In this document: one piece after another, positions 1-64,000 of the stretch
Layout: each line of letters begins with the position of its first letter
How positions within the stretch are numbered: position 1 is the stretch's first letter
Assembly (NCBI RefSeq): GCF_964021855.1
Contig: NZ_CAXHZD010000006.1
Coordinates: forward strand, 18,213 to 82,212
From: an uncultured Sulfitobacter sp.
GTDB taxonomy: Bacteria > Pseudomonadota > Alphaproteobacteria > Rhodobacterales > Rhodobacteraceae
Length of the DNA: 64,000 nt
Direction of reading: 5' to 3'
Made by a program: the position numbers and the translations under genes
Notes under the pieces: generated by a model
The model's input: only the letters and a program-made list of their open reading frames with translations
Told to the model about the DNA's origin: nothing
Database searches by the model: none

Positions 1-1
1 T

Positions 2-3000
2 ACCGATCAGACAGACGCAAACAGCGTCAGCACCATGGTTGTCTATTCTTCTGTCTTTACCGTCGCCGACATTCCAGAAACGCAAACCAGCGGCCTGTCG
101 CTCAATGTTGGTCCTGTCACGATTGAAGCGCCCTCTGTCGGTCTTGATAAGCTGGCGTTCAAAGATGGCCGCCTGATCTTGACCATTGCTATCGGCGCTG
201 ACCGCGCGGCGCTCGCGTTTGGCAGCACCACACCGGCTGGCGGCACGCCGTCCAATACCGGCGGTACAAGTGTTGTAATCAACGGTTTGCTGGTCAAATT
301 CGACGTCGGCATTGATGTCTTGGCAACCATCACCGGTGGCGAGCCGGACATCGGGTTCACTGGCAAGTGGGAAGTCACAGCAGATAGTCTGCTTGGCACC
401 ATCCCCGAGGTTCTGACCTTTGAGGCATATGCGATCAAAATTGGATATGACCCTGATTATGATGCGTCAAAAGCACCGGCGGAAGTTCTGTCCGATGCCG
501 GACAGAAACTGGTTGAAATTGGCACGGTCAAGGTCACGTTCCCACGCTTTGGCTTGACGGGCCTGATCACTGGCGACGTCACTACGCCGGGTCTGATTGT
601 TTACGAAAACGGGTTTAGCCTGAAGACGGCGCAGCTGATCTATAGCAGTCTGTCCAGCAACCCGCAGTCGGCCACCCGTACGGACGGGCAGACCGGCACG
701 ATCAAATTTGGCAGCTTGCTTGAATTTGTTGATCTGCGCATCGGGGTGACAGACTTTAGGGTGGTCTTTGGTCAGGCTGTGACCTTTGACGGATCGATTT
801 TTGTCGCCTCTGGTGGTGCAAAATTTGCACCCGGCAAACCAGTTTCAGCCGATATTCGCGACCGCACCACTGCGGAACTGACCGATACTGTGGGCGCGCC
901 GGACACAGAGGCGATCCGCCTTGGGTTAACCTTTACCGACGGCCGTGTTGACGGGTTCATCTGGCGGATGGACACCTTCCGTATCACCTTGGGGCCAAAC
1001 CTTGTTCTGACGGGCGTTGACCTGAACCTTGATACCGGTGCCGCGAATGACGAAGAGCTGATCAGCTTTGCCGCAATCGGCGCTGAACTGACCGTGGGGT
1101 CGGTGACGCTGATGGGTGAGGCACGGCAGTTTGCATTCCTTGGCGACGGCAGCTTTGTCACCAAGCGCGGCTTTGGCGTGTTCATCGGTGTTGGGTCGGC
1201 CACCGGCGCGACGTTCAAATGGCCGGCATGGCTGCCGATACGTATCACGGAAATTGGCGTGCAATGGGCTGATATTCAGGCCGCGCCCGAGAAATTCGTG
1301 CTGACGCTGTCCGCGACGATCACTGGTCTGCAGGGCAACCCGGGCCTTAAATTCGAAGGCACCGTAAAAGGCATCCAAATCGATGTAGGGCTGTTGCTGG
1401 ATGGTAAGAACCCGATCATCGGCATCGAAGCATTGGGTGTGTCGGTTTCGGGCAACCTGTTTGGCGGCCAGATCGAAGGTACGCTGATCGGTGGCATTAT
1501 CAATGTCGATGCGTCAGGAAACGAAGTGCCGACGCTGGATACGACAACAGTCGTGGCCGACCGTGTGTTCTTTGTCGGGGTTGAGGCCGGATATGCCTTT
1601 GCGGGTCTGTCGGGCTTCACCATCCGCTTCGCGATGAGCGAACTTGGCCCGTTGGGTGTTCTTGTGACCGCGCAGATTCCCGGTGGTATCCTGCTTGAGC
1701 CGATTTCGGGCCTGACGATCAATAACTTTACCGGCGGCGTTGATTTCTTTACCTCTCTGCCTGATATCACGACGCCGGGTGAATTGACGGGCCCTGCATT
1801 CCAATTGCCTGCGAACGTAAGTGTAGATGGTTGGCTGGATATGGTGCGCGGTCAGGTCCTGACCCAGTATCGTCTGATGCAGGCAAACCCATCGCAAAGC
1901 GGTTTTGCGGCCGCGTTCCAAGCGCCGATGGTGTTTTTTAATGATACGGCGACCACCGAGATCTACACATCCGAGTTGACCTTTAACGGTCAGGTGACGA
2001 TCAAGATTTCCACAGACGGCAAAATACTTGTTATCGGCCAGCTGAATTTTGCTGCTGACAACCTGTCACTGTCCGCGCGGCTTTATGCCAACCTAAGCAA
2101 AATTGCCGCGGGTGAGGCGACGATCCTGTTCTTGGCAAAAATTCCGGATCAAGTTGACATCATCACGATCGAAGGCAGCTTGCGCTTTGGCTTCCAAACG
2201 CTGCTTGGCGACGATGTCGAGATTGAAATTGTTCAAGACCGCGCAGCCAATCCGACGCAGGAACTGGCAGGGCCCGGTGCAGGTACCGAAATTGGCGCTT
2301 CTGCGATTAACGGTGCCGGCTATATCGACGTTACATTCGAAGATTTGGGCACCGCAGTTCTGGATAAAGCATCGGTTCTGGATCTCGCGCCGGAGTTGAT
2401 CATAACCACAGCTGGCGTAGTGCTTGATGATACGCTCGCGCCGGTACATCTGACTGGTACGACCTATCGCTTCTGGGTCATTGGTACGGCGACAAGCCCC
2501 ATCAGCTATCAATATGTAAACCAGGGTTGGTCATACCTGAACGAACAAACGGGCGAGGTGCTGTATAGCACGGTTGTTAATGAGAGTTCATCCGCTGTGG
2601 GGACGGCTACGGTTGTCACCGGCCCTTGGATCGACATCCGCTTTATCCCTGAAATCGGTGCCGAACTGACCGCTGCAAACATGCAAGCGATTGCTGCCGG
2701 TGGCGCGCCGTTCGTTCTGCGTAACCAAGCGGGCGAAGTGGTCGAGTTGAAAACCACCGGGGAGGCTAACGACAAGCGCGTGATCGTTGGCAAGGATGTG
2801 ATCCGGTATTTCCTGGCAGACACCAGCCTGCCGTTGGGCAAGTACACTGTGACCTTTACAGATGGTGCTTGGAATCGTGATGGGTTGGCCAATATCGCGA
2901 CTGCCAGCCAAAGCTTTGAGATCGTGAGCCCAAGCGCATCGATTGTAGGACCGTTTGCCAAAACCGAAACCGGGTACACCGCTGATGTGAACGTCTTGAA

Positions 3001-6000
3001 CAGTGGCGCGAAACAGCTGATCATTTCCTTCCGCGCGCCGTCCGGCAATGCGCTGAATTACGCCTCCATTCTAGACAGTCTAGCTGAATTCACGATGACG
3101 ACCCCAAGCGGTGGTAGTGTTACCGTGGGTGACCCAGCAGCCGTACGGATGGTGATGGGTTCTAATGGTGCGGTAACGTACGAGGTGATCTCGGACGCAG
3201 GTATGACCCAAGCGGAATATTACGAATACCTGACCTCCGAAGGGATCACGCAGTTCCAATATACGCTGACCGGTCTGACTTACGCACCCGGTGTCTATGA
3301 GATCAGCTTTGACGCTAATGCATTCCGCGATGCTGCTGGTAACCAATCTATCGCGACAGCCACACCCATCGAATTGGTTGCAGAAGGTGCCACAGCCACG
3401 CTTGTTAATCCGGGCGAAGGCGCATCGATTGATGTTAACCGTCTTGGCGCGCGCAGCTATATCGACATTCAGTTCCCAACGGTGCCCACCGACTTTACCG
3501 GATATGACCACCGCTCGATTATTGATGCGGCCCCTGAATTCACCCTGTCTGGTGCAGGTTTGAACACAATCGCGCTGGATCCAGCACAGGCACCAACCCG
3601 GATCGGTGAAAATACCTACCGCTACTGGTTGACGGGTGACTTTGCCGATGGCGCAGAGACCACCAGCATCACAGTAACCGCAATCGCCGGTGCTTGGTCC
3701 TACACCAAAGCAGCAGCGGATATCACTGTAACAGGTACGGTAATCGATGGGGTGCTTCAGATTGGTGAAGTTGATGCTGTTACAGGTATCCAGAACCCGC
3801 TTACCTTGACGGGTATTTTTGGGGCGCCTCCTTCCGGATATGTCTTTGACATTGAATCAATACTGGATGCAGGGGCCGAGTTTACAGTGACTGCGCCCAA
3901 CGGGGAGTCCTATACAGCCGAGCTGGTGACGACAACAGATGTGGTGCGGGCAGACGATGGCACGGGTAGCGATAGCGCCGTCCAGTACCAATACGCGATC
4001 TTGCTGACTGGAACAGTGGAGACCACTGAAGCAGTGACGCTGACCTTCGGGGCGGACCTGATCTCCTACAAGTCGACGAGTGTGGAAACGCTGACGCTTG
4101 TGGGTGCAAATGGCGGCACGGGTGCGATCAACAATTATGCAAGCTACATTGATATTCTGATTACCCCGGCGACGGGCGATGCAGCGCCTGATTTTGCCGC
4201 TGGTGATCTGTCGAAACTGACCCTGACTGTCGGCGGTGCCGCCGGGCCGGCTGTCGTTTCGCTGCTTGATATGGGCAATGGCGTGACACGGGTGTTCCTT
4301 GACGGTGCTGTTGCGGTCGGTGATGCGGTTCTGACAATTGCCAAAGACGCGTTCGGTGCCGATGGTGCCAAAAACCGTGCCCTGGCGCTGAATTTCCACA
4401 TCGCCGGGGCGCAGGGCACGATCCAGAACCCCGGGCCGGATGGCACGATTGGGATCGGGACGTTGAATGGTCGTGGCTATGTCGATCTGAGCTTTGCCCG
4501 CCCAGACGGTGGCCTGCGGATTGGATCGATCATTGATCTGGCCCCAGAGTTTGAGTTTATCGGCGGCAATGTGACAATCGCCTTTGACGACACGCAGGCC
4601 CCAGAGTGGCTGAACCCTGATGACCCGACCATCGATCCGGATACGATCACCGAAGATTACCGGTTCCGTTACTGGACCACGGGGACCTATACACCCGGCA
4701 CAACGATCAATCGTATTGCCAGCATTGATGGCGAAGCCACCGTTCTGCGCAATGATGGTACGGCTGCGGATAATGCGGGTACAGCCGGGTTTGTGGCGAC
4801 GACCCTTGATACATCCTGGATCGATATCCGGTTTACCCCAACGTTTGGCGATCAGATTGAATTTGACACCCTAGGCGACGAGATCACCGTGACAGGTGCG
4901 ACCCTTTCTGGCGACGCCATGCGGATCGGCGATGGCCTGACAGTGCGTTACTTCATAAGCGGCAATGTCGCGGCGGGTTCCGTGAATGTTACAATCAACG
5001 CAGGTACCTTCAGCTCGGGTGCAAATGCTGGCGAAGGGTCCGAAACGTCCTTCCAAGTGTTGCAACTGTCGGGCGCGCTGGCTGATCCTGTCGATGGGGG
5101 CGTGATTGGGCAATTGGATCTGAACAACCGCGGCTATATCGACGTGCGGTTTGTCAAACCGTCCTACGCCTTTGAGATCGACGTCGCATCGGTCCTTGAT
5201 CTGGCCCCCGAAGTTATCTTTAGCGCGACGGGCGGCACCATTACTGCTGATCTGACACAGGCCCCGCTATATCTGGGGATGGATGGCGATGATGCGGTCT
5301 TCCGGATTTGGTACATTGGCAGCTTCCAAGGATCGGACGTTGCTGACAACGTTACTGTTGAGTTCATCGGTGGCAGCTTCAACTGGTTGGACACCAGCGG
5401 TAATACCATCGACGCGGTGGCCGCGAACAACAGTGTCGAACTTCAGGTCCAGTCAGCGACGAGCGGGTTCTTCTTGCTGTTGCAGCTGGGCACGAGCGAA
5501 TTGCTGGATACTGGCAGCTTTGTGAACGGGGCCTTTACCCTTACCCGTGCGGACGGCTCAAGCCTGACCGTCACAGGGAATACAGCCCGCGCACCCCCGG
5601 GCCAGATCGAATTGACAATTACTGGCGGCACCTCCGCCAACCCGCTCGTAGCAGGCGAATTCGTAACGCTCAGCTACGGCACAGACGCTTGGAAATACGA
5701 CGACGATATTGCGATTGAGGCTCAGGCCACCCAGACGCTGAGCATTACAAGCGACCTGACAAACGGCTATATCGACGTCACATTCGCCATGTTGGGCGAC
5801 CTGACAACAAACCCTCTGTTTGCGTTGAATATTGCAACCCTGAACGGAGATGAATTTACCCTCAGCGGCGCCGGTTCATCGGTCAATATTCTGGCAATCG
5901 CCCCTGATGATATGGGCAATGGCACGTACCGCTATTACACCACAGGTGCCTTCAACACCGGCACTGTATTTGTTAAGTTCGAAGCCGGAACATGGGCTGA

Positions 6001-9000
6001 CCTTGCTGGAAATACCGGCGCGGAAAGCACCGAAAGCTTTAAGGTTATCGACCGTGTTGCAGACGGTTCAGCCCCGGCTGACGGTGATACATCTTCGCGC
6101 ATCTTCTATATCGAGATCGCAGGCGGCATTCGTTACAATGTTCCTGGCATCTCTGATCCCTTGCTGGAAGAACGCGGGATGGCCCGCCTGACCTTTGGTA
6201 CTTACACCGATCCGGACCGTGGTGATGTCTTCCGCTTTACGTTGAAATTCTCGGGTACTGCCAAGGTTTATAAGCTGGGCAATATCGGGTCTATCGCCGG
6301 ATCCTTCACAATCGAAGATGGTGGCGACACCGGACGTCCTGAGTTTTGGGGTGTAGCGGCTGTTCAGACAAACCTTTCTGCGCTGGCCGCGTTTGGTTTG
6401 CACGTGAACGGCAATGCCTTGCTGCAAATCAACCTGTCGGGCCAAGAGCGGACCGAGACGATCTCGCTTGAGGGGATTTCCGGCGACCTATTGGGTTCTA
6501 AAATTACCGGTGCCAATGTTAACGCGCTGGTTCTGAATAGAACCGCGAGCCTGTTCGCCGAAGAAGCGGTTGATACGACTGTAAGGCAGGCATTTGCGGT
6601 CAGAGACGTTGCGCTGGATGAGAATGCAACCATCGCGCTTACCAAGCGGTTTGATGGTGGTGTCTACCAGTGGCGGATTACCAGTGGTGCCAGCACCTAT
6701 TATGTCGATCAAGATGGCGACAACACCCTAAGCCTGAGTTCCGAAGCGCGGGAATTCACGATGCCTGCCGGATCTTTTGCCTTCGAAGTTCAAGGCTCGA
6801 TCAAGCTTACCATCCCTGGTGGTAACCCAGACACTGATGCCTTGGCTGAATTGAGCGGCGGCTTCTATATTTCGATCACAAGGGATCGAGCAGAAGTCTT
6901 TGCTCTAGCCAATGTCGTCGTGGGTCCATCGGATGCACCGCTGATTGAAGGGCGCGCACAGGGTCTGTTCATTGTGAATTATAGCGGTGCCAACGATGGT
7001 ATTGCGGGCAAACTGTCGCTGGAGCGGACTGGTGGCAGTGAAGAGGATGGAGGGTCTCAAGCCAATAACGATTTTGCGGGAATTGACCCCACCCAATTCC
7101 GTCTTGATGTCACCATTTCGCTGCAGTTCAACACGACGCTTGCCTTGCAGGAATTCACCGTTCCGACATCCTTCTTGGGACTTCTACCGCCGGATGCCGA
7201 ACCTACCGTCAAAATTTCGGCAGGCCTTCCCAACTTTAGCGATCCGGATGATCTATCCGCAGCGCCTTCTGTCTACTTCATCGCTTCGCTCAAGGGCTCG
7301 CTCACTCTCTTTGATGCGATAACATTGAACGGATCGCTGACCCTGACCGTTTCCAGCACGCCTGAATTTATCAACGGTGTTGATGCTGCTGGTGGCGAAC
7401 GGACAACATCGACGGTCCGCCTGACGGGTGTGGTAAATGGCAATATCGCCTATATCGGCTCCGTCTTTGGTACGGTGGATTTGAAGTTTGAAAGCATTGC
7501 AGAAACCGTAAACGGCCAAACGACGTTGACTGCCGGTCTTGTAGGTCGGGCGCAACTTAGCTTGGTGGGTGGCTTGGCCATTCCGGGGGTTGCTTTGGAT
7601 GCGGCAGTGTCGTTTAGCCTTGAAATCAACACCTACGATGAAACGATGCCGCTGGTCACATTCTTGAACGATGAGGAATATGTGCTGGCTGGGACCGTTG
7701 GTAACGCACGCTACTCTGATGCGGCCATTGATGCCAATGGTTTCAAGACCGGTACGATCCAGATCGCAAATGGCCTGTACCTGAAATTCAATGCCGAAAT
7801 GAGCATTCAGAACATCGTCAAGCTGAATGGTAACTTCGAACTAAGCATCAGTAAGGCGACCGGGGTCATTGTGATCGAGGCCGAGCTCGACGTTAACGCA
7901 CGGGTTGTTGGCGTCCTTGATAATCTGTCGTTGCAGGGCAAGCTTGTACTCTCTGAAGGTGGGATGATCATCTACGGTAGTTTCGGGATCAATGCTGGTA
8001 TCAATGGCATTCTTGAATTCAAGGGCCAGGCGACCTTCGGGCTGAACACGTTCTCATCGGCGCGCGTCATTAGCGTTGGTGGTCAGAACGTTACTGTAGG
8101 GTCCGGCGTCAAGCTGGTCATTCAGGGCAGCGTTGAATTCGTGGGCTTCGCCACTGCGGCGGGGAAAACCACCATCGCGATCCTAAGCGACCGGACCGAA
8201 ATCTCGTTTGATGTTGTCTTTGGTCTGGGTGGTCTTAACGTCCGCGCGGCAGGGGCTGCTGGGCTCTATTACACCGGTGTTAACATCACCGGTATTGCCA
8301 TTGCGCTGAACGTGTCGATCGACGCAAACATTGCGCGGATCATCGATATCAGCGCCAGTGGCCGCCTGACGTTGAACACCACCGGTTCTGTGCAACGGAT
8401 TGGCAGCTTCACGCTTGCGGCCAACAGCTTTAGCCTCGCGCTGACAGGGGACGTGCAGTTCCTCAAGACGATCAAGTTCAACGCGTCGTTTAACGTCACC
8501 ATTCTCAACAACGCATGGAACGTGAACTTCAACGCCAACATCAACTTCTTTGGCATCGCGACGCTGGCGGCGAATGGCTGGTTCAAAAGCGATGGTACGT
8601 TCGATGTCAGCTTGCGCGGGGGCGTCTTGCTCGGCAGCCGTGGTTTCGGGATGGAGGGCAGCTTCTATTTCAACGTGTTCTACAAGCCCGTTGGCGGGGT
8701 CGACACAATCGGTTTCTCGGGCAGTGCGTCTGTTAGCCTTTATGGTCTGGGGATCAATTGGGGTGGGGCAAGCCTTAGCTTTGGGGCAAACATTCCAATC
8801 GGCAACGGCGGGAGCGTACCAATCAGGGTCAGCGCAAGTGCTAGCGTCAAAATTGTCTTTGTCCGCATCCGGTTGAACCTGAATTTCACCATTGGATATC
8901 TGCAACTGCCCGAACCGATCAAGCTGGCTGAAGTAGACAACGGCAACCTGATCCTGAACATGGGTGACGGCAATGGCGACCGTGGTATCGGTGAAGGTGC

Positions 9001-12000
9001 TGAGGACGAGACCTATGTCATCGAGCAAATCGCACCGGGTACGATCAGGGTTACCTACTCGGGCCGCGAACAAGTCTTTACTGGCGTAAATAGGATCACT
9101 GGCTACGGCGGCGCTGGCAATGACGTGATCCTTGTACGTGAAGGCGTGACTGCTGATCTGCTGTTTAACGGCGGCAACGGCATTGACCTTGTCGACTATC
9201 AGGGCAGTGGCAAAGCCACGATCAATCAGGGCGAAGCCGTCACAGACTTTGGTGACCAGATCACCATCGGGCGATTTGCCCAAGCGGAATCTGTAGTACA
9301 CGGTGCCAATGTTACACGCGTCCTTGCCGCGGGCGAGACCCCCAGCCTGTTGGGCGATCGGATCGTTTCACACAGCAATCAGTCAATTTCGATCTTTGGG
9401 CTTGGCGGCGATGACTTTATCCAGCAATTGGGTGCCGGAAGCGCGACTATTGAAGGCGGCAATGGCGCTGACATCATCTTTGGCGGCGCAGGTGCCGATG
9501 CCATCAATGGCGGCAATGGTGCAGACCAAATCGACAGTGGTGCTGGAGATGACAGCGTTGACGGCGGCGCTGGCGCGGACCTGATCTTCCGTACCTTGGG
9601 TGCTGCTGGCATTCTGACGGTCAACGGGTCTGGCAGCGAGGATACGCTTTACGTCACCGGCTCTTCCAGAGCGGACACAGCGCGTTTGTCGCGTGGGTCT
9701 GTTGTGATCCGCAATGTGGATAATACACGCGGTGCAACGATCACTGGCGGCGTCGGCACCGTTCAGATCCAGTTGCTGGGCGGGCAGGACACAATCATCG
9801 TCAACGACATCTCGGGCCAAGGGGTCAGCCGCCTGATTATCGAGGATGACCTTGCGGTCGAAGGGCCTGGCTATACCGGGTCTGCAGCATCGCGCGAGGG
9901 CACCACGGACAACAACGCCGATATCGTGATTATCAACGGTACCGCTGCGGCAGATACGTTTGCATTGGTGCAAGACGACGTTGATGGCACTGACATCAAG
10001 GTGAACGCGACTTGGAATGGTGCCACTGCGGTTGCCATCGTCCTGAATGATTTCCGCCGCGACGCAGGTGACAAGCTGTTTATCAACGCAGGCGGTGCTG
10101 GTGACGTGATCGATGCCCACGCCCTGACCCAAAACACCGTGGCGCTTGAGCTAAACGGTGACGCAGGTAACGATACAATTATCGGTTCGCAGTATAATGA
10201 CGTCATCGATGGTGGGGCCGATAATGATACGATCACCGGTGGTGAAGGCTTCGACATCTTCAGAGATGGCGGCAACACCTCGGTGGGTGACACGCTGATC
10301 GAAACATTCACTGCGTATGACTTTGGCCTGTTCGAAGACCGCTTTGTTGTGGGAACCTTGTCCGGCACGTCTGGCGATGTCTGGACTGCGGCAACTGTCG
10401 AAAATATTAATGGTATCTTCGAAAACGTCATTTTGACCGGTGGTAACGGTGTTGCCAATCGCATGGTGGTTAATGACCTGAACCGTCAAATCCGTGTCGC
10501 TGGCAGCGTCGTATCCGTGGCCGCGTTTGATGGCACCGTGACGCTTGACGCCAAGTCAGAAGGCACGCCAGAAACCTACCATATCAACGCGCCCAAAGGC
10601 TCTGATTTTGTCGTTAATATCAACGACACCGGCATCGGCTTTGCGACTGTGCGCTTTGACGGGTCGGATGATGCTGATCTGATTATTGTAAATGACGACA
10701 CGCTTGCGGTGACAGGTGCGGCGACGGTGACGATCACGCACATCAACACGAACCAGGTTAATCTGAACACCGCAGGTGGCGGCGATGAAATCACGGTCCA
10801 AAGCACCGACATCCCGCTCTATATCCGGTCCGGTCTGGGCGATGACACGATCCGCATCGGTAACGCAGGTTCGCTGACCGAGATTGATGCGCTGGTTGAT
10901 CTCGATGCCTATGATGTCTTTGGCGGCGGTACATCCCCAATCGACCGTGGCAGCGACACGTTGCTGATCGACGGCAGCAATGATGCACATACATCTGCAG
11001 GCACACTCGGACTGCGCAATCTGGCCGCTCTTGAGGGATGGATTGACGTCACCGGCTTCAACCTGTCGGCGGCTGGCATCAGCTATATCGCGGTCGAGAA
11101 TATTGAAATTGATCTGGGTGCAGGGGCGAATATCGCCACGATCACCTCAACAGGTTTGGCCGACAAAACCACACTGCGCACAGGCGGCGGTGTCGATACC
11201 GTAAACCTTTATGCGATGAACGGCCCAACCTTCATTGAGACAGGGACCGGTGTAGATAGCGTTGTGGTCGGCAAGCCCGTGATGACGACGCCAGTTACAA
11301 CATTCACCGTAAATGACATCCTGTTTGGTCAACTGACCATCAATGGCGGTTCCGAGGCTTTGGCCGCAAACGAAGGTAACGACACCCTGCGGGTCAGCGA
11401 CAACGGTGACAGTGCCGTTGATCGTGGCAACCGTCTGACCGCTGACGAGATTATCGGCCTGGGGATGACAGTCGGGATCAAATACGCCGGGTTCGAAACC
11501 CTCGTGCTGGAAACCAGCAACGGTAACAACGAGCTACATGTTGACGGTACCCACGCCGGATTGACCAAGATTGATATGGGCGACGAGACTGTCTCTCCCA
11601 CCGACGATTCCAGCAATGATGTGCTGAATATCGAACGGCTGGGCGGCCCGACCGAGATCAAGCTGGGCCAAGGCAATGACATCGTGCGCGTTAACTATGA
11701 CGAATACGGTCAACAGACATTCGTTAACGGCCTGCAAAGCGGCAGCCTGAGCGTAACCTATGTGCTGGAGCTTGATGGTGAGCAGGGGTCGGACTTCTAT
11801 CAGATCGGGCTGGCGGGCGAAGGTACTGCACTGATCCGTCTGCTGGATAGCGGGTTGCCAGATCAAGGTGCAGATAGCGCTGAAATCAACGGGACCAACC
11901 GTGCCGACCTGTTCCTGTTCCGTGCCAACCTGAACCCGGCGGTTGCCACTGGTGTGGTTGCGGCCCTGCAGCTTGATGCCAATGGCGATCAGATTGCCGG

Positions 12001-15000
12001 CATTCTAGAGCGCGTTGAATATAATGGTGCCCTTGAAGGGGATATTCAGGTCAATGGCCGCGACGGCGACGACATCTTTGTTCTTGATGACACATTGGCG
12101 ACCTTCAACATCTTTGGTGACGCGGGCAATGATACCTTCCAGGTCGGTCAGCTGTTCGCCTCTGCCCGTGACGCGTCTAACCCGTATAACGGTCTGGACG
12201 GCATTGATTACTATGCGACCACGCAAGTTACGCTTGGCTTCCTGTCCAACGGGATCAGCAAGAACGCAACGCTGAACGGCGGCACTGGCCAAGACAACTT
12301 TACCGTCTATTCCAACAAGGCCGAACTGTTCCTGTTCGGGGACGAAGACGATGACAGCTTCCTTGTCCGGTCCTTTGTTCGCGTCGATCCAAATGATCCG
12401 GCCGCGCCATATACAAATATCAACGGCGGGCAGGGCGCTGACTTTGTTTCCTATAACATCAACGCCCCTGTGCGGATTGATGGCGGTGATGGCTTTGATA
12501 CGCTGACCATCGTCGGCAGCGAGTTCGGCGATGATTATGTGATCACTGAAAACGGTGTGTTTGGCGGCGGTCTGTTTGTCAGCTTTGTCGGTCTTGAGAA
12601 GCTGGTAGTCGACGCCTTGCAGGGCAACGATACCTTCTACATCGAAAGCACAAATGAAAACGTACAGGTCGAGATCATCGGCGGCATTGGCAGCGACAAC
12701 ATCAACATCGCTGGCGCTGATCTGAATGCCATTACCGAAGGCGGTGCGATCACCGTCGTTTCAAACAGCCTGAACGGTCACAACGGTCTGATCCAAACCA
12801 TCGTCAGCAGTAACGATGCCCGCTATAACGCAATCTTTGCAAAAGATGTCGTGGCGAACATCGCCGACAACGACGAAGCCGGGATTATCGTCTTTAACGA
12901 CTACGATGCGCTGCGTGTGTTCGAAGATGCGCTTACGTCGCCGTTGCTGATCCACAACTCCTATGGGATCGCCTTGTCCCGCGCGCCAGAAGACATCGTG
13001 ACCATTACCATCACGCCAACCCGTGGCACTGAAAGCAGCCAAGCTGCGGGTGGCAAAGGTGTCATGGTCAACGGGTCCGAGATTTACACCACACTGACAT
13101 TTGACGCGTCCAACTGGGATCAAGTCCAATACGTGACAGTGACGGGCGTGAACGACGCGCTTGCCGAAGGTCGTCAGGTTATCAACCTGCGCCACACCAC
13201 CGTTCAAGGGACGATCAGCACAGACGAGCAGGCCTATGACGGGGTCGTCGTAGCCGACGTACTGGTCGAGGTCATCGATAATGACAGCGCCAAGGTATTG
13301 GTATTCTCGCGGCTTGAAGCCGGTTCGACTGTTGATACCATCGATGCGGATGTTGTCGGTGAGGATGTTCTTTTGACCGCAAACGGTGACAGCATTTATG
13401 TCGCCCTGTCGCGCGCACCAACGGGCCCTGTCACGGTGACGTTCAATGTGAATGATGGTGCGACGGTATCCTTTAGTGGCCCATCCGGTACGCAATCGGG
13501 CAGCTCGGTTACGATCGGCTTTGACAGCAGCAACTGGAACACGCCGCGCCTGCTGCAATTGGCGGCCAACGACGATAATGCGCCCGAGGGTGTACATTAT
13601 ACCCGCGTCACGCCTGTCATCACGTCGGGCCAGGATGCATTCCTTGGCTTGGGGCAGGGTGACATTGCACGCGGCCTTGCGGCGAATATCAACGCCGATA
13701 TTTCGCAGACCCGCAATGCCGTTGCCTTGTATCGTTCGGCTGATATCCAGATCTTCCGTGGCACGCAAAACGCCACGATCTCGGAAGTATGGACCGTCAC
13801 GATCAATGGCGAAGAATACAGCGCTACGTTTGGCGCAGGGGCGACCAGCCTTACTGTGGCGCAAGGCCTGCGCGATGCCATCAGATTTGATGCCCGCAAG
13901 CCAGAAGGCCTGACGGCCGTGGTGATTAGCGGCGTTTTGAGAGTGGAAGATACGGCTGGTTTCAGCATTGATGCCAAAGTTCAGACCCCGTTCTATAATA
14001 ACGGGTTCGAGATCGAAGCGACCGCGAACACCACAATGCGCGTGTTTATCGACGGTCAGGCATTCGAGCTGGAAACCCTTGCACCTGCGGGCGCGACTAT
14101 GCCTGTGGTTGGACAGCGCGCCCTTGAAGTTGCGGTTGTGACGCTGACCTCTTCCGTCAGCGACGGCACGCGGAACGCCGCGGGCGGTATTGTGATCGGG
14201 GCGACATGGAATATCGTCTTGGATGATCTGACCGTTTCGGCGACCGCTGTTACCGGCGACACGTTGCAAAGCATTGTCCGTCGTCTGATCGGTAAACTGG
14301 CTGGTAGCGATTATGCGGCATCCGAGCTGTACCGGTCGGCGACCATCGTGCCATCTATCGTGGGTGGGATCACAGCGGATGCCACTTGGAACATCCTGCT
14401 GGACGGTCAATTGGTCACCTATACTTCGGTCGCTGCTGATGTGCCGAATGGTATCTACGGTATCGGTGAAAAGATCGCCGAACAGATCACTGCATTGAAT
14501 CAGAACTATGTCGTTTCGGTTCGGACCGGTGGCGCGATTACTGTTTCGCGTCCACTAGGCAACCCGTTCTCTATCGTGTCAGTTAGCTCAAACGGGGTGA
14601 CTGATCTGGTTGCAGCAGGCGCGAACAGCATTGCACCGCCGCAGGTTGTTGAAAATGCCATCGTGATCTTCAAACGCCCCGAGGCTGCCGGTGTGCCACC
14701 GTTCGGCCTGCAGGTTGTGCGTTTGTCAAACCCCGCTGCACCCACCAGCCAGAACGGTGCCAGCAGCAGCCCATTGCGCGTCTTGAGCAGCACCTATTGG
14801 GATTATACATCAGTTTCGATTGCGCCGATCACGGGTGTTATTGCGCAGGGCACGACATGGGGCCTGCGTCTAAGCGCGGCTGACATTGCCCAAGGTGCGG
14901 ATGCCGCAATTCTTGAGAACTATGACTACGTGGCCGGTCAGAACAACGAACAGCTTGCGCCGTCTGCCTTTGATCTCAAGCTGTTGGATGATGACGCCCC

Positions 15001-18000
15001 GACGGTCGAGATTATCGAGAGCGGCAATTCCACCGATCTGGCAGAGCGCGAAGAAGAAGATGCGCGCGTCGTTGACAGCTTTGATGTGGTCTTGACCGGT
15101 GCGCTGACGGGTAACAAGTGGGTTATCGTCGATGTGACCCCGCTCAAGACGCGTACTTACAATGGCGATCTGGCCTTTGACGCATCTGCGAACTTTGGCG
15201 AAGCCAACCGCGTTCAGGTCCGCGTTGCAGCACCGATTGCTGAATTGTCATTCACCGGGTCGGCTGTTGCGGGTGAAGTATGGTCTGTCGCGCTATATGA
15301 TGACAGCACGTATCAGGCGACCATTTTGATCGTAAATTACACTGTTCAAGCGAGTGATCAGCTGTCTGACATTCGCGGTGGGCTGATCACGCAGATCAAC
15401 GCGCAAGCGGGCTATCAAGCCGTATTGGCGGGCGATGCAATCAAGATCACGCGGGCGGGCGTAACCCCAACGCCACGCTTCTTTGTCGAGGCGACGATCA
15501 CGCCAGATACCCGCGGCACGATCCTGACGCGCACGGTGCCTGACTTTAACTTCGACAATGTGCTTGAGATTGAATTTGCGGGCATCCCTGCCGTCGGCGA
15601 GACATGGGACGTCACCTTTGTTGGTAAGCTCTACAGCCAGACTGTTGCCGCCGGTGACAGCCTTGCAACGCTCGCGGCCAAACTGGCGGCTTCTATTCAG
15701 GCTGATGACGATGCGCGTATCGCGGCCGGTGGCGCGCGGCTTTATGACGTTAGCGTCGATGGCACCGTGGTTTCGGTTCAGGTGTTGGCTGACAAGCGTG
15801 CCACGCTGGCAGCATCAGGCGAGATCACGCCAGTCGGTACGGCCCTTGCGGATAGCGACGGGGCGATGGTGCTGCGCCAGTATGTCAAATTTGACGCAGG
15901 CAATTGGAATGTGGCCCAGACAATCACCGTGATGGCGATTGACGATGAAATCATTGACGGTGGCGATGCCAAGGTCTTTGCCGCCTTTGACGAGCGTGTG
16001 AATTCTATTCGTGGGCCGATCAGCGTTATCGGTGGTGTGTCGCCAACAGCGGTTGAATTGAACAACCCAATCCTGCTGCCGGGTGAAAGCAACGAAAAAC
16101 TGCCAAGTGGCACGGCTGACAGCATCGAGACCACTGATGGTGTGACCACAGTCACCGATCATGCGCTGACCCATGTGAACAAGCTTTATGGTGAGCGCCC
16201 AGGCTTTGATCCGCGCATCAATGGCACCGCAACGATCTATGATATCGCGACGATGGGCATTACAGGCACCAGCGACCGCGTTGATATCCTAAGCTCGGCG
16301 CAGGATATCCTGTCGTTTGCAAGTGGCACCAAGATTGGTGAAGGCACCCCATTCAGCGTAAATCTGACGGTCGACGGCAATGACGCGACAGTGACAGGTG
16401 CCGCCGAAGTATTTGGGACACCGGACCAAAGCGCCGCAGTTCTGGGGATGCTGGATTGGTTGGAAGCAACCGTTGACCTGACAGCTGGTGCAACGACTGG
16501 TCTTTACCAGATCACACTATCGCCGACCGCTGGCTCTACCGTGGGCCAAGAGGTGTTCAGCTATACCACGACTGCAGGCAACAACTTTGCCGGAACGATC
16601 GCGCTGGAATTGGCGAAGGCGATTAACCAGTCCAGCACACAGTTCCGCGCACGTGCCGTTGTTAATCTGGTGGGTGAAACACGTTTGCGCATCGTCGAAG
16701 TCGGTGACGCAACGGGCGGCTTTGATATCGGTGTCGTGACCCCGGCTGACGCCAAAGTCATCATCGGCGGCACCCCGGTTGCCGGGCAATATGCCCAAGC
16801 GGGCGTCAAGTGGACAATGGCCGCGATCCGCGTGCTCGATACAACAGCCGGTGCGACATGGACGCTAAGCGTCGATGGCACCGTGCGCAGCGCGCTTTCC
16901 ACGGGTGACGCGGCATCGATCACGCAAACACTGGCGAACAAGCTGCCGGGAAGCCTGCGCCCCGTCGTGTCCGGTAGCTTTGCCACAATTGCAGCGGCAC
17001 TGCCTGCCAACTTTGCGACCGGCAGTGATCGCCTGTATTCCTATGCACCCGTTAACGCCAACCTGCGCGTTGATGAGGCCGAGCAGGTCGATACCTTGAC
17101 CATCTTTAACGGCCAAAGCCCTGCGGCTGATGTCGGTGTATTGACCTCGACCCGTCTCAGCGGTCTGGGTATGGGCGATGATGTTGTGATCGCGGGTAAA
17201 CGCATCCTTGGCGGCATCACCTATAGCGGTATCGAAGCGCTTGATATCCGCCTGGGTCGTAATGGTGACGTGCTGACCATCGAATCCACGCATGAGGGCA
17301 AAACCCGCATCGATACCGGAAACGGCGATGATGTCGTCAACGTAAAGTCGACGTCGGGCCATACCTTCATCACCACGGGTCAAGGCAATGACATCGTGAA
17401 TGTCGGGTCTGATCGTGGTGTCCTTGACCAGATCACCGGTATGCTGGTGCTTGATATGGGCGACGATGCAGGCGACAGGTTGAACCTGGACGACAGCTTG
17501 GACGTCAAAGCAAATGTCATGACATTGACTGGCAGCCGCCTGACCGGGTTGGACATGCCATCGGTTGCAGAGATCCAGCAGATCAATGTGCGCGCGATTG
17601 GCGGCACCTTTACTCTGAGCTTTGCCGGATCGGTTGGTATCGCGACACTGGGGGCCTTTGATTACGATGCGATGTCTGTATCCGCCATTGCCGCCGCAGC
17701 ACAAAGCGCGCGCGAACAGATCGCCGCGATCACGGGCTATGACGTTACAGTAGAAATCATCCAGACCAAGAACGGCATCGCCTATCTGGTTGAGTTTGGC
17801 GGGCTGGCCGGTGGTCTGGACGTCGCCATGCTGAGCGTCGAAAGCACCGCTAATTTGGTGGCGGCACCTGACACCACAACCGATGTAAATGTTGTTGAAG
17901 TACGCGTCGGGACAACAACGCCGCGCCGCGACAACGTCGAAGTGTTGCGCCTGTCAGCCGACAGCGGCACCTTTACGCTGAGCTTCTTGGTTCCTGATGT

Positions 18001-21000
18001 GAACGGCATCGTGCGTCTGCAAACAACCGAGGCGATTGCCTGGGATGCAACCGAGGCACAGATTTTGGCCGCGCTCGATCCGATCCTGAATCCGAACAAC
18101 GGTTATGACTTCCTGCCTTACACGCATAATGTTGACGTGGACCGTTTGGGCGGTGCCATCTATCTGACGTTCCAAGGTGCCCTTGCCGATGCGCGGATCG
18201 CAAGCATCGACACGCGCGGCTTGGGTGGCACCTATACCCAAACAGATATCAGCATTGCGACACCCGTTGTCGGCGGTATCTGGACGGTAACGGTTTCCGA
18301 TCTGGTCACACCAACGCAGATTGCCGGTTTGCCCGCAGCGCAGTCGGTATTCAGCTATACCGCTGTCGCAGGGGATACCGCGCAGACAATCGCCCGCGCG
18401 CTGGCCGACTTGATCGCGGCGGCCCAAGGCCCACATCTGGTGACTGATGCGGTTGATGGTGTTCTGACGATTATCAGCGGGTCGGCAAACCCAATCACCG
18501 TTAACGTCACAGGCGCGCTTGGTGCTGCGGGCCAGCAAACGAACCGCATCGCGACCACGTTGCAAAAAGACGGGATCGGCTATCATAACGTTGAGTTCCT
18601 TGACCTCACGCTTGGCAGTAATGACGACGTTCTGAATATTCAGGGCACAACAGCACACACAACCTTGCATCTTGGTGAGGGTGATGAGCGCATTTATGTC
18701 TCGTCAGAGGCTGCAGAAACCCTGACCAGCGACACACGGTTCCTGACCGGTCACCTGAACGGTATCACCGGATTGCTGAACATCGACGCAGGTACAGGCC
18801 GCCATCAGCTGATGATCTCGGACGAGGCAGCGATCTTGGGCGATGGCACGTCGGATCAGCCTGCGGTGATCACGGATAACCGCGCCAAAGCGCAAGCCGC
18901 TGCCAGCGCACGCGGTATCGACGATACCTTTAGCACCGTGACTGATATCTACGTGGTTGGCATTGCTCCGGCTGCCATCGGCTATACCGCTGATGCGCAG
19001 GGCAACTTCCTGAGCGGTGTGACCTATTGGACCGGCTTTGGCGACGACACGATCTTTATCGACGCGTCTCATATCCGCGATATTCCAGGCGCGCAGACTG
19101 TGACTTCGCTAAACACCGGGTTGGGCAATGACACGGTCATCATCACACTGGATGCTGGCGATGGGTTCTTTGCGCTGAACACCCAAGGGCCGTACAACCA
19201 ATACGCTGATGTCCGCGATGCAGATACGGTCACATCCCCCGGTACAACACGTCCGTTGGTGATCTTTGGCGGTCAGGATAACGACAAAATCGATACGGGT
19301 TCCGTTGACGACATCGTCTTTGGTGATCGCGGTGTGCTTGAGTATCTTGACGAAACCGGTGCCGTCAGCCTGCGTCTCGGGACCGGCGGCCTGACAGATG
19401 TCACCGATGGCGTTGCACGTGCGCCGACATCGTTCAAATCCACGTTCCTGAATGTGGGTGGCGTGGATACCATCAACACCTTTACCGGCACAGACATCAT
19501 CATCGGTGGCCAGGCTGGCGACGTCATTGATGCCGGTCAGGGCGACAATATTGTCATCGGCGACAATGGCGAAGTTCTGCTGGCAACCGAGGCACCGAAC
19601 TTTGGTACATTCCGCTATGCGCTGATTAGTGCCTTTACCGTTGATGCGACCACAGGCGGCGATGACATCATCCGCACCGGCTATGGCGCTGACTTGATCC
19701 TTGGTGGTTTCGGCAATGACACCATCACCGCCAATGTAGGCGAGACAGCAACGCAATCCGATGCGGTCAACCTGATCTTGGGTGACTTTGGCGCTGCCTT
19801 CTGGAACGACGACGGCGACCTTTCGACACTTGATCGTGTGGTTTCGACCGACACCTTTGTTGGCGGCAATGATACGATCCGCACAGGCCGGTCCAGCGAC
19901 ATCATCATCGGTGGTGATGCAAATGACGACATCGATGCCAGCCAAGGGGTCAACCTGGTTATTGGCGACAGCGGTGAAATTCTATCGGGTGCTGCGGCCA
20001 CGAATATTCATGCCTTCGGTCTGGCCCTGCAAACCATCCGCACCATCGAAGACACACGCGGCGGTGTCGACATCATCCGCACCGGCGACGACACAGACAT
20101 CATTCTGGGCGGTCAGGCTGGCGATGACATTGACGCCGCACAGGGCAACAACATCGTTCTGGGCGACAACGGATATGTGATCTTTGAGACCGACGCCCCG
20201 AACTTTGGCAACTTGGCCATCGCATTGGTCGAGATTTCGACCACATCGCCCACCACGGGTGGCAATGATGTTATTCGCACTGGGTTTGGTGCTGACCTGA
20301 TTATGGGTGGTGGCGCAGATGACACCATCACAGCCAACGTAGGCGAGACCGCAACCCAAAGCGATGCGATCAACCTGATCTTCGGCGACTTTGGTGCGGC
20401 CTTCTGGAACATCGACGGTAATCTGGCGACGCTTGATCTGGTGACCTCTATCGACACAGCATTTGGCGGTCGTGACATCATCAACACCGGCCGCGGCGAT
20501 GACATTGTCTTGGGTGGTTATGAGCGCGATGAAATCTATGCCTCAGAAGGGGCCAACATTGTATTGGGTGACAGCGGTCTGCTGGAATCTGGCGCAAGTG
20601 AAACCAACGTTCCGGGCTTTGGTCTGGCGCTGCGCACGTTGAAATCAATCGCTGACGCGCTTGGTGATGACGACAAGATCGCGACCGGTGCCAGCACTGA
20701 CCTGATCTTTGGTGGCAACGGGAATGACATGATCGATGCGGGTCAGGGCGATAACATCGTTCTGGGTGACAACGGCACGGCACTGTTTGACAGCACGGTG
20801 ACCAACTTTGGTAACCTGCCCATCGCAATCCTAAGCGTGACCACGCAAAGCCCCACCATTGGCGGCAACGACATGATCACCACGGGTCTTGGCAATGACA
20901 TCGTATTTGGTGGTGCCAAAAACGATAACATTGTGACGGATTTTGCTGGTGGCTTCGCTGGTACGGATGGTCAGGATATTGTGCTGGGTGACCACGGGTT

Positions 21001-24000
21001 CATCAACTTTGTGAACCCGGTCACAGGTGCCTATACCTTCCTGCGGGATGTTGTCTCGATTGATCCTGAATTCGGCGGCAATGATGTGATCAGCACGGGC
21101 CTGTCCACTGATATTATCTTTGGCGGTAACGGCGATGATGTGATCAACGCCGGAACGGTCGACAATGAAACCGACATTGTCTTTGGCGACAACGCCAAGA
21201 TCACCGTGAACGAAACCGGTGTCTTTACCGGGTCCACCGCTGCTGATCCAAGCGGTCAGGAATACGGCGTGATCAGCTTTAACTTTGGCAACGGCCGCTA
21301 TCGCCATGACACGACAGTTGATGGTGTCGCAGGCGCGGATGGATCGGCATCTGACAAGCCCGCACCGAAGGCAGAAGGCTGGAACGAACTGGACGGCGGT
21401 CGGGGTACCTACGGCGACGACGCCGCAGAATTCGTGCGCGACGAAAGCGGTGTGATCATGTCTGGTGTCACAATCGACTGGAGCGTGCGCGACTACAAAG
21501 GCCGCATCCGTAGCGCATATGACGATACCCATAGCGATATCCGTTACCCAGACACAGCAGACGAGCGCCTGTTCGAAGGATACCTCTATGCCGGTCACAA
21601 TGACACGCTGGTCGTAACGTTGAGCGGTCTTGATCGTCACTACGAGACATTTGATCTGTATCTCTATCTTGATGGTGATGACGGTAAGACGAAGCGTCGC
21701 TATGGTACTGTGCGTCAGGTCACCATCGGATCTGAGAGCTATTTCGTGAGCGACCCTGATAACGTGAACTTTGACGGCAGCCTGATCCGTGTGACATCGC
21801 AAGATCCGAATGCGCCGGGTCTGGGGAACTATGTCGTCGCGACGGGCCTATCTGGCGGAGAGATTACCATCGAGATCTCGATCCCATCAAACCAGCGCTA
21901 TGGTTATCCGGTGCTTTCGGGTCTGCAGATTGTTGGCCAGTCCTATAAAATTGACACATTCGAGACTGTCGCAGACAGCATCGGTGGCAATGATGTGATC
22001 CTGACCGGTGGTGGCGAGGATATTATCCTTGGCGGTGCCGGTGGCGACATGATCAACAGCGCTGGCGATGCGGATATGGGGCGCTTTGATGCTGACACGG
22101 TTATCGGTGACGGCGGCATCCTGACCTTCCTGCGTACCGGCGGCGTTGGCCCGGCTGAATTCGGCGAACTGCGCGAAATCGTAAGCCGCAATGGCGACGC
22201 GGGTCCGAACTACAACGACGTAATCGTGACAGGAAATGGCACAGACCGCGTGATTGGCGGGCAGGGCGATGACAACATCAATACCGGTGACATCTTCGTC
22301 CACAACGGCGTCGATGACGCAACTTCGGGCACAGATGTAATCGCTTGGGGCATGAACTTTGGCGCACAAGTCAATGAGGGTTGGGTCGACGGCGAAGCTG
22401 GTTATGTGGCGGGCGGCAGTTGGGTGAACTTTGTCGATCAGGGCAACTTTACGAAAACCTATTCCGAAACCCACGGTTGGGGCCGCCACTACCACACACA
22501 CACCTATCACAAACCTGTCGCCTCGATGCTGACGGCTGATGGTATCCGTGTCACTGTTGGCCAAGACCTAGAGTCCAAGCATGGCCGCGATGCCTATGTC
22601 CAAGACCATGATCAGATTAATGCCGACACTCAGAACGGCAGCCTGTTCAACGGCTACATCTACGCCAAACACAAGTCGGAACTGGGTGTTGATGTCTCGG
22701 GTCTTAGCAATATCTACGGCACTGGCAGCTATGACGTGTACCTTTATATCGATGCCGAGGATCGCGACGCAGCGCGCAATGGCGGTTATCGTCTGGTGTC
22801 CACCAATGGCGATATCATCAGCCTGAACGACCCGCGTGGTGCGAACTTTACCGGCGAATTTATTGAATATGATCCGTCGAACCCAAGCCTGCCTGCGAAT
22901 GTCGTGGTCTTCCGCGGCATAACTGGCGATGCATTCGAACTGCGGATCAACTCTGGCGGCTATTACAAATACGGCAAGTGGTGCTGGTACGATCACGACA
23001 CGCCAAGCATCGCAGGCTTCCAGATTGTTGGCGGTGCTGACAAAGATAACGTGGTTCAGCAAGGTGACTGGGATACCGATCTGGTTCTAGGCGATCAGGG
23101 CTTTATGCGGGTGTTTGACGACGCTGTGTTTGAATTTGCGTCGATGACCGGTGCCCCTGGAACGTCGAACGATACCATTCTGGGTGGGATTGACGGTGAT
23201 GTACTGATCGGTGGCGACGGAAACGATACGATCCGCGGCGAAGACGGCGATGACCGCATCGTCGGCGACAATGCGCATGTTATCATCATTGGTGGTAACA
23301 TCGTTGGTCTTGACCGCTTCTATGACAACAACAGAAAAGAATATCATCACAGCGAGCTCGACAAGCTTGACCCCTATACAGTCGTTGGGTTGCAGCTGAT
23401 TGACGTCACAGTGGGCGGCAACGACGTGATCGAAGGCGGCGGCGATAATGACTGGGCATGGGGCGGAACTGGCGACGATACATATGTATTCGCTGGCTAT
23501 GACCTGGGCACAGACCGCTTGGTCGAATCCGATGTTGTCGCAGGCGGCCACGGATCAAAGCATTATGGCCACGGTACAACGCCCGAAGGGCTGTTGAACG
23601 ACACAGGCGACGCGCTTGACTTCAGCGGCTTTGAGGGTCCGATTAATCTGGACTTGGGCAGCGACAGACGCCAGGTAATGCCGGGTGCCCACGCACATGG
23701 TAAGTACGGTCATGCACACGCCACGCTGTCGATCAAACTGTCCTCGGCTGGTGGTTTCGAAGATGTTTCCGGTTCCAACTACTCTGACGTCATCAAAGGC
23801 AATGACCGCAATAATGCCATTGCCGGAAATGGCGGCAACGACCATATCAAGGGCGTTTCCGGGTCGAACTTCTTGGACGGTGGCGATGGCCATGACCATA
23901 TAGACGGCGGATCGGGCCGGTTCGAAGACAGACGCGAGCATCGCTATGGCGACCTTGCCAGCCAAGTTATCATGGGCGGCGCGGGAGATGATTTGATCCA

Positions 24001-24451
24001 CGGCACCCGTGCAAATGATCTGATTGATGGCGAAGACGGCAACGACCGGATTTACAGCTACGGAGGCTCGGATATTGTGTTCGGTGGGGCAGGGAACGAC
24101 CGCCTGTACGTGTCAGGGTATAACAACATCGTCGTTGGCGGCGCGGGCCACGATTACATCTCGGGTCACCGCAAGTCTTACAACCATTTCGCCTTTGGTG
24201 ATCGCTATGGCCGCTACACCCCGTCAGGTCACGGCTATGGCCACTTTGGTAACTACTGCCACTGGTCCCACCGTTCGAATACATATGTCCATGGTGATCT
24301 GGACGACGCGTTGCGCACCATGGTGACGCAGCAGTTCCTAACGGCGTTTGCCCATGATTTTGCCCGCGCGGATTTCACATTTGATGTGCTCGGAACCAGT
24401 TCCTTGCGGTTCGCGCTGACGCCTTTTGTGACGTCAATCTCTGCCCCGTGA
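2..24451 (+). CDS. Giant secreted repeat protein (more than 8,138 aa inside the window, 5' end probably outside it): Ig-like/beta-sandwich repeats, Calx-beta-like modules, RTX-type GGxGxD Ca-binding repeats, CBM-like modules; T1SS-substrate-like adhesin
   Basis: This is a single uninterrupted ORF. The same frame is also open from nt 2 to the ATG at 35, and no Shine-Dalgarno (SD) sequence precedes 35, so the gene likely starts upstream of the window. Motifs seen: GGNGADIIFGGAGADAINGGNGADQIDSGAGDDSVDGGAGADLIF (nt 9401-9589); Calx-beta-like strands ANIADNDEAGIIVF, VEVIDNDSAKVLVF, LKLLDDDAPTVEI, VMAIDDEIIDGGD (nt ~12860-15960); C-terminal GNDRNNAIAGNGGNDHIKGVSGSNFLDGGDGHDHIDGGSG...GGAGNDRLYV...GGAGHDYISG (nt 23771-24165). 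Confidence 0.95.
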   Translation, partial: TDQTDANSVSTMVVYSSVFTVADIPETQTSGLSLNVGPVTIEAPSVGLDKLAFKDGRLILTIAIGADRAALAFGSTTPAGGTPSNTGGTSVVINGLLVKFDVGIDVLATITGGEPDIGFTGKWEVTADSLLGTIPEVLTFEAYAIKIGYDPDYDASKAPAEVLSDAGQKLVEIGTVKVTFPRFGLTGLITGDVTTPGLIVYENGFSLKTAQLIYSSLSSNPQSATRTDGQTGTIKFGSLLEFVDLRIGVTDFRVVFGQAVTFDGSIFVASGGAKFAPGKPVSADIRDRTTAELTDTVGAPDTEAIRLGLTFTDGRVDGFIWRMDTFRITLGPNLVLTGVDLNLDTGAANDEELISFAAIGAELTVGSVTLMGEARQFAFLGDGSFVTKRGFGVFIGVGSATGATFKWPAWLPIRITEIGVQWADIQAAPEKFVLTLSATITGLQGNPGLKFEGTVKGIQIDVGLLLDGKNPIIGIEALGVSVSGNLFGGQIEGTLIGGIINVDASGNEVPTLDTTTVVADRVFFVGVEAGYAFAGLSGFTIRFAMSELGPLGVLVTAQIPGGILLEPISGLTINNFTGGVDFFTSLPDITTPGELTGPAFQLPANVSVDGWLDMVRGQVLTQYRLMQANPSQSGFAAAFQAPMVFFNDTATTEIYTSELTFNGQVTIKISTDGKILVIGQLNFAADNLSLSARLYANLSKIAAGEATILFLAKIPDQVDIITIEGSLRFGFQTLLGDDVEIEIVQDRAANPTQELAGPGAGTEIGASAINGAGYIDVTFEDLGTAVLDKASVLDLAPELIITTAGVVLDDTLAPVHLTGTTYRFWVIGTATSPISYQYVNQGWSYLNEQTGEVLYSTVVNESSSAVGTATVVTGPWIDIRFIPEIGAELTAANMQAIAAGGAPFVLRNQAGEVVELKTTGEANDKRVIVGKDVIRYFLADTSLPLGKYTVTFTDGAWNRDGLANIATASQSFEIVSPSASIVGPFAKTETGYTADVNVLNSGAKQLIISFRAPSGNALNYASILDSLAEFTMTTPSGGSVTVGDPAAVRMVMGSNGAVTYEVISDAGMTQAEYYEYLTSEGITQFQYTLTGLTYAPGVYEISFDANAFRDAAGNQSIATATPIELVAEGATATLVNPGEGASIDVNRLGARSYIDIQFPTVPTDFTGYDHRSIIDAAPEFTLSGAGLNTIALDPAQAPTRIGENTYRYWLTGDFADGAETTSITVTAIAGAWSYTKAAADITVTGTVIDGVLQIGEVDAVTGIQNPLTLTGIFGAPPSGYVFDIESILDAGAEFTVTAPNGESYTAELVTTTDVVRADDGTGSDSAVQYQYAILLTGTVETTEAVTLTFGADLISYKSTSVETLTLVGANGGTGAINNYASYIDILITPATGDAAPDFAAGDLSKLTLTVGGAAGPAVVSLLDMGNGVTRVFLDGAVAVGDAVLTIAKDAFGADGAKNRALALNFHIAGAQGTIQNPGPDGTIGIGTLNGRGYVDLSFARPDGGLRIGSIIDLAPEFEFIGGNVTIAFDDTQAPEWLNPDDPTIDPDTITEDYRFRYWTTGTYTPGTTINRIASIDGEATVLRNDGTAADNAGTAGFVATTLDTSWIDIRFTPTFGDQIEFDTLGDEITVTGATLSGDAMRIGDGLTVRYFISGNVAAGSVNVTINAGTFSSGANAGEGSETSFQVLQLSGALADPVDGGVIGQLDLNNRGYIDVRFVKPSYAFEIDVASVLDLAPEVIFSATGGTITADLTQAPLYLGMDGDDAVFRIWYIGSFQGSDVADNVTVEFIGGSFNWLDTSGNTIDAVAANNSVELQVQSATSGFFLLLQLGTSELLDTGSFVNGAFTLTRADGSSLTVTGNTARAPPGQIELTITGGTSANPLVAGEFVTLSYGTDAWKYDDDIAIEAQATQTLSITSDLTNGYIDVTFAMLGDLTTNPLFALNIATLNGDEFTLSGAGSSVNILAIAPDDMGNGTYRYYTTGAFNTGTVFVKFEAGTWADLAGNTGAESTESFKVIDRVADGSAPADGDTSSRIFYIEIAGGIRYNVPGISDPLLEERGMARLTFGTYTDPDRGDVFRFTLKFSGTAKVYKLGNIGSIAGSFTIEDGGDTGRPEFWGVAAVQTNLSALAAFGLHVNGNALLQINLSGQERTETISLEGISGDLLGSKITGANVNALVLNRTASLFAEEAVDTTVRQAFAVRDVALDENATIALTKRFDGGVYQWRITSGASTYYVDQDGDNTLSLSSEAREFTMPAGSFAFEVQGSIKLTIPGGNPDTDALAELSGGFYISITRDRAEVFALANVVVGPSDAPLIEGRAQGLFIVNYSGANDGIAGKLSLERTGGSEEDGGSQANNDFAGIDPTQFRLDVTISLQFNTTLALQEFTVPTSFLGLLPPDAEPTVKISAGLPNFSDPDDLSAAPSVYFIASLKGSLTLFDAITLNGSLTLTVSSTPEFINGVDAAGGERTTSTVRLTGVVNGNIAYIGSVFGTVDLKFESIAETVNGQTTLTAGLVGRAQLSLVGGLAIPGVALDAAVSFSLEINTYDETMPLVTFLNDEEYVLAGTVGNARYSDAAIDANGFKTGTIQIANGLYLKFNAEMSIQNIVKLNGNFELSISKATGVIVIEAELDVNARVVGVLDNLSLQGKLVLSEGGMIIYGSFGINAGINGILEFKGQATFGLNTFSSARVISVGGQNVTVGSGVKLVIQGSVEFVGFATAAGKTTIAILSDRTEISFDVVFGLGGLNVRAAGAAGLYYTGVNITGIAIALNVSIDANIARIIDISASGRLTLNTTGSVQRIGSFTLAANSFSLALTGDVQFLKTIKFNASFNVTILNNAWNVNFNANINFFGIATLAANGWFKSDGTFDVSLRGGVLLGSRGFGMEGSFYFNVFYKPVGGVDTIGFSGSASVSLYGLGINWGGASLSFGANIPIGNGGSVPIRVSASASVKIVFVRIRLNLNFTIGYLQLPEPIKLAEVDNGNLILNMGDGNGDRGIGEGAEDETYVIEQIAPGTIRVTYSGREQVFTGVNRITGYGGAGNDVILVREGVTADLLFNGGNGIDLVDYQGSGKATINQGEAVTDFGDQITIGRFAQAESVVHGANVTRVLAAGETPSLLGDRIVSHSNQSISIFGLGGDDFIQQLGAGSATIEGGNGADIIFGGAGADAINGGNGADQIDSGAGDDSVDGGAGADLIFRTLGAAGILTVNGSGSEDTLYVTGSSRADTARLSRGSVVIRNVDNTRGATITGGVGTVQIQLLGGQDTIIVNDISGQGVSRLIIEDDLAVEGPGYTGSAASREGTTDNNADIVIINGTAAADTFALVQDDVDGTDIKVNATWNGATAVAIVLNDFRRDAGDKLFINAGGAGDVIDAHALTQNTVALELNGDAGNDTIIGSQYNDVIDGGADNDTITGGEGFDIFRDGGNTSVGDTLIETFTAYDFGLFEDRFVVGTLSGTSGDVWTAATVENINGIFENVILTGGNGVANRMVVNDLNRQIRVAGSVVSVAAFDGTVTLDAKSEGTPETYHINAPKGSDFVVNINDTGIGFATVRFDGSDDADLIIVNDDTLAVTGAATVTITHINTNQVNLNTAGGGDEITVQSTDIPLYIRSGLGDDTIRIGNAGSLTEIDALVDLDAYDVFGGGTSPIDRGSDTLLIDGSNDAHTSAGTLGLRNLAALEGWIDVTGFNLSAAGISYIAVENIEIDLGAGANIATITSTGLADKTTLRTGGGVDTVNLYAMNGPTFIETGTGVDSVVVGKPVMTTPVTTFTVNDILFGQLTINGGSEALAANEGNDTLRVSDNGDSAVDRGNRLTADEIIGLGMTVGIKYAGFETLVLETSNGNNELHVDGTHAGLTKIDMGDETVSPTDDSSNDVLNIERLGGPTEIKLGQGNDIVRVNYDEYGQQTFVNGLQSGSLSVTYVLELDGEQGSDFYQIGLAGEGTALIRLLDSGLPDQGADSAEINGTNRADLFLFRANLNPAVATGVVAALQLDANGDQIAGILERVEYNGALEGDIQVNGRDGDDIFVLDDTLATFNIFGDAGNDTFQVGQLFASARDASNPYNGLDGIDYYATTQVTLGFLSNGISKNATLNGGTGQDNFTVYSNKAELFLFGDEDDDSFLVRSFVRVDPNDPAAPYTNINGGQGADFVSYNINAPVRIDGGDGFDTLTIVGSEFGDDYVITENGVFGGGLFVSFVGLEKLVVDALQGNDTFYIESTNENVQVEIIGGIGSDNINIAGADLNAITEGGAITVVSNSLNGHNGLIQTIVSSNDARYNAIFAKDVVANIADNDEAGIIVFNDYDALRVFEDALTSPLLIHNSYGIALSRAPEDIVTITITPTRGTESSQAAGGKGVMVNGSEIYTTLTFDASNWDQVQYVTVTGVNDALAEGRQVINLRHTTVQGTISTDEQAYDGVVVADVLVEVIDNDSAKVLVFSRLEAGSTVDTIDADVVGEDVLLTANGDSIYVALSRAPTGPVTVTFNVNDGATVSFSGPSGTQSGSSVTIGFDSSNWNTPRLLQLAANDDNAPEGVHYTRVTPVITSGQDAFLGLGQGDIARGLAANINADISQTRNAVALYRSADIQIFRGTQNATISEVWTVTINGEEYSATFGAGATSLTVAQGLRDAIRFDARKPEGLTAVVISGVLRVEDTAGFSIDAKVQTPFYNNGFEIEATANTTMRVFIDGQAFELETLAPAGATMPVVGQRALEVAVVTLTSSVSDGTRNAAGGIVIGATWNIVLDDLTVSATAVTGDTLQSIVRRLIGKLAGSDYAASELYRSATIVPSIVGGITADATWNILLDGQLVTYTSVAADVPNGIYGIGEKIAEQITALNQNYVVSVRTGGAITVSRPLGNPFSIVSVSSNGVTDLVAAGANSIAPPQVVENAIVIFKRPEAAGVPPFGLQVVRLSNPAAPTSQNGASSSPLRVLSSTYWDYTSVSIAPITGVIAQGTTWGLRLSAADIAQGADAAILENYDYVAGQNNEQLAPSAFDLKLLDDDAPTVEIIESGNSTDLAEREEEDARVVDSFDVVLTGALTGNKWVIVDVTPLKTRTYNGDLAFDASANFGEANRVQVRVAAPIAELSFTGSAVAGEVWSVALYDDSTYQATILIVNYTVQASDQLSDIRGGLITQINAQAGYQAVLAGDAIKITRAGVTPTPRFFVEATITPDTRGTILTRTVPDFNFDNVLEIEFAGIPAVGETWDVTFVGKLYSQTVAAGDSLATLAAKLAASIQADDDARIAAGGARLYDVSVDGTVVSVQVLADKRATLAASGEITPVGTALADSDGAMVLRQYVKFDAGNWNVAQTITVMAIDDEIIDGGDAKVFAAFDERVNSIRGPISVIGGVSPTAVELNNPILLPGESNEKLPSGTADSIETTDGVTTVTDHALTHVNKLYGERPGFDPRINGTATIYDIATMGITGTSDRVDILSSAQDILSFASGTKIGEGTPFSVNLTVDGNDATVTGAAEVFGTPDQSAAVLGMLDWLEATVDLTAGATTGLYQITLSPTAGSTVGQEVFSYTTTAGNNFAGTIALELAKAINQSSTQFRARAVVNLVGETRLRIVEVGDATGGFDIGVVTPADAKVIIGGTPVAGQYAQAGVKWTMAAIRVLDTTAGATWTLSVDGTVRSALSTGDAASITQTLANKLPGSLRPVVSGSFATIAAALPANFATGSDRLYSYAPVNANLRVDEAEQVDTLTIFNGQSPAADVGVLTSTRLSGLGMGDDVVIAGKRILGGITYSGIEALDIRLGRNGDVLTIESTHEGKTRIDTGNGDDVVNVKSTSGHTFITTGQGNDIVNVGSDRGVLDQITGMLVLDMGDDAGDRLNLDDSLDVKANVMTLTGSRLTGLDMPSVAEIQQINVRAIGGTFTLSFAGSVGIATLGAFDYDAMSVSAIAAAAQSAREQIAAITGYDVTVEIIQTKNGIAYLVEFGGLAGGLDVAMLSVESTANLVAAPDTTTDVNVVEVRVGTTTPRRDNVEVLRLSADSGTFTLSFLVPDVNGIVRLQTTEAIAWDATEAQILAALDPILNPNNGYDFLPYTHNVDVDRLGGAIYLTFQGALADARIASIDTRGLGGTYTQTDISIATPVVGGIWTVTVSDLVTPTQIAGLPAAQSVFSYTAVAGDTAQTIARALADLIAAAQGPHLVTDAVDGVLTIISGSANPITVNVTGALGAAGQQTNRIATTLQKDGIGYHNVEFLDLTLGSNDDVLNIQGTTAHTTLHLGEGDERIYVSSEAAETLTSDTRFLTGHLNGITGLLNIDAGTGRHQLMISDEAAILGDGTSDQPAVITDNRAKAQAAASARGIDDTFSTVTDIYVVGIAPAAIGYTADAQGNFLSGVTYWTGFGDDTIFIDASHIRDIPGAQTVTSLNTGLGNDTVIITLDAGDGFFALNTQGPYNQYADVRDADTVTSPGTTRPLVIFGGQDNDKIDTGSVDDIVFGDRGVLEYLDETGAVSLRLGTGGLTDVTDGVARAPTSFKSTFLNVGGVDTINTFTGTDIIIGGQAGDVIDAGQGDNIVIGDNGEVLLATEAPNFGTFRYALISAFTVDATTGGDDIIRTGYGADLILGGFGNDTITANVGETATQSDAVNLILGDFGAAFWNDDGDLSTLDRVVSTDTFVGGNDTIRTGRSSDIIIGGDANDDIDASQGVNLVIGDSGEILSGAAATNIHAFGLALQTIRTIEDTRGGVDIIRTGDDTDIILGGQAGDDIDAAQGNNIVLGDNGYVIFETDAPNFGNLAIALVEISTTSPTTGGNDVIRTGFGADLIMGGGADDTITANVGETATQSDAINLIFGDFGAAFWNIDGNLATLDLVTSIDTAFGGRDIINTGRGDDIVLGGYERDEIYASEGANIVLGDSGLLESGASETNVPGFGLALRTLKSIADALGDDDKIATGASTDLIFGGNGNDMIDAGQGDNIVLGDNGTALFDSTVTNFGNLPIAILSVTTQSPTIGGNDMITTGLGNDIVFGGAKNDNIVTDFAGGFAGTDGQDIVLGDHGFINFVNPVTGAYTFLRDVVSIDPEFGGNDVISTGLSTDIIFGGNGDDVINAGTVDNETDIVFGDNAKITVNETGVFTGSTAADPSGQEYGVISFNFGNGRYRHDTTVDGVAGADGSASDKPAPKAEGWNELDGGRGTYGDDAAEFVRDESGVIMSGVTIDWSVRDYKGRIRSAYDDTHSDIRYPDTADERLFEGYLYAGHNDTLVVTLSGLDRHYETFDLYLYLDGDDGKTKRRYGTVRQVTIGSESYFVSDPDNVNFDGSLIRVTSQDPNAPGLGNYVVATGLSGGEITIEISIPSNQRYGYPVLSGLQIVGQSYKIDTFETVADSIGGNDVILTGGGEDIILGGAGGDMINSAGDADMGRFDADTVIGDGGILTFLRTGGVGPAEFGELREIVSRNGDAGPNYNDVIVTGNGTDRVIGGQGDDNINTGDIFVHNGVDDATSGTDVIAWGMNFGAQVNEGWVDGEAGYVAGGSWVNFVDQGNFTKTYSETHGWGRHYHTHTYHKPVASMLTADGIRVTVGQDLESKHGRDAYVQDHDQINADTQNGSLFNGYIYAKHKSELGVDVSGLSNIYGTGSYDVYLYIDAEDRDAARNGGYRLVSTNGDIISLNDPRGANFTGEFIEYDPSNPSLPANVVVFRGITGDAFELRINSGGYYKYGKWCWYDHDTPSIAGFQIVGGADKDNVVQQGDWDTDLVLGDQGFMRVFDDAVFEFASMTGAPGTSNDTILGGIDGDVLIGGDGNDTIRGEDGDDRIVGDNAHVIIIGGNIVGLDRFYDNNRKEYHHSELDKLDPYTVVGLQLIDVTVGGNDVIEGGGDNDWAWGGTGDDTYVFAGYDLGTDRLVESDVVAGGHGSKHYGHGTTPEGLLNDTGDALDFSGFEGPINLDLGSDRRQVMPGAHAHGKYGHAHATLSIKLSSAGGFEDVSGSNYSDVIKGNDRNNAIAGNGGNDHIKGVSGSNFLDGGDGHDHIDGGSGRFEDRREHRYGDLASQVIMGGAGDDLIHGTRANDLIDGEDGNDRIYSYGGSDIVFGGAGNDRLYVSGYNNIVVGGAGHDYISGHRKSYNHFAFGDRYGRYTPSGHGYGHFGNYCHWSHRSNTYVHGDLDDALRTMVTQQFLTAFAHDFARADFTFDVLGTSSLRFALTPFVTSISAP
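2318..5800 (+). repeat. Intragenic array of beta-sandwich (Ig-like) units, each opening with [GSP][YW][IV]D[IVL]x[FI]
   Basis: The motif occurs 8 times: GYIDVTF (~2318), PWIDIRF (~2621), SYIDIQF (~3455), SYIDILI (~4141), GYVDLSF (~4474), SWIDIRF (~4813), GYIDVRF (~5131), GYIDVTF (~5764). Most copies are followed by LDLAPE[FLV] and later Y/FR[FY]W..G. Confidence 0.6.
9401..9589 (+). repeat. Internal RTX-type nonapeptide (GGxGxDxUx) block, about 6 repeats
   Basis: Translation is LGGDDFIQQLGAGSATIEGGNGADIIFGGAGADAINGGNGADQIDSGAGDDSVDGGAGADLIF, with a 9-residue period that matches the hemolysin-type Ca-binding repeat consensus. Confidence 0.85.
19270..21215 (+). repeat. Diverged tandem super-repeat, period ~603-606 nt (~201 aa), about 3 copies plus a partial leading copy, built from xGxDxIxGGxGxDxI units
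   Basis: Anchor motif APNFGTFRYALISAFTVDATTGGDDIIRTGYGADL starts at nt 19591, APNFGNLAIALVEISTTSPTTGGNDVIRTGFGADL at 20191, and VTNFGNLPIAILSVTTQSPTIGGNDMITTGLGNDI at ~20799. The internal string NVGETATQSDA[VI]NLI[LF]GDFGAAFWN is repeated almost exactly. DNA identity between copies is clearly below 100% by eye, roughly three quarters. Confidence 0.8.
23771..24165 (+). repeat. C-terminal RTX-like Ca-binding repeat block of the giant protein
   Basis: Repeats seen: GSNYSDVIKGNDRNNAIAGNGGNDHIKGVSGSNFLDGGDGHDHIDGGSG...GGAGDDLIHGTRANDLIDGEDGNDRIYSYGGSDIVFGGAGNDRLYVSGYNNIVVGGAGHDYISG. A further block, GGIDGDVLIGGDGNDTIRGEDGDDRIVGDN, lies at ~23183-23275. Confidence 0.8.
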
Positions 24452-24582
24452 AATTTGGAGATCATCAAGCCTAAGATATTCAACCAAAATATTTTTTTAG
24501 ATGGGGAAATTGAATGCAGTTTTCTCTTACTTTTAAGTTACTATCGTTGGGATGACATGTCCTGACTTCTAGGAATTGCACT

Positions 24583-26427
24583 TTGACTGAACACACCACG
24601 GCCGCCGGATCTTCATCTACTTCTGATGAGTCTTTTTTGAACGCAGACACCTTAGACAAGCTGCGCAGCGGAACAGATATGGCGCAGGTCGCTGCGGCGT
24701 GGTTGTCAGCCTTTGCAAAGCAAACGCCGAGCATACAGCAGGGGCTTGTTGTTATGGCAGGCACGGGCAAAGCCAAGTTTGAACCGATTGCCATGTGGCC
24801 TGACGGTGCCAGCCCTGCACCTGAGCTTATGCGCGCGGTTGATGGCTGCCTAAAGGGCAAGCGCATGCTTGTTGAGACGGGTGCCAATGACAACGCTGCC
24901 ATCGCTGTTCCCCTGCTGATCGGGGGTCAGTTGCGCGGTGTGCTGGCCGTACTGGCTGACAATTCCGTCCAAACGGATTTGCGCCGCGTTGTTGAGCAGT
25001 TGCAATGGGCATCGGGCTGGATCGAGGCCGTTGTGCGGCGCCAACGGGTTAGCGGAAATGATAATCTGGTAACGGTGATTGAACTGCTCGCGACCAGCCT
25101 GCACCACACACGTTTTTCCGAAGCGGCCACCGCCGTCGCGACTGAATTGGCCGGTGCACTAGGCTGCGAACTGGTGGCCATCGGCATGATGCGGGGCAAG
25201 CACGTGCGCCTGCGGGCCTTGTCGAATAGCGCCACATTCGGCAAACGCGCGACGCTGGTAAGGCTGATCGAAGCTGCGATGGACGAAGCCGTCGATCAGC
25301 AGGCCGTGATCGCGCATCCACCGCTAGAAGGATCGCCCGCGCGGGTGCGTCGTGCGCATTCCGCACTGGCCGATCACGAGGGCGGGACCGGGCTGTGCAC
25401 GGTGCCCCTGACAGAACAGGGCAAAACAATCGGTGCCATGCTGCTCCAACGCAGCAGCAAAGACGGGTTCGACGCCGGTAGTATTCAAATCGCTGAACAG
25501 GCCGCCGTTCTGGTGGGGCCTGTCCTTGATCTCAAGCGCCGCGAGGATCGTTGGATTCCTGCTAAAATCTGGGATGCAACCAAGAACGTTTTCAAGATGC
25601 TGTTCGGCCCGCGCCATGCGCTTTTGAAGCTGGGGGTGATCACTGCAATCGCAGTGGCGGCCTTTTGTTGGTACGCGACAGGAACATATAGGATCACGGC
25701 AACCACAGTTGTCCAAGGCAAGGTTCAGCGGGTCGTCACAGCCCCGATTGCAGGGTATTTGGTTCAAGCCGAAACCCGGGCGGGTGATTTGGTCGCAGAG
25801 GGTCAGATTATGGCGCGCCTCGAAGACCGGGACATTCGCCTTGAACGGTTGAAATGGTTGGGCGACCGTACCAAGCAAGAGCAGGAATACAGTCAGGCCA
25901 TCGCACAGCGCGAGCGGACGAAGATGCGAATACTGGCCTCGCAAATTGAACAGTCGGACGCGCAGATTTCTTTGCTGGATCAACAGCTGGAACGGATGAC
26001 AATTCGCGCGCCGTTTGACGGGTTGGTGGTGTCCGGTGATCTAAGTCAAGCGCTTGGTGCGCCGCTGGAGCGCGGTGATGTGCTGTTTCAGGTGGCCCCG
26101 TTGAACGAATACCGGGTGACAATGCGTGTGGATGAACGCGACATTCGCGATATTGAGGCAGGCGATGCTGGCCCGTTGGTGCTCAGCTCCTTGCCTGACA
26201 CGCCTTACCGCGTGGCCGTGCAACGCATTACGCCGATTTCCAGCCCACTGAACGGCGCAAATGTCTTTGAGGTCGAGGCCTCGATAGAGGACGGTCCGAT
26301 TGCGGCATTGCGCCCCGGAATGGAGGGCGTTGCCAAGATTGAGGTCGATGAGCGGCGTCTGGTAAGTATCTGGACCCGAAGGCTTGTGCTTTGGGCCCGT
26401 ATGACCTTCTGGTCTTGGAAGCCTTAA
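24583..26427 (+). CDS. Membrane-fusion (HlyD-family) protein with two N-terminal cytoplasmic GAF-like domains and one TM helix
   Basis: A TTG start at 24583 is preceded by AGGAA with 6-nt spacing; the first ATG is at 24679. GAF-like segments include ...AIAVPLLIGGQLRGVLAVLAD and ...LCTVPLTEQGKTIGAMLLQRS. The TM helix is LLKLGVITAIAVAAFCWYA (~nt 25618-25680). The HlyD-like region reads VQRVVTAPIAGYLVQAETRAGDLVAEGQIMARLED, then a coiled coil, then MTIRAPFDGLVVSGD. Confidence 0.85.
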   Translation: MTEHTTAAGSSSTSDESFLNADTLDKLRSGTDMAQVAAAWLSAFAKQTPSIQQGLVVMAGTGKAKFEPIAMWPDGASPAPELMRAVDGCLKGKRMLVETGANDNAAIAVPLLIGGQLRGVLAVLADNSVQTDLRRVVEQLQWASGWIEAVVRRQRVSGNDNLVTVIELLATSLHHTRFSEAATAVATELAGALGCELVAIGMMRGKHVRLRALSNSATFGKRATLVRLIEAAMDEAVDQQAVIAHPPLEGSPARVRRAHSALADHEGGTGLCTVPLTEQGKTIGAMLLQRSSKDGFDAGSIQIAEQAAVLVGPVLDLKRREDRWIPAKIWDATKNVFKMLFGPRHALLKLGVITAIAVAAFCWYATGTYRITATTVVQGKVQRVVTAPIAGYLVQAETRAGDLVAEGQIMARLEDRDIRLERLKWLGDRTKQEQEYSQAIAQRERTKMRILASQIEQSDAQISLLDQQLERMTIRAPFDGLVVSGDLSQALGAPLERGDVLFQVAPLNEYRVTMRVDERDIRDIEAGDAGPLVLSSLPDTPYRVAVQRITPISSPLNGANVFEVEASIEDGPIAALRPGMEGVAKIEVDERRLVSIWTRRLVLWARMTFWSWKP

Positions 26428-26431
26428 GCGC

Positions 26432-28582
26432 ATGGCCGGTTCGCTATTCTCTCCTTCGTGGTACAGGGTCAAAGACCTGAAGCCGCGGCTGCGCAGACAT
26501 GTGAACATCCATCGTCATGATTACCGTGGCCGTATCTGGTTTATCCTTCAGGATCTGGCCACGGGTCGGTCACACCGATTTTCACCTGCCGCCTATCGCA
26601 TGGTCGGGCTGCTTGATGGCAAGCGCAGCTTGGGCGAAGTCTGGGACATCGCAAACGAACAGCTGGGCGAGCGCGCACCGACCCAAGACGAGGCGATCCG
26701 GCTGCTGGGGCAGCTTCATTCAGCGGATGCTTTGGTCGCGGATGTATCCCCCGATAGTCGTGAACTGTTTCGCCGTCACCAACGTCACAAACGGATGGAG
26801 ATCAAACAAAAGATCTGGTCGCCGTTGGCGGTACGCATTCCAATCTGGGATCCCGACCGGTTTCTTACTGCAACGTTGCCTTTCGCGCGGCCGTTTCTGA
26901 CCAAAACCTTTGCGGTGATCTGGTTGCTGCTGGTGCTGACCGCAGGGGTGTTTGCGGTAATGAACATCGGCGCGTTAACCTCAAACCTTACCGACCGTGT
27001 GTTGAACCCCGGTAATCTGGCGGTCCTGTGGCTGGTCTATCCGGTGGTAAAGGCGTTCCATGAATTGGGGCACGGCTATGCCGTCAAGAAGTACGGCGGC
27101 GAGGTGCACGAGATCGGGATCATGTTTCTGGTGCTGATCCCTGTCCCTTATGTCGATGCGTCAGCGGCGTCGGCGTTTCGGGACAAACACAAGCGGATGC
27201 TTGTTGGTGGCATCGGTATCATGATTGAACTGCTGCTGGCCTCTATCGCCTTGTTTGTTTGGCTCAATGCTGAATCCGGTGCCGTGCATGCGATTGCCTT
27301 TAACGTGATGCTGATTGGCGGTATTTCGACGTTGTTGTTCAATGGGAATCCCCTGCTGCGTTTTGACGGCTATTACGTATTGGCGGATTGGATCGAGATC
27401 CCCAATCTCAGCGGGCGATCCACCAATTACCTGAACTACCTGATACAGCGATATTTGTACGGGATGCGCGACGCAGACCAGATTACATCGCTGCGGTCCG
27501 AGCGGGTATGGTTCGTTTTCTACGGCATAGCAGCGTTCATCTATCGCATGTTCATTATGTTCGCGATTATCGCCTATATTGCCGGCCGCTTTTTTATCAT
27601 CGGGGTGGTGCTGGCCATATGGGCCGCGACCACACAGCTTTTGCTGCCCATCGGAAAAGGGATTAAGTTTTTGTCAGGAAGTCCAAAGCTCCGTACCAAT
27701 CGGCCTCGGGCTATTATCACAACTGTTGGCATTATCGCGGTTATTCTAGCCGGGTTTTTCCTGATGCCGTTCCCGTCTTACAGCATCGTGGATGGCGTCG
27801 TTTGGCCCAGCCAACAAGCGCAGGTTAGGGCAGGGACCAACGGGTTCGTCACGAGGGCTGTCATTTCCACGGACCAACCGGTGGAACCTGACGATTTGAT
27901 GCTGCAGCTTGATGACCCTTTCATGCGCGCACGCCTTGATCTGATCGACGCGCAATTGGCCGGGCTTGAGATTCAGCGCAGCGCATTAATTCGCAGCGAT
28001 CGTGTGCAATCCGCCCTGATCGCTGAAGAAATCGACGTGGTATTGAGCGACCGCGCGCGCCTTGTTGACGAACTGGATGCGCTTGATATTCGGGCCCCCC
28101 GGTCTGGTATTGCCGTGCTGCCTAACGCCGCTGATCTGAAAGGTTCATTTATCGCAAAGGGCAGTGTTGTGGGCTATGTCGTGTCCCCTCAGGATACCCA
28201 GACCGTGCGCGCGATGGTAAGTCAGAACAACATCGATCTTGTGCGGAACGACACCCGTTCCGTCAGTGTCATCCCGGTGGAATGGAACCCCGAACCGCTG
28301 CAAGCTGAGATTTTGCGCGAGGTGCCGGGTGCCACGCAGCAATTGCCGACGCCCGCCTTGGGAACCGCAGGCGGGGGCAAGGTGCCTGTTGATCCGGGTG
28401 ATCCAAACGGGGTGCAGACGCTGGGACGTTTTTTTGAAATTGAAATCCTGATGCAATCTCCGTCCGACGATATCTTGTTGGGGCGGCGGGTTCGGGTCCG
28501 GTTTGATCACGGGTACACGCCGCTAGGGTTTCAGGCCTACCGGTCGCTGCGGCAGCTGTTCTTGAGGCTATACAATGTCTGA
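26432..28582 (+). CDS. Polytopic M50/site-2 metalloprotease fused to an N-terminal PqqD/RRE-like domain and a C-terminal HlyD-like periplasmic domain
   Basis: HELGH lies at nt 27059-27073 and a second S2P motif, NGNPLLRFDGYY, lies downstream. At least 7 hydrophobic helices are visible. The N-terminus YRGRIWFILQDLATGRSHRFSPAAYRMVGLLDGKRSLGEVWDIANEQLGERAPTQDEAIRLLGQLHSADALV looks like a PqqD-type winged helix. The C-terminus LDALDIRAPRSGIAVLP plus a short coiled coil looks like a membrane-fusion (MFP) domain. The gene starts 4 nt after the upstream stop. Confidence 0.9.
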   Translation: MAGSLFSPSWYRVKDLKPRLRRHVNIHRHDYRGRIWFILQDLATGRSHRFSPAAYRMVGLLDGKRSLGEVWDIANEQLGERAPTQDEAIRLLGQLHSADALVADVSPDSRELFRRHQRHKRMEIKQKIWSPLAVRIPIWDPDRFLTATLPFARPFLTKTFAVIWLLLVLTAGVFAVMNIGALTSNLTDRVLNPGNLAVLWLVYPVVKAFHELGHGYAVKKYGGEVHEIGIMFLVLIPVPYVDASAASAFRDKHKRMLVGGIGIMIELLLASIALFVWLNAESGAVHAIAFNVMLIGGISTLLFNGNPLLRFDGYYVLADWIEIPNLSGRSTNYLNYLIQRYLYGMRDADQITSLRSERVWFVFYGIAAFIYRMFIMFAIIAYIAGRFFIIGVVLAIWAATTQLLLPIGKGIKFLSGSPKLRTNRPRAIITTVGIIAVILAGFFLMPFPSYSIVDGVVWPSQQAQVRAGTNGFVTRAVISTDQPVEPDDLMLQLDDPFMRARLDLIDAQLAGLEIQRSALIRSDRVQSALIAEEIDVVLSDRARLVDELDALDIRAPRSGIAVLPNAADLKGSFIAKGSVVGYVVSPQDTQTVRAMVSQNNIDLVRNDTRSVSVIPVEWNPEPLQAEILREVPGATQQLPTPALGTAGGGKVPVDPGDPNGVQTLGRFFEIEILMQSPSDDILLGRRVRVRFDHGYTPLGFQAYRSLRQLFLRLYNV

Positions 28583-30569
28583 TCGCATGATCATGCGACC
28601 GGGTCTGTTGGGCGGCTTTTATCCGGAACGCAGTGATGAAAGGCTCAGCACGCCGGACCGGATTATGGCCAATGCCTATGGCCGTCTGCAGCAGGTTTTT
28701 GCGCGGCGTCCTGTCTCGAAACGTCTGTTCTTGAGGCGGGTAAAGCGGGAGGGTCACCAACTGCAAGACCTTAGCAACTCAGAATTAGCTGAGATGCGTG
28801 TTGCCTTGGCAGAAGACTTGCAACTGAACGGATTGGGACGTCAAAATACTGCTGAGGCATTTGCCCTCGTGCGCGAGGTATCAGGGCGCGTTTTGGGGAT
28901 GCGACATTTTGATGTCCAGCTGGTTGGTGGCCTGATCATGCTGCAAGGGCAGATCGCCGAAATGGCCACAGGCGAGGGAAAGACCCTGACGGCCACGCTG
29001 ACTGCCGCCGTTATGGCATTGTCCGGGGTGCCGGTGCATGTGGTTACGGTCAATGATTTTCTGGCCAGCCGCGATGCGGATTGGATGCAGCCGCTGTTTG
29101 CTTTCTTGGGACTTAGCGTTGGTGTGATCCTTGAGGATATGGACGTTGACGAACGCCGTGCCGCCTATGCCTGCGACATTACATATTGCACCAACAAGCA
29201 GCTCGCGTTCGATTATCTAAAGGATCGCCTGATCCTTGAGGCAGAAACGCGGCCCCTGCATATGGCACTTGAGGGGTTGTTGCATGATCGCGCGCGACGG
29301 GAAGAGGTCATGATGCGTGGGCTGTGCTTTGCCATCGTTGACGAGGCGGATTCTGTATTGGTGGACGAAGCGCGCACACCCCTGATCATCGCACAAAAGG
29401 GCGACGCGTCTGAGATGGAAACGATCTATCGCCAAGCGATCAACACCGCCCGAACCCTGCAAACGCCACGCGATTTCACCATGTCGGAACGTGACTTCCG
29501 GATTGATTTCACCGACCTTGGCAAAGCGCAGCTTAGACGGTCTACGCAGCAGTTGGGTGGTGTGTGGGCAACTGAAACCCACCGCGAGGAATTGGGCCGT
29601 CAGGCATTGTCGGCGTTATGGCTGTACAAGCGCGACAAACATTATCTGGTTCAGGACGAAAGCATTCAAATCGTCGATGAATACACGGGCCGTGTTATGG
29701 CAGACCGCTCTTGGGAACGCGGCCTGCATCAGATGATCGAGGTCAAAGAAGGTGTCGACATTTCGATGCGCCAAGAAACCTTGATCCGGATCAGCTATCA
29801 AAAGTTTTTTCGCCGATATATCCGCCTGTCTGGCATGACCGGCACCGCGCAAGAGGTCGCCGGAGAGTTAAGCTCGGTCTACCGGCTGCGCACGCGCAGG
29901 GTGCCCACGAATAAGCGGTCGCGTCGGTGGGACAAAGGCGAATACTGCTATGCCACGAGTGATTATAAGTGGCAGGCGGTTCTACGCGAGGTCGTTAGGA
30001 AGCACAAAAAGGGCAGGCCTATTCTGATCGGGACGCAATCGGTCGAGGCGTCGGAACACTTAAGCGGGCTGTTGACCCAGCAAGGGCTGCACCACCGCGT
30101 GTTGAACGCCCGCCAAAATGAAGCGGAGTCCGAAATCATCGCCCAAGCGGGTCTGACGGGTCGTATTACCGTTGCGACGAATATGGCGGGCAGGGGGACG
30201 GACATCTCGTTGGATGATACCACTCGTGCCGCTGGCGGCCTGCATGTCATTGCGACCGGGCGCCATGATGCCGCGCGCATTGATCGGCAACTGTACGGCC
30301 GCGCGGCCCGCCAGGGGGACCCGGGAAGCCACATCACCTTTGTGTCGCTCCAAGATGATTTGCTGCGCGTGTTCTACGGGAGCAAGTTAAAACCGCTGAT
30401 CGCGCTGACCTCGTGGGGCAGGGGGTGGGTGCCCGGATTTATCGCGCGCCCCTCTGTGAACCTAGCGCAATGGACCAGCGAAAAGCGGAACAGTAGGATC
30501 CGGCAAAACCTGCTAAAGGCAGATGACAGCCTTGATGAATTGCTTGCATTTAGCGGGCGCGGAGAATGA
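28575..30569 (+). CDS. SecA-like motor ATPase (664 aa): NBD1, shortened PPXD and NBD2 present; most of the helical scaffold, wing domain and C-terminal tail absent
   Basis: Motifs seen: MATGEGKTLTATL (Walker A, nt 28962-28985); IVDEADSVLVDEARTPLII (DEAD at 29340-29351); TVATNMAGRGTDI; GGLHVIATGRHDAARIDRQLYGRAARQGDPGS. As I remember E. coli SecA, these correspond to MRTGEGKT, DEVDSILIDEARTPLII, TNMAGRGTD and GRSGRQGD. Only about 75 aa follow motif VI. The start overlaps the upstream stop (ATGTCTGA). Confidence 0.9.
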   Translation: MSDRMIMRPGLLGGFYPERSDERLSTPDRIMANAYGRLQQVFARRPVSKRLFLRRVKREGHQLQDLSNSELAEMRVALAEDLQLNGLGRQNTAEAFALVREVSGRVLGMRHFDVQLVGGLIMLQGQIAEMATGEGKTLTATLTAAVMALSGVPVHVVTVNDFLASRDADWMQPLFAFLGLSVGVILEDMDVDERRAAYACDITYCTNKQLAFDYLKDRLILEAETRPLHMALEGLLHDRARREEVMMRGLCFAIVDEADSVLVDEARTPLIIAQKGDASEMETIYRQAINTARTLQTPRDFTMSERDFRIDFTDLGKAQLRRSTQQLGGVWATETHREELGRQALSALWLYKRDKHYLVQDESIQIVDEYTGRVMADRSWERGLHQMIEVKEGVDISMRQETLIRISYQKFFRRYIRLSGMTGTAQEVAGELSSVYRLRTRRVPTNKRSRRWDKGEYCYATSDYKWQAVLREVVRKHKKGRPILIGTQSVEASEHLSGLLTQQGLHHRVLNARQNEAESEIIAQAGLTGRITVATNMAGRGTDISLDDTTRAAGGLHVIATGRHDAARIDRQLYGRAARQGDPGSHITFVSLQDDLLRVFYGSKLKPLIALTSWGRGWVPGFIARPSVNLAQWTSEKRNSRIRQNLLKADDSLDELLAFSGRGE

Positions 30570-30580
30570 TGGAGACGATA

Positions 30581-31384
30581 ATGAAAACCCTTACACTGAC
30601 ATCCGCACTGGTGATCGCGCTTGGCAATTCGGCTGCCTTGGCCGGAGAATTTGACTGCCTGATGGACCCGTCTCTTGTGGTCGAGATCGGGAGCGCCGAG
30701 GCCGGGATCATCGAGAGCGTTTCGGTGCAAAGGGGGGATTTGGTCACCCAAGGGCAGCTTGTCGCAAAGTTGGAATCTGGGGCTGAACAGGTCGCCTTGG
30801 ATTACGCCCATGCGCGCGCAACCGACACGTCACCGCTGGAAATCGCGCAAAGCCGCATTGACCTGTTAGCCACCGAAGCACAGCGTGCCAAAGATCTGGG
30901 GGCCAAGAACCTAGTCCCGCAATCCATCGTCGATTCAGCCGTCAGCCAACATCAACAGGCGATCCTTGAACTGCGTCAGGCGGAATTTGAAAAACGGCTC
31001 GCTGCCTTGGATGAAACCCGCGTCGCCGCGCAACTGGCAAGACGTGACATTCATGCGCCCGTCGACGGGATTGTTATCACTCGCATGATTGGGCCCGGCG
31101 AATACGTATTTGCGCAAGCCCCGATTATCCAAATTGCCCGCATCGATCCGCTGCATATCGAGGTTTTTTTGCCCACTGAGCTTTTCAAAAACGTAAAGGT
31201 TGGCCAGATCGCCAAAGTCAAACCAGCAGCCCCCATCGGGGGAGAGTACGATGCCGAAGTGATTGTAATAGACCGCGTCTTTGACGCGGCAAGTGATACA
31301 TTTGGCGTGCGTCTGAGATTGGACAACCCCGAGGGAAAACTGGTTGCGGGCATTGATTGCAAAATCGAGATCGGCGGATTGTAA
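30581..31384 (+). CDS. Periplasmic membrane-fusion/adaptor protein (HlyD/RND-adaptor family) with a signal peptide
   Basis: The ATG at 30581 is preceded by GGAG with 6-nt spacing and yields MKTLTLTSALVIALGNSAALA. An alternative ATG at 30566 overlaps the SecA-like stop (ATGA). Lipoyl-like hairpins are AGIIESVSVQRGDLVTQGQLVAKLE and IHAPVDGIVITRMIGPGEYV, with a coiled coil between them. Confidence 0.85.
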   Translation: MKTLTLTSALVIALGNSAALAGEFDCLMDPSLVVEIGSAEAGIIESVSVQRGDLVTQGQLVAKLESGAEQVALDYAHARATDTSPLEIAQSRIDLLATEAQRAKDLGAKNLVPQSIVDSAVSQHQQAILELRQAEFEKRLAALDETRVAAQLARRDIHAPVDGIVITRMIGPGEYVFAQAPIIQIARIDPLHIEVFLPTELFKNVKVGQIAKVKPAAPIGGEYDAEVIVIDRVFDAASDTFGVRLRLDNPEGKLVAGIDCKIEIGGL

Positions 31385-31471
31385 ACGCGAGGCTGACAGC
31401 GTCTCTTTATAGAGTTTTAAGGATCACGGTGAGACAGTTCGTTGTTTTCCCGCAAGGCTGCCATATTCGCC

Positions 31472-31654
31472 TTAAATTCTTGCGCCGGTATATTGTTTGG
31501 TAAAAACCTGAATGCAAGCAACTCCGTCCTGCTCCCACAGCAAGGTCCCCTGTACGATACCGTAATTCCCAGTCCGCACACAGGCTATCTGTTCTTTTGA
31601 AGCCGGTTTCGCATCGTGAGATGCCTTCCATAGATTCACATTTTGGTGGATCAT
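31472..31654 (-). CDS. Hypothetical small protein (60 aa)
   Basis: The ORF has a good SD (AGGAG 8 nt upstream of the ATG, read from the reverse complement of nt 31655-31670). I recognise no family. It sits in an AT-rich islet. Confidence 0.3.
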   Translation of the reverse strand: MIHQNVNLWKASHDAKPASKEQIACVRTGNYGIVQGTLLWEQDGVACIQVFTKQYTGARI

Positions 31655-31823
31655 CTTCTAAACTCCTGTTTCGCTCGGTCCATTGTTGCAGGATTTTCTA
31701 ATAAATCTCGCATTCGGAAGGCTAATTTTTATATGCTTTCGGATAGGCCTGCCCACGGGTCGACCAACAATATTAGCAGTGAGTGTGTTCACTCCGGATG
31801 AATTTCCAGCGGTTCTGCATTGC

Positions 31824-32552
31824 TCAGCTATTATTACGCGAAAATATATTGCTTATATGAGCGTCGAATTCATTCCAGGTAATCACAGCGCGATTTCCAG
31901 CATTTCCATGATAATATGAGCGTCCGGTTGACGTCGGAAATCCTGCCCAGATGCGTGCGAGGTTTTCCATAAACTGGTGCCTGCTGATCTTACCTTTGAG
32001 GAAAGCACTAAATCCAGCGTCTTCAAGCAGGATATCCGCCAGGCGATCCTGAACCTGAGGTGTAAAGCGTGTATCGTGAGACAGGCCCAGCTCATGCACG
32101 AGGTTTCTCAATGTGAGGGGGATGAACTGGTATCGGCCAATTGCGTGCTGCTGGCGTGGTGTGTCATCAATCCATTGATAAATCTCACCTATCGTCATCT
32201 GGGTAGGTAATGCTGATGGTTTAACCTTTGCTCCGTATTGCACAGCATCATACCCATGGGGCCCTGCCTCAGCCAGGCCAATAAGACTTTTCAAATATGT
32301 AGCGGAGCTGGAGCCATCACTGTCAGGCGCTACAAATGAGCTTTCCTTCTTAGTGTTCTTGGCGGGAGTGACATTGAGATGAATACGGCTACTTGGCTGA
32401 TTAGGCAGGAATGAGAATTCTAAGTTACCACTGTTTATCAGGTCGCTCGTCGCGAAAGAAGCGGTGTCAGCTTGAACCGTCTCCCCGACCAATAAAGCAA
32501 AGAGTGGTAAGGCGATAATTGCTTCTCTAAAATTCATCTTTTTGGTCTCCAT
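31824..32552 (-). CDS. Secreted lysozyme-like enzyme resembling phage lambda R / GH104 lytic transglycosylase
   Basis: The signal peptide is MNFREAIIALPLFALLVGETVQA. The likely start is the ATG at 32537, with GGAG 9 nt upstream. Core motifs are LAEAGPHGYDAV...IGRYQFIP...FTPQVQDRLA...ARIWAGFP. From memory, lambda R has WSEG..GYDV..GRYQLL..FSPKSQD..IWASLP. Confidence 0.7.
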   Translation of the reverse strand: METKKMNFREAIIALPLFALLVGETVQADTASFATSDLINSGNLEFSFLPNQPSSRIHLNVTPAKNTKKESSFVAPDSDGSSSATYLKSLIGLAEAGPHGYDAVQYGAKVKPSALPTQMTIGEIYQWIDDTPRQQHAIGRYQFIPLTLRNLVHELGLSHDTRFTPQVQDRLADILLEDAGFSAFLKGKISRHQFMENLARIWAGFPTSTGRSYYHGNAGNRAVITWNEFDAHISNIFSRNNS

Positions 32553-32689
32553 TTACCCATGTTTGTTAAGGAGACCATGCCGCTTTCCGGCTATATTATC
32601 ATGTGCGCAAACAGCCATTTTATGCTGCAAAAGTATAGGCATATCATCGCTTAGTATACGCCGGAGCCCCAATTGGATTGGTCAGGTGT

Positions 32690-32800
32690 CTATTCGATGT
32701 AGGGCGACGCCGTAGATACGCTTGCTGCGTGGCCCTTCTCGCTGACCTGTGCCACAGCGTCCTTTTTGAACTCATCCGTAAATCGAATTACCTTGTTCAT
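32690..32800 (-). pseudogene. Fragment of an IS3-family transposase OrfA (N-terminal HTH region), 36 codons then decay
   Basis: The reverse-strand translation is MNKVIRFTDEFKKDAVAQVSEKGHAASVSTASPYIE*, preceded by AAGGAG. RFTxEFKxxAVxxV is the typical opening of IS3-family OrfA proteins. I found no continuation or OrfB. Confidence 0.4.
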
Positions 32801-32893
32801 ATCCGTCTCTCCTTGGTTCCAAAATTACCAAGCAAAGCGTCTATCAATCTAGGGGCACCTCAGGGCAGAGAACTACAGGCAACGGAGGATGAC

Positions 32894-35800
32894 TTATGTG
32901 CCGAGAAACTGATCCAACTGGTCCCAAAGGGAGTTGTCGAGTAATAAGTTGAATCGGAAATAGAAACCTTCCTGATACAGGTCAGCTGACCGAGCGGTCT
33001 TTCCTTTGGCCTTGTTGTACCCGATGGCCAGCATGGTGCCCTTGGTTGGGACAAACCCAAATTCGGCACCCAGCCCGTTGGTCGTGTTGCCAGCATCATC
33101 CCAAAGGTGCGCCGCGTTTATGCCTATCTGAAAGCGGTCATCAGCGAACTCGTAGTTCACCCCGGCCTGCAGCAATTGTGTTGTTGAAGCAGCCGAATTG
33201 CTGTCGCCGACGTGGGCTTTTTGGTGCTGACCCGCATATTTGCCATTCAGGCGTAGATCGGAACCTGCTTCGTAAGCAGCATCGGCGGACCAAAGATGGC
33301 TTTCAGTTGTACTGTATTTCTCCTCGAGGCGGTGCTCATACCAGGCGAGAACTTCCAGTCGCGGGTCTGATAGCGGGCGGTATGCTCCACCAAGCCGAGT
33401 ACGCATTCGCCGTTGATTTTGTCCATTGCGTTGATCCAGTGCAATTCGGCTCCGACCTAGGACGGTAATTTCGGGTGTGATCTGACCGGCAAGGCCAAGG
33501 CTTGCATAATAGGTGTCGCCTGAGTTTTCGAACGTTGCATCGAAATCCGCATCGCCAACCCAGCCGCCATCGCCGGAGTCCCATTTCACCCCGACCGCGG
33601 TGCTTGTTAGCTCGCTCTCGTTGGTTTCCATCGAGCGCGAGTGTTCGATTCCAAGGCTAAGCGAAGTAGCTTTGTTCAGCTTGAAATCGGCGTCGACGGC
33701 TTGGGTCAGAACGGTATCTGTCTGCCACCCCCCATTGCTTAGTTCCGTCCGACCGCTAACCCATTCGTTCAGCGTGAAGGTAAAGCCATGCGTCGCGCGA
33801 GACATCACGTTTTTGTCGTCAAACCGCAGTTCGTACTCGCCATGGACACGCCAACCTGGCGCGGCTTCGCGGTACATGCCCAATGTTAGTTCTATTGGTG
33901 CATCGCCGGCACTCAATGGATGCCTAAGTTGCGCTTGTATCACGGTATTTGGGCGGTCTTTTGGCGTCCAATGTGTGCCAAGAACGAGTGACGTTTGGTT
34001 TTTGGAAGCACCCTGCAAACGGTCATAACGATACTCAAGCCCGATATCGCCACGCAGATATTTGCTAAGCTGCCGTGTGTATAGCGCTTCAACGGACACC
34101 CGATCAGTATTATTGATCCGGTCACGTACCAATTCGGCTCCGAGCTCGATATCGCTTAACCGGTCGATCTCGTACCCGTAGTTCAGCCGCGCCTGGGTTG
34201 TGCCAGAACGTGCCAGACTGCCGCGCGCCAGAAAGTTTGTTCCGGTGTGAACTGTCGTAAGACTTAGGCGCTGTCGTTCGGTTTGGATTTCGTATGATAG
34301 GCGGGCGGCACCGGCTATTTTGCCGTCAGGGTCTTCAGAACGTGCAACTTCCGCTTCCCAGATGGCACCGAACTTGTCTTCGTGACGAAGATAGCCAGAC
34401 TGCAACCGTTCACGGGATGGGTTTCCGGTTGGCGCATCGGCATGGACAGCACGTGCACCGATGGTGGTACGCTCGCCCAAAGCATAGTTCACTTCGCCAC
34501 CATATAGCCAATAGGTCTCGGACCCTGCCGTTTCCACCTCATATGTTACGCGGATCGAAACGAGATTGCCTTCCCGATCAAACTGACGGACGGGCGCGTT
34601 GAAAGTGATTGTATTGCGAAAAAAGTCGAGAATGTAATCCGTGCCGCGGCGCATAGAGGTTGAGGACAGAATATCGCCGCCCTGTTTGTCACGAACGAGT
34701 ATTTCGACTCGTTCAGTCCCCTGAACATAGCTGCCTAGTTCCAGATCATATGGGCCTGAAACACCACGCCCTCGTATTTCTTGCACCTTCTGCTCTTGCG
34801 CAGTGCGCGCGCCAAATACCGTGACAGATACCTTGTCGTTTTCCCAGTGGGCCTTGGCTCCTGTCGCTACGCGGCGCATGCCGTCCAGTTTCAGCGCACT
34901 TGCTTCGGGTTCAGTGGCGATATCACCGTAAAGAATATAGGATCTACCCTTCTCGACCTTTACGAAGAGGTTACCCGATGATTGTGCGTCTTGGCCGCGT
35001 TCGGAGCTATCGCCATACACTGGGTAGTATTCATCGCCACGAACGTCGCGGAACAAACGATCTTCGGTATCACGATCCGAGCGGTAGCGCAGGGTCAACA
35101 ATGCGTCTCCACGGATCGCACCTTTCAGATACATTTCGCCGCGCAGGCCCGTTGCTGTATCTTCAAACGAACTGAAGCGGTCTTTATCCAACAGCGTGCC
35201 GCTGTTTTGACCCAGCGATACTGCCCCTTCGATGACGCCGATTAGGACGCGTTCTTGAAGATCGGGAGTAAAGGTAACGGCGACTTCGGCGGTGCCAAAG
35301 CTGCCAGTCACAGTAATGAGGTCTTGCCCCGCAATCTGTGGGGGAATTATGCCGAAAGTCGCCTCGCCATTGTCGAGGTAGGCCTGAACACCGGGGGTGC
35401 CAGGGCGAATGTCGGTGACGTCCCAAAGAGCACGGCGGGCACTTAGTGTCACCGTACCTGAGGCAGGCACCGGTAATCCGCGGGCATCCAAAACACGCAC
35501 AACAACAGGCACAATGGAAGCCGGCGAAGCAGCGGCCTTTTCGGGCATGATGATCTCGAACTTTGAGGGCTTACCGGGGGCGATCAGCTTGATTTCTTTG
35601 CGCATTCGTTCAATGCCGAAACCGTCTTTACCGATCAGGGTCAGGGTGTTTTCGCCCGCGTTCAACTTGACAGCAGTGAATTCCATCGCCTGAACATTGG
35701 TCTCTTCCCACTTGGTACGCTCCCCGATCCGGTCCGAGCCTAGCGCGCGCCCGTTAAGCAATAATGCTAAGGTTAAGTCAGCTTTCCCTTTGACGCGAAT

Positions 35801-38632
35801 ACTCTGTGTGCTGCGGACTACTGTTTGCTCGTTCTCAAGGTCAACAAAACCTAGCGTCGAATCTAGCGTTTTGATCATCGCATCAAGAGTTTGGCGGCGC
35901 GCCGGCACTTTGGCCTTGGCCGCAATATCTTTTATAGCTTCGTCTTCGTCGATTAGCATCTGCGACGTTAGCTGTGTGGTCGTTGCAATCCCTTGCTCAC
36001 TACGGGATGACCGCACAGCTGCGCGTCGGCCACTCATAGGCAAATCGGCAGCTGTCAAAGAATTGGGCTGCTGTTTGGCCTCAAAATACGCCCGGCGCTT
36101 TGCAACCTCGGCCAAAGCATCCACTGTGCATTCTGCCAGAGCAAACTGTTCAGACCGCATCTCACCCTTGCGGAGCGGAACTAGGCGGGAACCGCGATGC
36201 TTCAAGTCGTTGGTGCGGGTCACGGTGACTTCAGTTCCGACCGGTAAAGTCTCTTCTTGAACAAGAAAAGCATGTGTTGCAGGACGCAACCCGTTGAGAG
36301 AGTATTTGCCATCAATATCAGTAACGACGGAAATACCTTCTTGGGTTACAATCCGCACACCCGGGACGCCAGGTTCAGAGGTGCCGCCGCGGATTCCGTC
36401 TGCGTTACAATCCATAAAGACAGACCCGATTACAGTGCCTTGACGGGAAAATACGCCACCGGAATTATCCAATCGTACCATAGTGCGTGCAACGGGTGAC
36501 TGACGCGGTGTACCTGTACCAGCTTGGCGGCCAGATAGAACTGCAGTGTTTTCATTCCGACCTTCACGCGCTGCGGCGGTGAATTGCATGACGTAAGTCA
36601 GTTCATGCGATGTAAGCGGCTCCAGAAGGCCAAGGTCAAACAACATATCACCATTTTGGTCAGTTTCAGGCTCCGCGATAGGCAAGCCGTTCATGAAAAC
36701 AGAACCAGCAACGAGAGTGACACCGAAGGGCGGATGATCGAGCAACTCCGTACCAACAAGACCTTGATGCATGTTGTTGGTAAAATTCAGCGTGTAGTTT
36801 ACGAATTCGCCAGTGTTAACGGTTTCGCGGTCGGCGGTCTTTAGCAAGGACAGCGGTGCCCCATAGTGAGGATCAACGGGTATGTCCGAAACGGACATCA
36901 TGCCCCCAGTATGGCTAAAAGAAGCGCCAAAGCCTGCCTGCATTACAGTTCGGCCCGTCCTGGAAAAGTCGGCACGGACCGAAGGAAATTCCCATGTTGG
37001 CGCATCGATAATTTCGTAGTGGTATTGTCCGGCTGACATATCTCCGAAGGTAAAGAAGCCACGCGGATCGGTATCGGTCATGGCTAGTTGACGACCCGAC
37101 GTCGCATCAACCAGCGCGATTGATATTCCTTCCACGGGTGCATTTGTTATCGAGTTGAACAGAAAGTTGCCCGGGTTGACCAGCAGGTCATCCTTAAGTC
37201 GATTGTCGCCACATTGAGCTGTCGCGGCTAGAGTGTCGCCGCGGTAGGAGGCTATGACGCCGTCGCCAGATGTAACAACATTCATGTCGGCGATCGGGAG
37301 CGCGGCAGTTTGAAATATCCCGGTGTTGGGGCCAGTTTCTGTGGCAGCAATCATTTCGACGTCGCCAGTTTGGACGCTGCGGATCGTGACCGTGGTATAA
37401 TCCACATCCGTTGATAAATTGCACTGACCCGAGGTCAGGCGCAGCCGTGTATCGCTGCCGAGAACACCAAACTCTTCATCTTCTCCAGATTGCGGATTTT
37501 CAAAGCGAAGCGCACCTGCGCCGGTATTAAGCCGGTCGAACACCGTCGTGTTCGAGTCAACAGCAGCGCTAAAACCATCAGCTTCGAGGAAAGCCGTGGC
37601 CGTGTTCACTACTTTGACGTCGCCTACAGCGGCTGGCAAACTAACCGAAAACGCTGGATCCGTAGCACGTCCGACAGGGTAATCCCCCTCAAGGAAAAAG
37701 CCGATGGCGTCGATCTCTTCGACCTGCTGTGGTTGGGTCGTTTGGTAAGTATGAACTGGTGTGCCAACCAGATGAAACATTGCTGTCATACCGCCGGTGT
37801 CCGTGATCGCGCGAAACACCGTATTGAGGGGGATCATGTCACGCACCAGAACGCCTGTACGGTCTGCGCCATCAATGTTCAAAACCTGGCCGGAAACTGT
37901 AGAATAGCTTGGTACGGGAAGCTCGGAATTATTGCGAACCCGCAGCGTGTAGTCGATGATCGTCGCCGTGTCAGTATCACGTAGCACTTGCGATTTTTCG
38001 ATCTCAAGCGAACCGCTGATAATTTTTGCTTCGCCTTGCCCTGCGGCTTCAATGCCCAGTGGCACGGCGGCATTGTCCTGTGTTGCGGCCGTCACTAACA
38101 ACATCGATTTCAATTGGTTGCCGGGTGTGGCGTTGGATGACACGCGGAACTCATAAATCAGTTGCATACGCTCGTCTGCGAGCAGCGAAATCGGGGCAGA
38201 AAGATCAAAGCGACGCTCTCGATCATCAATTAGTCCATCGGCGTTTAAATCCGCCATCAAAACACCGTCACCCATGAGCGAGGCACCAATTTGGTCTTCA
38301 GCTATCAACTGTGCATCTAGTGGGACGTTGCCGTTATTGTGAATTTCAAAGTAGTATTGTGCCAATGCGCCACGGGTTAAATACAAGTTGGAAAAGCCCG
38401 AGACTTCGATGCTTGGAATTGCAAGAACCGTAGCTTCGACAGGGTTTGAATAGACGGTTTCAACCATTCCAAGACTACTGTTGAAATACGACGTTTGCGC
38501 GATGTTCCGAATAAGGGTGCCACCGGGGGTCGGCGCTGCCATCGCGGTCTGAGAAAGAACAAGAAGGGCGACGAGCACAGTCTGGATAATAGTCACGGCA
38601 CGTGGGCCTGCTGTCTGAAGAAAACTGCGCAT
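32894..38632 (-). CDS. Very large outer-membrane/surface protein: signal peptide, DUF11-type and Cna-B/SdrD-B-like beta-sandwich domains, Ig-like domain, and a C-terminal ~700-750-aa predicted beta-barrel
   Basis: The ATG at 38632 has AAGGAG 7 nt upstream; the ORF track begins at the TTG at 38656. The signal peptide is AVTIIQTVLVALLVLSQTAMA. DUF11-like segments include LSLLKTADRETVNTGEFVNYTLNFTN. The SdrD-B-like segment is GSVFMDCNADGIRGGTSEPGVPGVRIVTQEGISVVTDIDGKYSL. The last ~750 aa show alternating-hydrophobic strands and end in ...LYQEGFYFRFNLLL. Confidence 0.9.
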   Translation of the reverse strand: MRSFLQTAGPRAVTIIQTVLVALLVLSQTAMAAPTPGGTLIRNIAQTSYFNSSLGMVETVYSNPVEATVLAIPSIEVSGFSNLYLTRGALAQYYFEIHNNGNVPLDAQLIAEDQIGASLMGDGVLMADLNADGLIDDRERRFDLSAPISLLADERMQLIYEFRVSSNATPGNQLKSMLLVTAATQDNAAVPLGIEAAGQGEAKIISGSLEIEKSQVLRDTDTATIIDYTLRVRNNSELPVPSYSTVSGQVLNIDGADRTGVLVRDMIPLNTVFRAITDTGGMTAMFHLVGTPVHTYQTTQPQQVEEIDAIGFFLEGDYPVGRATDPAFSVSLPAAVGDVKVVNTATAFLEADGFSAAVDSNTTVFDRLNTGAGALRFENPQSGEDEEFGVLGSDTRLRLTSGQCNLSTDVDYTTVTIRSVQTGDVEMIAATETGPNTGIFQTAALPIADMNVVTSGDGVIASYRGDTLAATAQCGDNRLKDDLLVNPGNFLFNSITNAPVEGISIALVDATSGRQLAMTDTDPRGFFTFGDMSAGQYHYEIIDAPTWEFPSVRADFSRTGRTVMQAGFGASFSHTGGMMSVSDIPVDPHYGAPLSLLKTADRETVNTGEFVNYTLNFTNNMHQGLVGTELLDHPPFGVTLVAGSVFMNGLPIAEPETDQNGDMLFDLGLLEPLTSHELTYVMQFTAAAREGRNENTAVLSGRQAGTGTPRQSPVARTMVRLDNSGGVFSRQGTVIGSVFMDCNADGIRGGTSEPGVPGVRIVTQEGISVVTDIDGKYSLNGLRPATHAFLVQEETLPVGTEVTVTRTNDLKHRGSRLVPLRKGEMRSEQFALAECTVDALAEVAKRRAYFEAKQQPNSLTAADLPMSGRRAAVRSSRSEQGIATTTQLTSQMLIDEDEAIKDIAAKAKVPARRQTLDAMIKTLDSTLGFVDLENEQTVVRSTQSIRVKGKADLTLALLLNGRALGSDRIGERTKWEETNVQAMEFTAVKLNAGENTLTLIGKDGFGIERMRKEIKLIAPGKPSKFEIIMPEKAAASPASIVPVVVRVLDARGLPVPASGTVTLSARRALWDVTDIRPGTPGVQAYLDNGEATFGIIPPQIAGQDLITVTGSFGTAEVAVTFTPDLQERVLIGVIEGAVSLGQNSGTLLDKDRFSSFEDTATGLRGEMYLKGAIRGDALLTLRYRSDRDTEDRLFRDVRGDEYYPVYGDSSERGQDAQSSGNLFVKVEKGRSYILYGDIATEPEASALKLDGMRRVATGAKAHWENDKVSVTVFGARTAQEQKVQEIRGRGVSGPYDLELGSYVQGTERVEILVRDKQGGDILSSTSMRRGTDYILDFFRNTITFNAPVRQFDREGNLVSIRVTYEVETAGSETYWLYGGEVNYALGERTTIGARAVHADAPTGNPSRERLQSGYLRHEDKFGAIWEAEVARSEDPDGKIAGAARLSYEIQTERQRLSLTTVHTGTNFLARGSLARSGTTQARLNYGYEIDRLSDIELGAELVRDRINNTDRVSVEALYTRQLSKYLRGDIGLEYRYDRLQGASKNQTSLVLGTHWTPKDRPNTVIQAQLRHPLSAGDAPIELTLGMYREAAPGWRVHGEYELRFDDKNVMSRATHGFTFTLNEWVSGRTELSNGGWQTDTVLTQAVDADFKLNKATSLSLGIEHSRSMETNESELTSTAVGVKWDSGDGGWVGDADFDATFENSGDTYYASLGLAGQITPEITVLGRSRIALDQRNGQNQRRMRTRLGGAYRPLSDPRLEVLAWYEHRLEEKYSTTESHLWSADAAYEAGSDLRLNGKYAGQHQKAHVGDSNSAASTTQLLQAGVNYEFADDRFQIGINAAHLWDDAGNTTNGLGAEFGFVPTKGTMLAIGYNKAKGKTARSADLYQEGFYFRFNLLLDNSLWDQLDQFLGT

Positions 38633-38722
38633 CAGTCGGCTCCTTTCAAAATTCAAGTTTGGGGATTGGCGGCTGATGGTGACCCCGGCCGAGGGACGGG
38701 AGCCGGGGCCACGAAAGCCTGC

Positions 38723-41362
38723 TTAGTTGTTCACCTGAACGGTGAACTCCAAGCGGGCAGACCCACCGGGGAGGATCGAGCCATGGGTGCTCGATACGTT
38801 GGACGGCGTAACCGTCGCGGTGCTGCCGGCAGGAAAGAGGCTCTCTGAACAAAGGCCACCACAGTTGATGACGGTGGTATAGGCTGGGGCAGCATCAGAG
38901 ATCGTCACGTTGGTTGCTGTCGAAGAACCGGTGTTTTCAGCTTCGACCATGTAGCGGATACACTGGCCAGGTTCGACTTCTTGACGAGTTTTGCTGAAGG
39001 TGCCGACGGTCCCATTACAATCTGCGTCAATGTACTGGTACTTGCTCAGTGTCATGTCGCCCGAAATGATTGTGATCCGGTCCTCAATTGCATTGTCGGC
39101 ACCGTCAGCATCGGTCTGGGTTCCATTGTTCAACGTTGTATCCAAGCTGAGGGTGCCAATTTCGGTCACGCCTGCGGTCGCAGTCGATGGGGTCTGCACG
39201 CGGTAAATCAGCGAGATGCTGTCGCCCGGAGCAAGCCCGTTTACGCCAGCCGAAACACCATCTGTCAGGTCGTCAAAGTTGTCGACAACTGGCTCTGAAG
39301 GGTCAATTACGCCGTTGCCGTTTTGATCCCAGAAAATTGCGCCTGAAAAGTTGGTCAGACCAGTTTCTGTGATTGCCCCTTCGGTAATGGCAACGTTGCC
39401 TTCGTTGGTGACCGTGTGGGTCAACTCTACAATGCCACCAGGTGCAGCCTGCGCGTTTTGATCATCAATGATCCTAACGTCGTAAATTTCGTTGACGGCC
39501 ACCTGATTGACGATACGGTCGCCCTGTCCTGAAACCGAGGAGACAAGTGCGATATCGACTAGCGTGTTACCTGGAAGCGCGTCCTCGGTAGGTGTCACGA
39601 TGACTTGGAAGGTTGTGCTATCACCCGCCGGAATGGTGCCGGTGTTGGTTGCCACGCTGCCGTCGGCCGCGCGGAATTGGACTGTCCAGCCTGCAGGAAG
39701 CGGCTGCGCCAGCGACAAGTTGAAGCTGTCGGAGACCGGACCTTCGTTTTGAACCAGCATATCGAAGGTGACGGGCTGACCCGGGTCGGTTGGTTCGGTA
39801 ATCCAAGCTGCACCGGCATTGGTCGGGGCCGCACCATCGCCTTCGACGCCAACTACTGCGTTTTCAAGATCGACCGAAGCTGCAAGAATAGCGCCTGTGA
39901 ACTCGGCAGTAGACACATCCGAGACGCCAGAGCCATCCGAAGTGGTGGTAATTGTCGCAGTATAGTTTGTGGTGGTCGTGGGTGTCAGAGCAGTTGGCAA
40001 GGTCGCAACTAGGATTACTTTTGCGCTGTCGCCGATGGCCAGCGGGCCAACAGAGCCAACAATTGGGGTTACACCATCAGCACCGACAAAGCGAAAGGTC
40101 GTACCATCAGGGAAGTCGACGTTATCGACCTGCAAAGATAAGCTGTCCGCTTTATTGGACCGGTTAGTCAGGACGAATTCTTGCTTGATCACGCCACCTT
40201 GATAGACATCGCCGGATTCGGTGACGACGTCGTCGTTTGCCGCATCATCGTCGGTTGCTGAAGCGATTGCGGTGTTTGGGGAACCGTCTGCGTTGATGGC
40301 CGTGTCGGCGATGGAAATAGCGTATTTGTTGTCAACAACGATGGAAGCAGTGTTCGACGGTGGGAAGGCAGTGCCATCTACCTCCTGCGAGGCCACGTTG
40401 GTAATAGTCCCAGCATTGGCTGTGTCAGCGACAACCGCTTGGAAGGTTACGCTGCCTGACCGGCCTGAACCGACCGATGACAAGTTGAAGTTTATTGTTT
40501 GGGCATCGTCGTAGTCCCAAGCGATGGTTTCGCCCGATCCATTTGTGCCATCAGTCAATGTCGAAGCGTTGTCGTCATCAAGCGGAGCAGTTGCGTCTGA
40601 CCAGCGTGCCGAACCCGGCACATAAGACAGATTGTTGTCCAAAACATCCTGTACCACATAGTTATTTGCGGCGGCGAGTCCGGTGCTCGAGTAAGTTAAT
40701 GTGATCGTGACAGTGTCACCAGCATCGACGATGTTTGGATTGCCGGCCGAAGCTGCGTCAGCAACCATCGATTTGACCAATTCCACAATGGCATCGTTCG
40801 ATATGGTCAGCGTGTCGGTGTTTGTGCTTAGCTCGGATCCGTCTAGCGCTGAAACCGCAGTAACGGTGATCGTGTCGGAACCAGCAGCATTTGATGGAAC
40901 GGAGGCTTCGATTACAACGCCAAACTGTTCGCCTGGTGCCAAGACTGGGGTTTCCGTCAAAGGTGTCGCGCTGTCGGCAACGCCATCCATGTTAGCATCC
41001 GGGTAAAAAACCAACTGTGAGGTATTCAGTGTACCAGAATCGTCCTCAACGGCAGTCAGCAAGAAATTATCTGAACCGTTGCCTTCGTTGGTGATGATGT
41101 GTGGCAGGAAGGCTTTGCCACCTGGTGCGATGGTCTCGGTGTTATCAGAGGTCAATGTGACACCAGCCACCTGCTGAACGATTGTTTCGACTGTGTTGGA
41201 GGTGACGGTGATCGTATCACCGGCCGAGTTTGTATAGGTTGCCACGGCTTGGTTGCCGATGACCGAACCTGCTTCGGGGGTTGCGCCGAAAGCACCGGAG
41301 CCGAGGACGGAGCATAAGGCCGCCGCACTTGCTGAGCGCATAAAACGAGAATGATAGGCCAC
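38723..41362 (-). CDS. Secreted DUF11 (conserved repeat domain) multi-repeat surface protein, 879 aa
   Basis: The GTG start has AAGGAA ~9 nt upstream. The signal peptide is SAAALCSVLGSGAFGA. There are multiple beta-sandwich repeats with DUF11-like signatures (GDTVTITLTYSSTG, GQCIRYMVEAENTGSSTATNVTISDAAPAYT). The gene lies 66 nt upstream of the next gene. Confidence 0.9.
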   Translation of the reverse strand: MAYHSRFMRSASAAALCSVLGSGAFGATPEAGSVIGNQAVATYTNSAGDTITVTSNTVETIVQQVAGVTLTSDNTETIAPGGKAFLPHIITNEGNGSDNFLLTAVEDDSGTLNTSQLVFYPDANMDGVADSATPLTETPVLAPGEQFGVVIEASVPSNAAGSDTITVTAVSALDGSELSTNTDTLTISNDAIVELVKSMVADAASAGNPNIVDAGDTVTITLTYSSTGLAAANNYVVQDVLDNNLSYVPGSARWSDATAPLDDDNASTLTDGTNGSGETIAWDYDDAQTINFNLSSVGSGRSGSVTFQAVVADTANAGTITNVASQEVDGTAFPPSNTASIVVDNKYAISIADTAINADGSPNTAIASATDDDAANDDVVTESGDVYQGGVIKQEFVLTNRSNKADSLSLQVDNVDFPDGTTFRFVGADGVTPIVGSVGPLAIGDSAKVILVATLPTALTPTTTTNYTATITTTSDGSGVSDVSTAEFTGAILAASVDLENAVVGVEGDGAAPTNAGAAWITEPTDPGQPVTFDMLVQNEGPVSDSFNLSLAQPLPAGWTVQFRAADGSVATNTGTIPAGDSTTFQVIVTPTEDALPGNTLVDIALVSSVSGQGDRIVNQVAVNEIYDVRIIDDQNAQAAPGGIVELTHTVTNEGNVAITEGAITETGLTNFSGAIFWDQNGNGVIDPSEPVVDNFDDLTDGVSAGVNGLAPGDSISLIYRVQTPSTATAGVTEIGTLSLDTTLNNGTQTDADGADNAIEDRITIISGDMTLSKYQYIDADCNGTVGTFSKTRQEVEPGQCIRYMVEAENTGSSTATNVTISDAAPAYTTVINCGGLCSESLFPAGSTATVTPSNVSSTHGSILPGGSARLEFTVQVNN

Positions 41363-41415
41363 TTTTAAAGTTCCTTGATATGATTGATGTAAGAGTAAGG
41401 GGTAGGGGTGACTGA

Positions 41416-41928
41416 TCAGTCGACCCGGACGCGGTAGGTGTTAAGGGCAGTTTCACCGGCCTTTAACGGTTCTGAGAATGTCCAGCGAACCGAGGCGATC
41501 TCAGTTTCGGGCAGGGGCTCTTTGTCCAGGGTGCCATCAGCGTTAGCGACCAAACGCATCGCGGGCAGTGTGGACCACTCAAGACCTTCTTGCTCTGGAT
41601 CGAGTTCAGCTTGGACTTCGAATACCGCTGCGATCGAGGCGGTTTCGCCGCCCAGCGTGAGCGACACGCCCTCGGGCACAGGAGCCGCGATCACGATGCC
41701 TGCCATTGCGTCGGCAGAAGTATTTTCGTGCCGCAGCTGGTATTGGATAATTTCACCCGGCCGGACACTGGTGCGCTCGACAAGTTTTTGCTGACCGTCG
41801 TCGTTCGTTTCAACTACGAGGAAGGAGAAGCTACTAGATAGGGCTTCTGCGGCGGCTGGAAGAACCATCATCGACAGGGCCATTCCGGTGACGATCGCTC
41901 TTGGTATATTGGGGAGATAAATATGCAT
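41416..41928 (-). CDS. Small secreted single-domain DUF11-like protein (170 aa)
   Basis: The signal-like segment is MALSMMVLPAAAEA, with an alternative start at 41883. It contains PGEIIQYQLRHENTSADAMAGIVIAAPVPEGVSL. It lies 53 nt upstream of the 879-aa gene on the same strand. Confidence 0.7.
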   Translation of the reverse strand: MHIYLPNIPRAIVTGMALSMMVLPAAAEALSSSFSFLVVETNDDGQQKLVERTSVRPGEIIQYQLRHENTSADAMAGIVIAAPVPEGVSLTLGGETASIAAVFEVQAELDPEQEGLEWSTLPAMRLVANADGTLDKEPLPETEIASVRWTFSEPLKAGETALNTYRVRVD

Positions 41929-42387
41929 TTGGGTTTCCCATTCAGGCCAAATCGAAATCCGGCTGTTACAATCAACGGACCCACAAAGAGCGCCGTAGTT
42001 GTTATATTTCCGGAACGGGATTCAAATGCATCTGAGCAAAAAGGTAGAAACAAGCACCTTTAGATTTCGAGCTATACTTTCGAATATGGATGACCACCAA
42101 ACGTGCCAACTTTCGTGGGTTTATGTTTGAAATTGCGCTCGGTTGGAAAATTTTCGGGTGTTCAACACATCAGAAACAAACAAATTTCGACGCCAGCATG
42201 ATGGAGTTTTGAAGCCATTATCCATCAGTTTTGACTTTTGAAATTCTGAAGCGATTGAGTGCGTGTTCGTCCAAATTTAAATTTGGGAGCAGTGAACGAA
42301 GTGGTGTGGTATGCCGGGGTGTGAGCCTTATCCACCTATTGATCCTGCCGGTGTGCGGGCAATGGTTGAACTTGGCCCTTCCACATT

Positions 42388-42411
42388 CGCAGGAGATCGC
42401 GATCTCCTGCG
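42388..42411. promoter_or_regulatory. 24-nt perfect palindrome CGCAGGAGATCGCGATCTCCTGCG in the 548-bp leader upstream of the DUF11 operon
   Basis: I read it directly from the sequence and every position pairs. It lies between the response-regulator stop (42477) and the first DUF11 gene start (41928). Confidence 0.3.
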
Positions 42412-42476
42412 TGGTGATGCTGATGCTACTTTATGGGCGGCAAATAAAAATGCCCGCCAGCAGCCATCAATGTCGT

Positions 42477-43091
42477 TCAGATAAATCCGGCGCTTCGAGC
42501 AATCATTGCGGCATCCGTGCGGTTTCTTGCATCCAGTTTTTTGCACAATGTCTTAACATGCAATTTGATGGTCACTTCTTGAAGGTCTAGCTCACGGGCA
42601 ATTTCCTTATTGGATCTTGCGTTCATCAAACCTCGTAGAACTTGCCTTTCACGTTCCGAAAGCGCTTTTTCAAAATCGGTCTCTTCAGGGTCGTCCTTGC
42701 CTGACATGAAATTAACCGGCGCGTAGATTTCTCCGGCAACCATGAAACGTACAGCATTGACCAATGATTTCGCCGGAAGCGTCTTCGGCAGGAAACCAAT
42801 CGCTCCCATAGCTAGCGCCTGCTCGGCGATCAGACGTGTCGCTGTGCCGGAAATAAGCCCGACAGGTTTTCCGTCATTAGCATCCAGCACCGTCTGTAGA
42901 CCGTCCAGCCCGTTCATTCCGGGCATGGTGTAGTCAAGTAGAACGAGATCAAACGGGCCTTCTGATTTAACTTTTGCAAGGGCTTCTTGCAGATTTGATG
43001 CGGCGGTTGTTTCAGACGTGCCATCTGCATCAAGAAACATGGCGATAGTCTCACGAACCATGTCGTGATCATCGGCGATCAGAATTTTCAT
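42477..43091 (-). CDS. NarL/FixJ-family response regulator (REC + LuxR-type HTH)
   Basis: REC motifs are MKILIADDHDMV, DLVLLDYTMPGMNG and FLPKT. The HTH reads LSERERQVLRGLMNARSNKEIARELDLQEVTIKLHVKTLCKKLDARNRTDA. Confidence 0.9.
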   Translation of the reverse strand: MKILIADDHDMVRETIAMFLDADGTSETTAASNLQEALAKVKSEGPFDLVLLDYTMPGMNGLDGLQTVLDANDGKPVGLISGTATRLIAEQALAMGAIGFLPKTLPAKSLVNAVRFMVAGEIYAPVNFMSGKDDPEETDFEKALSERERQVLRGLMNARSNKEIARELDLQEVTIKLHVKTLCKKLDARNRTDAAMIARSAGFI

Positions 43092-43311
43092 AGTGAAAAA
43101 AAGCCCTCCTCCTAGCCACCACCAGTTAAATCACGAACACCTATACTGCAAAACGTCCGTCAATAACACAGGGTATTGTTCGTTGAAGCAAACCGTTCCC
43201 ATGGTTTGGTAGACCAACAAATAAGTGTCTAGGATACACAAAAGTGGTTTGGGGCTAAATAGTCAATGCCGCTTTGGTGTTGAGTTGCAACGCGCCGTTT
43301 GACATGATGAA

Positions 43312-43731
43312 GTGGCTTTAGAGACCGTTTATACCGAAACCGCCAACCAACAAATAGGTACTGAAACAATAGAAGACGCTGAGATTTCCAATAACTCCGT
43401 TCTGCACGGCCCCAAGTACTCAGACCTGCTTGAATTGCTTGGCCACGATAGGCTGTCGGAACGGGTTGTGGCGCTAATTCAACGTATTGAGGCAGATTTG
43501 CCTGCACTGTTAGCGGCATCGACGGTTTCGGATCTACAGACGCGGGCGCATGCCATGGCGGGACTGTGCGGTATATTCGGCATAGATCGCCTGTACGCTT
43601 TGCTTGGCGAAGTTGAATCCGCCTGCAAGGATGACGATTGGCTAAAAGCGCAAGATATTGTCGAGCTTCTTCCGAGAATTTGGCAGCAGACCCGCACTGC
43701 TTTGCGTCAGAAAATTGCTGGCCCAGCGTAG
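43312..43731 (+). CDS. Putative Hpt (histidine phosphotransfer) domain protein
   Basis: It has a GTG start. LQTRAHAMAGLCGIFGIDRL resembles the Hpt HxxKG...G phospho-histidine helix, and the protein looks all-helical. It is divergent from the response regulator. Confidence 0.5.
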   Translation: MALETVYTETANQQIGTETIEDAEISNNSVLHGPKYSDLLELLGHDRLSERVVALIQRIEADLPALLAASTVSDLQTRAHAMAGLCGIFGIDRLYALLGEVESACKDDDWLKAQDIVELLPRIWQQTRTALRQKIAGPA

Positions 43732-44013
43732 GGCCACTTCCAGCAGCTGGCCTTCGGCCCTGATAAACGGCGCACTCTGCAGATTAGCTGCACTCCTTGC
43801 CCTGCGGCGCACGTATGGGAACTATGCTTCAGGATAGTCAAATTATACACAAGTACGGGCGCGCGCTTGTTCAGGGTAAGCTATCATTAATGCACGCCCT
43901 CCGCGACTGAGTGTCAGACGCAAGAGAACGGAACATACCGACCTAGCGCTACGGCCACGGGTCAAAGCGCCGATTGAAAGGGTCTCGTGAGACTTGAGAC
44001 CTGTCTTTATCTT

Positions 44014-44056
44014 GCAACCTGACATGCCGCTCCCCATGCCCCCCAGGGGGGCGGCA
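44014..44056 (+). terminator. Candidate Rho-independent terminator in an otherwise gene-free stretch
   Basis: ATGCCGCTCCCC (44014-44025) pairs with GGGGGGCGGCAT (44036-47). That gives 12 bp with one G-U pair and a ~10-nt loop, followed by TTTCTTTTG. Confidence 0.5.
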
Positions 44057-44325
44057 TTTTCTTTTGTAAAAATACTCTTGTCGTATTCGCCTCCGCTGGG
44101 GGTCCGACATCGGCGAATGATCGATCCCACGCAAATTCTTGAATTTTCTACCCCAAAGCATAGCCAGCTATGCGCCTTGGTATGGGAGTTGGCCGTCTGA
44201 TCCTTAGCCTTAAACCCTGCAAGCTGCGACATAGGGCAACATAAGAGGATCATGGCAAAATTTCGTAGCGGGGGCCTCATGCGCGAGCCCTAAGTTCGCC
44301 GAATGCCGTGATCCGCAAGTACTGA

Positions 44326-47300
44326 ATGTATGTCAAACTTAAGGTGGATGAAGTGTTTAAGGCCGTGACTAACCGATTTATGAACGTACTGTTTAGCAGC
44401 ACAGCTGCTATTACAGCACTGTCGGCACCAGTGTTCGCTGAAACCTGTTCTGTGTCTCCTGACTTTGTCAACTGGGTTACATCTGGCACAGTACAGGGTC
44501 AAAACATAAACCAATCGGCCAGCCTGCAGTGGGGCTCAGCCTCTACTGACATTTCCATTTCCGGGCCGTTGTTTATTTTCGGGTCCGAGACATCAGTTAC
44601 CCGCATTTCTGAATATGCTGATTCACGTGGTACATATTCGGTAACGTTCAATTCGCCTGTTGTGCATGACCTCAACATCTTTTTGGGTAGTGTCGGGCGG
44701 AACGGTTTGCAGCCTCTTGAGTCCGGTATCATTGGCGATTTCAATATGCAGCTTTCCGGGGGCGGAACTGCCAGCAACTTGTTTGGGTCGGTCACGCCGC
44801 TCGACAATCAGGGGTATTTCCAGACTTTCGGGTCTGACACAGAAGGCATCGCGCCCACGGCGTTGACAGGGAACGGTGCCGACGGATTGCCGTTGGATGG
44901 CCGGTTCTGGGTGCATGACCCGAATCTTGCTGTCGGCGACCCAAGCAATGGTGGCGAAGATCAGGCCTATGGTATGATCGATCTCGCATATTCTACCCCA
45001 ACTGCGGTATCTGGAAGCTCCGATACAATTTCACAACTGACCATGCGACAGGTGGGAACCGGCGTTGGGCCTACTGTAACCTTGGGGGTGCAGGCGCGCT
45101 TGCGGACATGCATCAACGCATCAGATGATGACTTTTCGGCCACCCCAATTGATAGCGCTTCCGGAGGTACCACTGGTAGCGTTCTGACAGGTGACGCGCT
45201 GAACGGTGGTGCCGTGGATACAACTCCGATACTTGGTAACGTTGACCTAGCAGTGATTTCCGTACCAACGCCTACGGCGGGCGCAATTACTCTTGCGCCT
45301 GATACAGGCGACATCACAGTCGCGGCGGGCACGACGCCCGGTACATACTTTGTTGAATACAGCCTGACTGATCGACCAGCGGACGGGGCCCCGGCAAATA
45401 CCGATACCGCAACAGCAACTGTTGTTGTGACGGGGGAGCCACCAGTGGCGGAACCGCTCGTATGCACACCTGTGTCGGTTTTTGACCAGCCGAGCACTCA
45501 GCTGGCCGGATCAGGATCGGCGACGTCATTGACACCGTCCGATATATTTCTGTTCGAAGATGTCACAACCGATATAACTGGCGCGCCTATTGACGTGGTG
45601 TTTCAGTTAGAGAGTGTCTCCAATGCGACCGCTATCGCGCTCTCTACACAGATTGAGGCGCGGATGACGCCGACCGACAACGGGTATCTGACTTACCGCT
45701 TACGGTTGGTAGAAGACGGCACCGCAACAACCACAAATCCGCAGGGGGTAGCCATTGACCAGCGTAGGATCAAGGGAGTTGTGGTACAGCAGGTTGATGT
45801 CGACAGCAGGGGGACTGCGGACGATTCCTCGGATGTTGTAGGTCCGGTGGATCCAGTCAACGACATCTCATATTTCAACACAGCGCCTTTGTCTGGTTTC
45901 CCCGCGGCGGGCACTGTCATTGCGATGGACCCGGCCAAAGTCGGTGACCCGAACAACTGGCTAGACGAACCGAACGAAACGAATTTTGACAACTACGTAA
46001 CATATGATTTCGACACCTTTGTCGAGGCGCGTTTCATCCATGGCTATACTGGATCGTCGACGCGAGCTGCTACGCGGGGATCCGCGATTCTTCTTTGTGC
46101 CAACGCAGAAGGCTCGGCCAATGTGGTCGCCGAGGACGACGACTATACCTCTACCCCAGTTAACGCCCTTTTCGGGGGCAGTGCGGGTGAAGTGCTTACG
46201 AATGATACCTTCGAAGGCCTGCCAGCCCTATTGCCCGGTGTTACACTCGAGGTTTTGACAGAGGCTGTTCCTGCAAATGCAGGTGATCCTGTTCCATATC
46301 TGGTCACCAGCGGCGTTGATGCAGGGCGTGTTGTCGTGCCAACAGGCGTACCCGCCGGAGTTTATACAATCGACTATATATTGTGTGATGGGGTCAATAC
46401 GACCGATTGTGACAGCGCACGTGTTACACTAGCGGTGTTCGAAGGCGCTGGATTGGATTTCGGCGACGCGCCACTCAGCTATCTTGTTCCGTCACATACA
46501 ATCCCCTCGACACCGACAGTTTATCTTGGTTCGGTTGCACCCGATCCCGAGTTGATCGCACAGTCTGATGCTACTGCTACGGCGGACGACCTTACTGCAA
46601 CAGATGATGAAGACGGTGTCACTTTCCCGGTCCTTACTCAGGGCGTTGTCAGCACTCTAGACGTTGAAGTTACCGGCAGCGGTTATCTTCAGGCCTGGCT
46701 AGATTTTAATGGTGACGGTATTTTCGAAGCCCCGCTTGGAGAAAATATCGCAACCAATTTGCGTGACGACGGCACTGTATTTGACGATATCGCGGGCGAT
46801 GGGGTGATACAGGTAGATGTCTCGGTACCCGCTGAAGCTACTACAACGCTAACATTTGCTCGTTTTCGTTACGGAAGCGAACCGGATCTTGGCATTACAA
46901 GCTTAGCTCTTGATGGTGAGGTCGAAGATTATTCCCTTGTCATCACCGCTGCCGACCTTGTTGACCGTGGCGATGCGCCCGCCAGCTACGGCGACCCGCG
47001 CCATGTTGTGGTACCAGAAATTTATCTTGGTGCGGCACTTCCCGATACCGAAGTCACAACACAACATAGTATCGGGGCTGACGGCGATGACCTTGGCGAT
47101 CAGGATGACGAAGACGCTGTTGCAGGTTTTCCCACGCTCGTTGCGGGCACAACCATTCCCCTGACTGTCCGAACTCACGAGACTTTGAGCGTACAGTACG
47201 ACCTTGGATTGCCAGTGCTAGTACCTGGCGTCACCAACCTACAAATCTGGATCGACTTTGATCAGAATGGCGTGTTTGATACTTCTGAACAAGTGGCCGT

Positions 47301-50199
47301 CAATTATCGTGATGGTGGAACCGGCGACACCGACGGCATCTTTAACAACCAGATTACCTTAAATATCCCTGTACCAGCCGATATAGGAAACGGCAGCACT
47401 TATGCCCGCTTGCGCTGGTCTACCAGCAGTGCTGTCACCTCCGATCCGTTCGACGGCGTAAATCTGGATGGTGAGGTAGAGGATTATTTTGTGACGCTGT
47501 CTAACCCGAACGGACCGCTGACGTGTTCATCAGACTTTTTCATGATCGCGACCGAAACCGGAACGAATTTACCGTCTATGGAGAAGCTTTCTATCAGTGA
47601 AAGTGGCGGCACCTATACCCTTAGCCAAACGGGTTTGCCGCCTGACTATACCGGGAACTACCTTGTCACAGGCTGGGGTTATAACGAGTTGGACGGCTAT
47701 ATCTACGGTGTCGGTCAATCGCCCCGCAACCTATATCGGATCAGCGCATCCGGAGCAGTTAGGGCGGTCGCTGACATTTCAGGCCTGAGTCTTGAATCCC
47801 CAGATGCCACATCAGACATACTGCCCAACGGAATCTTGGTCTACAAGTCTGGCACTGACAATGGTCGCTATCAGCTGCTCGACATAACCGATCCGGCCAA
47901 TCCAGTGGCGCTTGGCGTGCTCAATGCTGGTGCAGGCGCGCCGTATGGTCGGGACATAGCCTATAACCCCCGCGATGGACTGATGTATTTCTTTGATCCG
48001 TCCCTAAATCTCTATTCGATGGATCCCAAAAACGGGGTGCCCGGATCAACAACGGTCAACCTAGTGAGTAATGTGCCGCTGCCGTCGGGGAAATTCTCGA
48101 TGGATATTGATTCAGTTTGGTTCGACGGCAGCGGTTTTATGTATGCCTTTGACAACCAGTCCCGGCAGGTATTCGCGATCGAAGTTGGTGCCGAGGGTAA
48201 CCGCCCCGCAAGCTATCAGTTTATCGAAGTGCAAGGCAGCGTCGACAATATCACTTACCAAGGCAACGATGGTGCCTCCTGTCGCGCGCCGGGTCCATTC
48301 GTGTCGAGCATCTTTCAAGAAGGCGCTATCTCAGGCACGCTATATTATGATGAAAATGCCTCTGGTCTACGCGATGTTTCAGAACCTCCTGCGCCTGCGG
48401 GTATTACAGTCACCGTGTATGACGACAATGGAACGCCCGACGATCCGGGCGATGACAACTTGTCCTTCACGACAGAAACAGCCGCTGACGGCAGCTATGC
48501 ATTCACTTCGATAAACTCCACTTTAACCTATCGGATCGAAGTCGATGTGAACGACCCCGAAATCCCTGCAGGCCGTAGTTTGTCTACCCCCAACCCATTG
48601 ACTGGCGTTTCTGTTACAACCGGAGGCGAGACGACCGACCAGGATTTCGGTTTCGTAACCGCGCCTGAGGCCGCCGATCTGTCGTTAACCAAAAGCGTGG
48701 TCCGTACGTCGGACCGTCAAACGGCAACACAGGCAGTCGCTGGTGAGGAATTGGAGTTTATCCTGACGGTTACTAACGACGGGCCGGGGGCAGCTACTGG
48801 TGTTCGCGTCCAAGACTTGCTGCCCGATGGTTTTGCATACGCTTCTGATACTGCGAGCGCGCAGGGTGACAGCTATGACGTCGGCACAGGAATTTGGGAG
48901 CTCGGCAATGTGCCCTCGGGTAGTAGCCACGTTCTGAACATTATCGTTACAATGCTGGACCGCGGACAACACACCAATACCGCCGAGATCATTGCCAGCT
49001 CTCTGCCCGATCCGGACAGTGATCCGACCGTTGGTGCGCTCGTCGATGACTTGGGCGACGGTTTGGCGGATGATGACGAGGCCAGCGTGACTGTGACCTT
49101 TACAGGTACAGGGGCGACACTCTCAGGTGTAGTATTCTTGGATAACGGAGCTGGCGGGAGCAGTGCTTTCGATGCCCAGCAATCAGGTGACGAACCCATT
49201 TCAGATAAAGCCATGATCGAGGTTTTGGACAGCGCAGGGGTATTGCTTAGCACGTCTGCGGTAGCTGCCGACGGTACTTGGACGCTGACGCTTCCCAATG
49301 ACTACGCCGATGAAATTACCCTTTCCGTACTGCCTGAAAATGGCCTGCGTACCGTGTCAGAAGCCACATCGTCTCTGCCCGGCTTAACAAACTCTAACGC
49401 ACGCGACGGGTCGTTTTCCTTTACGCCGGTCGCAGGCACATCCTATGAAGAATTGAACTTTGGCCTTATCGAAGAAGCTAGGTTGAACCTTGATCAGCAA
49501 ACGGCAATCCAACCTAGTCAGGTCGTTTCCTTGCGCCATGAATATGTGGCGCATGCGACAGGTACAGTGACTTTTGACGTTGAAGCTTTAGCGAGTGCAA
49601 GTGCCGCGGCTTTCTCAAGCGGGCTATTTCTGGATGGGGACTGCGACGGTGATGCCGATACCCCCATCACTGATCCTATTGCCATTCAGGCTAACACGAC
49701 CCTCTGCGTGATCGTGCGGGTCTCGGCATCTTCAGCGGTCGCCCCATCTTCATCGTATAGTTTTGATCTCATTAGCCAGACAGTCTATGGTATTTCGGGC
49801 CTGACTGAAGAAGACCGAAACACCGATCGCGTGGTGGTTGCATCATCGCAAGGCGCTTTAAAGCTCACAAAAACAGTACGTAATATCAGCCAAGGTACAG
49901 CCGAAGGGATTTCCAATAATGCGGCTGCCGGCGACGTGTTGGAATATCGAATTTATCTTGAAAATATTGGAGAACTCCCGTCAGCCGATATTGTTATTTA
50001 TGACAGGACACCGCCTTACACGGTTCTTTCGGAAGGGGTCCCAAGTCCCATCATGCTTGGTAATGACGTCACCTGTAGCAGCACCGCACCCGGGTCAGAC
50101 AGCTCCGGTTATCAAGGTACTCTTCGGTGGGATTGCACCGGGCTTTACGAACCGGGACAAAGCGCATTCGTGACATTCCAAGTTAAGATCGCTCCTTGA
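44326..50199 (+). CDS. Large secreted adhesin-like protein: two GEVED-type domains, beta-propeller-like region, SdrD-B-like and DUF11 repeats
   Basis: The likely start is the GTG at 44353 (AAGGTGGA at 44341-48) or the ATG at 44380. The signal peptide is MNVLFSSTAAITALSAPVFA. GEVED-type motifs are DFGDAPLSY...DDEDGVTFP...LDGEVEDYSLVI and DRGDAPASYG...DDEDAVAGFP...LDGEVEDYFVTL. The SdrD-B-like segment is GTLYYDENASGLRDVSEPPAPAGITVTVYDDNG. The DUF11 segment is ADLSLTKSVV...GEELEFILTVTNDGPGAATGVRVQDLLPDGF. Confidence 0.9.
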   Translation: MYVKLKVDEVFKAVTNRFMNVLFSSTAAITALSAPVFAETCSVSPDFVNWVTSGTVQGQNINQSASLQWGSASTDISISGPLFIFGSETSVTRISEYADSRGTYSVTFNSPVVHDLNIFLGSVGRNGLQPLESGIIGDFNMQLSGGGTASNLFGSVTPLDNQGYFQTFGSDTEGIAPTALTGNGADGLPLDGRFWVHDPNLAVGDPSNGGEDQAYGMIDLAYSTPTAVSGSSDTISQLTMRQVGTGVGPTVTLGVQARLRTCINASDDDFSATPIDSASGGTTGSVLTGDALNGGAVDTTPILGNVDLAVISVPTPTAGAITLAPDTGDITVAAGTTPGTYFVEYSLTDRPADGAPANTDTATATVVVTGEPPVAEPLVCTPVSVFDQPSTQLAGSGSATSLTPSDIFLFEDVTTDITGAPIDVVFQLESVSNATAIALSTQIEARMTPTDNGYLTYRLRLVEDGTATTTNPQGVAIDQRRIKGVVVQQVDVDSRGTADDSSDVVGPVDPVNDISYFNTAPLSGFPAAGTVIAMDPAKVGDPNNWLDEPNETNFDNYVTYDFDTFVEARFIHGYTGSSTRAATRGSAILLCANAEGSANVVAEDDDYTSTPVNALFGGSAGEVLTNDTFEGLPALLPGVTLEVLTEAVPANAGDPVPYLVTSGVDAGRVVVPTGVPAGVYTIDYILCDGVNTTDCDSARVTLAVFEGAGLDFGDAPLSYLVPSHTIPSTPTVYLGSVAPDPELIAQSDATATADDLTATDDEDGVTFPVLTQGVVSTLDVEVTGSGYLQAWLDFNGDGIFEAPLGENIATNLRDDGTVFDDIAGDGVIQVDVSVPAEATTTLTFARFRYGSEPDLGITSLALDGEVEDYSLVITAADLVDRGDAPASYGDPRHVVVPEIYLGAALPDTEVTTQHSIGADGDDLGDQDDEDAVAGFPTLVAGTTIPLTVRTHETLSVQYDLGLPVLVPGVTNLQIWIDFDQNGVFDTSEQVAVNYRDGGTGDTDGIFNNQITLNIPVPADIGNGSTYARLRWSTSSAVTSDPFDGVNLDGEVEDYFVTLSNPNGPLTCSSDFFMIATETGTNLPSMEKLSISESGGTYTLSQTGLPPDYTGNYLVTGWGYNELDGYIYGVGQSPRNLYRISASGAVRAVADISGLSLESPDATSDILPNGILVYKSGTDNGRYQLLDITDPANPVALGVLNAGAGAPYGRDIAYNPRDGLMYFFDPSLNLYSMDPKNGVPGSTTVNLVSNVPLPSGKFSMDIDSVWFDGSGFMYAFDNQSRQVFAIEVGAEGNRPASYQFIEVQGSVDNITYQGNDGASCRAPGPFVSSIFQEGAISGTLYYDENASGLRDVSEPPAPAGITVTVYDDNGTPDDPGDDNLSFTTETAADGSYAFTSINSTLTYRIEVDVNDPEIPAGRSLSTPNPLTGVSVTTGGETTDQDFGFVTAPEAADLSLTKSVVRTSDRQTATQAVAGEELEFILTVTNDGPGAATGVRVQDLLPDGFAYASDTASAQGDSYDVGTGIWELGNVPSGSSHVLNIIVTMLDRGQHTNTAEIIASSLPDPDSDPTVGALVDDLGDGLADDDEASVTVTFTGTGATLSGVVFLDNGAGGSSAFDAQQSGDEPISDKAMIEVLDSAGVLLSTSAVAADGTWTLTLPNDYADEITLSVLPENGLRTVSEATSSLPGLTNSNARDGSFSFTPVAGTSYEELNFGLIEEARLNLDQQTAIQPSQVVSLRHEYVAHATGTVTFDVEALASASAAAFSSGLFLDGDCDGDADTPITDPIAIQANTTLCVIVRVSASSAVAPSSSYSFDLISQTVYGISGLTEEDRNTDRVVVASSQGALKLTKTVRNISQGTAEGISNNAAAGDVLEYRIYLENIGELPSADIVIYDRTPPYTVLSEGVPSPIMLGNDVTCSSTAPGSDSSGYQGTLRWDCTGLYEPGQSAFVTFQVKIAP

Positions 50200-50282
50200 T
50201 TGGCGCGCGGCGGCATTGAAAATTGCGCCTTCCAATTGTACGGGGATTTAGTGTTGATCGTACCTGCTCCCCAATGGAGTTG

Positions 50283-51212
50283 CTACGTTGGCTTAGTCTC
50301 TTTCAGGAACAAAGATCGTTGGCTTTTCTTAATGTAAGTCCAAGCAATGAAACGGCTCGTTTTTTGGCCTTGTGCCATTTCGACTACTTTAAAATCAGCG
50401 ACTTTGGCTTTCCTTAAAATTCTGTGAAGTGGTTGAAGGTTGTCCTTTTTCGAAACCAACGAGCTAAACCAAAGGCACTGGTCGGCGAACTCCATGCTCT
50501 GTTCAACCATGCGGGCGATAAACTTGATCTCGCCACCCGGGCACCAAAGCTCGGCATTCTGTCCACCAAAATTAAGCTTTTTTGAATTCCCTTTGCCGAG
50601 GTTGCTCCACTTACGTTGGGTGCCTTTATTGGCTTTTTCGAGGGAGGCATGGAAGGGCGGGTTGCACAGGGTGATGTGAAAAACATCGTCGGGTTTGATC
50701 ACGCCTCTGAAGATATCCTCGCGGTTGTTTTGTTGTCTTAGGGCGATGTTCAACTTGTTGGATTGGCAAATTTGCTGCGCCGATTTGAGAGCGGCCGGAT
50801 CAATATCGACGCCAGTGAAGTGCCAGCCGTATTCGCTCTGGCCTGTAAGGGGGTATACCAAGCTCGCACCTGTGCCGATGTCGAGCGCTTTGATATTAGG
50901 TCCGCGCGGGATTTCTTGGTTGTTGCTGGAGGCAAGCAGGTCCGCCAGATAATGGATGTAGTCGACACGACCGGGAATAGGAGGGCATAGATAATTGGCA
51001 GGAATATCCCAATAATTAATGCTGTAATACGTCTTTAGCAGCGCCCGATTAAGCATACGCACCGCCCCCGCGTCCTGAAAATCAATTGTCGTCTGACCGA
51101 CAGGGTTACTGACCGTAAAAGCCTCAAGTTCAGGTGAATCCGCCACCAACCGCGCAAAATCGTAGCCGTCCCTGTGTCGGTTGCGAGGGTGCAGCTTGGT
51201 TTTATTGGCCAT
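50283..51212 (-). CDS. rlmF: 23S rRNA (adenine1618-N6)-methyltransferase
   Basis: It is collinear with E. coli RlmF/YbiN as I remember it: LHPRNRH..YDF, NYWDIPANYLCPPIPGRVDYIHYLADLL, LCNPPFH, NFGGQNAELWCPGGE, MAQGQKTSRFIAWT. Confidence 0.93.
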   Translation of the reverse strand: MANKTKLHPRNRHRDGYDFARLVADSPELEAFTVSNPVGQTTIDFQDAGAVRMLNRALLKTYYSINYWDIPANYLCPPIPGRVDYIHYLADLLASSNNQEIPRGPNIKALDIGTGASLVYPLTGQSEYGWHFTGVDIDPAALKSAQQICQSNKLNIALRQQNNREDIFRGVIKPDDVFHITLCNPPFHASLEKANKGTQRKWSNLGKGNSKKLNFGGQNAELWCPGGEIKFIARMVEQSMEFADQCLWFSSLVSKKDNLQPLHRILRKAKVADFKVVEMAQGQKTSRFIAWTYIKKSQRSLFLKETKPT

Positions 51213-51638
51213 GGGAAAGCCTTTGTTAAAGTTGGTTGAGGTGCCTTGCCAGACCGCGTGTTGAATTTAAACCCTTATCTATAAATAGCAAAAGTAATAG
51301 GGTGACAGGGAAAGCCGACCTTCGATGCAGTCGTAAAGAGATGTCTGTGGGGTCGAACCGATATGCCGCGTGGGACAGGTTGCCCTCTCGACTTGCTATG
51401 CCACTGGCCATGCCCTCATCGTGAGGGTTCTGGATATTGCGCTGGAAAGGCCCGGCTATGCGTCAGTAACCTCGACAGTCTTGCCGCGCTGAGTGGTCGT
51501 CGGCTTTCCGGAGCATATCGCGACAATGTGCTGGGGGCACCTCATGTAACTTGATGCACGAATAAGTTGCAAAAAACCTCAACTCCGATAGCCTTTTGCT
51601 CCTGCCTGTCCAACGGGCGAGATATCTGGGAGGATAAT

Positions 51639-52751
51639 ATGACAAAGACTGCATGCGCCGCGATTGCTTTGGCCGTTGCTGGAGTTCCGGCTTTTGCCGA
51701 AACAGACTTTTCAGGGGTTCTGGAGAAGATTAATCTGCCTGACGGCTTCAAGATCGAAGTTTTCGCTGAAATGCCCAAAGCCCGTTCCATTGTGGTGGGC
51801 AAGCCGAACGGTGTTGTTTACGTCGGATCACGGCATGGGAACATCTATTCGATGGTGGATTCCAACCGCGACGGTGTGGCCGATGAAGTCAGCGAACGTG
51901 TCACCGGCTTGAATGTACCCAACGGCGTTGCGATGCAGGACGGGATGCTTTTTGTTGGTATGCAGGACCGCATCGCCATGTGGCCAATTCCAGCAGAGTT
52001 TGACACCGCTTTGCCGCTTGATCCACTGGTGAGTGTCTATGAGGGTATCGATTCCGGCTTCCTGCACGGCTGGCGCTATATCAAATTCGGGCCGGACCGG
52101 AAGCTCTATGTCTCCCTTGGCGCGCCTTGCAATATCTGCGATTTGGCCGATAATACCGGCAAAATCATTCGCATGAACGCCGATGGTTCGGACGTTGAGG
52201 TTGTTGCGGACGGCGTGCGCAATTCCGTAGGCTTTGACTGGCATCCCGTCACGGGCGAGTTGTGGTTCACTGACAATGGCGCGGACGGCATGGGCGATGA
52301 CACGCCCCCGGATGAGTTGAACCGCGTGACTACCGTGGGCGCGCATTTCGGCTTTCCGTATTTTGGCGGCAAGGACACCAAGCTCACGGGCTATGAAGAC
52401 AAGGAGCCCAGCATGGCGGTCACTCCTGCCGTGATTGAATTTCAGGCGCATTCTGCCAATCTTGGGATTGAGTTCTACAACGGCTCCATGTTCCCGTCCG
52501 AGTACCAGAACGATGCCTTTGTCGCCCAGCACGGATCGTGGAATCGCACGTCACCTGTCGGCTATCAGATCATGCGGATCAAGTTCGATGAAGCAGGGAA
52601 CGCGGTGGGCAAAGAAGTTTTTGCCGACGACTGGTTACAAGGCGAAAGCGCCGTGGGCCGTGTGACGGACATCGCGGAAATGGCAGATGGATCATTGCTG
52701 GTCTCCGACGATTTTGCGAATGTCGTCTACCGGATCAGCTATGATCGCTAA
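51639..52751 (+). CDS. PQQ-dependent sugar (sorbosone/aldose) dehydrogenase family protein, periplasmic
   Basis: The ATG at 51639 has GGGAGGA upstream. The signal peptide is MTKTACAAIALAVAGVPAFA. Beta-propeller motifs are RNSVGFDWHPVTGELWFTDNGADGMGDDTPPDELNRV and GAHFGFPY. Confidence 0.8.
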   Translation: MTKTACAAIALAVAGVPAFAETDFSGVLEKINLPDGFKIEVFAEMPKARSIVVGKPNGVVYVGSRHGNIYSMVDSNRDGVADEVSERVTGLNVPNGVAMQDGMLFVGMQDRIAMWPIPAEFDTALPLDPLVSVYEGIDSGFLHGWRYIKFGPDRKLYVSLGAPCNICDLADNTGKIIRMNADGSDVEVVADGVRNSVGFDWHPVTGELWFTDNGADGMGDDTPPDELNRVTTVGAHFGFPYFGGKDTKLTGYEDKEPSMAVTPAVIEFQAHSANLGIEFYNGSMFPSEYQNDAFVAQHGSWNRTSPVGYQIMRIKFDEAGNAVGKEVFADDWLQGESAVGRVTDIAEMADGSLLVSDDFANVVYRISYDR

Positions 52752-53070
52752 GTGGTACCTTGCAGGCGGGCTGATGCTCGCCTCAACCGCTCCGACTTTG
52801 GCGCAGGATGCCAAAGTAGGGCGGGACAAAGCGCAGCAATGCAGCCTGTGCCACGGTGAGTTGGGGATCGCGAACGTGCCCAATGCGCCAAACCTCGCAG
52901 GTGAAAATGCGTCTTATATAGCGGCCCAGCTCAAGGCGTTCCGGGGCGGCAAACGGGAACATCATCAGATGACGATCATCGCGTCCGGATTGACGGACGA
53001 GGACATTGCGGATCTCTCGGCATGGTTCGCCAAAATTAAGGTCGAGGTAACGGCACCGGAATTGGACTGA
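52741..53070 (+). CDS. Class I c-type cytochrome (monohaem)
   Basis: The haem-binding motif is CSLCHG. The signal peptide is MIAKWYLAGGLMLASTAPTLA. It contains PNLAGENASYIAAQLKAFRGGKREHHQM. The ATG at 52741 overlaps the end of the dehydrogenase gene. Confidence 0.85.
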   Translation: MIAKWYLAGGLMLASTAPTLAQDAKVGRDKAQQCSLCHGELGIANVPNAPNLAGENASYIAAQLKAFRGGKREHHQMTIIASGLTDEDIADLSAWFAKIKVEVTAPELD

Positions 53071-53933
53071 GATTTGTTCTTGGTCCGGGCCATCGCCTAC
53101 CTGCCGCTTGCGTGGGCAATGGCCGGCCCTAGCTGAGAGCTCTGGTTATGGTCTCTTAGCGGCTCCCTGCCGCTGAATGCTTAGGTCGAAACCACGTGTC
53201 ACGCTGGTGTCCGAAACTCGGTATTCATTCTTGCGTTCAATTATCGCCCTGCAAGCGGTCGGAACCCAGTGTCGTTTCGGCACCGTTGTATCTTGGAAAG
53301 AACCAAACCTTTCACTAATGTGTAGAAAAGCGGGGTCCCATAATGGCCGAAATCTTGGCGCTTGCCAGCGCGAACCTTTTGTCGCCGATCATCTTGTCAT
53401 TAGGCTTGAACGATTGGATGCGCTTTTGGAATCTGCCTTTGCGGTCGTTGAACGGCATATTGGTGTCGTCTCTGTCAGCGATACGCTTGTCCTTCGGGCA
53501 GAACGTTTCTGACGATCTTCGTGCCTAAGCTGCTCGTGTCTTTCTCGTCATTCGCTCCTTTTTTGGCTACATTGAACAACGAACACCTTCTTAGACAATG
53601 TCTTTGGTTAGGTTCATTCGCGTTGATGCCAGACATCTGAAGCAGTGCAACCATAGGTGTATCAATCCAACCGAATCTCGAGCGCCCTGATGTTCCGCTG
53701 ATGGTGTTGCGGTTTAGCCGAGGGGGCGGGAGCTGTGCACCAGAGCCTAATGTTTGAGGTATCTGGTTTTATAGAGCTTTGTTCTATTAGGACTTTTCCT
53801 AGTATATTGTTGGTTAAATAAGGGGATATCCTCTTAATTACCTAGATAAACTGGACTATTGACTCATATTTGTTGGTCAAATAGCGTGCCTTTAACAGAT
53901 CCACACTCAGGACCTGCTCACAAGGGAAGCCTA

Positions 53934-54662
53934 ATGAACACGTCGTCCTTAGATGTTGAAGAGCAAGAGCCACGTTCCGTTGTTGATGACGTTGTGGCGC
54001 AGATGCGCGAGCTGATCAGTGAACGTGGTTTGACCGTCGGCGATCAATTGCCCACTGAAAAAGAACTGTGCGAGGCGTTCGGTGCATCACGAAATACCGT
54101 CCGCGAGGCAATGCGTATTTTAAAGGCATACGGCGTCGTTAAGGTGCGCCAGAAAGTTGGTGCAACCATTGTCGACAACAGAATGTCTTCGGCGATGGAG
54201 ATGTTCTCGTTCAACGTCATGGAGATCTCCCGCGACACCTTTTCAGACATTCAGGGCTTTCGCTGCCTGCTTGAGGTTTCATCGGTTGAAGAGCTTTTCG
54301 ACAAAATCACGGACGAAGACATTGGAGACCTGCGCGACATCAACGCCAAGCTTTTAACGACCGAAGGAGTCGAATTCGCAGCGGAGCAAGATTTCCTGTT
54401 TCATACCAGATTGATACAGGTCCTGCGCAACAAGGCTATTTTAGATGTCTACGGCTTGATGAAGCCGGTGATCCTTAGGATTATTCAAAAGGGCAAGACG
54501 CGGCGCACTTTTGAAAATGACACCTACCGCGAACATGAGGAGGTTATTGACGCCATCGCTGCGCGTGACCGCATCGCCTACCAATACCTGATGAAGACCC
54601 ACCTCGAAGCGGGCTACGCGCATTTCAACGTCACTGATCCGTTCCCAGAAAAACCAAAATAA
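53934..54662 (+). CDS. GntR-family transcriptional regulator (FadR/FCD subfamily)
   Basis: The ATG at 53934 follows AAGGGAAG. The wHTH reads GDQLPTEKELCEAFGASRNTVREAMRILKAYGVVKVRQKVGATI, and the C-terminus is a helical FCD-like domain. Confidence 0.85.
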   Translation: MNTSSLDVEEQEPRSVVDDVVAQMRELISERGLTVGDQLPTEKELCEAFGASRNTVREAMRILKAYGVVKVRQKVGATIVDNRMSSAMEMFSFNVMEISRDTFSDIQGFRCLLEVSSVEELFDKITDEDIGDLRDINAKLLTTEGVEFAAEQDFLFHTRLIQVLRNKAILDVYGLMKPVILRIIQKGKTRRTFENDTYREHEEVIDAIAARDRIAYQYLMKTHLEAGYAHFNVTDPFPEKPK

Positions 54663-54742
54663 CAAAGAGAGGTCCAGAAGCGTCCAATGCACGGTTGGCA
54701 AAACCGGCCGGCACTACACACCAACGTCTAAGGGAGAGAAGA

Positions 54743-55025
54743 ATGACATATAGAATGACACTTATGGCAGCAACGGCGGGTACGCTTTTTGCAGCTTCCA
54801 CCGCCTTTGCTGGACCAGAGATCGTGCAGGGGCCGGCGTCAATCCGGCCTGTTTTGCTCCATGGGATGACAGTACAAAACACATGCAATGGGATGCGCGC
54901 GAAGGGCCGTTTCGTGTCGCCGTGGTGAATGGCTTGTCGGTAATACATGGCGTATTCAGATGATCAAAACAGCCAAAGCATTTGCCCAAGACCCAACCAA
55001 TGCATCCGCTATCTGCAGCCGTTAA
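54743..55025 (+). pseudogene. 5' remnant of a sugar-type ABC transporter substrate-binding protein gene, with two frameshifts and a truncation
   Basis: The ATG at 54743 has AGGGAGAG upstream. Frame 1 gives MTYRMTLMAATAGTLFAASTAFAGPEIVQGP. A shifted frame gives GVNPACFAPWDDSTKHMQWDAREGPFRVAVVNG. A second shift gives GNTWRIQMIKTAKAFAQDPTNA, followed by a stop. The three pieces are collinear with the N-terminus of periplasmic sugar-binding proteins. Confidence 0.6.
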
Positions 55026-55237
55026 TTTAAGAGCGTAATTTGGTCCCATCGGGTTCATGGTTCTCTCCGAGGTCGGCGATGCCGCCTCATAATGGCATCG
55101 GGGACTGGTGCCTCAAAAAGGTCCGCTGCGAGGTCACCTGAGTTTAGGCGCATCGACATTGGTAGGCGAGGTCATCCGGCCACCGTCCCGATGGGACGTC
55201 TTTACACCCAGACGGGCGTATTCGGTTTTGGATTATT

Positions 55238-55684
55238 TCATGCAGGCAGCACCTCTTTGGTCCAGGCGAAGGTCGTGCCGTCACGCCAGATGCGGGTCAT
55301 GATGACAGCCAATTTTCGCGCAGTCGCGGCGGGGGTTTTTCTCATTCCCCGTCGCGCGACCAGCCGCATGGCCCACGCCTTGAGCGGTGAGAAGCGGGAC
55401 ACGCGTTGGATTAGGATGTTGGCTGCCTCATAAAGGCACCATCACTGCGTTTCGAGATACGCCCCGGCCAATCTGTGCCGCTGGATTGGTGCCGTCTCAG
55501 GGTCGGTCCCAAATACGCACCTACATCTGTTGCTCTGCCACATCGTCGACTTCAGGAGCAATGGTACGAACAATTTCATCAGGATCAGTTGCACACGAGC
55601 CTTCAAAAAGGTCGTGCCAGCATCATCCACAATGCAAAGGGCGCATTGCTCTTGGGCGACATCAATTCCAACGCAGCGTTTCAT
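55238..55684 (-). mobile_element. IS110-family transposase remnant (N-terminal ~70 codons joined to C-terminal ~65 codons; frameshifted and internally deleted)
   Basis: The reverse strand gives MKRCVGIDVAQEQCALCIVDDAG (IS110 DEDD N-terminus) from 55684. In another frame, AANILIQRVSRFSPLKAWAMRLVARRGMRKTPAATARKLAVIMTRIWRDGTTFAWTKEVLPA* ends at 55238, which is a typical IS110 C-terminus. About 150 codons are present, against the ~340 I expect for an intact enzyme. Confidence 0.7.
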
Positions 55685-55890
55685 TGTCGTTCTCCTCTCG
55701 CTTTAGGGGGGTCACCATCGACAATAGCGATGTTTGAAACCTCACAAGCCGGATTCGCCGCAGATACGCCATGTCAGCTATGTGCCGATCTAGCGCACGC
55801 GCTATGTAGATAGACGGTACTTTTGTATCAGCTTTCCAAAGGTCGCCAGACGGAGTAGGCATTCCAATCTTTGAAAGATTGGGAAACACC

Positions 55891-56442
55891 ATGGCGCAGA
55901 ATGCCACCATTTACAAAATTGAACTCTCAGTCTCCGACATGGATCGTCATTATTACGAGGTTCATAAACTGACCGTGGCCAAGCATCCTTCCGAGACGGA
56001 TGAGCGGCTGATGGTCCGCATTGTTGCCTTTGCGCTGAATGCCCACGAACATTTGGAAATGACCAAGGGCCTTTCAACGGATGACGAGCCTGACATTTGG
56101 CAAAAGAGCCTGAGTGGAGAGCTTGATGTGTGGGTGGCTCTCGGACTTCCAAGCGAGAAGGTGGTGCGGCAATCTTGTGGTAAAGCCGGCAAGGTGGTGG
56201 TCTATTCTTACGGCGGCAGGACCGCCGAGATGTGGTGGGATAAGATCAAAAACAGCACCACCCGTTTTGACAATCTTCAAGTGATAAACTTTTCCGAGAC
56301 CGATACAGGCGCACTGGCAAAACTGGCGAGCCGCGCAATGAAGCTGCAGGTGAATATTCAGGACGGCGACGTGATGGTGAGTGTCGATGACAGCGTTGTC
56401 TACGTCACCCCCGTAAAATGGAAGGGTGGCGACCAAAACTAG
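55891..56442 (+). CDS. yaeQ: YaeQ family protein
   Basis: MAQNATIYKIELSVSDMDRHYYEVHKLTVAKHPSETDERLMVRIVAFAL...DDEPDIW is collinear with E. coli YaeQ as I remember it (MALKATIYKA...ARHPSETQERMMLRLLAW...DDEPEAW). Confidence 0.9.
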   Translation: MAQNATIYKIELSVSDMDRHYYEVHKLTVAKHPSETDERLMVRIVAFALNAHEHLEMTKGLSTDDEPDIWQKSLSGELDVWVALGLPSEKVVRQSCGKAGKVVVYSYGGRTAEMWWDKIKNSTTRFDNLQVINFSETDTGALAKLASRAMKLQVNIQDGDVMVSVDDSVVYVTPVKWKGGDQN

Positions 56443-56578
56443 CGTTGGACTGTTCTGCCACGGACTAGAGAATAATCACCTCTGTTGCTTAACCCGTCAT
56501 TGGCGTTGACTGCTCAGAGATATCCCACACAATGGTGCACCCACCTTAAAAAGCGAATGCACCACGCTTAGAGATAAT

Positions 56579-57430
56579 TTAGATCTCAGATAGAAACTGC
56601 GTCACGTCCTGCGCAAACTGATCGGCGTGCTGAAAAAGGAACGCGTGTCCTGCATCAGGATAGATGGCCAGCCGCGCGTTAGGTAGTGCGCGCACCAGTG
56701 CAACCGAGTTCTCGACTGCGAATGCCCTGTCCTGATCGCCATTTGCCACAAGAACCGGGACGTTAATTTTGCCCAACTGTTTGAATGCGCCGTCCTCTCC
56801 GAAAAAGAATTTGCGCGTGGCGGCCCCCTGCGCGGCAACAGTTTGCATCGTCGTTTTGGACGCTGCGCCTGCGGCTGCATCCCCTTGGCCGATACGCGCA
56901 AGCGATGACAGGCCAGCGCTGCGGCTGGTTTCGCTATCGGCATAAAACAAAAACTGCATGTCTTCGGGTGTGTTTACCTCCTTTGTCGCAGTCGCAAGCC
57001 ATTCCTGAGCCGTTGGCACCGTGCCTTCCAATGCAAAGCTCGGTGTGGTTCCAGCGAGGATAAGGCCGCCGATCTGGTCGCCGTATTTGGCGGCGAGGAT
57101 CTGGGCAATCATGCCGCCCATGGACCAGCCCAGCACATGTGGCCTGTCCAGCCCAATGGCTTGCGCTAATCCAATCGCGATATCTGCAGCGCCTTCCAGC
57201 GTATCTGGAACATTGCCCTCGCTTGCGGCGACACCGGCACTGTCAAAGGTGATGACTTGGTATGTGCGCGCCAAAGCGGAAATTAACTGCGGATCCCAGT
57301 CGTCTGTGGCTGCGCGAAAGCGGTTGAGCATCAGTAAAGGCTGACCTTGGCCCGTGCTGCGCCACGCAATTTGTACATCGTCGACCTGCGCAAAATTTGT
57401 TTCATTCGACTTATTTATGTCCAGTGACAT
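56579..57430 (-). CDS. Alpha/beta-fold hydrolase
   Basis: The ATG at 57430 has AAAGGAA upstream. The nucleophile elbow is GWSMGG. It also has LLMLNRF (HG-like region) and a C-terminal PDAGHAF. Confidence 0.85.
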   Translation of the reverse strand: MSLDINKSNETNFAQVDDVQIAWRSTGQGQPLLMLNRFRAATDDWDPQLISALARTYQVITFDSAGVAASEGNVPDTLEGAADIAIGLAQAIGLDRPHVLGWSMGGMIAQILAAKYGDQIGGLILAGTTPSFALEGTVPTAQEWLATATKEVNTPEDMQFLFYADSETSRSAGLSSLARIGQGDAAAGAASKTTMQTVAAQGAATRKFFFGEDGAFKQLGKINVPVLVANGDQDRAFAVENSVALVRALPNARLAIYPDAGHAFLFQHADQFAQDVTQFLSEI

Positions 57431-57458
57431 AGGATTTCCTTTCGGTTGAAGTGGAGTT

Positions 57459-58613
57459 TCAAGAGGCGTGTGTCCGAGTAGCGCGGTGCATTCCGAGAGA
57501 CAGGACAAGGCCAAGAAGAGCAAAAAATGCGCCCGTCACCGGGGCTGCAGCCAGCCCCCATTGCGCGATGGCAAAGGCACCGCAGGCCACGCCAAGCCCC
57601 TGGCCGAGGTAGACCATGGACCCGTTCATCGCGAGCGCGAAGGTTGCGGCTGGTCCCGCTGCGTGGGCGAGGCGGCTTTGGACAATAGGGGCTGTACCAA
57701 ACTGGGAGGTGGGCGCGATCAGGATGCTCAACACCATTGCCACAAGCCCGTAAACGGACGCCGTCCCGATCGAGAGCGGGTAGACGAGAATTGCCAAACC
57801 CAAAGCGATGCCGGCAAAGAGCAGCGGTAGTCCTCTCTGCGTGGGATGTGTGGCAAGGGTGGCCCCAATGCGCAGCCCGACGACGCCCGACAGACCAATC
57901 AGAACCTGTAGACCGGCGATCCCATAGGCACCAAAACCTGTAAGCGCAGAAATTACCGGCCCGATGAAACCAACCATGGAAAACATGGCGGTGAAGGCCA
58001 GCAATGTGACAGCAAGATATCCGTAAGACCGTGCAGGCATAGCGCTGGCACCTTTTGGTACCACATTGGCAGCCAAGTTTGGGACATGGATGGCAACCAG
58101 TACAAGGGAAACGGCGCAGAATGTGGATGTCATCCACAGGCTGGCCCGCCAGTCGAATAGCCCGCCAATCACCGATCCAGCAGGAATGCCGATCATCAGC
58201 GCCAACACAACACCTGCATAGATTGCAGCGATGGTCTTTGCGCGTTTCTCCGCTGGGGCGGCGGCAACGCCCATTGCAACGGCCAGCGGCACCGCAAGCG
58301 CACCCAGGCCGCCGATCAATATGCGCGTTCCCATCAAAGTGGCATAGTCTGGCGCAATGGCCGACCATCCGTTCACCACTGCCAAAAAGGCCAAGGTCGC
58401 CAGCAGCAAAGGTTTCTTACGCCAATTGCGGGTCACGTGAGCGATAAGCGGTCCGCATATCGCACAAGCAAATGCATACCCTGCTTGAAGCGTGGCGGCC
58501 TTCGCAATTGAGACGCCAAGCGATGCTGCCATCGGCTCAAGCAAACCGACAAAGACGAACCCACCTAAAGTAAAGACAAAAGGCACGGTCATAAGGGCGA
58601 GGACGGGCATCAC
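57459..58613 (-). CDS. MFS transporter
   Basis: It has about 12 hydrophobic helices and an MFS-like loop, VTRNWRKKPLL, after TM2. It is in an operon with the thioesterase and the hydrolase. Confidence 0.85.
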   Translation of the reverse strand: MMPVLALMTVPFVFTLGGFVFVGLLEPMAASLGVSIAKAATLQAGYAFACAICGPLIAHVTRNWRKKPLLLATLAFLAVVNGWSAIAPDYATLMGTRILIGGLGALAVPLAVAMGVAAAPAEKRAKTIAAIYAGVVLALMIGIPAGSVIGGLFDWRASLWMTSTFCAVSLVLVAIHVPNLAANVVPKGASAMPARSYGYLAVTLLAFTAMFSMVGFIGPVISALTGFGAYGIAGLQVLIGLSGVVGLRIGATLATHPTQRGLPLLFAGIALGLAILVYPLSIGTASVYGLVAMVLSILIAPTSQFGTAPIVQSRLAHAAGPAATFALAMNGSMVYLGQGLGVACGAFAIAQWGLAAAPVTGAFFALLGLVLSLGMHRATRTHAS

Positions 58614-58614
58614 A

Positions 58615-59139
58615 CTAACCCTTTTTGATGATGCTTAGAAAACATGTGGTTGTGCCTGTTGCCAGAATTCGGCCCGATTGGTCCTCGACGCGTGCTTCGG
58701 CTGAGGCGGTCTGCCGTGTGCGGTCAATCACTGTGCCGATGGCGCGGACCTGTCCCATTTTTGCTGTGATGGGGCGTAGAAATTTGACCTCGGTGCCAAG
58801 CGACACATAGATTTCGCCCGCGTCCAGAATGGTTTGCACCGCACAGCCCATTGCGCTGTCCAGCAACGCCATAGTCCAGCCGCCGTGCACAAGGCCCATG
58901 GGGTTCAGGTACTCTTGCGATGGATTGCCGCGAAACTCTGCGCGGCCTTTTTCAGCGGTCTCGATCCACTGCTGCAAGGTCCGTGCCATCGGGGGCGCAG
59001 GCAAAGCACCTGTTGGGATTGAACGAATGGCCTCGAGTCCTGAAAGCCCGATTACCTGTTCAGGGCGGGCGATTCCGAAGGGGACGTCGGGCATCATACT
59101 TGGGGTGAATTTCGGATCGGCGTTTTTAACATCTTGCAT
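58615..59139 (-). CDS. PaaI-family (hotdog-fold) thioesterase
   Basis: NPMGLVHGGWTMALLDSAMGCAV is the typical PaaI/4HBT catalytic region. Its stop is 1 nt from the MFS start. Confidence 0.8.
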   Translation of the reverse strand: MQDVKNADPKFTPSMMPDVPFGIARPEQVIGLSGLEAIRSIPTGALPAPPMARTLQQWIETAEKGRAEFRGNPSQEYLNPMGLVHGGWTMALLDSAMGCAVQTILDAGEIYVSLGTEVKFLRPITAKMGQVRAIGTVIDRTRQTASAEARVEDQSGRILATGTTTCFLSIIKKG

Positions 59140-59347
59140 GGCTTGGTCCTCGGTAAGGCAAAGGTTGAGCCTCCGGTGGGAGGGCGTGCATTAAGCGTGC
59201 GATCATAATCTAAGTGAGTCAATAATAGAGTTTGATTGTAATCTATGTTACGTCACGTTAGATGTCGTTCGATATCTTATCGCGCCGAACCGGCCGGCCA
59301 ATCCCGCTGCGGGGGCAGGGGTCACGTTAACAAAAGGGGCAAATCAG

Positions 59348-59917
59348 ATGAGAGTGAGCCGCGAGACTGCAAAGAAGAACCGACAAAACGTTGTGCGTAC
59401 GGCCAGTGAGCAGTTTCGCACGCACGGCTATGATGGCATCGGCATCGCAAGCCTGATGAAAGCTGCGGGGATGACCCAAGGTGGTTTTTATAAACAGTTC
59501 GAGAATAAGGAGGCGCTTGAATGTGAAGCGACCGAGCTGGCCTTGAATGATAACTTCGAACTCTGGGCCAAGACGACAGCAGGGGAGAGCGACCCGGTGG
59601 CCGCACTTAAGGAGTGGTATTTGTCGCCTCAACATCTTTCTGCGGTCGGGCAGGGCTGTGCCTATGCCACGCTGGCTGCTGAAGCAAACCGCCAGCGTCC
59701 AGCATTGCAGAAAATTTTCAATGCCGCCGTCGCGCAGCAGATCGAATTTTTAGCCCAAGCACTTGGCGACAAACCTGACAGTCGGGCAGAGGCCATTCAA
59801 ACAATGTCGCAGATGATTGGCGCATTGATTTTGGCCCGCTCAATCGACGACGAAGACTTGCAGCAAGAGATCCTGACGGCGGGAAAATTACCCGCGGCCC
59901 AGAACCATAGTGAATAG
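59348..59917 (+). CDS. TetR/AcrR-family transcriptional regulator
   Basis: The N-terminal HTH is VVRTASEQFRTHGYDGIGIASLMKAAGMTQGGFYKQFENKEAL. It is divergent from the thioesterase-MFS-hydrolase operon. Confidence 0.9.
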   Translation: MRVSRETAKKNRQNVVRTASEQFRTHGYDGIGIASLMKAAGMTQGGFYKQFENKEALECEATELALNDNFELWAKTTAGESDPVAALKEWYLSPQHLSAVGQGCAYATLAAEANRQRPALQKIFNAAVAQQIEFLAQALGDKPDSRAEAIQTMSQMIGALILARSIDDEDLQQEILTAGKLPAAQNHSE

Positions 59918-60017
59918 AGAACGGTTTTTGCAGGAAACGGATTTGGTCAAAAATGCTGGTTCGCGCTAGATTGACCAGCTTCGAAAAGGCGTGTGATTGA
60001 ATGTGGGCGGCTCGAAC

Positions 60018-60788
60018 CTACCGTGCGCCGTGCATGTCATGCGCAGCAGGTCCGTCCACGATCATAACAGGGTTCCCGCGTGAGCAACGTTCGACCCGGC
60101 TTTCAATACCATAAAGGCGACGGATCAGGGCAGGGGTCAAAACGTCGAGGGTGGGACCGCAGGCAAGGGTGCGCCCTTCGGCCAGTGCTATGGTCGTAGA
60201 GCAGCAGCGCATCACCTGGTTCAAATCGTGCATAGCCAAGATCAACACCGCTTGCGTTTCCTCGGCATAAAGACGCAGTGACTCTAACACTTCATACTGG
60301 CGGTTGAGGTCCAGCGCTGAGGTTGGCTCGTCCATGAGAACGACTTTTGGACGGCTCACGAGCGTCTGTGCAATTGAAACCGCCTGCCGCTGCCCGCCGG
60401 AAAGCTCCGACAGTTGTTGATCCACCAAGTGCGTGATGTTGAAGCGGTGCACGGTTTCGTCAACGGCGCGCAGTTCTTCAGTGCTCAACCGCCAGCCACC
60501 GCCGCCCTGTTTCAGGGATAGTATGATTGATTCATAGACCGTTAGCGCGGCCGTCATGCCTGTATCTTGGGGCATATACCGCAGGTCATGGGTATGGGCC
60601 CCTTCTAATCGAACGGCACCCGCACCACGTAAATGTCCGGCGATGCGGCGAAATAGGGTGGATTTTCCGGCCGCATTCGCCCCCACTAATGCCGTCAACA
60701 TACCGCCTTGCAAACTTGCTGAGGCATCAAAAAGGATTTGGCGCCGGCCATAGCGCGCGCCAACCTTGTCTAAGGTCAGGCTTACCAT
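60018..60788 (-). CDS. ABC transporter ATP-binding protein (iron-siderophore/cobalamin importer type)
   Basis: Walker A is GANAAGKST, the signature is LSGGQRQ, and Walker B is VVLMDEPTSALD. It overlaps the permease gene by 7 nt. Confidence 0.9.
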   Translation of the reverse strand: MVSLTLDKVGARYGRRQILFDASASLQGGMLTALVGANAAGKSTLFRRIAGHLRGAGAVRLEGAHTHDLRYMPQDTGMTAALTVYESIILSLKQGGGGWRLSTEELRAVDETVHRFNITHLVDQQLSELSGGQRQAVSIAQTLVSRPKVVLMDEPTSALDLNRQYEVLESLRLYAEETQAVLILAMHDLNQVMRCCSTTIALAEGRTLACGPTLDVLTPALIRRLYGIESRVERCSRGNPVMIVDGPAAHDMHGAR

Positions 60789-61849
60789 GATTTGCGTCCC
60801 TTCGTCAGGATCAATGCCGCAAAGAACGGCACCCCTACAAGGGCGGTGATAATTCCGATAGGAAGCACGGCGCCCGGCAGGATTGCCTTGGACAGAACTG
60901 ACGTGGCCGAAAGGATTACTGCGCCGGACAGCATCGAACCGGGCAGGAAAAACCGCTGGTCTTCGCCCAAAAGCAGCCGCGCCACATGGGGCCCGACGAT
61001 GCCGATGAATCCGATCGTGCCGACAAAGCTTATCGGCACCGCGGCAAGAACCGAGACCAACACCAAGGCCTCAAGCCGCAGTCGTTTCACGGGCACCCCC
61101 ATAGCCGAGGCCCGAACTTCGCCAAGCCGTATTGCGGTTAGCGCCCAAGCGCGTCGGGCAAACAGCGGCGTGCAGATTGCCAAAATGATCGCTGTGACTG
61201 CGACCTTGCCCCATGTGGCCTTGGACAGGCTTCCCATGGTCCAGAAAACGACTGCCGAAAGTGCTTGCTCGGAGGCAAAATATTGAAGCAAGGCCAGCGC
61301 TGCATTAAAGGAAAACACCAACGCGATGCCCAATAATACGATCGTTTCCACCGTCACGCCCCTAAGCGTCGACAGGCCAAAAATCAAAAGTGAAGCCGCC
61401 ATAGCCATGGCAAAAGCATTGATTGGTACCATCAAAGAAATGGCGCCGGGAAACAAAGAAACGCCCAGTACCATCGCCAAGGCCGCCCCGAAACTTGCAG
61501 CCGCCGAAAGGCCCAAGGTAAAGGGACTCGCCAGCGGGTTTGCCAAAATCGTCTGCATCTGCGCGCCGGCCAGCGACAGGCTTGCCCCAACTGTAACAGC
61601 AAGCAATGCCATCGGCATCCGAATGTCCCAGACAACGACCCGTATCTGCAAGTCTGCGGCACCCGGCGCAAAAAGTGTTTTCAGTACGTCCCACACGGCA
61701 TAGCGCGCAGGCCCCAGTGATACGTCCACCGCCACCGACAACACCAGCGCCACGGTCAATCCGCCAAGGATCGCGATGCGGCGGGCCACCAGCCCGCGGT
61801 AACTTTGTACGCTTGCGGATTCTGATGGATCTAATTCGGCGGTTGTCAT
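60782..61849 (-). CDS. FecCD-family ABC transporter permease
   Basis: RMPMALLAVTVGASLSLAGAQMQTILANPLASPFTLGLSAAASFGAAL is the typical FecCD/BtuC signature region. About 9-10 TM helices are visible. Confidence 0.9.
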   Translation of the reverse strand: MTTAELDPSESASVQSYRGLVARRIAILGGLTVALVLSVAVDVSLGPARYAVWDVLKTLFAPGAADLQIRVVVWDIRMPMALLAVTVGASLSLAGAQMQTILANPLASPFTLGLSAAASFGAALAMVLGVSLFPGAISLMVPINAFAMAMAASLLIFGLSTLRGVTVETIVLLGIALVFSFNAALALLQYFASEQALSAVVFWTMGSLSKATWGKVAVTAIILAICTPLFARRAWALTAIRLGEVRASAMGVPVKRLRLEALVLVSVLAAVPISFVGTIGFIGIVGPHVARLLLGEDQRFFLPGSMLSGAVILSATSVLSKAILPGAVLPIGIITALVGVPFFAALILTKGRKSW

Positions 61850-61909
61850 CGTGTATCCAATGGTATTCGGCGGCCCATTACGGGCCGCCCAGTTTAGATG
61901 AAAACAGAC

Positions 61910-63046
61910 TTAGTTGTTGGCTGTGTCACCAAGAGAAACCCAATAGCCTGGGCTGTAATCCACTGGCAAAAAGCGGGAATGCAGCTCTTTCAGCGTCGCT
62001 TCGGGGTCGAGATCAGGGAACAGGTCGGGGTGAAGCCATGTTGCCAACCTTTGCACCGCGATGAAGCTGTAGGGCGAGTTGTAAAATTGGTGCCAAATGC
62101 CGTGTACTTGACCGTTATTTACTGCTTTCACGCCTGTATAAGCGGGCCGCTCCATCAGGGCTGCAAGTTTCCGATCTGCTTCGGCCATGTCCGAGCCGGG
62201 CCCCATGCCAATCCATGCGCCGCCGGGTACATAAGCGTCCCAATTGCCGCCCGTAACCACGATTTGATCCGGGTCCGACGCGATGACTTGTTCGGCGTTC
62301 ACCGTGCCAAAGGTGCCGGGAATAAATTCCGACCCCATGTTGGTGCCCCCAGCAAGTTCGACGAAACGGCCAAAGTTGCCGTTACCAAAGGACATGCAGC
62401 AATCCTCGGAATAGCCACCGGCGCGCTCGACGAAGACCAGCGGACGCTGCAGATCTTTTTGCGATGCGATAACATCGGTGACGCGCGCAAGCTGTTCTTC
62501 GTAGAAGGCCTGGAATTCAGCGGCTTTATCGTCCTCGCCAAAGAGCTTGCCGACGATATTCATCGACTGTGTGGTGTTCTCGAACGGCTTTTCACGAAAA
62601 TCTACATATACGATGGGGATGCCGACCTTGGCCAACTTGGCCTCGTATCCTGCTTCGTCCGTCGCGGCCTTTGATTCAAGGTTCATGATCAATACATCGG
62701 GGTTCAACGACACCGCTTGCTCGATATCAAAAGACCCGTCCTTGAACCCGCCAAAGGTCTCGATATCCTTCAGTTGCGGAAATTTCTCGGCGTAAATATC
62801 ATAGCTTTCCGGCGAGGCTTGGCGGAGATCGTCGCGCCAGCCAACTACGCGGTTGAAGGGGTTTTCGTTATCCAAAACGGCGGTAAAGAAGACCTGCCGA
62901 CCCTCGCCCAGAATAACGCGCTCGACCGGTGCATCGACCGTAACCTCGCGACCGGCGATGTCGGTCAGGGTGATGGGATCGGCTTGCACAAGGCTGGCTG
63001 CGAAAAGACTCAGCGCACTGGCGCAGAGAAGAGGACGAAGGGTCAT
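61910..63046 (-). CDS. Periplasmic substrate-binding protein of the iron-siderophore/cobalamin ABC class
   Basis: The ATG at 63046 has AGGAG upstream. The signal peptide is MTLRPLLCASALSLFAASLVQA. It contains LTDIAGREVTVDAPVERVIL and DVLIMN. It is the first gene of the importer operon. Confidence 0.8.
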   Translation of the reverse strand: MTLRPLLCASALSLFAASLVQADPITLTDIAGREVTVDAPVERVILGEGRQVFFTAVLDNENPFNRVVGWRDDLRQASPESYDIYAEKFPQLKDIETFGGFKDGSFDIEQAVSLNPDVLIMNLESKAATDEAGYEAKLAKVGIPIVYVDFREKPFENTTQSMNIVGKLFGEDDKAAEFQAFYEEQLARVTDVIASQKDLQRPLVFVERAGGYSEDCCMSFGNGNFGRFVELAGGTNMGSEFIPGTFGTVNAEQVIASDPDQIVVTGGNWDAYVPGGAWIGMGPGSDMAEADRKLAALMERPAYTGVKAVNNGQVHGIWHQFYNSPYSFIAVQRLATWLHPDLFPDLDPEATLKELHSRFLPVDYSPGYWVSLGDTANN

Positions 63047-63168
63047 GTAAAGCTCCTGAAGAATAATCTCTTCAAACCGCCTAGTATTCCCGACTGTTCT
63101 AGTCAATTAACAAGTTGACTGTTTTACTCGACTAAATGAAACAGCGATAACACCATCAGAGTAACATC

Positions 63169-63936
63169 ATGACATCAACCAACCGAGATTTGCGCGACGA
63201 TATCCGCGACTATTGGTCAGATCGCGCGGCCACGTTTGACGATGACCCTGGCCATCGCATTGATGACGGTGCCGAAATGGCGGCATGGGAGGTTCTGTTT
63301 CGGCGTCACCTTGGCGATGGGGACGGGCGCGCGCTCCTTGATCTTGCATCAGGCACAGGGGAAATCTCGCGCTTGTGCCAGCGGCTGGGTTTTGCTGTCA
63401 CGGGCCTTGATTGGGCGGAACCGATGCTGGAGCGCGCGCGCGTAAAACTGCCGGGCGTGACATTAATACAGGCCGATGCAGAGCGCACAACGCTGCCCCC
63501 GGCAAGCATGGATGTAATCGTAACACGCCATCTGGTCTGGACCTTGGTGGACCCGATGGCCGCCTTTGCCGAATGGTTTCGCGTGCTCAAGCCGGAAGGA
63601 AAATTGCTGATTGTGGATGGCGATTTTGTGTCCCGTAGTCTGCTGGGCCGGATATTTCAGCGGATGGTGCCAACTGGATCGCACAGTGCAATGTCCGATA
63701 ACAATGCCGAGCGCCACAAGGATATCCTCGCCAGGGTGCATTTCAGCGGTGGCGCACGGGCCGATCAAGTGGCTGCATTGCTATCTTCCAGTGGATACGA
63801 CGAGATAACTATCGATAAACGGCTTGCACCGATCCATCGCGCACAGGCCCCACATTTCGACTGGCGAAAATCACTTCTGCGGCGATCCGAACATCGCTAT
63901 GCAATTTGCGCGACCAAGCCTAGAATGCCTGAATAG
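63169..63936 (+). CDS. Class I SAM-dependent methyltransferase
   Basis: Motif I is LLDLASGTGE. It also has DVIVTRHLVW and LKPEGKLLIVDG. Confidence 0.85.
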   Translation: MTSTNRDLRDDIRDYWSDRAATFDDDPGHRIDDGAEMAAWEVLFRRHLGDGDGRALLDLASGTGEISRLCQRLGFAVTGLDWAEPMLERARVKLPGVTLIQADAERTTLPPASMDVIVTRHLVWTLVDPMAAFAEWFRVLKPEGKLLIVDGDFVSRSLLGRIFQRMVPTGSHSAMSDNNAERHKDILARVHFSGGARADQVAALLSSSGYDEITIDKRLAPIHRAQAPHFDWRKSLLRRSEHRYAICATKPRMPE

Positions 63937-64000
63937 AACATCAAAAGCAGCACGCTACGCATATCACCGCATCCACGAGCCCGACCAAGATGGACACGCT

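What the first reader, a model, noticed from the sequence alone, without database searches (positions are those of the whole stretch)
2..24451. Gene of more than 24.4 kb, still open at the window edge, with T1SS-type C-terminal features but no cognate T1SS in view
Seen in the sequence: there are 8,138 codons without a stop and the frame stays open to nt 2. The modular order is Ig-like repeats (2.3-5.8 kb), a long region with recurring F.L.INT-type strands (6.3-9.0 kb), an RTX block (9.4-9.6 kb), Calx-beta-like modules (12.8-16 kb), novel-looking W-x-V modules, xGxDxI super-repeats, CBM-like modules and C-terminal RTX repeats. Established knowledge: this is the general build of giant RTX or LapA-like adhesins exported by a T1SS. 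Inference: it is a surface adhesin or matrix protein, and its export route is an open question given the unusual neighbouring operon.
Basis: partly seen in the sequence, partly recalled or inferred. Interest (0 to 1): 0.6.

Follow-up and report, generated by a model that had tools for sequence, protein, structure and literature searches.

The report
Giant plasmid protein with dedicated exporter
The flagged reading frame is the last two-thirds of a real 35-kb plasmid gene for a 1.2-megadalton calcium-binding fibre protein whose N-terminal "LEPR-XLL" tag and neighbouring genes point to export by an untested SecA-like machine, not by the classical type I system.

Summary
Window 2-24451 is one open frame, and in the genome it runs 10.8 kb further upstream. 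The full gene is 35,271 nt (11,756 aa, 1,219 kDa, pI 4.1). It lies on a circular 167-kb RepA-type plasmid of a probable Rhodobacterales bacterium.

Only the RTX blocks match any Pfam or PDB entry. The labels Ig-like, Calx-beta-like and CBM-like are not supported.

It is not a LapA-type adhesin:
- The plasmid carries no ABC exporter, T1SS-type adaptor or TolC gene.
- The genome has no LapG.
- The N-terminus is a basic, non-hydrophobic leader ending in the LEPR-XLL motif.

Across 401 genomes, LEPR-XLL proteins co-occur with a second, truncated SecA (30/39 against 3-6/362). In every locus checked, the giant gene lies directly upstream of the same four-gene operon found here: GAF-adaptor, protease-adaptor fusion, truncated SecA, small adaptor.

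The best reading is that this protein is the cargo of that ABC-less machine. This is genomic inference only. A chromosomal T1SS acting in trans is not excluded.

One assembly flaw was found: window 1934-1960 is Illumina P5 adapter sequence that replaces nine native codons in frame.

The parts
2..24451 (+). 3' 24.45 kb (residues 3608-11756 plus stop) of the giant gene. The full gene is C6:7393-42663, and its first 10.8 kb lie upstream of the window.
1934..1968 (+). Assembly artefact: TTTTTT plus the Illumina P5 oligo. Nt 1934-1960 encode FFNDTATTE where close homologues have ITGSAKLYS or IYGSAKVFS. Length and frame are preserved.
2318..6115 (+). Repeat family B: about 110-aa all-beta units (residues 4380-5645, plus one copy at residues 3496-3609, which ends at window nt 7).
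9092..10270 (+). Internal RTX/beta-roll region (residues 6638-7030).
10268..13690 (+). Repeat family D: about 140-aa units (residues 7030-8170). It includes a scatter of RTX-like motifs at residues 7646-7834.
16778..17530 (+). Further copies of repeat family D (residues 9200-9450).
19118..21220 (+). Repeat family E: about 67-aa RTX-like units in 200-aa super-repeats, up to 62% identical (residues 9980-10680).
21509..22111 (+). First copy of a paralogous module pair (residues 10777-10977).
22586..23269 (+). Second copy of the paralogous module pair (residues 11136-11363).
23210..24160 (+). C-terminal RTX nonapeptide block (residues 11344-11660).
24161..24448 (+). 96-residue C-terminal tail after the last RTX repeat. 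It could serve as a T1SS signal, but it is not conserved in giants with the same neighbourhood from other genomes.
24583..26427 (+). GAF-domain membrane-fusion protein (614 aa), first gene of the putative export operon, 131 nt after the giant gene's stop.
26432..28582 (+). Fusion of an HExxH intramembrane (site-2-type) metalloprotease with an HlyD-type adaptor (716 aa). HExxH and NPLxxxDG are invariant in 15 orthologues. It is the universal neighbour of LEPR-XLL proteins.
28575..30569 (+). Truncated SecA-like ATPase (664 aa) with DEAD motor, preprotein cross-linking domain and P-loop domain but no C-terminal wing/scaffold part. It is the only second SecA in the genome.
30566..31384 (+). Small membrane-fusion protein (272 aa), last gene of the operon. 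Its start overlaps the SecA-like gene's stop.

Best explanation
The frame is the distal two-thirds of a genuine 35.3-kb gene on a circular 167-kb RepA-type plasmid. It encodes an 11,756-aa, 1.22-MDa, acidic (pI 4.1), almost cysteine-free, all-beta repeat protein with several calcium-binding RTX blocks.

The protein belongs to the class of giant 'LEPR-XLL domain-containing' proteins. Its first 47 residues are basic and lack a hydrophobic core, and they lead into the motif FRVEALEPRILLSADP.

Proposed mechanism, inferred from gene context and not shown:
1. The leader is recognised in the cytoplasm by the protease-adaptor fusion encoded two genes downstream.
2. The truncated SecA-like ATPase drives the unfolded chain, N-terminus first, into a conduit lined by the three HlyD-type adaptors.
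3. That conduit connects to a chromosomally encoded TolC-type channel.
4. The intramembrane metalloprotease removes the leader.
5. Outside the cell, calcium folds the RTX beta-rolls and repeat modules into a long surface or matrix fibre.

The C-terminal RTX block is read as a structural calcium-dependent folding element, not as a type I secretion address.
For: Gene and replicon.
- A single stop-free frame of 11,767 codons.
- The first and last 55 nt of C6 are identical, and RepA and ParA lie just upstream.
- The longest exact DNA repeat inside the gene is 18 bp.
- Independent assemblies are collinear with it: P0003 at 73% over residues 29-4626, P0001 at 76% over residues 5876-11756, and the Yoonia litorea pair P0005+P0002 at 42%.

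Leader.
- NF012209 scores 28-36 bits against a cut-off of 17.
- It is the only such match in the genome, and the adjacent SecA is the only second SecA.
- There is no hydrophobic h-region.
- The same basic-stretch-plus-LEPRxLLS(A/G) pattern occurs in 20 giants from 16 genomes, this one included.

Co-occurrence in one fixed set of 401 genomes.
- 30 genomes are LEPR+/SecA2+, 9 are LEPR+/SecA2-, 3-6 are LEPR-/SecA2+ and 356-359 have neither.
- The odds ratio is 200-400, Fisher p 1e-31 to 1e-34, and the positives span 14 families.

Synteny.
- 13 of 13 inspected loci with an upstream giant read giant 3' end, GAF-MFP, S2P-MFP, SecA2; 11 of the 13 also show the small MFP by BLAST.
- Of 80 loci found with the S2P-MFP profile, 71 hold SecA2 and 75 hold GAF-MFP.
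- 32 of 36 of their genomes hold a LEPR-XLL protein. In about 20 of them its predicted 3' end lies about 2-5 kb upstream of the S2P-MFP gene (giants of 4.6-14k aa).
- All 9 LEPR+/SecA2- genomes still carry an S2P-MFP homologue, and in at least four it lies beside the LEPR gene.
- Finished plasmids of cultured Rhodobacterales show the same layout. One carries a 10,603-aa protein that PGAP names 'LEPR-XLL domain-containing protein'.

Against T1SS as the address.
- C-terminal tails and RTX content are not conserved among these giants.
- 8 of 57 system-bearing genomes have no T1SS adaptor over the cut-off, including two with RTX-bearing giants.
- The genome's own complete T1SS sits next to its own 857-aa substrate.

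Protease.
- The active-site motifs are invariant.

Precedent.
- Wing-less SecA domains are fused to Omnitrophota giant proteins and were proposed to export them (bioRxiv 10.1101/2023.11.21.568195).
- LEPRxLL giants of Chlorobium chlorochromatii are expressed and leave the cytoplasm (bioRxiv 10.64898/2026.03.19.712371).
Against: - Everything about export is inferred from gene context.
- The operon encodes no obvious inner-membrane protein channel apart from the protease's membrane domain.
- The SecA-like protein lacks the C-terminal part of canonical SecA.
- The plasmid carries no outer-membrane factor.
- This protein does end with RTX repeats 104 residues from its C-terminus, plus a 96-residue tail, as T1SS substrates do.
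- The genome has a complete T1SS on C3 and a second T1SS-type adaptor on C11.
- 49 of 57 genomes with the system also have canonical T1SS adaptors, and one (G336) has a T1SS-type adaptor 3 kb upstream of its LEPR giant.
- 9 of 39 LEPR-positive genomes lack the second SecA, so the motor is not universally required.
- The Fisher test ignores phylogenetic non-independence.
- The leader-binding (RRE/PqqD-like) nature of the protease's N-terminal domain was not tested here. It rests on a below-cut-off NCBIfam match and on PGAP product names.
Confidence: 0.6

Rival explanations
1. Classical type I secretion in trans. The C-terminal RTX block and 96-residue tail are recognised by a chromosomal ABC-MFP-TolC system (for example C3:521-526 kb) and the protein leaves C-terminus first, as LapA, SiiE or MpIBP do. 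On this view the neighbouring operon does something else.
For: - RTX repeats lie close to the C-terminus, and the protein has 2 Cys and pI 4.1.
- The genome has a complete T1SS plus a second T1SS-type adaptor.
- 22 of 31 related giants carry three or more RTX motifs in their last 2-2.7k residues.
- 49 of 57 system-bearing genomes have T1SS adaptors.
Against: - No T1SS gene lies on the 167-kb plasmid.
- The C3 system has its own adjacent substrate, which ends DDDINVVV.
- The genome has no LapG.
- Tails and RTX placement are not conserved in the class. Most related giants have their last RTX motif 150-800 residues from the end.
- 8 of 57 genomes lack a T1SS adaptor over the cut-off, including two with RTX-bearing giants.
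- It leaves unexplained the near-perfect linkage of the N-terminal motif with the operon.
Confidence: 0.15
2. The operon is a maturation, anchoring or regulatory module and not the translocon. The protease-adaptor fusion binds and clips the LEPR-XLL leader, or tethers the N-terminus at the envelope, and the GAF domain provides signal control. Translocation itself uses another route (T1SS or Sec), with the SecA-like ATPase acting as an unfoldase or chaperone for a 1.2-MDa chain.
For: - The protease part resembles RiPP leader peptidases (NF041824, 1.2e-43, below cut-off).
- SecA2-less variants exist, with only the S2P-MFP and adaptors next to smaller LEPR proteins.
- No dedicated inner-membrane channel is evident in the operon.
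- The genome has a T1SS.
Against: - Three HlyD-type adaptors in one operon are the hallmark of a trans-envelope conduit.
- The N-terminus has no Sec or Tat h-region.
- Some genomes with the system lack a T1SS adaptor.
Confidence: 0.17
3. The giant frame is an assembly artefact, a decaying pseudogene, or a protein that never leaves the cytoplasm.
For: - An Illumina adapter patch lies inside the gene, so the assembly is not flawless.
- The Chlorochromatium LEPRxLL giants were found mostly in cytoplasmic fractions.
Against: - There are 11,767 stop-free codons.
- No DNA repeat in the gene exceeds 18 bp.
- The patch preserves length and frame, and relatives are collinear across it.
- Orthologues at 73-76% identity over more than 10,000 residues have no stops.
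- Finished plasmids carry uninterrupted 8.1k-10.6k-aa orthologous genes.
Confidence: 0.03

Closest known systems
LEPR-XLL domain-containing giant proteins (NCBIfam NF012209). Examples: WP_205793450.1 on Pontibrevibacter nitratireducens ALG8 plasmid unnamed2, Yoonia litorea 'LEPR-XLL domain-containing protein, partial', and Cag_663/Cag_665 of Chlorobium chlorochromatii.
   Same: All share a basic N-terminal stretch followed by LEPRxLLSA, sizes of thousands to tens of thousands of residues, and largely unannotatable repeat bodies, often with RTX blocks. The Yoonia pair is collinear with this protein at 42% identity.
   Different: The family is defined only by the 24-residue motif and has no assigned function. 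This member carries a metzincin-like HExxHxxGxxH module right after the leader, whereas relatives carry it near the C-terminus. It also has a C-terminal RTX block that many members lack.
Giant RTX adhesins secreted by type I systems (LapA/LapBCE with LapG-LapD, SiiE, MpIBP, FrhA).
   Same: They are giant, acidic, cysteine-poor and calcium-dependent, with tandem beta-rich extender repeats, RTX repeats near the C-terminus, HlyD-type adaptors, and presumably a TolC exit.
   Different: Here there is no ABC exporter next to the gene or on the replicon and no LapG. There are no Pfam-recognisable Ig-type repeats. The N-terminus is a LEPR-XLL leader, not a retention module. The neighbouring machine has a SecA-like ATPase and an intramembrane protease in place of the ABC transporter.
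'Secondary SecA_DEAD plus type-I-related proteins' locus of Kamneva, Poudel and Ward 2015 (PLoS One, PMC4452313), e.g. Methylobacterium extorquens AM1 META1p2399-2402.
   Same: It has the same four genes in the same order: GAF, Peptidase_M50/HlyD, SecA_DEAD and HlyD. That paper infers horizontal spread, consistent with the patchy distribution across phyla seen here.
   Different: The paper names no cargo. Its text has no occurrence of 'giant' or 'LEPR'. Here the cargo gene is adjacent and the whole unit is plasmid-borne.
Omnitrophota giant proteins with built-in SecA DEAD/preprotein-binding domains that lack the wing and scaffold (West-Roberts et al., bioRxiv 10.1101/2023.11.21.568195).
   Same: A truncated SecA motor is associated with proteins too large for ordinary routes, and the authors propose that it exports the giant protein itself.
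   Different: There the SecA domains are fused into the giant protein, which has many transmembrane helices and lies next to type II-like secretion genes. Here the motor is a separate gene in an adaptor operon, and the giant has no transmembrane helices.
RiPP leader peptidases with a recognition element fused to a site-2-type protease (daptide protease, NCBIfam NF041824).
   Same: The protease-adaptor fusion matches the whole model (residues 18-401, 1.2e-43), and PGAP names its orthologues 'PqqD family peptide modification chaperone'. The giant's N-terminus looks like a leader peptide.
   Different: The score is far below the family cut-off (150 against 300 bits). The 'peptide' is 11,756 residues long, and the protease is fused to a periplasmic adaptor.

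Membership tests
LEPR-XLL domain-containing proteins (NCBIfam NF012209) | N-terminal 24-position LEPRxLL motif scoring over the curated cut-off (17 bits) | tested here: met
   28 bits by hmmscan and 36 bits in the six-frame genome search. The motif FRVEALEPRILLSADP lies at residues 43-58.
LEPR-XLL domain-containing proteins (NCBIfam NF012209) | Motif lies at the extreme N-terminus of a very large repetitive protein, after a basic non-hydrophobic stretch | tested here: met
   11,756 aa. The motif's LEPR core lies 47 residues after the start Met, with 9 K+R upstream. Maximum Kyte-Doolittle in the first 100 residues is 0.67.
LapA-like / giant RTX adhesins secreted by T1SS | C-terminal RTX nonapeptide repeats | tested here: met
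   HemolysinCabind has 11 stretches in the last 1,156 residues. PDB matches to CyaA and AlgE beta-rolls. The last motif is 104 residues from the end.
LapA-like / giant RTX adhesins secreted by T1SS | Functional uncleaved C-terminal T1SS signal | tested here: inconclusive
   T1SS signals have no usable sequence consensus. The 96-residue tail is conserved in the 76%-identical relative P0001 but not in giants with the same neighbourhood from other genomes.
LapA-like / giant RTX adhesins secreted by T1SS | Cognate ABC exporter, T1SS adaptor and outer-membrane factor encoded with the substrate | tested here: not met
   The 167-kb replicon has no full-length ABC exporter, no TIGR01843-level adaptor and no OEP gene. 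The canonical T1SS lies on C3 beside its own 857-aa substrate.
LapA-like / giant RTX adhesins secreted by T1SS | LapG-type periplasmic protease (PF06035) acting on an N-terminal retention module | tested here: not met
   PF06035 has no match in the genome at E <= 0.01. The N-terminus is a LEPR-XLL leader followed by a metzincin-like module.
LapA-like / giant RTX adhesins secreted by T1SS | Tandem bacterial Ig-like extender domains recognisable by profile | tested here: not met
   Pfam finds no Ig-type family at E <= 0.5 in twelve 636-1,156-aa pieces. The AlphaFold model of the 110-aa units is all-beta but has pLDDT 53.
Cargo of the secondary-SecA/HlyD/M50 locus (Kamneva 2015) | Gene adjacent to and co-oriented with the GAF-MFP, M50-MFP, SecA_DEAD and MFP genes | tested here: met
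   The giant's stop is at 24451 and the operon spans 24583-31384, with its last three genes separated by 4 nt or overlapping by 4-8 nt. The same order occurs in 13 of 13 inspected loci with an upstream giant.
Cargo of the secondary-SecA/HlyD/M50 locus (Kamneva 2015) | Presence of the cargo type and of the locus correlated across genomes | tested here: met
   30/9/3-6/356-359 in 401 genomes, p 1e-31 to 1e-34, 14 families. 32 of 36 locus-bearing genomes have LEPR-XLL. All 9 exceptions keep an S2P-MFP homologue.
Cargo of the secondary-SecA/HlyD/M50 locus (Kamneva 2015) | Export or processing of the protein depends on the locus | not testable with these tools
   This needs genetics and proteomics.
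Sec or Tat substrates | N-terminal signal peptide with a hydrophobic h-region | tested here: not met
   Maximum Kyte-Doolittle (19-residue window) in the first 100 residues is 0.67.
   Window 12800-16000 has no Pfam match at E <= 1. Residues 10601-11756 match only HemolysinCabind.

The most novel reading that the evidence does not exclude
LEPR-XLL is the address tag of a distinct, widespread, ABC-less trans-envelope secretion system. Its parts are a truncated SecA motor, a leader-binding intramembrane protease fused to an adaptor, two more adaptors and TolC. It exports the largest bacterial proteins N-terminus first. In this strain the complete cargo-plus-machine unit rides on a 167-kb plasmid, so it can move between bacteria as one piece and could be tested for sufficiency by transfer or curing. 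Within this pathway the SecA-like motor is an add-on that goes with the largest cargo. In genomes without it, LEPR reading frames were at most 4.5k aa. In genomes with it they reached 19.4k aa.
Probability: 0.45. Interest if true: 0.85.

Novelty: new variant of a known kind. Interest (0 to 1): 0.66.

Why it matters
How bacteria move megadalton proteins across two membranes is known only for type I-secreted RTX adhesins. Thousands of genomes carry 'LEPR-XLL' giants that databases name but nobody has explained. The recent experimental paper on such giants states that they lack known transport signals.

This locus provides:
- a complete gene for one such protein;
- its probable dedicated machine immediately downstream;
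- a statistical link between tag and machine across many bacterial families;
- a small, circular, probably curable or transferable replicon in a marine Rhodobacterales background, with finished-genome relatives in culture collections.

That makes the question 'what exports LEPR-XLL giants, and in which direction?' directly testable.

The report also corrects the reflex reading 'giant plus RTX equals type I adhesin', and it flags a sequencing-adapter patch inside a deposited gene.

Tried and rejected
I substituted a repeat-length test (longest exact repeat 18 bp) and collinearity with independent assemblies.
- Domain naming by profile: Pfam was run on the whole protein and on twelve 636-1,156-aa pieces at E <= 0.5, NCBIfam on residues 1-7607 only (the C-terminal ~4,150 residues were not scanned after one search failed), and PDB phmmer on the whole protein. 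Only RTX, LEPR-XLL and a weak Peptidase_M10 hit came back.
- Calx-beta: a homologue (P0010) is precomputed as carrying Calx-beta. The part of it that aligns with this protein's residues ~8,000-9,560 gave no Calx-beta hit; the first ~780 aligned residues of P0010 were not scanned. Window 12800-16000 gave none either.
- Structure of the 110-aa 'Ig-like' units: pLDDT 53, so unusable for fold search.
- Structure of the upstream 175-aa module: pLDDT 77, but Foldseek against the PDB found nothing (best E 0.099, TM 0.25). The fold remains unassigned.
- Promoter and terminator scans around the gene ends gave nothing above shuffles, apart from one weak hairpin at 24503-24526.
- A Sec or Tat route was considered and rejected because there is no h-region.
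- A chimeric contig join at the adapter site was considered and rejected because relatives are collinear across it without a gap.
Full report
**1. Observation**

One search lists a 5'-open frame at window 2..24451 on the + strand. The window is contig C6:18213-82212 of a 4.2-Mb, 18-contig genome.

In the laid genome the frame continues upstream to a stop at C6:7357-7359, and the first ATG is at C6:7393. The gene is therefore C6:7393-42663. That is 35,271 nt and 11,756 aa, giving 1,218.8 kDa, pI 4.08, 1,438 D+E against 565 K+R, and two cysteines. No 19-residue window reaches a transmembrane-like hydropathy of note, and the first 100 residues peak at 0.67.

**2. Replicon and host**

The first and last 55 nt of C6 are identical, which indicates a circular replicon of about 167.3 kb. 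A replication initiator (PF10134, 4.9e-86) and a ParA/VirC1 ATPase lie within 4 kb upstream of the giant gene.

The initiator is 78% identical to RepA of Paracoccus, Phaeobacter, Sulfitobacter and Roseovarius plasmids. The host is therefore very probably a marine Rhodobacterales bacterium. A same-genus genome in the comparison set (G132) has neither the tag nor the second SecA, so the unit is accessory.

**3. Is the frame an assembly product?**

- The longest exact DNA repeat inside the gene is 18 bp. The protein repeats are too diverged at DNA level to collapse or mis-join.
- Two independent metagenome proteins are collinear with it and have no stops. P0003 covers residues 29-4626 at 73% identity, and P0001 covers residues 5876-11756 at 76%.
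- A Yoonia litorea pair is collinear at 42%. PGAP calls the two parts 'LEPR-XLL domain-containing protein, partial' and 'calcium-binding protein'.
- Finished plasmids of cultured relatives carry uninterrupted orthologous genes of 8,148 and 10,603 codons.

One real flaw surfaced. Window 1934-1968 reads TTTTTTAATGATACGGCGACCACCGAGATCTACAC, which is a poly-T spacer plus the Illumina P5 oligo. The same 35-mer occurs once more on C6 and nowhere else in the genome. It translates to FFNDTATTE where P0003 has ITGSAKLYS and Yoonia has IYGSAKVFS.

The patch has the same length as the native stretch, there is no gap in the alignment, and the surrounding 300-residue stretch (patch included) is 87% identical to P0003. 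So nine codons are artefactual, but there is no chimeric join and no frame change.

**4. Anatomy**

In what follows, window nt = 3 x residue - 10822.

| Residues | Feature |
|---|---|
| 1-60 | Leader |
| 148-269 | Metzincin-like module with HELGHAYGFDH at 241 (weak Peptidase_M10, E 0.0078) |
| 499-2787 | Thirteen tandem ~175-aa modules |
| 3496-3609 and 4380-5645 | ~110-aa units |
| 6638-7030 | RTX |
| 7030-8170 and 9200-9450 | ~140-aa units |
| 9980-10680 | ~67-aa RTX-like units in 200-aa super-repeats, up to 62% identical |
| 10777-10977 and 11136-11363 | Paralogous module pair |
| 11344-11660 | C-terminal RTX |
| 11661-11756 | Tail |

Apart from RTX, the motif and the weak M10 hit, nothing matches Pfam (twelve pieces, E <= 0.5), NCBIfam (residues 1-7607 only) or PDB sequences. 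The labels Ig-like, Calx-beta-like and CBM-like are therefore unsupported, although the repeats behind them are real.

An AlphaFold model of the ~175-aa module, built on the 13 internal copies, has pLDDT 76.9 and pTM 0.67. It consists of 13-18-residue antiparallel strands and has no Foldseek relative in the PDB (best E 0.099, TM 0.25). The model of the 110-aa units is all-beta but of low confidence (pLDDT 53).

**5. Not a LapA-type T1SS adhesin**

The genome does have canonical type I parts. An adaptor (457 aa), an ABC exporter (761 aa) and an OMF (473 aa) lie at C3:521-526 kb, next to an 857-aa protein ending MIDDDINVVV. A second T1SS-type adaptor lies on C11.

None of these is on the plasmid. 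The C6 matches to the HlyB model are nucleotide-binding domains only, and TolC-type genes occur only on C2, C3 and C8. LapG (PF06035) is absent. The N-terminus has neither a Sec/Tat signal nor a retention module.

**6. What the N-terminus and the neighbours say**

Residues 43-58 (FRVEALEPRILLSADP) match NCBIfam NF012209 'LEPR-XLL' over its cut-off. This is the only such match in the genome. The SecA-like gene 4 kb downstream of the giant's stop is the only second SecA in the genome.

The four downstream genes are:

- a GAF-domain adaptor;
- an HExxH intramembrane protease fused to an adaptor;
- a 664-aa SecA lacking the C-terminal part;
- a small adaptor.

The last three are separated by 4 nt or overlap by 4-8 nt. 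This is the 'secondary SecA_DEAD' locus that Kamneva et al. described in 2015 without naming a cargo.

I tested the link in one fixed set of 401 genomes of the phylum.

- LEPR-XLL was over cut-off in 39 genomes, on reading frames of up to 19,427 codons.
- A second, short SecA occurred in 30 of those 39 genomes, against 3-6 of the other 362.
- The odds ratio is 200-400, Fisher p 1e-31 to 1e-34, and the positives span 14 families. The test is uncorrected for phylogeny.

In 13 of 13 inspected loci with an upstream giant, the order is giant 3' end, GAF-adaptor, protease-adaptor, SecA2; the small adaptor was detected by BLAST in 11 of the 13. A fourteenth locus (G010) has the operon upstream of the giant's start.

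A profile of the protease-adaptor fusion (HExxH and NPLxxxDG invariant) found more than 600 stretches in the species-representative genome collection. Of the 80 loci kept, 71 held SecA2 and 75 held the GAF-adaptor. 32 of 36 of their genomes have a LEPR-XLL protein.

In about 20 of those genomes the giant's predicted 3' end lies about 2-5 kb upstream of the protease-adaptor gene, with giants of 4.6-14k aa. They include isolates such as Mesorhizobium sp. LjNodule214, Marinobacterium mangrovicola, Seongchinamella unica, Billgrantia endophytica and Vibrio sp. UCD-FRSSP16_30.

The nine LEPR-positive genomes without a second SecA all keep a homologue of the protease-adaptor fusion. Eight of them carry a paralogous class (250-320 bits) that has one or two small adaptor genes beside it. 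In at least four genomes it lies right next to the LEPR gene. In those genomes the LEPR frames are at most 4.5k codons.

The protease-adaptor fusion is thus the constant partner of the tag, and the SecA-like motor goes with the largest cargo. Twenty N-termini from 16 genomes, this one included, show the same design: a K/R-rich, non-hydrophobic stretch followed by E-x-LEPR-x-LLS-(A/G)-(D/E).

The C-termini, by contrast, fall into unrelated classes:

- RTX plus tail;
- a hydrophobic stretch, then R-I-x-W, then a basic tail;
- a metzincin module followed by an RNPNA motif.

In 31 further giants, 22 have RTX motifs somewhere in the last 2-2.7k residues, but the last one usually lies 150-800 residues from the end. 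Eight of 57 system-bearing genomes have no T1SS adaptor over cut-off, among them two with RTX-bearing giants (G238, G402).

**7. Mechanism**

Shown here:

- the gene, the tag and the operon;
- their linkage across genomes;
- the intact protease motifs;
- the absence of T1SS genes and of LapG on the plasmid and in the genome respectively.

Inferred:

- the tag is a cytoplasmic leader read by the protease-adaptor fusion;
- the SecA-like ATPase threads the unfolded chain N-terminus first into a conduit formed by the three adaptors;
- that conduit connects to a chromosomal TolC;
- the protease removes the leader;
- extracellular calcium folds the RTX blocks and repeats into a fibre.

Weak points:

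- no inner-membrane channel is evident;
- no outer-membrane factor is on the plasmid;
- the leader-binding domain was not tested here. It rests on a below-cut-off NCBIfam match and PGAP's 'PqqD family' names;
- this protein's C-terminus would also suit a T1SS;
- one relative (G336) has a T1SS-type adaptor 3 kb upstream of its giant.

I put 0.6 on the cargo-of-this-machine model, 0.15 on T1SS in trans, about 0.17 on a processing or anchoring accessory role, and 0.03 on artefact or non-export.

**8. Literature**

'LEPR-XLL' or 'LEPRxLL' occurs in three papers of the searchable library. Two of them were not opened.

The third, the 2026 Chlorochromatium preprint, notes the motif on two giants of 36,806 and 20,647 aa. 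[quoted passage not shown]

West-Roberts et al. 2023 found wing-less SecA domains fused into Omnitrophota giants and proposed self-export. No paper combines SecA_DEAD and HlyD apart from Kamneva 2015.

Earlier notes of this scan reach the same cargo hypothesis on this and other genomes. I treated them as leads and re-derived the linkage independently. They also point to Studholme et al. 2004 as the first to suggest that the motif is an export signal; I did not open that paper.

**9. Verdict**

The protein is a new member of an annotated but unexplained class. Its pairing with an ABC-less, SecA-containing adaptor operon is an unpublished variant of type I-like secretion that is now directly testable. 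It helps that the whole unit sits on a plasmid and has finished-genome relatives in culture collections.

Noticed in passing
window 1934-1968 (C6:20146-20180); second copy at C6:127764-127798, outside the window: A poly-T spacer plus the Illumina P5 flow-cell oligo is embedded in the assembly at two places on the plasmid and nowhere else in the genome. Inside the giant gene it replaces nine native codons without changing length or frame.
   Followed up: partly
L002:7834-8199 (C6, residues 148-269 of the giant, upstream of the window): A metzincin-like mini-module lies right after the leader: GWFIDxT...VDLLTAVLHELGHAYGFDHGD...LALMG. The same module sits 79-218 residues from the C-terminus in 8 of 31 other LEPR-XLL giants, and in G027, G238 and P0010. 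In G336 the catalytic motif is degenerate (HEMGN).
   Followed up: partly
G123:C1:3145422-3164517; G077:C10:80681-98870; G263:C15:195755-213309; G046:C115:74355-92247: A SecA-less variant of the system exists. Smaller LEPR-XLL proteins (2.4-4.5k aa) lie next to one or two small adaptors and a paralogous protease-adaptor fusion (250-320 bits to the profile). This suggests that the SecA-like motor is an add-on for the largest cargo.
   Followed up: partly
L027, L028, L031, L034, L035, L032 (C-terminal ends of giants in G006, G022, G086, G126, G082, G195): Several giants of the class end with a short hydrophobic stretch, then R-I-x-W, then a basic tail. This resembles a tripartite sorting signal and not a T1SS signal. 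The giant studied here does not have it.
   Followed up: no
C6 ends (outside the window) and L002:3477-6330: The first and last 55 nt of contig C6 are identical, and RepA (78% to Rhodobacterales plasmid RepA) and ParA lie just upstream of the giant gene. C6 is therefore a closed ~167.3-kb plasmid. 13 finished plasmids or chromids in PLSDB carry the same protease-adaptor gene.
   Followed up: yes
G000:C3:521202-528578: A complete canonical T1SS operon (adaptor, 761-aa ABC, OMF) sits next to an 857-aa protein ending MIDDDINVVV, which is its likely own substrate. Five ordinary RTX proteins of 322-964 aa are scattered on C1-C4.
   Followed up: partly
G336:C1:1482863-1484113: In one relative, a T1SS-type HlyD adaptor (352 bits) lies 3 kb upstream of the start of its 9,292-aa LEPR-XLL giant. 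This may indicate cooperation between the two routes in some genomes.
   Followed up: no
L002:8887-15762 (residues 499-2790, upstream of the window): Thirteen tandem ~175-aa modules are predicted (pLDDT 77) to form long 13-18-residue antiparallel strands with no Foldseek relative in the PDB. They may build an extended continuous beta-sheet like the one described for the first 13,000 residues of Cag_663.
   Followed up: partly
window 24503-24526: A weak terminator-like hairpin followed by a T-run lies in the 131-nt gap between the giant gene and the operon. It could act as an attenuator setting cargo-to-machine stoichiometry, but it is not above the shuffled expectation.
   Followed up: no
L118:17863-18144 (Pontibrevibacter plasmid): A small DUF3467 gene sits between the giant gene and the GAF-adaptor in a relative. 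The corresponding 131-nt gap in this window is too short to hold one.
   Followed up: no
window 32894-41928 and 44326-50199: Further large DUF11-repeat proteins (1,920, 879 and 1,957 aa; the last has a weak M4-peptidase-like stretch) lie on the same plasmid next to a LuxR-type response regulator (42477-43091). This is a second surface-protein cluster, not examined here.
   Followed up: no

Follow-up and report, generated by a model that had tools for sequence, protein, structure and literature searches.

A conserved four-gene module beside giant RTX genes as a candidate envelope export and processing machine that combines a shortened SecA-like ATPase with an M50 protease and membrane-fusion proteins

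Analysis of the 64-kb stretch of DNA considered here (the window) revealed a tightly packed set of four plus-strand genes at positions 24583-31384, downstream of a giant RTX gene. We propose that they encode a dedicated machine resembling a type I secretion system (T1SS), which would span the envelope and export and process the adjacent giant without an ABC transporter; in our judgement the case for this proposal and the case against it are evenly balanced. We presume that the giant RTX protein is cargo of the downstream module or works with it. Domain searches confirmed the parts list drawn up by an earlier, sequence-only reading of this DNA, namely three membrane-fusion protein (MFP) modules, an M50 protease, and a shortened SecA-like ATPase.

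The first gene (24583-26427, 614 aa, start codon TTG) encodes a GAF domain joined to an MFP module (GAF-MFP) and is separated by a 4-nt gap from the second (26432-28582, 716 aa), which encodes a fusion of an RRE-like domain, an M50 protease, and an MFP module (M50-MFP). The latter overlaps the gene for the SecA-like ATPase (28575-30569, 664 aa) by 8 nt (ATGTCTGA, 28575-28582). The last open reading frame (30566-31384, 272 aa) encodes a stand-alone MFP and begins within an ATGA overlap (30566-30569); an alternative ATG at 30581 gives a protein of 267 aa, matching the ENA gene call, and leaves an 11-nt gap instead. The co-directional arrangement and all of these junctions had been described before, and the open reading frames and our own reading of the sequence bear them out. 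The plus-strand spacer between the giant gene and GAF-MFP (24452-24582) consists of 131 nt and is AT-rich. It had been thought to hold no convincing hairpin terminator. A weak terminator-like hairpin of 10 pairs, only 3 of them G-C, does exist at 24503-24526, but terminator-like sites in the spacer region show no enrichment over shuffles.

The SecA-like ATPase matches the Pfam families SecA_DEAD (E 1e-104), SecA_PP_bind (E 9e-24), and P-loop_SecA (E 8e-58), and gives no Pfam match to SecA_SW. Its closest solved structures are SecA2 and SecA, and the alignment with the 781-aa SecA2 of PDB 6t4h covers residues 31-611 of the latter. The stop of the alignment at residue 611 and the lack of SecA_SW agree with the proposal that this SecA-type motor is devoid of its C-terminal third. 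The protein, predicted to be soluble, has NBD1, PPXD, and NBD2 followed by the first part of the scaffold helix, with a Walker A motif (MATGEGKT, nt 28962-28985) and a DEADS motif (nt 29340-29354). Because it ends where the scaffold helix begins, it lacks the two-helix finger and the wing domain that are used at SecY; the C-terminal tail is also absent. Sequence identity is 44-66% to the SecA-like genes of distant syntenic loci and reaches 87-90% in two close Roseobacter relatives. The housekeeping secA is not among the genes of the window.

In M50-MFP, at least seven membrane segments are predicted, and the motifs HELGH (aa 210-214, nt 27059-27073) and NPLLRFDG (aa 306-313, nt 27347-27370) are invariant or nearly so in 55 homologues, with L212 and R310 as the only variable positions. 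The protease half matches the NCBIfam models of the daptide HExxH protease (NF041824, E 1.2e-43, 149.8 bits, below the cutoff of 300) and of YydH/LiaK (NF058609, E 9e-10, 38.6 bits, below the cutoff of 225). The Pfam matches are weak, both for PqqD (RRE) at aa 38-99 (E 0.016) and for Peptidase_M50 (E 0.23), and the RRE and M50 labels are based on the NCBIfam match, on the invariance of the motifs, and on how homologues are annotated. The earlier description of an RRE-like M50 protein is thus right as to its polytopic nature and two intact motifs, but finds little backing in the window protein's own Pfam scores. The AF2 model of residues 446-716 (mean pLDDT 75) adopts a genuine MFP fold, alpha-hairpin included, for which Foldseek returned AcrA, MexA, and MacA at about E 1e-11. 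This family is large, with 4,310 clusters (50% identity) at E<=1e-30.

GAF-MFP contains Pfam GAF_2/GAF matches at aa 179-315 and HlyD_3 and HlyD_D23 matches at aa 378-575, and its single predicted transmembrane helix (aa 346-364) lies between the cytoplasmic GAF region and the periplasmic MFP module. The stand-alone MFP, with a signal peptide and no transmembrane anchor, is taken to be secreted and is of the RND type, as it exceeds the model cutoff of NCBIfam RND_mfp (E 3e-38) and also matches Pfam HlyD_D23 and HlyD_3. A T1SS requires a membrane-fusion protein, and the window operon supplies three MFP modules.

The giant RTX open reading frame crosses the 5' end of the window. Its C-terminal 8,149 codons occupy positions 1-24451 of the plus strand, open from base 2 to the stop at 24451, and the full gene call on the source contig in ENA is 11,756 aa long. 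HemolysinCabind repeats, both internal and C-terminal, are the only domains found, with GGxGxD motifs as far as nt 24137; Calx-beta domains, which had been associated with this gene, are not detected at E<=1e-4. The N-terminus is placed about 10.9 kb 5' of the window. Homologues found with the initial 800 residues encoded in the window were all fragments of at most 1,374 aa, and a search with the 500 aa lying furthest upstream in an orthologue retrieved partial proteins devoid of an N-terminus. None of nine loci in a metagenome scan shows an N-terminus of this giant either, the open reading frame reaching the 5' edge of the locus in seven of them. At the other end of the giants, a conserved C-terminal secretion signal was considered and rejected, as the C-termini differ between loci. 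A VFDExSGxF motif is common to the C-termini of one subgroup only, and the window type ends otherwise.

The comparison covered 80 genome loci (L004-L083) and the source contig of the window (L001), with plasmid examples treated separately. The gene order is conserved across the 80 genomes: GAF-MFP immediately precedes the M50 gene in 68 of 69 loci, and the SecA-like gene lies downstream of it in 57 of 59. The stand-alone MFP was detected in 33 of 37 loci, in seven of which it is located upstream, together with TolC. The set spans Alpha-, Beta-, and Gammaproteobacteria, Nitrospinota, Myxococcota, and Desulfobacterota, and the co-occurrence across genomes that was to be tested is observed for the four genes, in a fixed order. 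In 37 of 52 loci, far above chance expectation, a giant RTX open reading frame on the same strand stops within 1.7 kb on the upstream side, as the anticipated adjacency to giant RTX genes would have it; three more loci have one elsewhere in the locus, and the remaining 12 have none within 10 kb. On annotated plasmids, giants of 4,033 to 12,918 aa are found directly upstream of the module. Three clusters of apparent neighbours (c6, c7, and c8) were discarded: they lie antisense to the GAF, SecA, and M50 genes and are artefacts of crude gene calling in GC-rich genomes.

All 12 giants with a visible N-terminus beside the module begin with a basic stretch followed by LEPRxLLSAD, which corresponds to the LEPR-XLL model of NCBIfam (NF012209). 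This leader has no hydrophobic Sec-type core, and a six-frame translation of about 1.9 Mb contains the LEPR-XLL motif nowhere else. Three relatives (a Thalassospira plasmid, L054, and L070) have a LEPR giant adjoining the module and no SecA-like gene in the operon, which implies that the motor is either dispensable or encoded elsewhere.

No T1SS-type ABC exporter was found within 10 kb of the module, either at any of the 80 genome loci or at the locus on the source contig, nor 5' of the giant in five plasmid examples. The search for a canonical T1SS near the giant, which the sequence-only reading had called for, is thereby answered in the negative for these regions. Scans of the open reading frames detected no ABC exporter, outer-membrane factor, SapC, or DUF3467 in the 64-kb window, and identified its ABC system at 60-63 kb as an importer of the FecCD type, in agreement with what had been read from the sequence about exporter, outer-membrane factor, and importer. 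A TolC gene is absent from the window and is part of the operon in Betaproteobacteria, Methylosinus, and Thalassospira. SapC genes occur in at least 14 loci, and SapC and DUF3467 join the operon in some lineages. The SapC family has been described from an operon for type I secretion of an S-layer, and the T1SS concerned is of the ABC type. The idea that DUF3467 is a SecB-like chaperone was dropped, with an hhalign probability of 0.4% and nothing significant in a PDB profile search.

In the machine that we propose, the window giant would carry the N-terminal leader seen in the 12 relatives, in which LEPRxLLSAD follows a basic stretch. RiPP leader peptidases belonging to the same M50 subfamily serve as the analogy for the next step, in which the cytoplasmic RRE-like domain of M50-MFP may bind this leader and the intramembrane protease may remove it. 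The SecA-like ATPase, which keeps the PPXD clamp and both nucleotide-binding domains and has lost the finger that inserts into SecY, could then use ATP to thread the unfolded giant at an M50/MFP membrane complex. The three MFP modules, two membrane-anchored and one free, might assemble into a periplasmic duct leading to a TolC-type channel, which is observed inside the operon in other lineages and would be encoded elsewhere in the source genome. The GAF domain could gate the machine upon binding a cytoplasmic ligand. Outside the cell, calcium-driven folding of the RTX repeats is established as a help against back-sliding of T1SS substrates, and it may act in the same way on the giant. Several points weigh against such a machine: the set contains no known protein-conducting channel, the three relatives named above lack the SecA-like gene in the operon, 12 of the 52 loci have no giant within 10 kb, the RRE match of the window protein is weak, and C-terminal RTX repeats are typical of ABC-driven T1SS substrates, for which a system could be present elsewhere in the genome. 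We know of no case in which an M50 protease has been shown to conduct a polypeptide.

In a rather unlikely alternative, a canonical ABC/MFP/TolC T1SS encoded elsewhere exports the giant C-terminus first and the module is accessory. It would hold, cleave, or release the LEPR end under GAF control, in the manner of LapD/LapG acting on LapA, and the SecA-like protein would be an unfoldase or a chaperone. The C-terminal RTX blocks retained by the giants fit this scheme, as do SapC, with its T1SS association, near many loci, the missing SecA-like gene in the operon of some relatives, and the fact that M50 proteases are known for processing and not as channels. However, the three MFP modules, joined in several lineages by TolC in the operon, are parts of a duct and not of a regulator, and an ABC exporter is found near none of about 85 loci. 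The kinship of the ATPase with SecA2 and SecA would fit a two-step route instead, in which an accessory SecA2 feeds the giant through the housekeeping SecYEG channel into the periplasm and the MFPs and TolC serve only the outer-membrane step. Gram-positive accessory SecA2 systems are dedicated to giant adhesins encoded alongside them. We nevertheless consider this route improbable: the missing finger and wing of the SecA-like protein speak against it, as do the LEPR leader, which is not of the Sec type, and the lack of any SecY-like or SecY2-like gene among the window open reading frames scanned.

The substrate had originally been left as either the giant or a peptide, and the data favor the giant. 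We regard as very improbable a reading in which the module serves to mature and export a small RiPP-like peptide and the adjacency to giant genes is incidental. The matches to the NCBIfam daptide and epipeptide M50 proteases and the PqqD/RRE-like N-domain would be in line with a peptide substrate, but the loci yielded no conserved small precursor open reading frame. Those small ones that were seen are toxin-antitoxin genes, such as the HigB/HigA-type genes downstream of locus L041, which were rejected as precursor peptides. Neither the conserved neighbor families nor the annotated plasmid operons include a RiPP-modifying enzyme, and the only consistently conserved neighbor is the giant gene.

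Returning to the proposed export machine, we put forward with slightly less confidence the broader notion that the module and the LEPR-XLL leader may define a distinct and widespread pathway for giant proteins, relying on RRE-like recognition, M50 cleavage, a truncated SecA drive, and an MFP/TolC duct, without ABC or SecY components. If true, the pathway would count as a Gram-negative secretion system of a new type, whose cargo of 4,000-13,000 residues bears a recognizable signal, and a SecA-like motor that works without SecY would widen the known repertoire of SecA-family ATPases. Giant RTX and adhesin proteins rank with the largest that bacteria make, and they influence biofilms, symbioses, and the attachment to hosts. 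To our knowledge, the exit of proteins of about 10,000 residues from cells is understood only for ABC-driven T1SSs. The module is very common, and both its length and its sequence are highly conserved, yet experimenters have passed it over since it was described in silico in 2015. With the LEPR-XLL signal and a specific neighboring gene for the presumed cargo, what had been a loosely defined secretion-related locus becomes a pathway that can be tested directly, for which Ruegeria pomeroyi DSS-3, Methylobacterium extorquens, Mesorhizobium, and Bordetella avium are tractable carriers.

This type of locus was described in silico by Kamneva, Poudel and Ward in 2015 (PLoS One, PMC4452313), who hypothesized that a SecA_DEAD ATPase takes the place of the ABC ATPase and that the M50 protein is the membrane component; their independent arrival at the same general model supports ours. 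Their examples, META1p2402-2399 of M. extorquens AM1 and SPO2713-2718 of R. pomeroyi (Roseobacter group), comprise GAF-HlyD, Peptidase_M50-HlyD, SecA_DEAD without wing/scaffold, and HlyD/biotin-lipoyl genes in an identical order, with occasional OEP and SapC neighbors. The window likewise combines SecA_DEAD and PPXD without wing/scaffold with adjacent M50-HlyD, GAF-HlyD, and HlyD/biotin-lipoyl genes. In contrast to our analysis, the 2015 paper mentions no substrate, RTX repeats, giant neighbors, or LEPR-XLL, and the link to a class of cargo is an addition to that description. A transposon mutant of the R. pomeroyi orthologue SPO2713 is viable and has a fitness defect in co-culture (PMC10041152), and the literature searched holds no experimental characterization of the locus beyond this single datum. 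The earlier statement that no characterized system has such a composition is thus correct in the experimental sense, but the composition itself had been published in silico.

Compared to systems known from experiment, the closest sequence relatives of the protease half are the RiPP M50 leader peptidases (YydH/LiaK and daptide HExxH), in which a membrane-embedded HExxH protease also acts on an N-terminal leader. The module differs from them in scoring far under the model cutoffs, in the fusion of the protease to an MFP, and in having no peptide precursor or modifying enzyme in the window and the loci scanned. The Gram-positive accessory Sec system (SecA2/SecY2) similarly places a second, non-essential SecA beside a giant surface protein to which it is dedicated. 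However, its SecA2 keeps the scaffold and the two-helix finger and works with SecY2 or SecY, without MFP, M50, or TolC, whereas the window open reading frames scanned include no SecY-like gene and the SecA-like protein stops before the finger. Peptidase-containing ABC exporters, such as colicin V CvaAB-TolC and its relatives, resemble the proposed machine in that the inner-membrane exporter's own protease recognizes and cuts an N-terminal leader and an MFP leads to TolC; they rely on a C39 cysteine protease and ABC domains, and their cargo is a small peptide, as opposed to 4,000-13,000 residues here. With the canonical T1SS (HlyB/HlyD/TolC, or LapB/LapC/LapE for giant RTX adhesins), the module shares MFP adaptors, in some lineages a TolC-type channel in the operon, and a neighboring gene for a giant, the presumed substrate, that has RTX repeats near its C-terminus. 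An ABC transporter of the HlyB type is absent from the window and from the regions scanned around the loci; in its stead, the module has a SecA-like ATPase and M50-MFP, along with three distinct MFP modules and a cargo marked by a conserved N-terminal motif.

Reading of the open reading frames located four plus-strand genes at exactly the positions proposed by the sequence-only reading (24583-31384). They encode a GAF-MFP (24583-26427, 614 aa, TTG start), an M50-MFP (26432-28582, 716 aa), a SecA-like ATPase (28575-30569, 664 aa) and a stand-alone MFP (30566-31384, 272 aa, or 267 aa from an alternative ATG at 30581, as called on the ENA contig). The junctions described earlier also match the sequence: the module begins 131 nt past the stop codon of the giant RTX gene, its first two genes are 4 nt apart, the next pair overlaps by ATGTCTGA, and the last pair by ATGA. 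The spacer (24452-24582) is markedly AT-rich relative to the genome (~56% GC) and holds just a weak hairpin with three G-C pairs; terminator-like sites were not enriched relative to shuffled sequences. The module might have its own internal promoter or a regulatory element in this spacer, and consensus scans gave nothing above chance.

Among family models, the M50-MFP best matches the NCBIfam model for the daptide intramembrane metalloprotease (E 1.2e-43); it also matches that for the YydH/LiaK epipeptide protease (E 9e-10), and both scores are far under the family cutoffs. The protein is 89% identical to one from S. litoralis, which places its source among the relatives of Sulfitobacter/Roseobacter. 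As claimed from the sequence, its HELGH (aa 210-214) and NPLLRFDG (aa 306-313) motifs are intact; they are invariant or nearly so across 55 homologues sharing 57-90% identity, with variation limited to L212 and R310. The protease is indeed polytopic, with at least seven predicted membrane segments within aa 159-445. In the AlphaFold2 model (mean pLDDT 75), residues 446-716 adopt the fold of a typical MFP, two-helix hairpin included, and Foldseek retrieves AcrA, MexA and MacA for it (E about 1e-11). The RRE-like label fares less evenly: the PqqD match in the window protein itself is weak (E 0.016, aa 38-99), but several homologues have precomputed PqqD matches, and NCBI gives several the name PqqD family protein. 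The GAF-MFP comprises a cytoplasmic GAF domain (aa 179-315), a single TM helix (aa 346-364) and HlyD-type MFP domains, and the fourth gene product is an RND-type MFP with a signal peptide, scoring above the NCBIfam cutoff. All three proposed HlyD-type modules are present, in genes 1, 2 and 4.

The SecA-like protein contains the SecA_DEAD, preprotein cross-linking and second nucleotide-binding domains, with intact MATGEGKT, DEADS, TNMAGRGTDI and GRAARQGDPG motifs and no predicted TM segment. Its alignment with the 781-aa SecA2 of PDB 6t4h covers residues 31-611 of the latter. Because the protein stops roughly ten residues after the scaffold helix begins, it is without the wing domain, the two-helix finger and the C-terminal tail.

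Such "secondary SecA_DEAD domain proteins" without the wing/scaffold domain were described by Kamneva, Poudel and Ward (PLoS One 2015, PMC4452313), in a conserved locus combining SecA_DEAD with Peptidase_M50/HlyD, GAF/HlyD, HlyD/biotin-lipoyl and sometimes OEP proteins. In their proposal, the SecA_DEAD protein provides the ATPase instead of an ABC transporter, and the membrane component may be the M50 protein. Their table includes the roseobacter Ruegeria pomeroyi (SPO2713-2718) and lists SapC and one conserved hypothetical protein as additional neighbors; their text mentions no RTX, calcium, hemolysin or specific cargo. The sole functional datum found for this locus type is a viable transposon mutant of R. 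pomeroyi SPO2713 ("secA2"), which shows a fitness loss (log2 -0.42) in one co-culture (PMC10041152). The sequence-only reading knew of no characterized system of this composition; the composition had in fact been published as a prediction, and our literature search found no later experimental study. The window operon therefore adds one more member to a type of locus that has been described only computationally.

The M50-MFP family is large (over 7,798 clusters at 90% identity; 4,310 at 50% identity with E<=1e-30) and nearly fixed in length (711-720 aa). A scan that took a single genome from each species confirmed 521 stretches with a gene for a relative; 80 loci were fetched and analyzed by tblastn. 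Gene order is kept: in 68 of 69 loci the GAF-MFP immediately precedes the M50-MFP on the same strand, in 57 of 59 the SecA-like gene comes within 1.6 kb after it, and in 33 of 37 the fourth MFP is detectable. In seven betaproteobacterial loci, the fourth MFP is found upstream together with a TolC/OEP gene. SapC (PF07277) occurs in at least 14 loci and DUF3467 (PF11950) in at least seven; neither they nor TolC were found in the window. Three relatives (a Thalassospira plasmid and loci L054 and L070) carry the module and a giant with an LEPR-XLL start, with no SecA-like gene in the operon, so the motor may be encoded elsewhere or be dispensable. The Thalassospira marina variant (L090, NZ_CP024200, 193606-212571) reads LEPR-XLL giant, DUF3467, GAF-MFP, M50-MFP, MFP and TolC, and the variant-operon M50-MFP is just ~35% identical to that of the window. 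RefSeq annotation of such loci is faulty (L085, 23074-25098; L088, 22222-24138; L087, 22139-24124; L093, 1725-1878): the SecA-like gene is called "prepilin peptidase" or "DEAD/DEAH box helicase", the M50-MFP gene goes under "PqqD family", "site-2 protease", "biotin/lipoyl-binding" or "hypothetical", and the giant of Alisedimentitalea has its start codon set 3' of the LEPR-XLL motif.

The association with giant RTX genes extends well beyond the window. Here the giant frame is open from the first base, and on a 158-kb ENA contig it forms the end of a gene call of 11,756 aa. Upstream sequence of 3 kb or more was available for 52 loci. In 37 of them a giant (same-strand ORF of at least 900 aa with three or more GGxGxD motifs) lies directly upstream and stops less than 1.7 kb short of the module, and most of these ORFs continue to the limit of the 10 kb fetched; three more loci have a giant downstream or divergent, and 12 have none within 10 kb. 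Complete giants directly upstream of the module on annotated plasmids measure 12,918 aa (Pseudosulfitobacter), 10,603 aa (Pontibrevibacter), 10,518 aa (Mesorhizobium ciceri), 8,847 aa (Methylosinus), 8,148 aa (Alisedimentitalea) and 4,033 aa (Thalassospira). In Bordetella avium, one of the Kamneva genomes, the 19.4-kb "putative adhesion" gene BAV1945 is two to three locus-tag numbers from the M50/GAF genes BAV1942/1943 (PMC4452313 table). The window giant has repeat units in common with the Pontibrevibacter and Thalassospira giants, at 30-35% identity.

A zinc-protease signature of matrixin-like type (GWFVDxTP ... LLxVxxHEIGHxxGxDH) also recurs in many module-linked giants and could be an autoprocessing domain. 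It sits near the N-terminus in the window orthologues P0287 and P0288, and near the C-terminus in L057, L067, L083, L005 and L081. A subgroup (L036, L042, L045, L065, L069, L074, L076, L080-L083) shows VFD(E/D)xSGxF ~60-100 residues before the C-terminus, with an acidic stretch and a conserved Trp after it; the window giant, unlike these, ends in ...SLRFALTPFVTSISAP. On contig SWCD01000475.1 (68.7 kb; L099, L100), a 500-aa window-giant query matches twice, ~64 kb apart at 62% identity, inside ORFs running past the fetched stretch, a pattern that indicates either two giant paralogues or one exceptionally long gene.

Three plasmid giants are annotated as "LEPR-XLL domain-containing protein". All 12 module-adjacent giants with a visible N-terminus start with 20-60 Lys/Arg-rich residues followed by [LMI]E[PS]Rx[L/F]L[SNA]A[DN], as in MEALEPRFLLSADP, LDPMEPRVLLSADP, VEPIEPRILLSADP, FDTLEPRVLLNADV, FEALEPRLLLSADF and FEAMESRILLSAND. 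The four N-termini tested all score above the NF012209 cutoff at the motif position, the remainder having been identified by motif scans. In Alisedimentitalea the motif lies just 5' of a misplaced annotated start, and in L053 a frameshift separates it from the gene body. The same constraints gave no other occurrence in ~1.9 Mb of six-frame translation, and a literature search found no discussion of the motif. As the N-terminus of the window giant lies ~10.9 kb upstream of the window, we infer the motif for this protein from its relatives.

A second, unrelated cluster of very large surface-type proteins occupies 32894-50199 (1,920 and 879 aa on the minus strand, 1,957 aa on the plus strand; DUF11, SdrD_B, NPCBM_assoc and GEVED domains), with a LuxR-type response regulator between the large genes (42477-43091); no LEPR-type start was found in these proteins within the window. 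Just 3' of the module and converging on it, a minus-strand gene (31824-32552) encodes a 242-aa secreted protein with a GRYQF-type motif and no match in Pfam or NCBIfam, found on all three contigs carrying the window's SecA-like protein.

Scanning the 80 genome loci and the source contig for Walker A plus the LSGGQ signature yielded only two small unrelated ABC ATPases. The sole ABC system of the window (60-63 kb) is a FecCD/periplasmic-binding-protein importer, as had been noted. Upstream of five plasmid giants the genes are unrelated to a T1SS-type ABC exporter, so that no canonical T1SS stands beside the giant's 5' end in these relatives, a result that applies to them rather than to the window genome as a whole. 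The module might instead be an accessory processing or release device for a T1SS encoded elsewhere; we consider this unlikely, though worth keeping in view, and the TolC gene in the operon of several lineages and the lack of nearby ABC exporters argue for a dedicated machine. The SecA2 alignment brings to mind a SecA2-like feeder for SecYEG, an improbable role in our view for a protein ending within the scaffold helix. The nearest relatives of the M50 protein cut leaders off ribosomal peptides, which evokes a RiPP exporter; given the conserved link to one class of giants, this is the most doubtful reading, and of the two substrates first envisaged the giant is likely and a small peptide less so.

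We argue that the module is a dedicated biogenesis and export machine of the neighboring giant, which sharpens the initial export/processing interpretation. The tight operon, the conserved link to one giant class, the leader-like N-terminal cargo motif, the leader-cutting relatives of the M50 protein, the three MFP modules, the TolC gene in the operon of several lineages and the lack of nearby ABC genes all support it. We infer every mechanistic step of this model, and inner-membrane crossing is its weakest point, as no known protein channel is present. This analysis adds that the pairing of the module with a giant RTX protein is conserved, that the LEPR-XLL leader is a candidate signal for targeting or cleavage, and that a nearby ABC exporter is consistently lacking. 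Taken together, these points open the pathway to direct tests in R. pomeroyi, Methylobacterium or Mesorhizobium. The proposed machine resembles the peptidase-containing bacteriocin exporters (CvaAB-TolC), in which the exporter recognizes and cuts an N-terminal leader and the MFP couples to TolC. It differs in that the roles played there by C39 and ABC domains would fall to an M50 protease and a SecA-like motor.

Follow-up and report, generated by a model that had tools for sequence, protein, structure and literature searches.

A truncated SecA encoded with adaptor and M50-type metalloprotease genes: putative motor of an export apparatus for a giant protein

Overview

In this report, we analyse a 64,000-nucleotide stretch of an uncultured Sulfitobacter genome (hereafter, the window), in which one open reading frame is a genuine gene for a shortened SecA homologue. 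We consider it reasonably likely that this 664-aa protein is the cytoplasmic ATPase motor of a dedicated envelope-spanning export apparatus, with the giant protein encoded upstream as its most likely cargo. Such an apparatus would probably resemble a type I secretion system without an ABC transporter. The genes and their domains are listed in Table 1.

Table 1. Features of the locus, in window nucleotides and protein residues.
Feature	Nucleotides	Strand	Length	Residues
Giant gene, 3' part (probable cargo)	1..24451	+	about 8,150 codons (>8,100 aa)	
GAF-TM-adaptor protein	24583..26427	+	614 aa	
GAF domain, in cytoplasmic N-terminal region	25117-25527			179-315
TM helix				346-364
Periplasmic membrane-fusion (HlyD/RND_mfp) domain				~372-600
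PqqD-like/M50-type metalloprotease/adaptor fusion	26432..28582	+	716 aa	
Cytoplasmic N-terminal domain resembling PqqD/RRE leader-binding domains				about 18-105
Polytopic TM domain, with HELGH and NPLLRFDGYY				~151-445
HELGH	27059-27073			210-214
Periplasmic adaptor domain	27767-28579			446-716
Truncated SecA ('secondary SecA_DEAD domain protein')	28575..30569	+	664 aa	
N-terminal extension, family-specific				1-60
NBD1, Walker A	28959-28985			129-137
NBD1, DEAD	29340-29351			256-259
PPXD	29391-29741			~273-389
NBD2				~446-612
Motif VI				568-584
Scaffold helix	30435-30545			621-657
Small periplasmic adaptor (membrane-fusion) protein, N-terminal signal-like segment	30581..31384	+	267 aa	

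A shortened SecA with motor and clamp

The four ATPase motifs that the initial annotation had called intact are all present in the translation: MATGEGKT (residues 130-137), VDEADSVLVDEARTPLII (255-272), TNMAGRGTD (535-543) and GRAARQGDPGS (575-585). A Pfam search returned SecA_DEAD (1.4e-104), SecA_PP_bind (9e-24) and P-loop_SecA (8e-58), with no match to SecA_SW. The chain continues for 80 aa after motif VI and ends, by alignment, at residue ~665 of the 901 of E. coli SecA (~603-611 in B. subtilis SecA), and therefore has no wing domain, no IRA1/two-helix finger and no Zn tail.

Domain-boundary alignment and structure prediction bear out the loss of finger, wing and Zn tail that had been noted at the outset, and overturn the accompanying claim that the long helical scaffold is missing. 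A 37-residue C-terminal helix, predicted with high confidence, aligns to E. coli residues 625-665; the scaffold helix is therefore largely preserved. The AF2 model (pLDDT 89.6) has the SecA fold, and its top TM-score, 0.79, is to the SecY-engaged SecA structures 5EUL and 6ITC. Likewise, the PPXD had been described as reduced (~95 aa against ~150), whereas the same flanking landmarks enclose 81 aa in this protein, compared with 97 in E. coli SecA, and the Pfam PPXD model is matched over positions 3-110 of 110; judged by sequence, the preprotein-binding domain is complete and near normal in size. These results support a SecA paralogue with motor and clamp, without the two-helix finger, the wing domain and the SecB/Zn tail.

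The truncated SecA proteins form a large family of tightly constrained length, about 650-670 aa over more than 150 clusters at the 50% identity level. Every one of the 150 top-ranking cluster representatives is a SecA homologue, and their lengths are about 640-690 aa except for a few fragments and one 1240-aa protein. In 85 family members, 38-90% identical to the 664-aa protein, conservation reaches 90% or more at Walker A, DEAD, TNMAGRGTD, motif VI and Tyr357 (equivalent to E. coli Tyr326), a pattern that points to an intact motor under selection. Further family traits are a 19-aa insertion before Walker B and a conserved C-terminal end, LAFSGxxE. In Rhizobium, Mesorhizobium, Methylosinus and Pseudosulfitobacter the family has plasmid-borne copies, which, together with the canonical SecA found beside the secondary copy in the genomes of Kamneva et al. 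(PMC4452313), gives indirect support for a housekeeping secA elsewhere in the Sulfitobacter genome. A gene without function, whether a decaying secA duplicate or an artefact of assembly, is suggested by the truncation itself and nothing more; this explanation, to which we give next to no credence, is refuted by the tight length distribution, the conserved catalytic motifs and synteny in at least six phyla, and the protein also recurs, identical in sequence, on several independent contigs.

A conserved gene module

A survey of 80 species from at least six phyla (Alpha-, Beta- and Gammaproteobacteria, Nitrospirota, Myxococcota, Desulfobacterota and Acidobacteriota) recovered a recurrent gene order: GAF-adaptor, PqqD/M50-adaptor, truncated SecA, small adaptor and, sometimes, TolC. 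Of 68 loci, 65 have the M50-adaptor gene directly upstream of the truncated SecA gene; the GAF-adaptor gene also precedes it in 61 of 62, and the small adaptor gene follows just downstream in 55 of 71. TolC/OEP genes are directly downstream in 12 loci, and also on the Methylosinus plasmid, and many loci carry a DUF3467 gene. Neither the genes scanned from the remainder of the window nor the annotated plasmid loci included an ABC transporter.

The overlap with the upstream M50 gene reported initially amounts to 8 nt (ATGTCTGA) and is common to Sulfitobacter, Rhodoplanes, Thioclava and Pseudosulfitobacter. The downstream adaptor gene also adjoins as described: depending on the start codon, it begins 11 nt beyond the secA-like gene, at an ATG (30581) with GGAG 6-7 nt upstream and with an ENA gene call likewise of 267 aa, or at 30566, giving a 4-nt overlap with the secA-like stop codon. 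The comparative evidence for a functional tie between the truncated SecA and the M50-adaptor protein is strong.

The three neighbouring proteins share adaptor domains. In the GAF-TM-adaptor, whose single TM helix was read from hydropathy, Pfam detects GAF_2 (2e-10), HlyD_3 (8e-18) and HlyD_D23 (9e-16), and NCBIfam detects RND_mfp (2.6e-21); the small adaptor matches RND_mfp above cut-off (3.1e-38) and HlyD_D23 (Pfam, 4e-21). The 716-aa protein has this length in nearly all family members listed, from Alpha- to Gammaproteobacteria. Its residues 18-401 align with positions 1-360 of 379 of daptide_HExxH (NF041824; 1.2e-43), at a score of 150 that is below the cut-off of 300. Neither PqqD nor M50 is Pfam-significant in the window protein itself; among 47 orthologues, Pfam finds HlyD_3 in 38, Peptidase_M50 in 27 and PqqD in 23, and the Methylosinus orthologue exceeds the PqqD gathering threshold. 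H210, E211, H214 and D312 are invariant. The AF2 model matches MexA/AcrA/MacA over its C-terminal domain (5e-12) and is poor over the N-terminal domain (pLDDT 29-46).

Gene overlap and the daptide-type match along the length of the PqqD and M50 unit are compatible with another role, in which the truncated SecA would use ATP to unfold substrate for the M50 protease or to feed it, serving leader or whole-chain processing or quality control, while transport would draw its energy from the proton-motive force, from Ca2+-driven folding or from an ABC transporter whose gene lies elsewhere. We regard this as unlikely, although RTX repeats on the cargo (see below) suggest that a classical type I system could export it: three adaptor proteins, with TolC in several phyla, are co-encoded without another energy source, vectorial polypeptide movement is SecA's known activity, and ABC genes were not seen in the annotated loci.

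Giant neighbours and their leader

The giant gene is open past the window start, with no stop before position 35, and on ENA contig L001 the same gene is called at 11,756 aa. Its product is rich in repeats; close to the C-terminus these include RTX nonapeptides (about nt 23430-24120), and Pfam HemolysinCabind has a match there (1.9e-30). In classical type I secretion, proteins with C-terminal RTX repeats are exported C-terminus-first by an ABC transporter, and such a transporter for this giant could be encoded elsewhere in the genome, which speaks against the export reading proposed below.

Giant genes occupy the equivalent place in two other genera, with products of 7,450 aa in Rhodoplanes and 12,773 aa in Thioclava, the ends of a size range that also takes in the neighbours in Methylosinus, Mesorhizobium and Pseudosulfitobacter. 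On the N-termini of orthologous giants we read the LEPR-XLL leader directly, as a basic stretch followed by F-E-x-L-E-P-R-x-L-L-S-A-D, and one is matched by NCBIfam NF012209; for the giant of the window, whose N-terminus lies outside it, the leader is assumed by homology. Among loci with full flanks, 29 of 37 have an ORF of at least 1000 aa on the same strand; the other eight have no large neighbour, so there the cargo may differ or be encoded far off.

Those eight loci also fit a module that exports some other cargo, such as a small RiPP-like leader peptide or another envelope component, with the adjacency of the giant incidental or regulatory; peptide natural-product pathways are indeed the typical home of PqqD/RRE-M50 units. 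This seems quite improbable, since giant LEPR-XLL genes adjoin the module in unrelated phyla, whether upstream or downstream of it, and peptide-modifying enzymes are absent from the annotated loci inspected and from the most widely shared flanking families.

Proposed export apparatus

In the export reading that we favour, the giant protein would carry its LEPR-XLL leader at the N-terminus, where the 716-aa membrane protein would bind it through its own N-terminal PqqD-type domain and process it with its M50/site-2-type metalloprotease domain. The same protein may also provide the inner-membrane passage or a dock, although no M50/site-2 protease fold is known to conduct whole proteins. The unfolded chain would be gripped in the PPXD/NBD2 clamp of the truncated SecA and fed through by ATP hydrolysis, entering a periplasmic tube built from the three adaptor domains (GAF protein, M50 protein, small adaptor) that would lead to a TolC-type outer-membrane channel, whose gene is adjacent in some phyla and would lie elsewhere in the present Sulfitobacter genome. 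We infer the physical interactions, the direction of transport, the cargo, the leader cleavage and the identity of the inner-membrane pore protein, and likewise the docking of the truncated SecA on the M50-adaptor protein and its independence from SecYEG.

In canonical SecA, the PPXD and the long scaffold helix both touch SecY (PDB 3DIN). The PPXD and most of the helix are kept here and the model superposes best on SecY-bound SecA, which favours a SecA2-like accessory motor working on housekeeping SecYEG; it would move the giant, or the membrane proteins of the module, across or into the inner membrane and limit the adaptors and TolC to the step from periplasm to outside. We think this rather unlikely, as the protein lacks the two-helix finger/IRA1, which is kept by the known SecA2 proteins. 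By sequence, C. difficile SecA2 is the nearest protein of solved structure (5.8e-138), and the clade lies beside actinobacterial SecA2 in Kamneva et al. (PMC4452313); however, the NCBIfam SecA2 models all score far under their cut-offs. Moreover, LEPR-XLL leaders lack the long hydrophobic core of a Sec-type signal peptide, and the tight coupling to the polytopic M50-adaptor protein would be left unexplained.

Relation to known systems

An engineered C-terminal truncation of E. coli SecA, SecA-N68, is reported to have a deregulated ATPase and to be unable to perform translocation. It too consists of motor and PPXD without IRA1, wing domain and tail (5K9T, structural match rank 18), whereas the natural family adds its N-terminal extension, the insertion before Walker B, most of the scaffold helix and the LAFSGxxE end to what that artificial construct contains. 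Gram-positive SecA2 proteins (C. difficile 6T4H/6SXH, M. tuberculosis 4UAQ) are likewise second, non-housekeeping paralogues for special cargo, but they retain the helical domains of the C-terminus, two-helix finger included (solved chains are all about 780 aa), work with SecYEG or SecY2, and are not co-encoded with adaptors, TolC or M50.

Type I systems for giant RTX adhesins (HlyBD-TolC; LapBCE/LapA) share with the module the adaptors, TolC (at other loci) and a giant, repeat-rich cargo, which in the window carries C-terminal RTX repeats. They differ in that here no ABC transporter was found, three adaptor-type proteins are present, one M50-fused and one GAF-fused, and the candidate signal is N-terminal (LEPR-XLL) instead of C-terminal. 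Of the RiPP RRE(PqqD)-M50 intramembrane leader proteases (daptide_HExxH; YydH/LiaK, NF058609), the daptide model aligns with the 716-aa protein over the residues given above; that protein additionally has a periplasmic adaptor domain and a SecA motor partner, and it probably acts on a protein of about 10,000 aa instead of a short peptide. A 2023 preprint by West-Roberts et al. (10.1101/2023.11.21.568195) describes giant proteins of Omnitrophota and Actinobacteria that contain SecA_DEAD and PPXD, again as a SecA motor without scaffold and wing domains, associated with giant proteins and coexisting with a normal SecA; there the motor is a domain inside the giant, whereas the truncated SecA is a protein of its own, encoded in one operon with adaptors and M50.

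The core idea of the initial annotation, a shortened SecA partnered with the M50-adaptor protein, is not new. The module was first reported by Kamneva, Poudel & Ward 2015 (PLoS One, PMC4452313), who suggested a type I-like secretion system in which SecA takes the place of the ABC transporter and M50 is the membrane component; the genomes analysed had a canonical SecA beside the secondary copy, and in M. extorquens AM1 only the GAF gene of the module was expressed in exponential phase. We found no experimental follow-up to that hypothesis in the literature. Their module (e.g. Methylobacterium extorquens AM1 META1p2399-2402) likewise has SecA_DEAD and PPXD and at most fragments of SecA_SW, and it has the same neighbours: GAF+HlyD, Peptidase_M50+HlyD, HlyD/biotin-lipoyl and sometimes OEP. 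That paper names no cargo and contains no occurrence of the PqqD domain, giant proteins or adhesins, whereas the present analysis links the module to giant LEPR-XLL proteins, a PqqD-type domain and, in many loci, the DUF3467 gene, and widens its range to Rhodobacterales, Myxococcota, Desulfobacterota, Acidobacteriota and rhizobial plasmids. The adjacency of giant genes, the LEPR-XLL leader on the giants and the PqqD-type domain on the M50 protein appear to be additions to the 2015 account. The truncated SecA module, a widely conserved cluster, looks like a dedicated export machine for a neighbouring, enormous surface protein.

A SecA motor that ends before the two-helix finger

In Pfam searches, the truncated SecA (the 664-residue product at the centre of this analysis) carries SecA_DEAD (residues 51-432, 1.4e-104), P-loop_SecA (8.1e-58) and SecA_PP_bind (residues 282-389, 9.1e-24), and it shares with canonical SecA both nucleotide-binding domains, with Walker A, DEAD, TNMAGRGTD and motif VI, as well as a PPXD inserted in NBD1. 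All four sequence motifs by which the initial annotation had recognized a motor are present, and the overlaps that it described with the neighbouring genes were borne out. The much reduced PPXD that it also proposed did not hold up, as the SecA_PP_bind match spans model positions 3-110 of 110, and the MAFFT alignment places 81 residues between TPLII and D(K/V)xY, 16 fewer than the 97 of E. coli; with Pfam coverage near complete, a short PPXD was dropped as a distinguishing feature. The features discussed here are collected in the table below.

Table. Features of the window, the DUF3467 genes with coordinates in scanned loci, and the complete plasmid giants
Feature	Coordinates	Strand	Length (aa)	Description
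Giant (3' part; probable cargo)	1..24451	+		Repeat-rich; open from base 2, first ATG at 35, no stop before position 35
Stretch inside the giant	35..2434	+	800	No Pfam match
GAF-adaptor	24583..26427	+	614	GAF domain, one TM helix, adaptor domain
M50-adaptor	26432..28582	+	716	Polytopic membrane domain with HELGH and NPLLRFDGYY, followed by a C-terminal adaptor domain
Truncated SecA	28575..30569	+	664	SecA_DEAD, SecA_PP_bind
Small adaptor	30581..31384	+	267	Periplasmic adaptor
Downstream ORF	31824..32552	-	242	N-terminal signal-like segment, no Pfam match
Surface-type cluster, first protein	32894..38656	-	1,920	
Surface-type cluster, second protein	38723..41362	-	879	
Response regulator	42477..43091	-		LuxR-type, amid the surface-type cluster
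Surface-type cluster, third protein	44326..50199	+	1,957	
DUF3467 gene, locus L086	15556-15876			
DUF3467 gene, locus L087	14599-14904			
DUF3467 gene, locus L090	15577-15918			
Methylosinus sp. C49 plasmid giant			8,847	N-terminal leader FDTLEPRVLLNAD
Mesorhizobium ciceri plasmid giant			10,518	N-terminal leader FEALEPRLLLSAD
Pseudosulfitobacter plasmid giant			12,737	N-terminal leader LETFEPRVLLSAD

The truncation itself is clear. The protein ends at the equivalent of residue ~665 of the 901 in E. coli SecA, has no Pfam match to SecA_SW, and lacks the C-terminal linker and Zn/SecB-binding tail when aligned with E. coli SecA. The same MAFFT alignment reveals an N-terminal extension of ~25 residues, a 19-residue insertion directly ahead of Walker B, and the loss of a 29-residue variable insert of E. 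coli NBD2. C. difficile SecA2 is the closest in sequence among solved structures (5.8e-138, query 61-655 to chain 31-611), and B. subtilis SecA aligns over query 64-653 to chain 34-603. An AlphaFold2 model built with 85 family members as input (pLDDT 89.6, pTM 0.87) finishes in a 37-residue helix (621-657), the first long helix of the scaffold and the only part of the scaffold present, and its top Foldseek matches are SecA structures only, with the highest TM-scores (0.79) for the substrate-engaged SecA-SecY complexes 5EUL and 6ITC. Alignment and model together therefore describe a protein that keeps the motor, the clamp domain and most of the long scaffold helix but lacks the helical wing domain, the IRA1/two-helix finger and the Zn/SecB tail. 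The proposal that all SecY-engaging C-terminal domains are missing thus stands for finger, wing and tail and fails for the scaffold helix, most of which is kept. Furthermore, Tyr357 aligns with E. coli Tyr326, a residue critical for preprotein interaction.

Removal of IRA1, as in the N68 fragment, deregulates the SecA ATPase, so by analogy the truncated family probably needs another brake; speculatively, the conserved segments at its two ends, or its partners, could provide this.

A conserved family distinct from housekeeping SecA and SecA2

The same protein, residue for residue, is found on several independent contigs of an uncultured Sulfitobacter, and the best 150 clusters at 50% identity in a library of 1.84 billion representatives are all ~640-690 residues long, barring a few fragments and one protein of 1,240 residues. 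Across 85 members (38-90% identical), Walker A, DEAD, DEARTPL, GMTGT, TNMAGRGTD, motif VI and Tyr357 are invariant or at least 90% conserved; an N-terminal RP....G.YPER...LDR segment and a C-terminal LAFSGxxE end show conservation as well. Family size, kept length and synteny rule out a pseudogene or artefact, leaving the notion of a dead gene refuted and with practically no probability. Over its first 550 residues the 1,240-residue relative, P0187, is of the family type (47% identity, N-terminal extension included), after which come a normal SecA_SW region and further sequence; a fusion, a chimeric assembly or an intermediate form could each account for it. As the sole long relative, it carries SecA_SW and no adaptor or M50 domain, and thus offers no Rosetta-stone fusion.

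All NCBIfam SecA and SecA2 models match the truncated SecA, every one far under its cut-off: PRK12904 and TIGR00963 score 636.5 and 634.1 bits against cut-offs of 814 and 800, and the SecA2 models TIGR03714, TIGR04221, TIGR04397 and NF012136 score 477, 465, 574 and 404 bits against 930, 725, 1085 and 1100. Whereas housekeeping SecA has the SecA_SW region and a Zn tail, the truncated protein has neither, and whereas SecA2 is marked by SecY2/Asp genes in its context or by action on SecYEG, this gene is surrounded by adaptor and M50 genes; on these grounds it belongs to neither group. A SecA2-like motor still acting at SecYEG would accord with the retention of the PPXD and scaffold helix, both of which touch SecY; set beside the missing finger and the different gene context, we consider such a role distinctly unlikely. 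A precedent for the truncation exists in giant Omnitrophota and Actinobacteria proteins, which embed SecA_DEAD and PPXD without scaffold or wing.

The locus instead matches a module described in 2015 by Kamneva et al. (PLoS One, PMC4452313), who noted the loss of SecA_SW in secondary SecA_DEAD proteins, stated that a canonical SecA exists beside the secondary copy in the genomes analysed there, and reported one such protein in a Chlorobi genome. The conserved neighbours in that study were GAF+HlyD, Peptidase_M50+HlyD, HlyD/biotin-lipoyl and sometimes OEP, with no ABC transporter; the authors proposed a type I-like system in which SecA_DEAD provides the ATPase and the M50 protein serves as membrane component (PMC4452313). 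The window agrees in every trait that can be compared: a SecA_DEAD protein without all or most of SecA_SW, an adjacent M50-like protein with an HlyD domain, a GAF+HlyD protein, and a separate HlyD/biotin-lipoyl protein. The initial annotation is partly confirmed in its observation and partly supported in its interpretation, which had already been published in 2015 (PMC4452313). Neither PqqD nor adhesins, giant proteins or any cargo come up in that paper (PMC4452313). The 64-kb window contains no second secA. In complete genomes, plasmids carry the module in Rhizobium, Mesorhizobium, Sinorhizobium/Ensifer, Methylosinus and Pseudosulfitobacter, which speaks for an accessory system rather than the cell's sole SecA.

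A recurrent gene neighbourhood

Five plus-strand genes follow one another in the window (giant, GAF-adaptor, M50-adaptor, truncated SecA and small adaptor), and the identical set occurs in Rhodoplanes (giant of 7,450 residues with RTX repeats) and Thioclava (12,773 residues), with different outer genes. Scanning a single genome for each species gave 80 loci, spread over Alpha-, Beta- and Gammaproteobacteria, Nitrospirota, Myxococcota, Desulfobacterota and Acidobacteriota. When the ORFs of these loci were searched with the window proteins, the M50-adaptor lay directly upstream of the truncated SecA in 65 of 68 loci with enough flank and the GAF-adaptor upstream in 61 of 62, and the small adaptor followed just downstream in 55 of 71. 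Clustering of the remaining ORFs yielded two recurrent flanking families, namely TolC/OEP proteins in 12 loci (Pfam OEP up to 1.6e-52) and very large proteins with PKD, LamG, cadherin-like, DUF4347 or RTX domains. An OEP gene also adjoins the module on the Methylosinus plasmid; the window holds no TolC-type outer-membrane factor.

Lineages vary around this core. Six Nitrospirota loci (L014, L015, L018, L031, L041 and L071) have two tandem small adaptor genes after truncated secA, in most cases with a TolC/OEP gene directly next. A DUF3467 gene of ~100 residues lies between the giant and GAF genes in ~21 loci (three in the table and ~18 further), with carriers among Methylocystaceae, rhizobia, Accumulibacter, Nitrospira and Terriglobia; it is missing from the window and from the Sulfitobacter, Thioclava and Rhodoplanes RTX subgroup. 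Its product may be a chaperone-like fifth component, and a PDB sequence search for a SecB likeness gave chance matches only. The 242-residue downstream ORF is called on Sulfitobacter contigs and probably lies outside the module, because none is called at that position in Rhodoplanes or Thioclava. A promoter and terminator scan of 24300-32000 was uninformative, with fewer sites than shuffled controls. Public names are heterogeneous: PGAP labels orthologues of the truncated SecA 'prepilin peptidase', 'DEAD/DEAH box helicase' or 'translocase', 'preprotein translocase subunit SecA' is in use as well, and the M50 protein appears as 'PqqD family protein', 'peptidase M50', 'HlyD family...' or 'hypothetical'.

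A putative PqqD-M50-adaptor partner

The N-terminus of the M50-adaptor is a PqqD-type domain, and PqqD in the Methylosinus orthologue exceeds the Pfam threshold. Domains of this type are the leader-peptide recognition elements of RiPP pathways. Among 47 orthologues, Pfam matches number 23 for PqqD, 27 for Peptidase_M50 and 38 for HlyD_3. Residues 18-401 align to positions 1-360 of 379 in a daptide intramembrane leader-protease model (1.2e-43, under the cut-off); H210, E211, H214 and D312 are invariant, and the modelled C-terminal domain matches MexA, AcrA and MacA (~5e-12). Nearly all listed relatives, from Sulfitobacter to gammaproteobacterial symbionts, are 716 residues long. Nearly all of the listed PqqD-M50-adaptor proteins are at least 57% identical across proteobacterial classes, against ~48% for the SecA-like partner; this tight sequence conservation suggests many simultaneous contacts.

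Giant proteins and the LEPR-XLL leader

On ENA contig L001 (NODE_42), the giant gene encodes 11,756 residues, which puts ~10.8 kb of its 5' end, presumed leader included, beyond the window. Of the 37 loci with complete 10-kb flanks, 29 have a same-strand ORF of 1000 residues or more, which often runs off the locus and is placed either upstream of the GAF-adaptor or on the downstream side of the small adaptor/TolC. Where the N-terminus is visible, a basic stretch precedes (F/L)-E-x-L-E-P-R-x-L-L-S-A-D, a leader present in 13 module-flanking ORFs from three phyla, including the three complete plasmid giants. One giant scores above the cut-off of NF012209 ('LEPR-XLL', NCBIfam model LEPR-8K), and DUF4347 often comes next after the leader. 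With no large neighbour in the other 8 of the 37 full-flank loci, the module might serve a different, small cargo, an improbable reading given how often the large ORF recurs.

The first 800 residues of the window giant fragment, used as a query, matched proteins of ~450-1,400 residues (38-62% identical) and no giants; these are stand-alone or partial proteins of Sterolibacteriaceae, Actinomycetota and Chloroflexi MAGs, and from sequence this stretch appears to be a mobile module. A second cluster, of three large surface-type proteins with DUF11, SdrD_B, GEVED and NPCBM_assoc domains, lies further downstream in the window, and its 1,920-residue member looks as if its C-terminal third may form an outer-membrane beta-barrel. 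In Chlorobium chlorochromatii, a study of giant symbiosis proteins lists a horizontally acquired secA, Cag_1676, and ascribes export to T1SS/sap genes (bioRxiv 10.64898/2026.03.19.712371).

A possible export mechanism

The module resembles type I secretion in its adaptors, in the TolC genes of other loci and in its probable giant RTX cargo: where type I systems have an HlyD-type membrane-fusion protein, the window has three proteins with adaptor domains. It differs in the inner-membrane energiser, as the ABC transporter that defines type I secretion is found neither among the larger ORFs downstream in the window nor in the annotated plasmid loci, although one could lie elsewhere in the genome. 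The best explanation, to which we give somewhat better than even weight, is a type I-like trans-envelope exporter that works without an ABC transporter. The LEPR-XLL leader would be captured by the PqqD-like domain and cleaved by the M50 domain, which would form or dock at an inner-membrane passage; the truncated SecA would then thread the unfolded giant chain, and the three adaptor domains would bridge to TolC. The parts list, its conservation and the genomic association are direct observations; which proteins touch, which way the cargo moves and which component forms the pore are inferred.

Several findings weigh against this exporter model. The window giant has a C-terminal RTX block, typical of C-terminus-first, ABC-dependent export; the leader of this giant is predicted, as its N-terminus is outside the window; the loci without a large neighbour count here too; and M50 folds are not known to act as protein channels. 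Alternatively, the truncated SecA may use ATP to feed the protease, with another energy source driving export, a reading that we regard as unlikely.

The boldest form of the exporter model is a distinct Gram-negative secretion type in which the truncated SecA and the PqqD-M50-adaptor protein replace the ABC transporter, with selection by LEPR-XLL and a SecA that works without finger or SecY; we hold this as tentative, slightly short of an even chance. Cargo would be picked by its N-terminal LEPR-XLL leader, read by an RRE-type domain and removed by an intramembrane protease, and proteins of 7,000-13,000 residues, among the largest in bacteria, would be exported N-terminus first through an adaptor/TolC duct.

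Prior work and significance

Literature searches on SecA with M50+HlyD, truncated or paralogous SecA, LEPR-XLL/DUF4347 and DUF3467 returned nothing on the module beyond the 2015 paper and no experimental study, and the citing works found comprise a 2017 paper and a 2023 giant-gene preprint only (PMC4452313). Within the searchable literature, whose coverage is incomplete, no statement links the module to LEPR-XLL giants, PqqD or DUF3467. The window gene is thus a Sulfitobacter-lineage addition to a known yet uncharacterised kind; the system is real and mechanistically provocative, and is not new as a kind.

If the boldest reading is true, SecA can move polypeptides with neither SecY nor a two-helix finger. 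Should the mechanism hold, a SecA motor would operate outside the Sec translocon, and because the family naturally lacks the two-helix finger, it would inform the long-standing question of whether that finger drives the polypeptide forward or serves in regulation only. Moreover, it would provide an export route for proteins of ~10,000 residues without a Sec signal peptide or a nearby dedicated ABC transporter, and a concrete, testable role for the orphan LEPR-XLL motif and the DUF3467 gene of many loci. The system is widespread and now poorly annotated, and the bacteria concerned include the marine Roseobacter group, rhizobia, methanotrophs, nitrifiers, Accumulibacter and Nitrospira.
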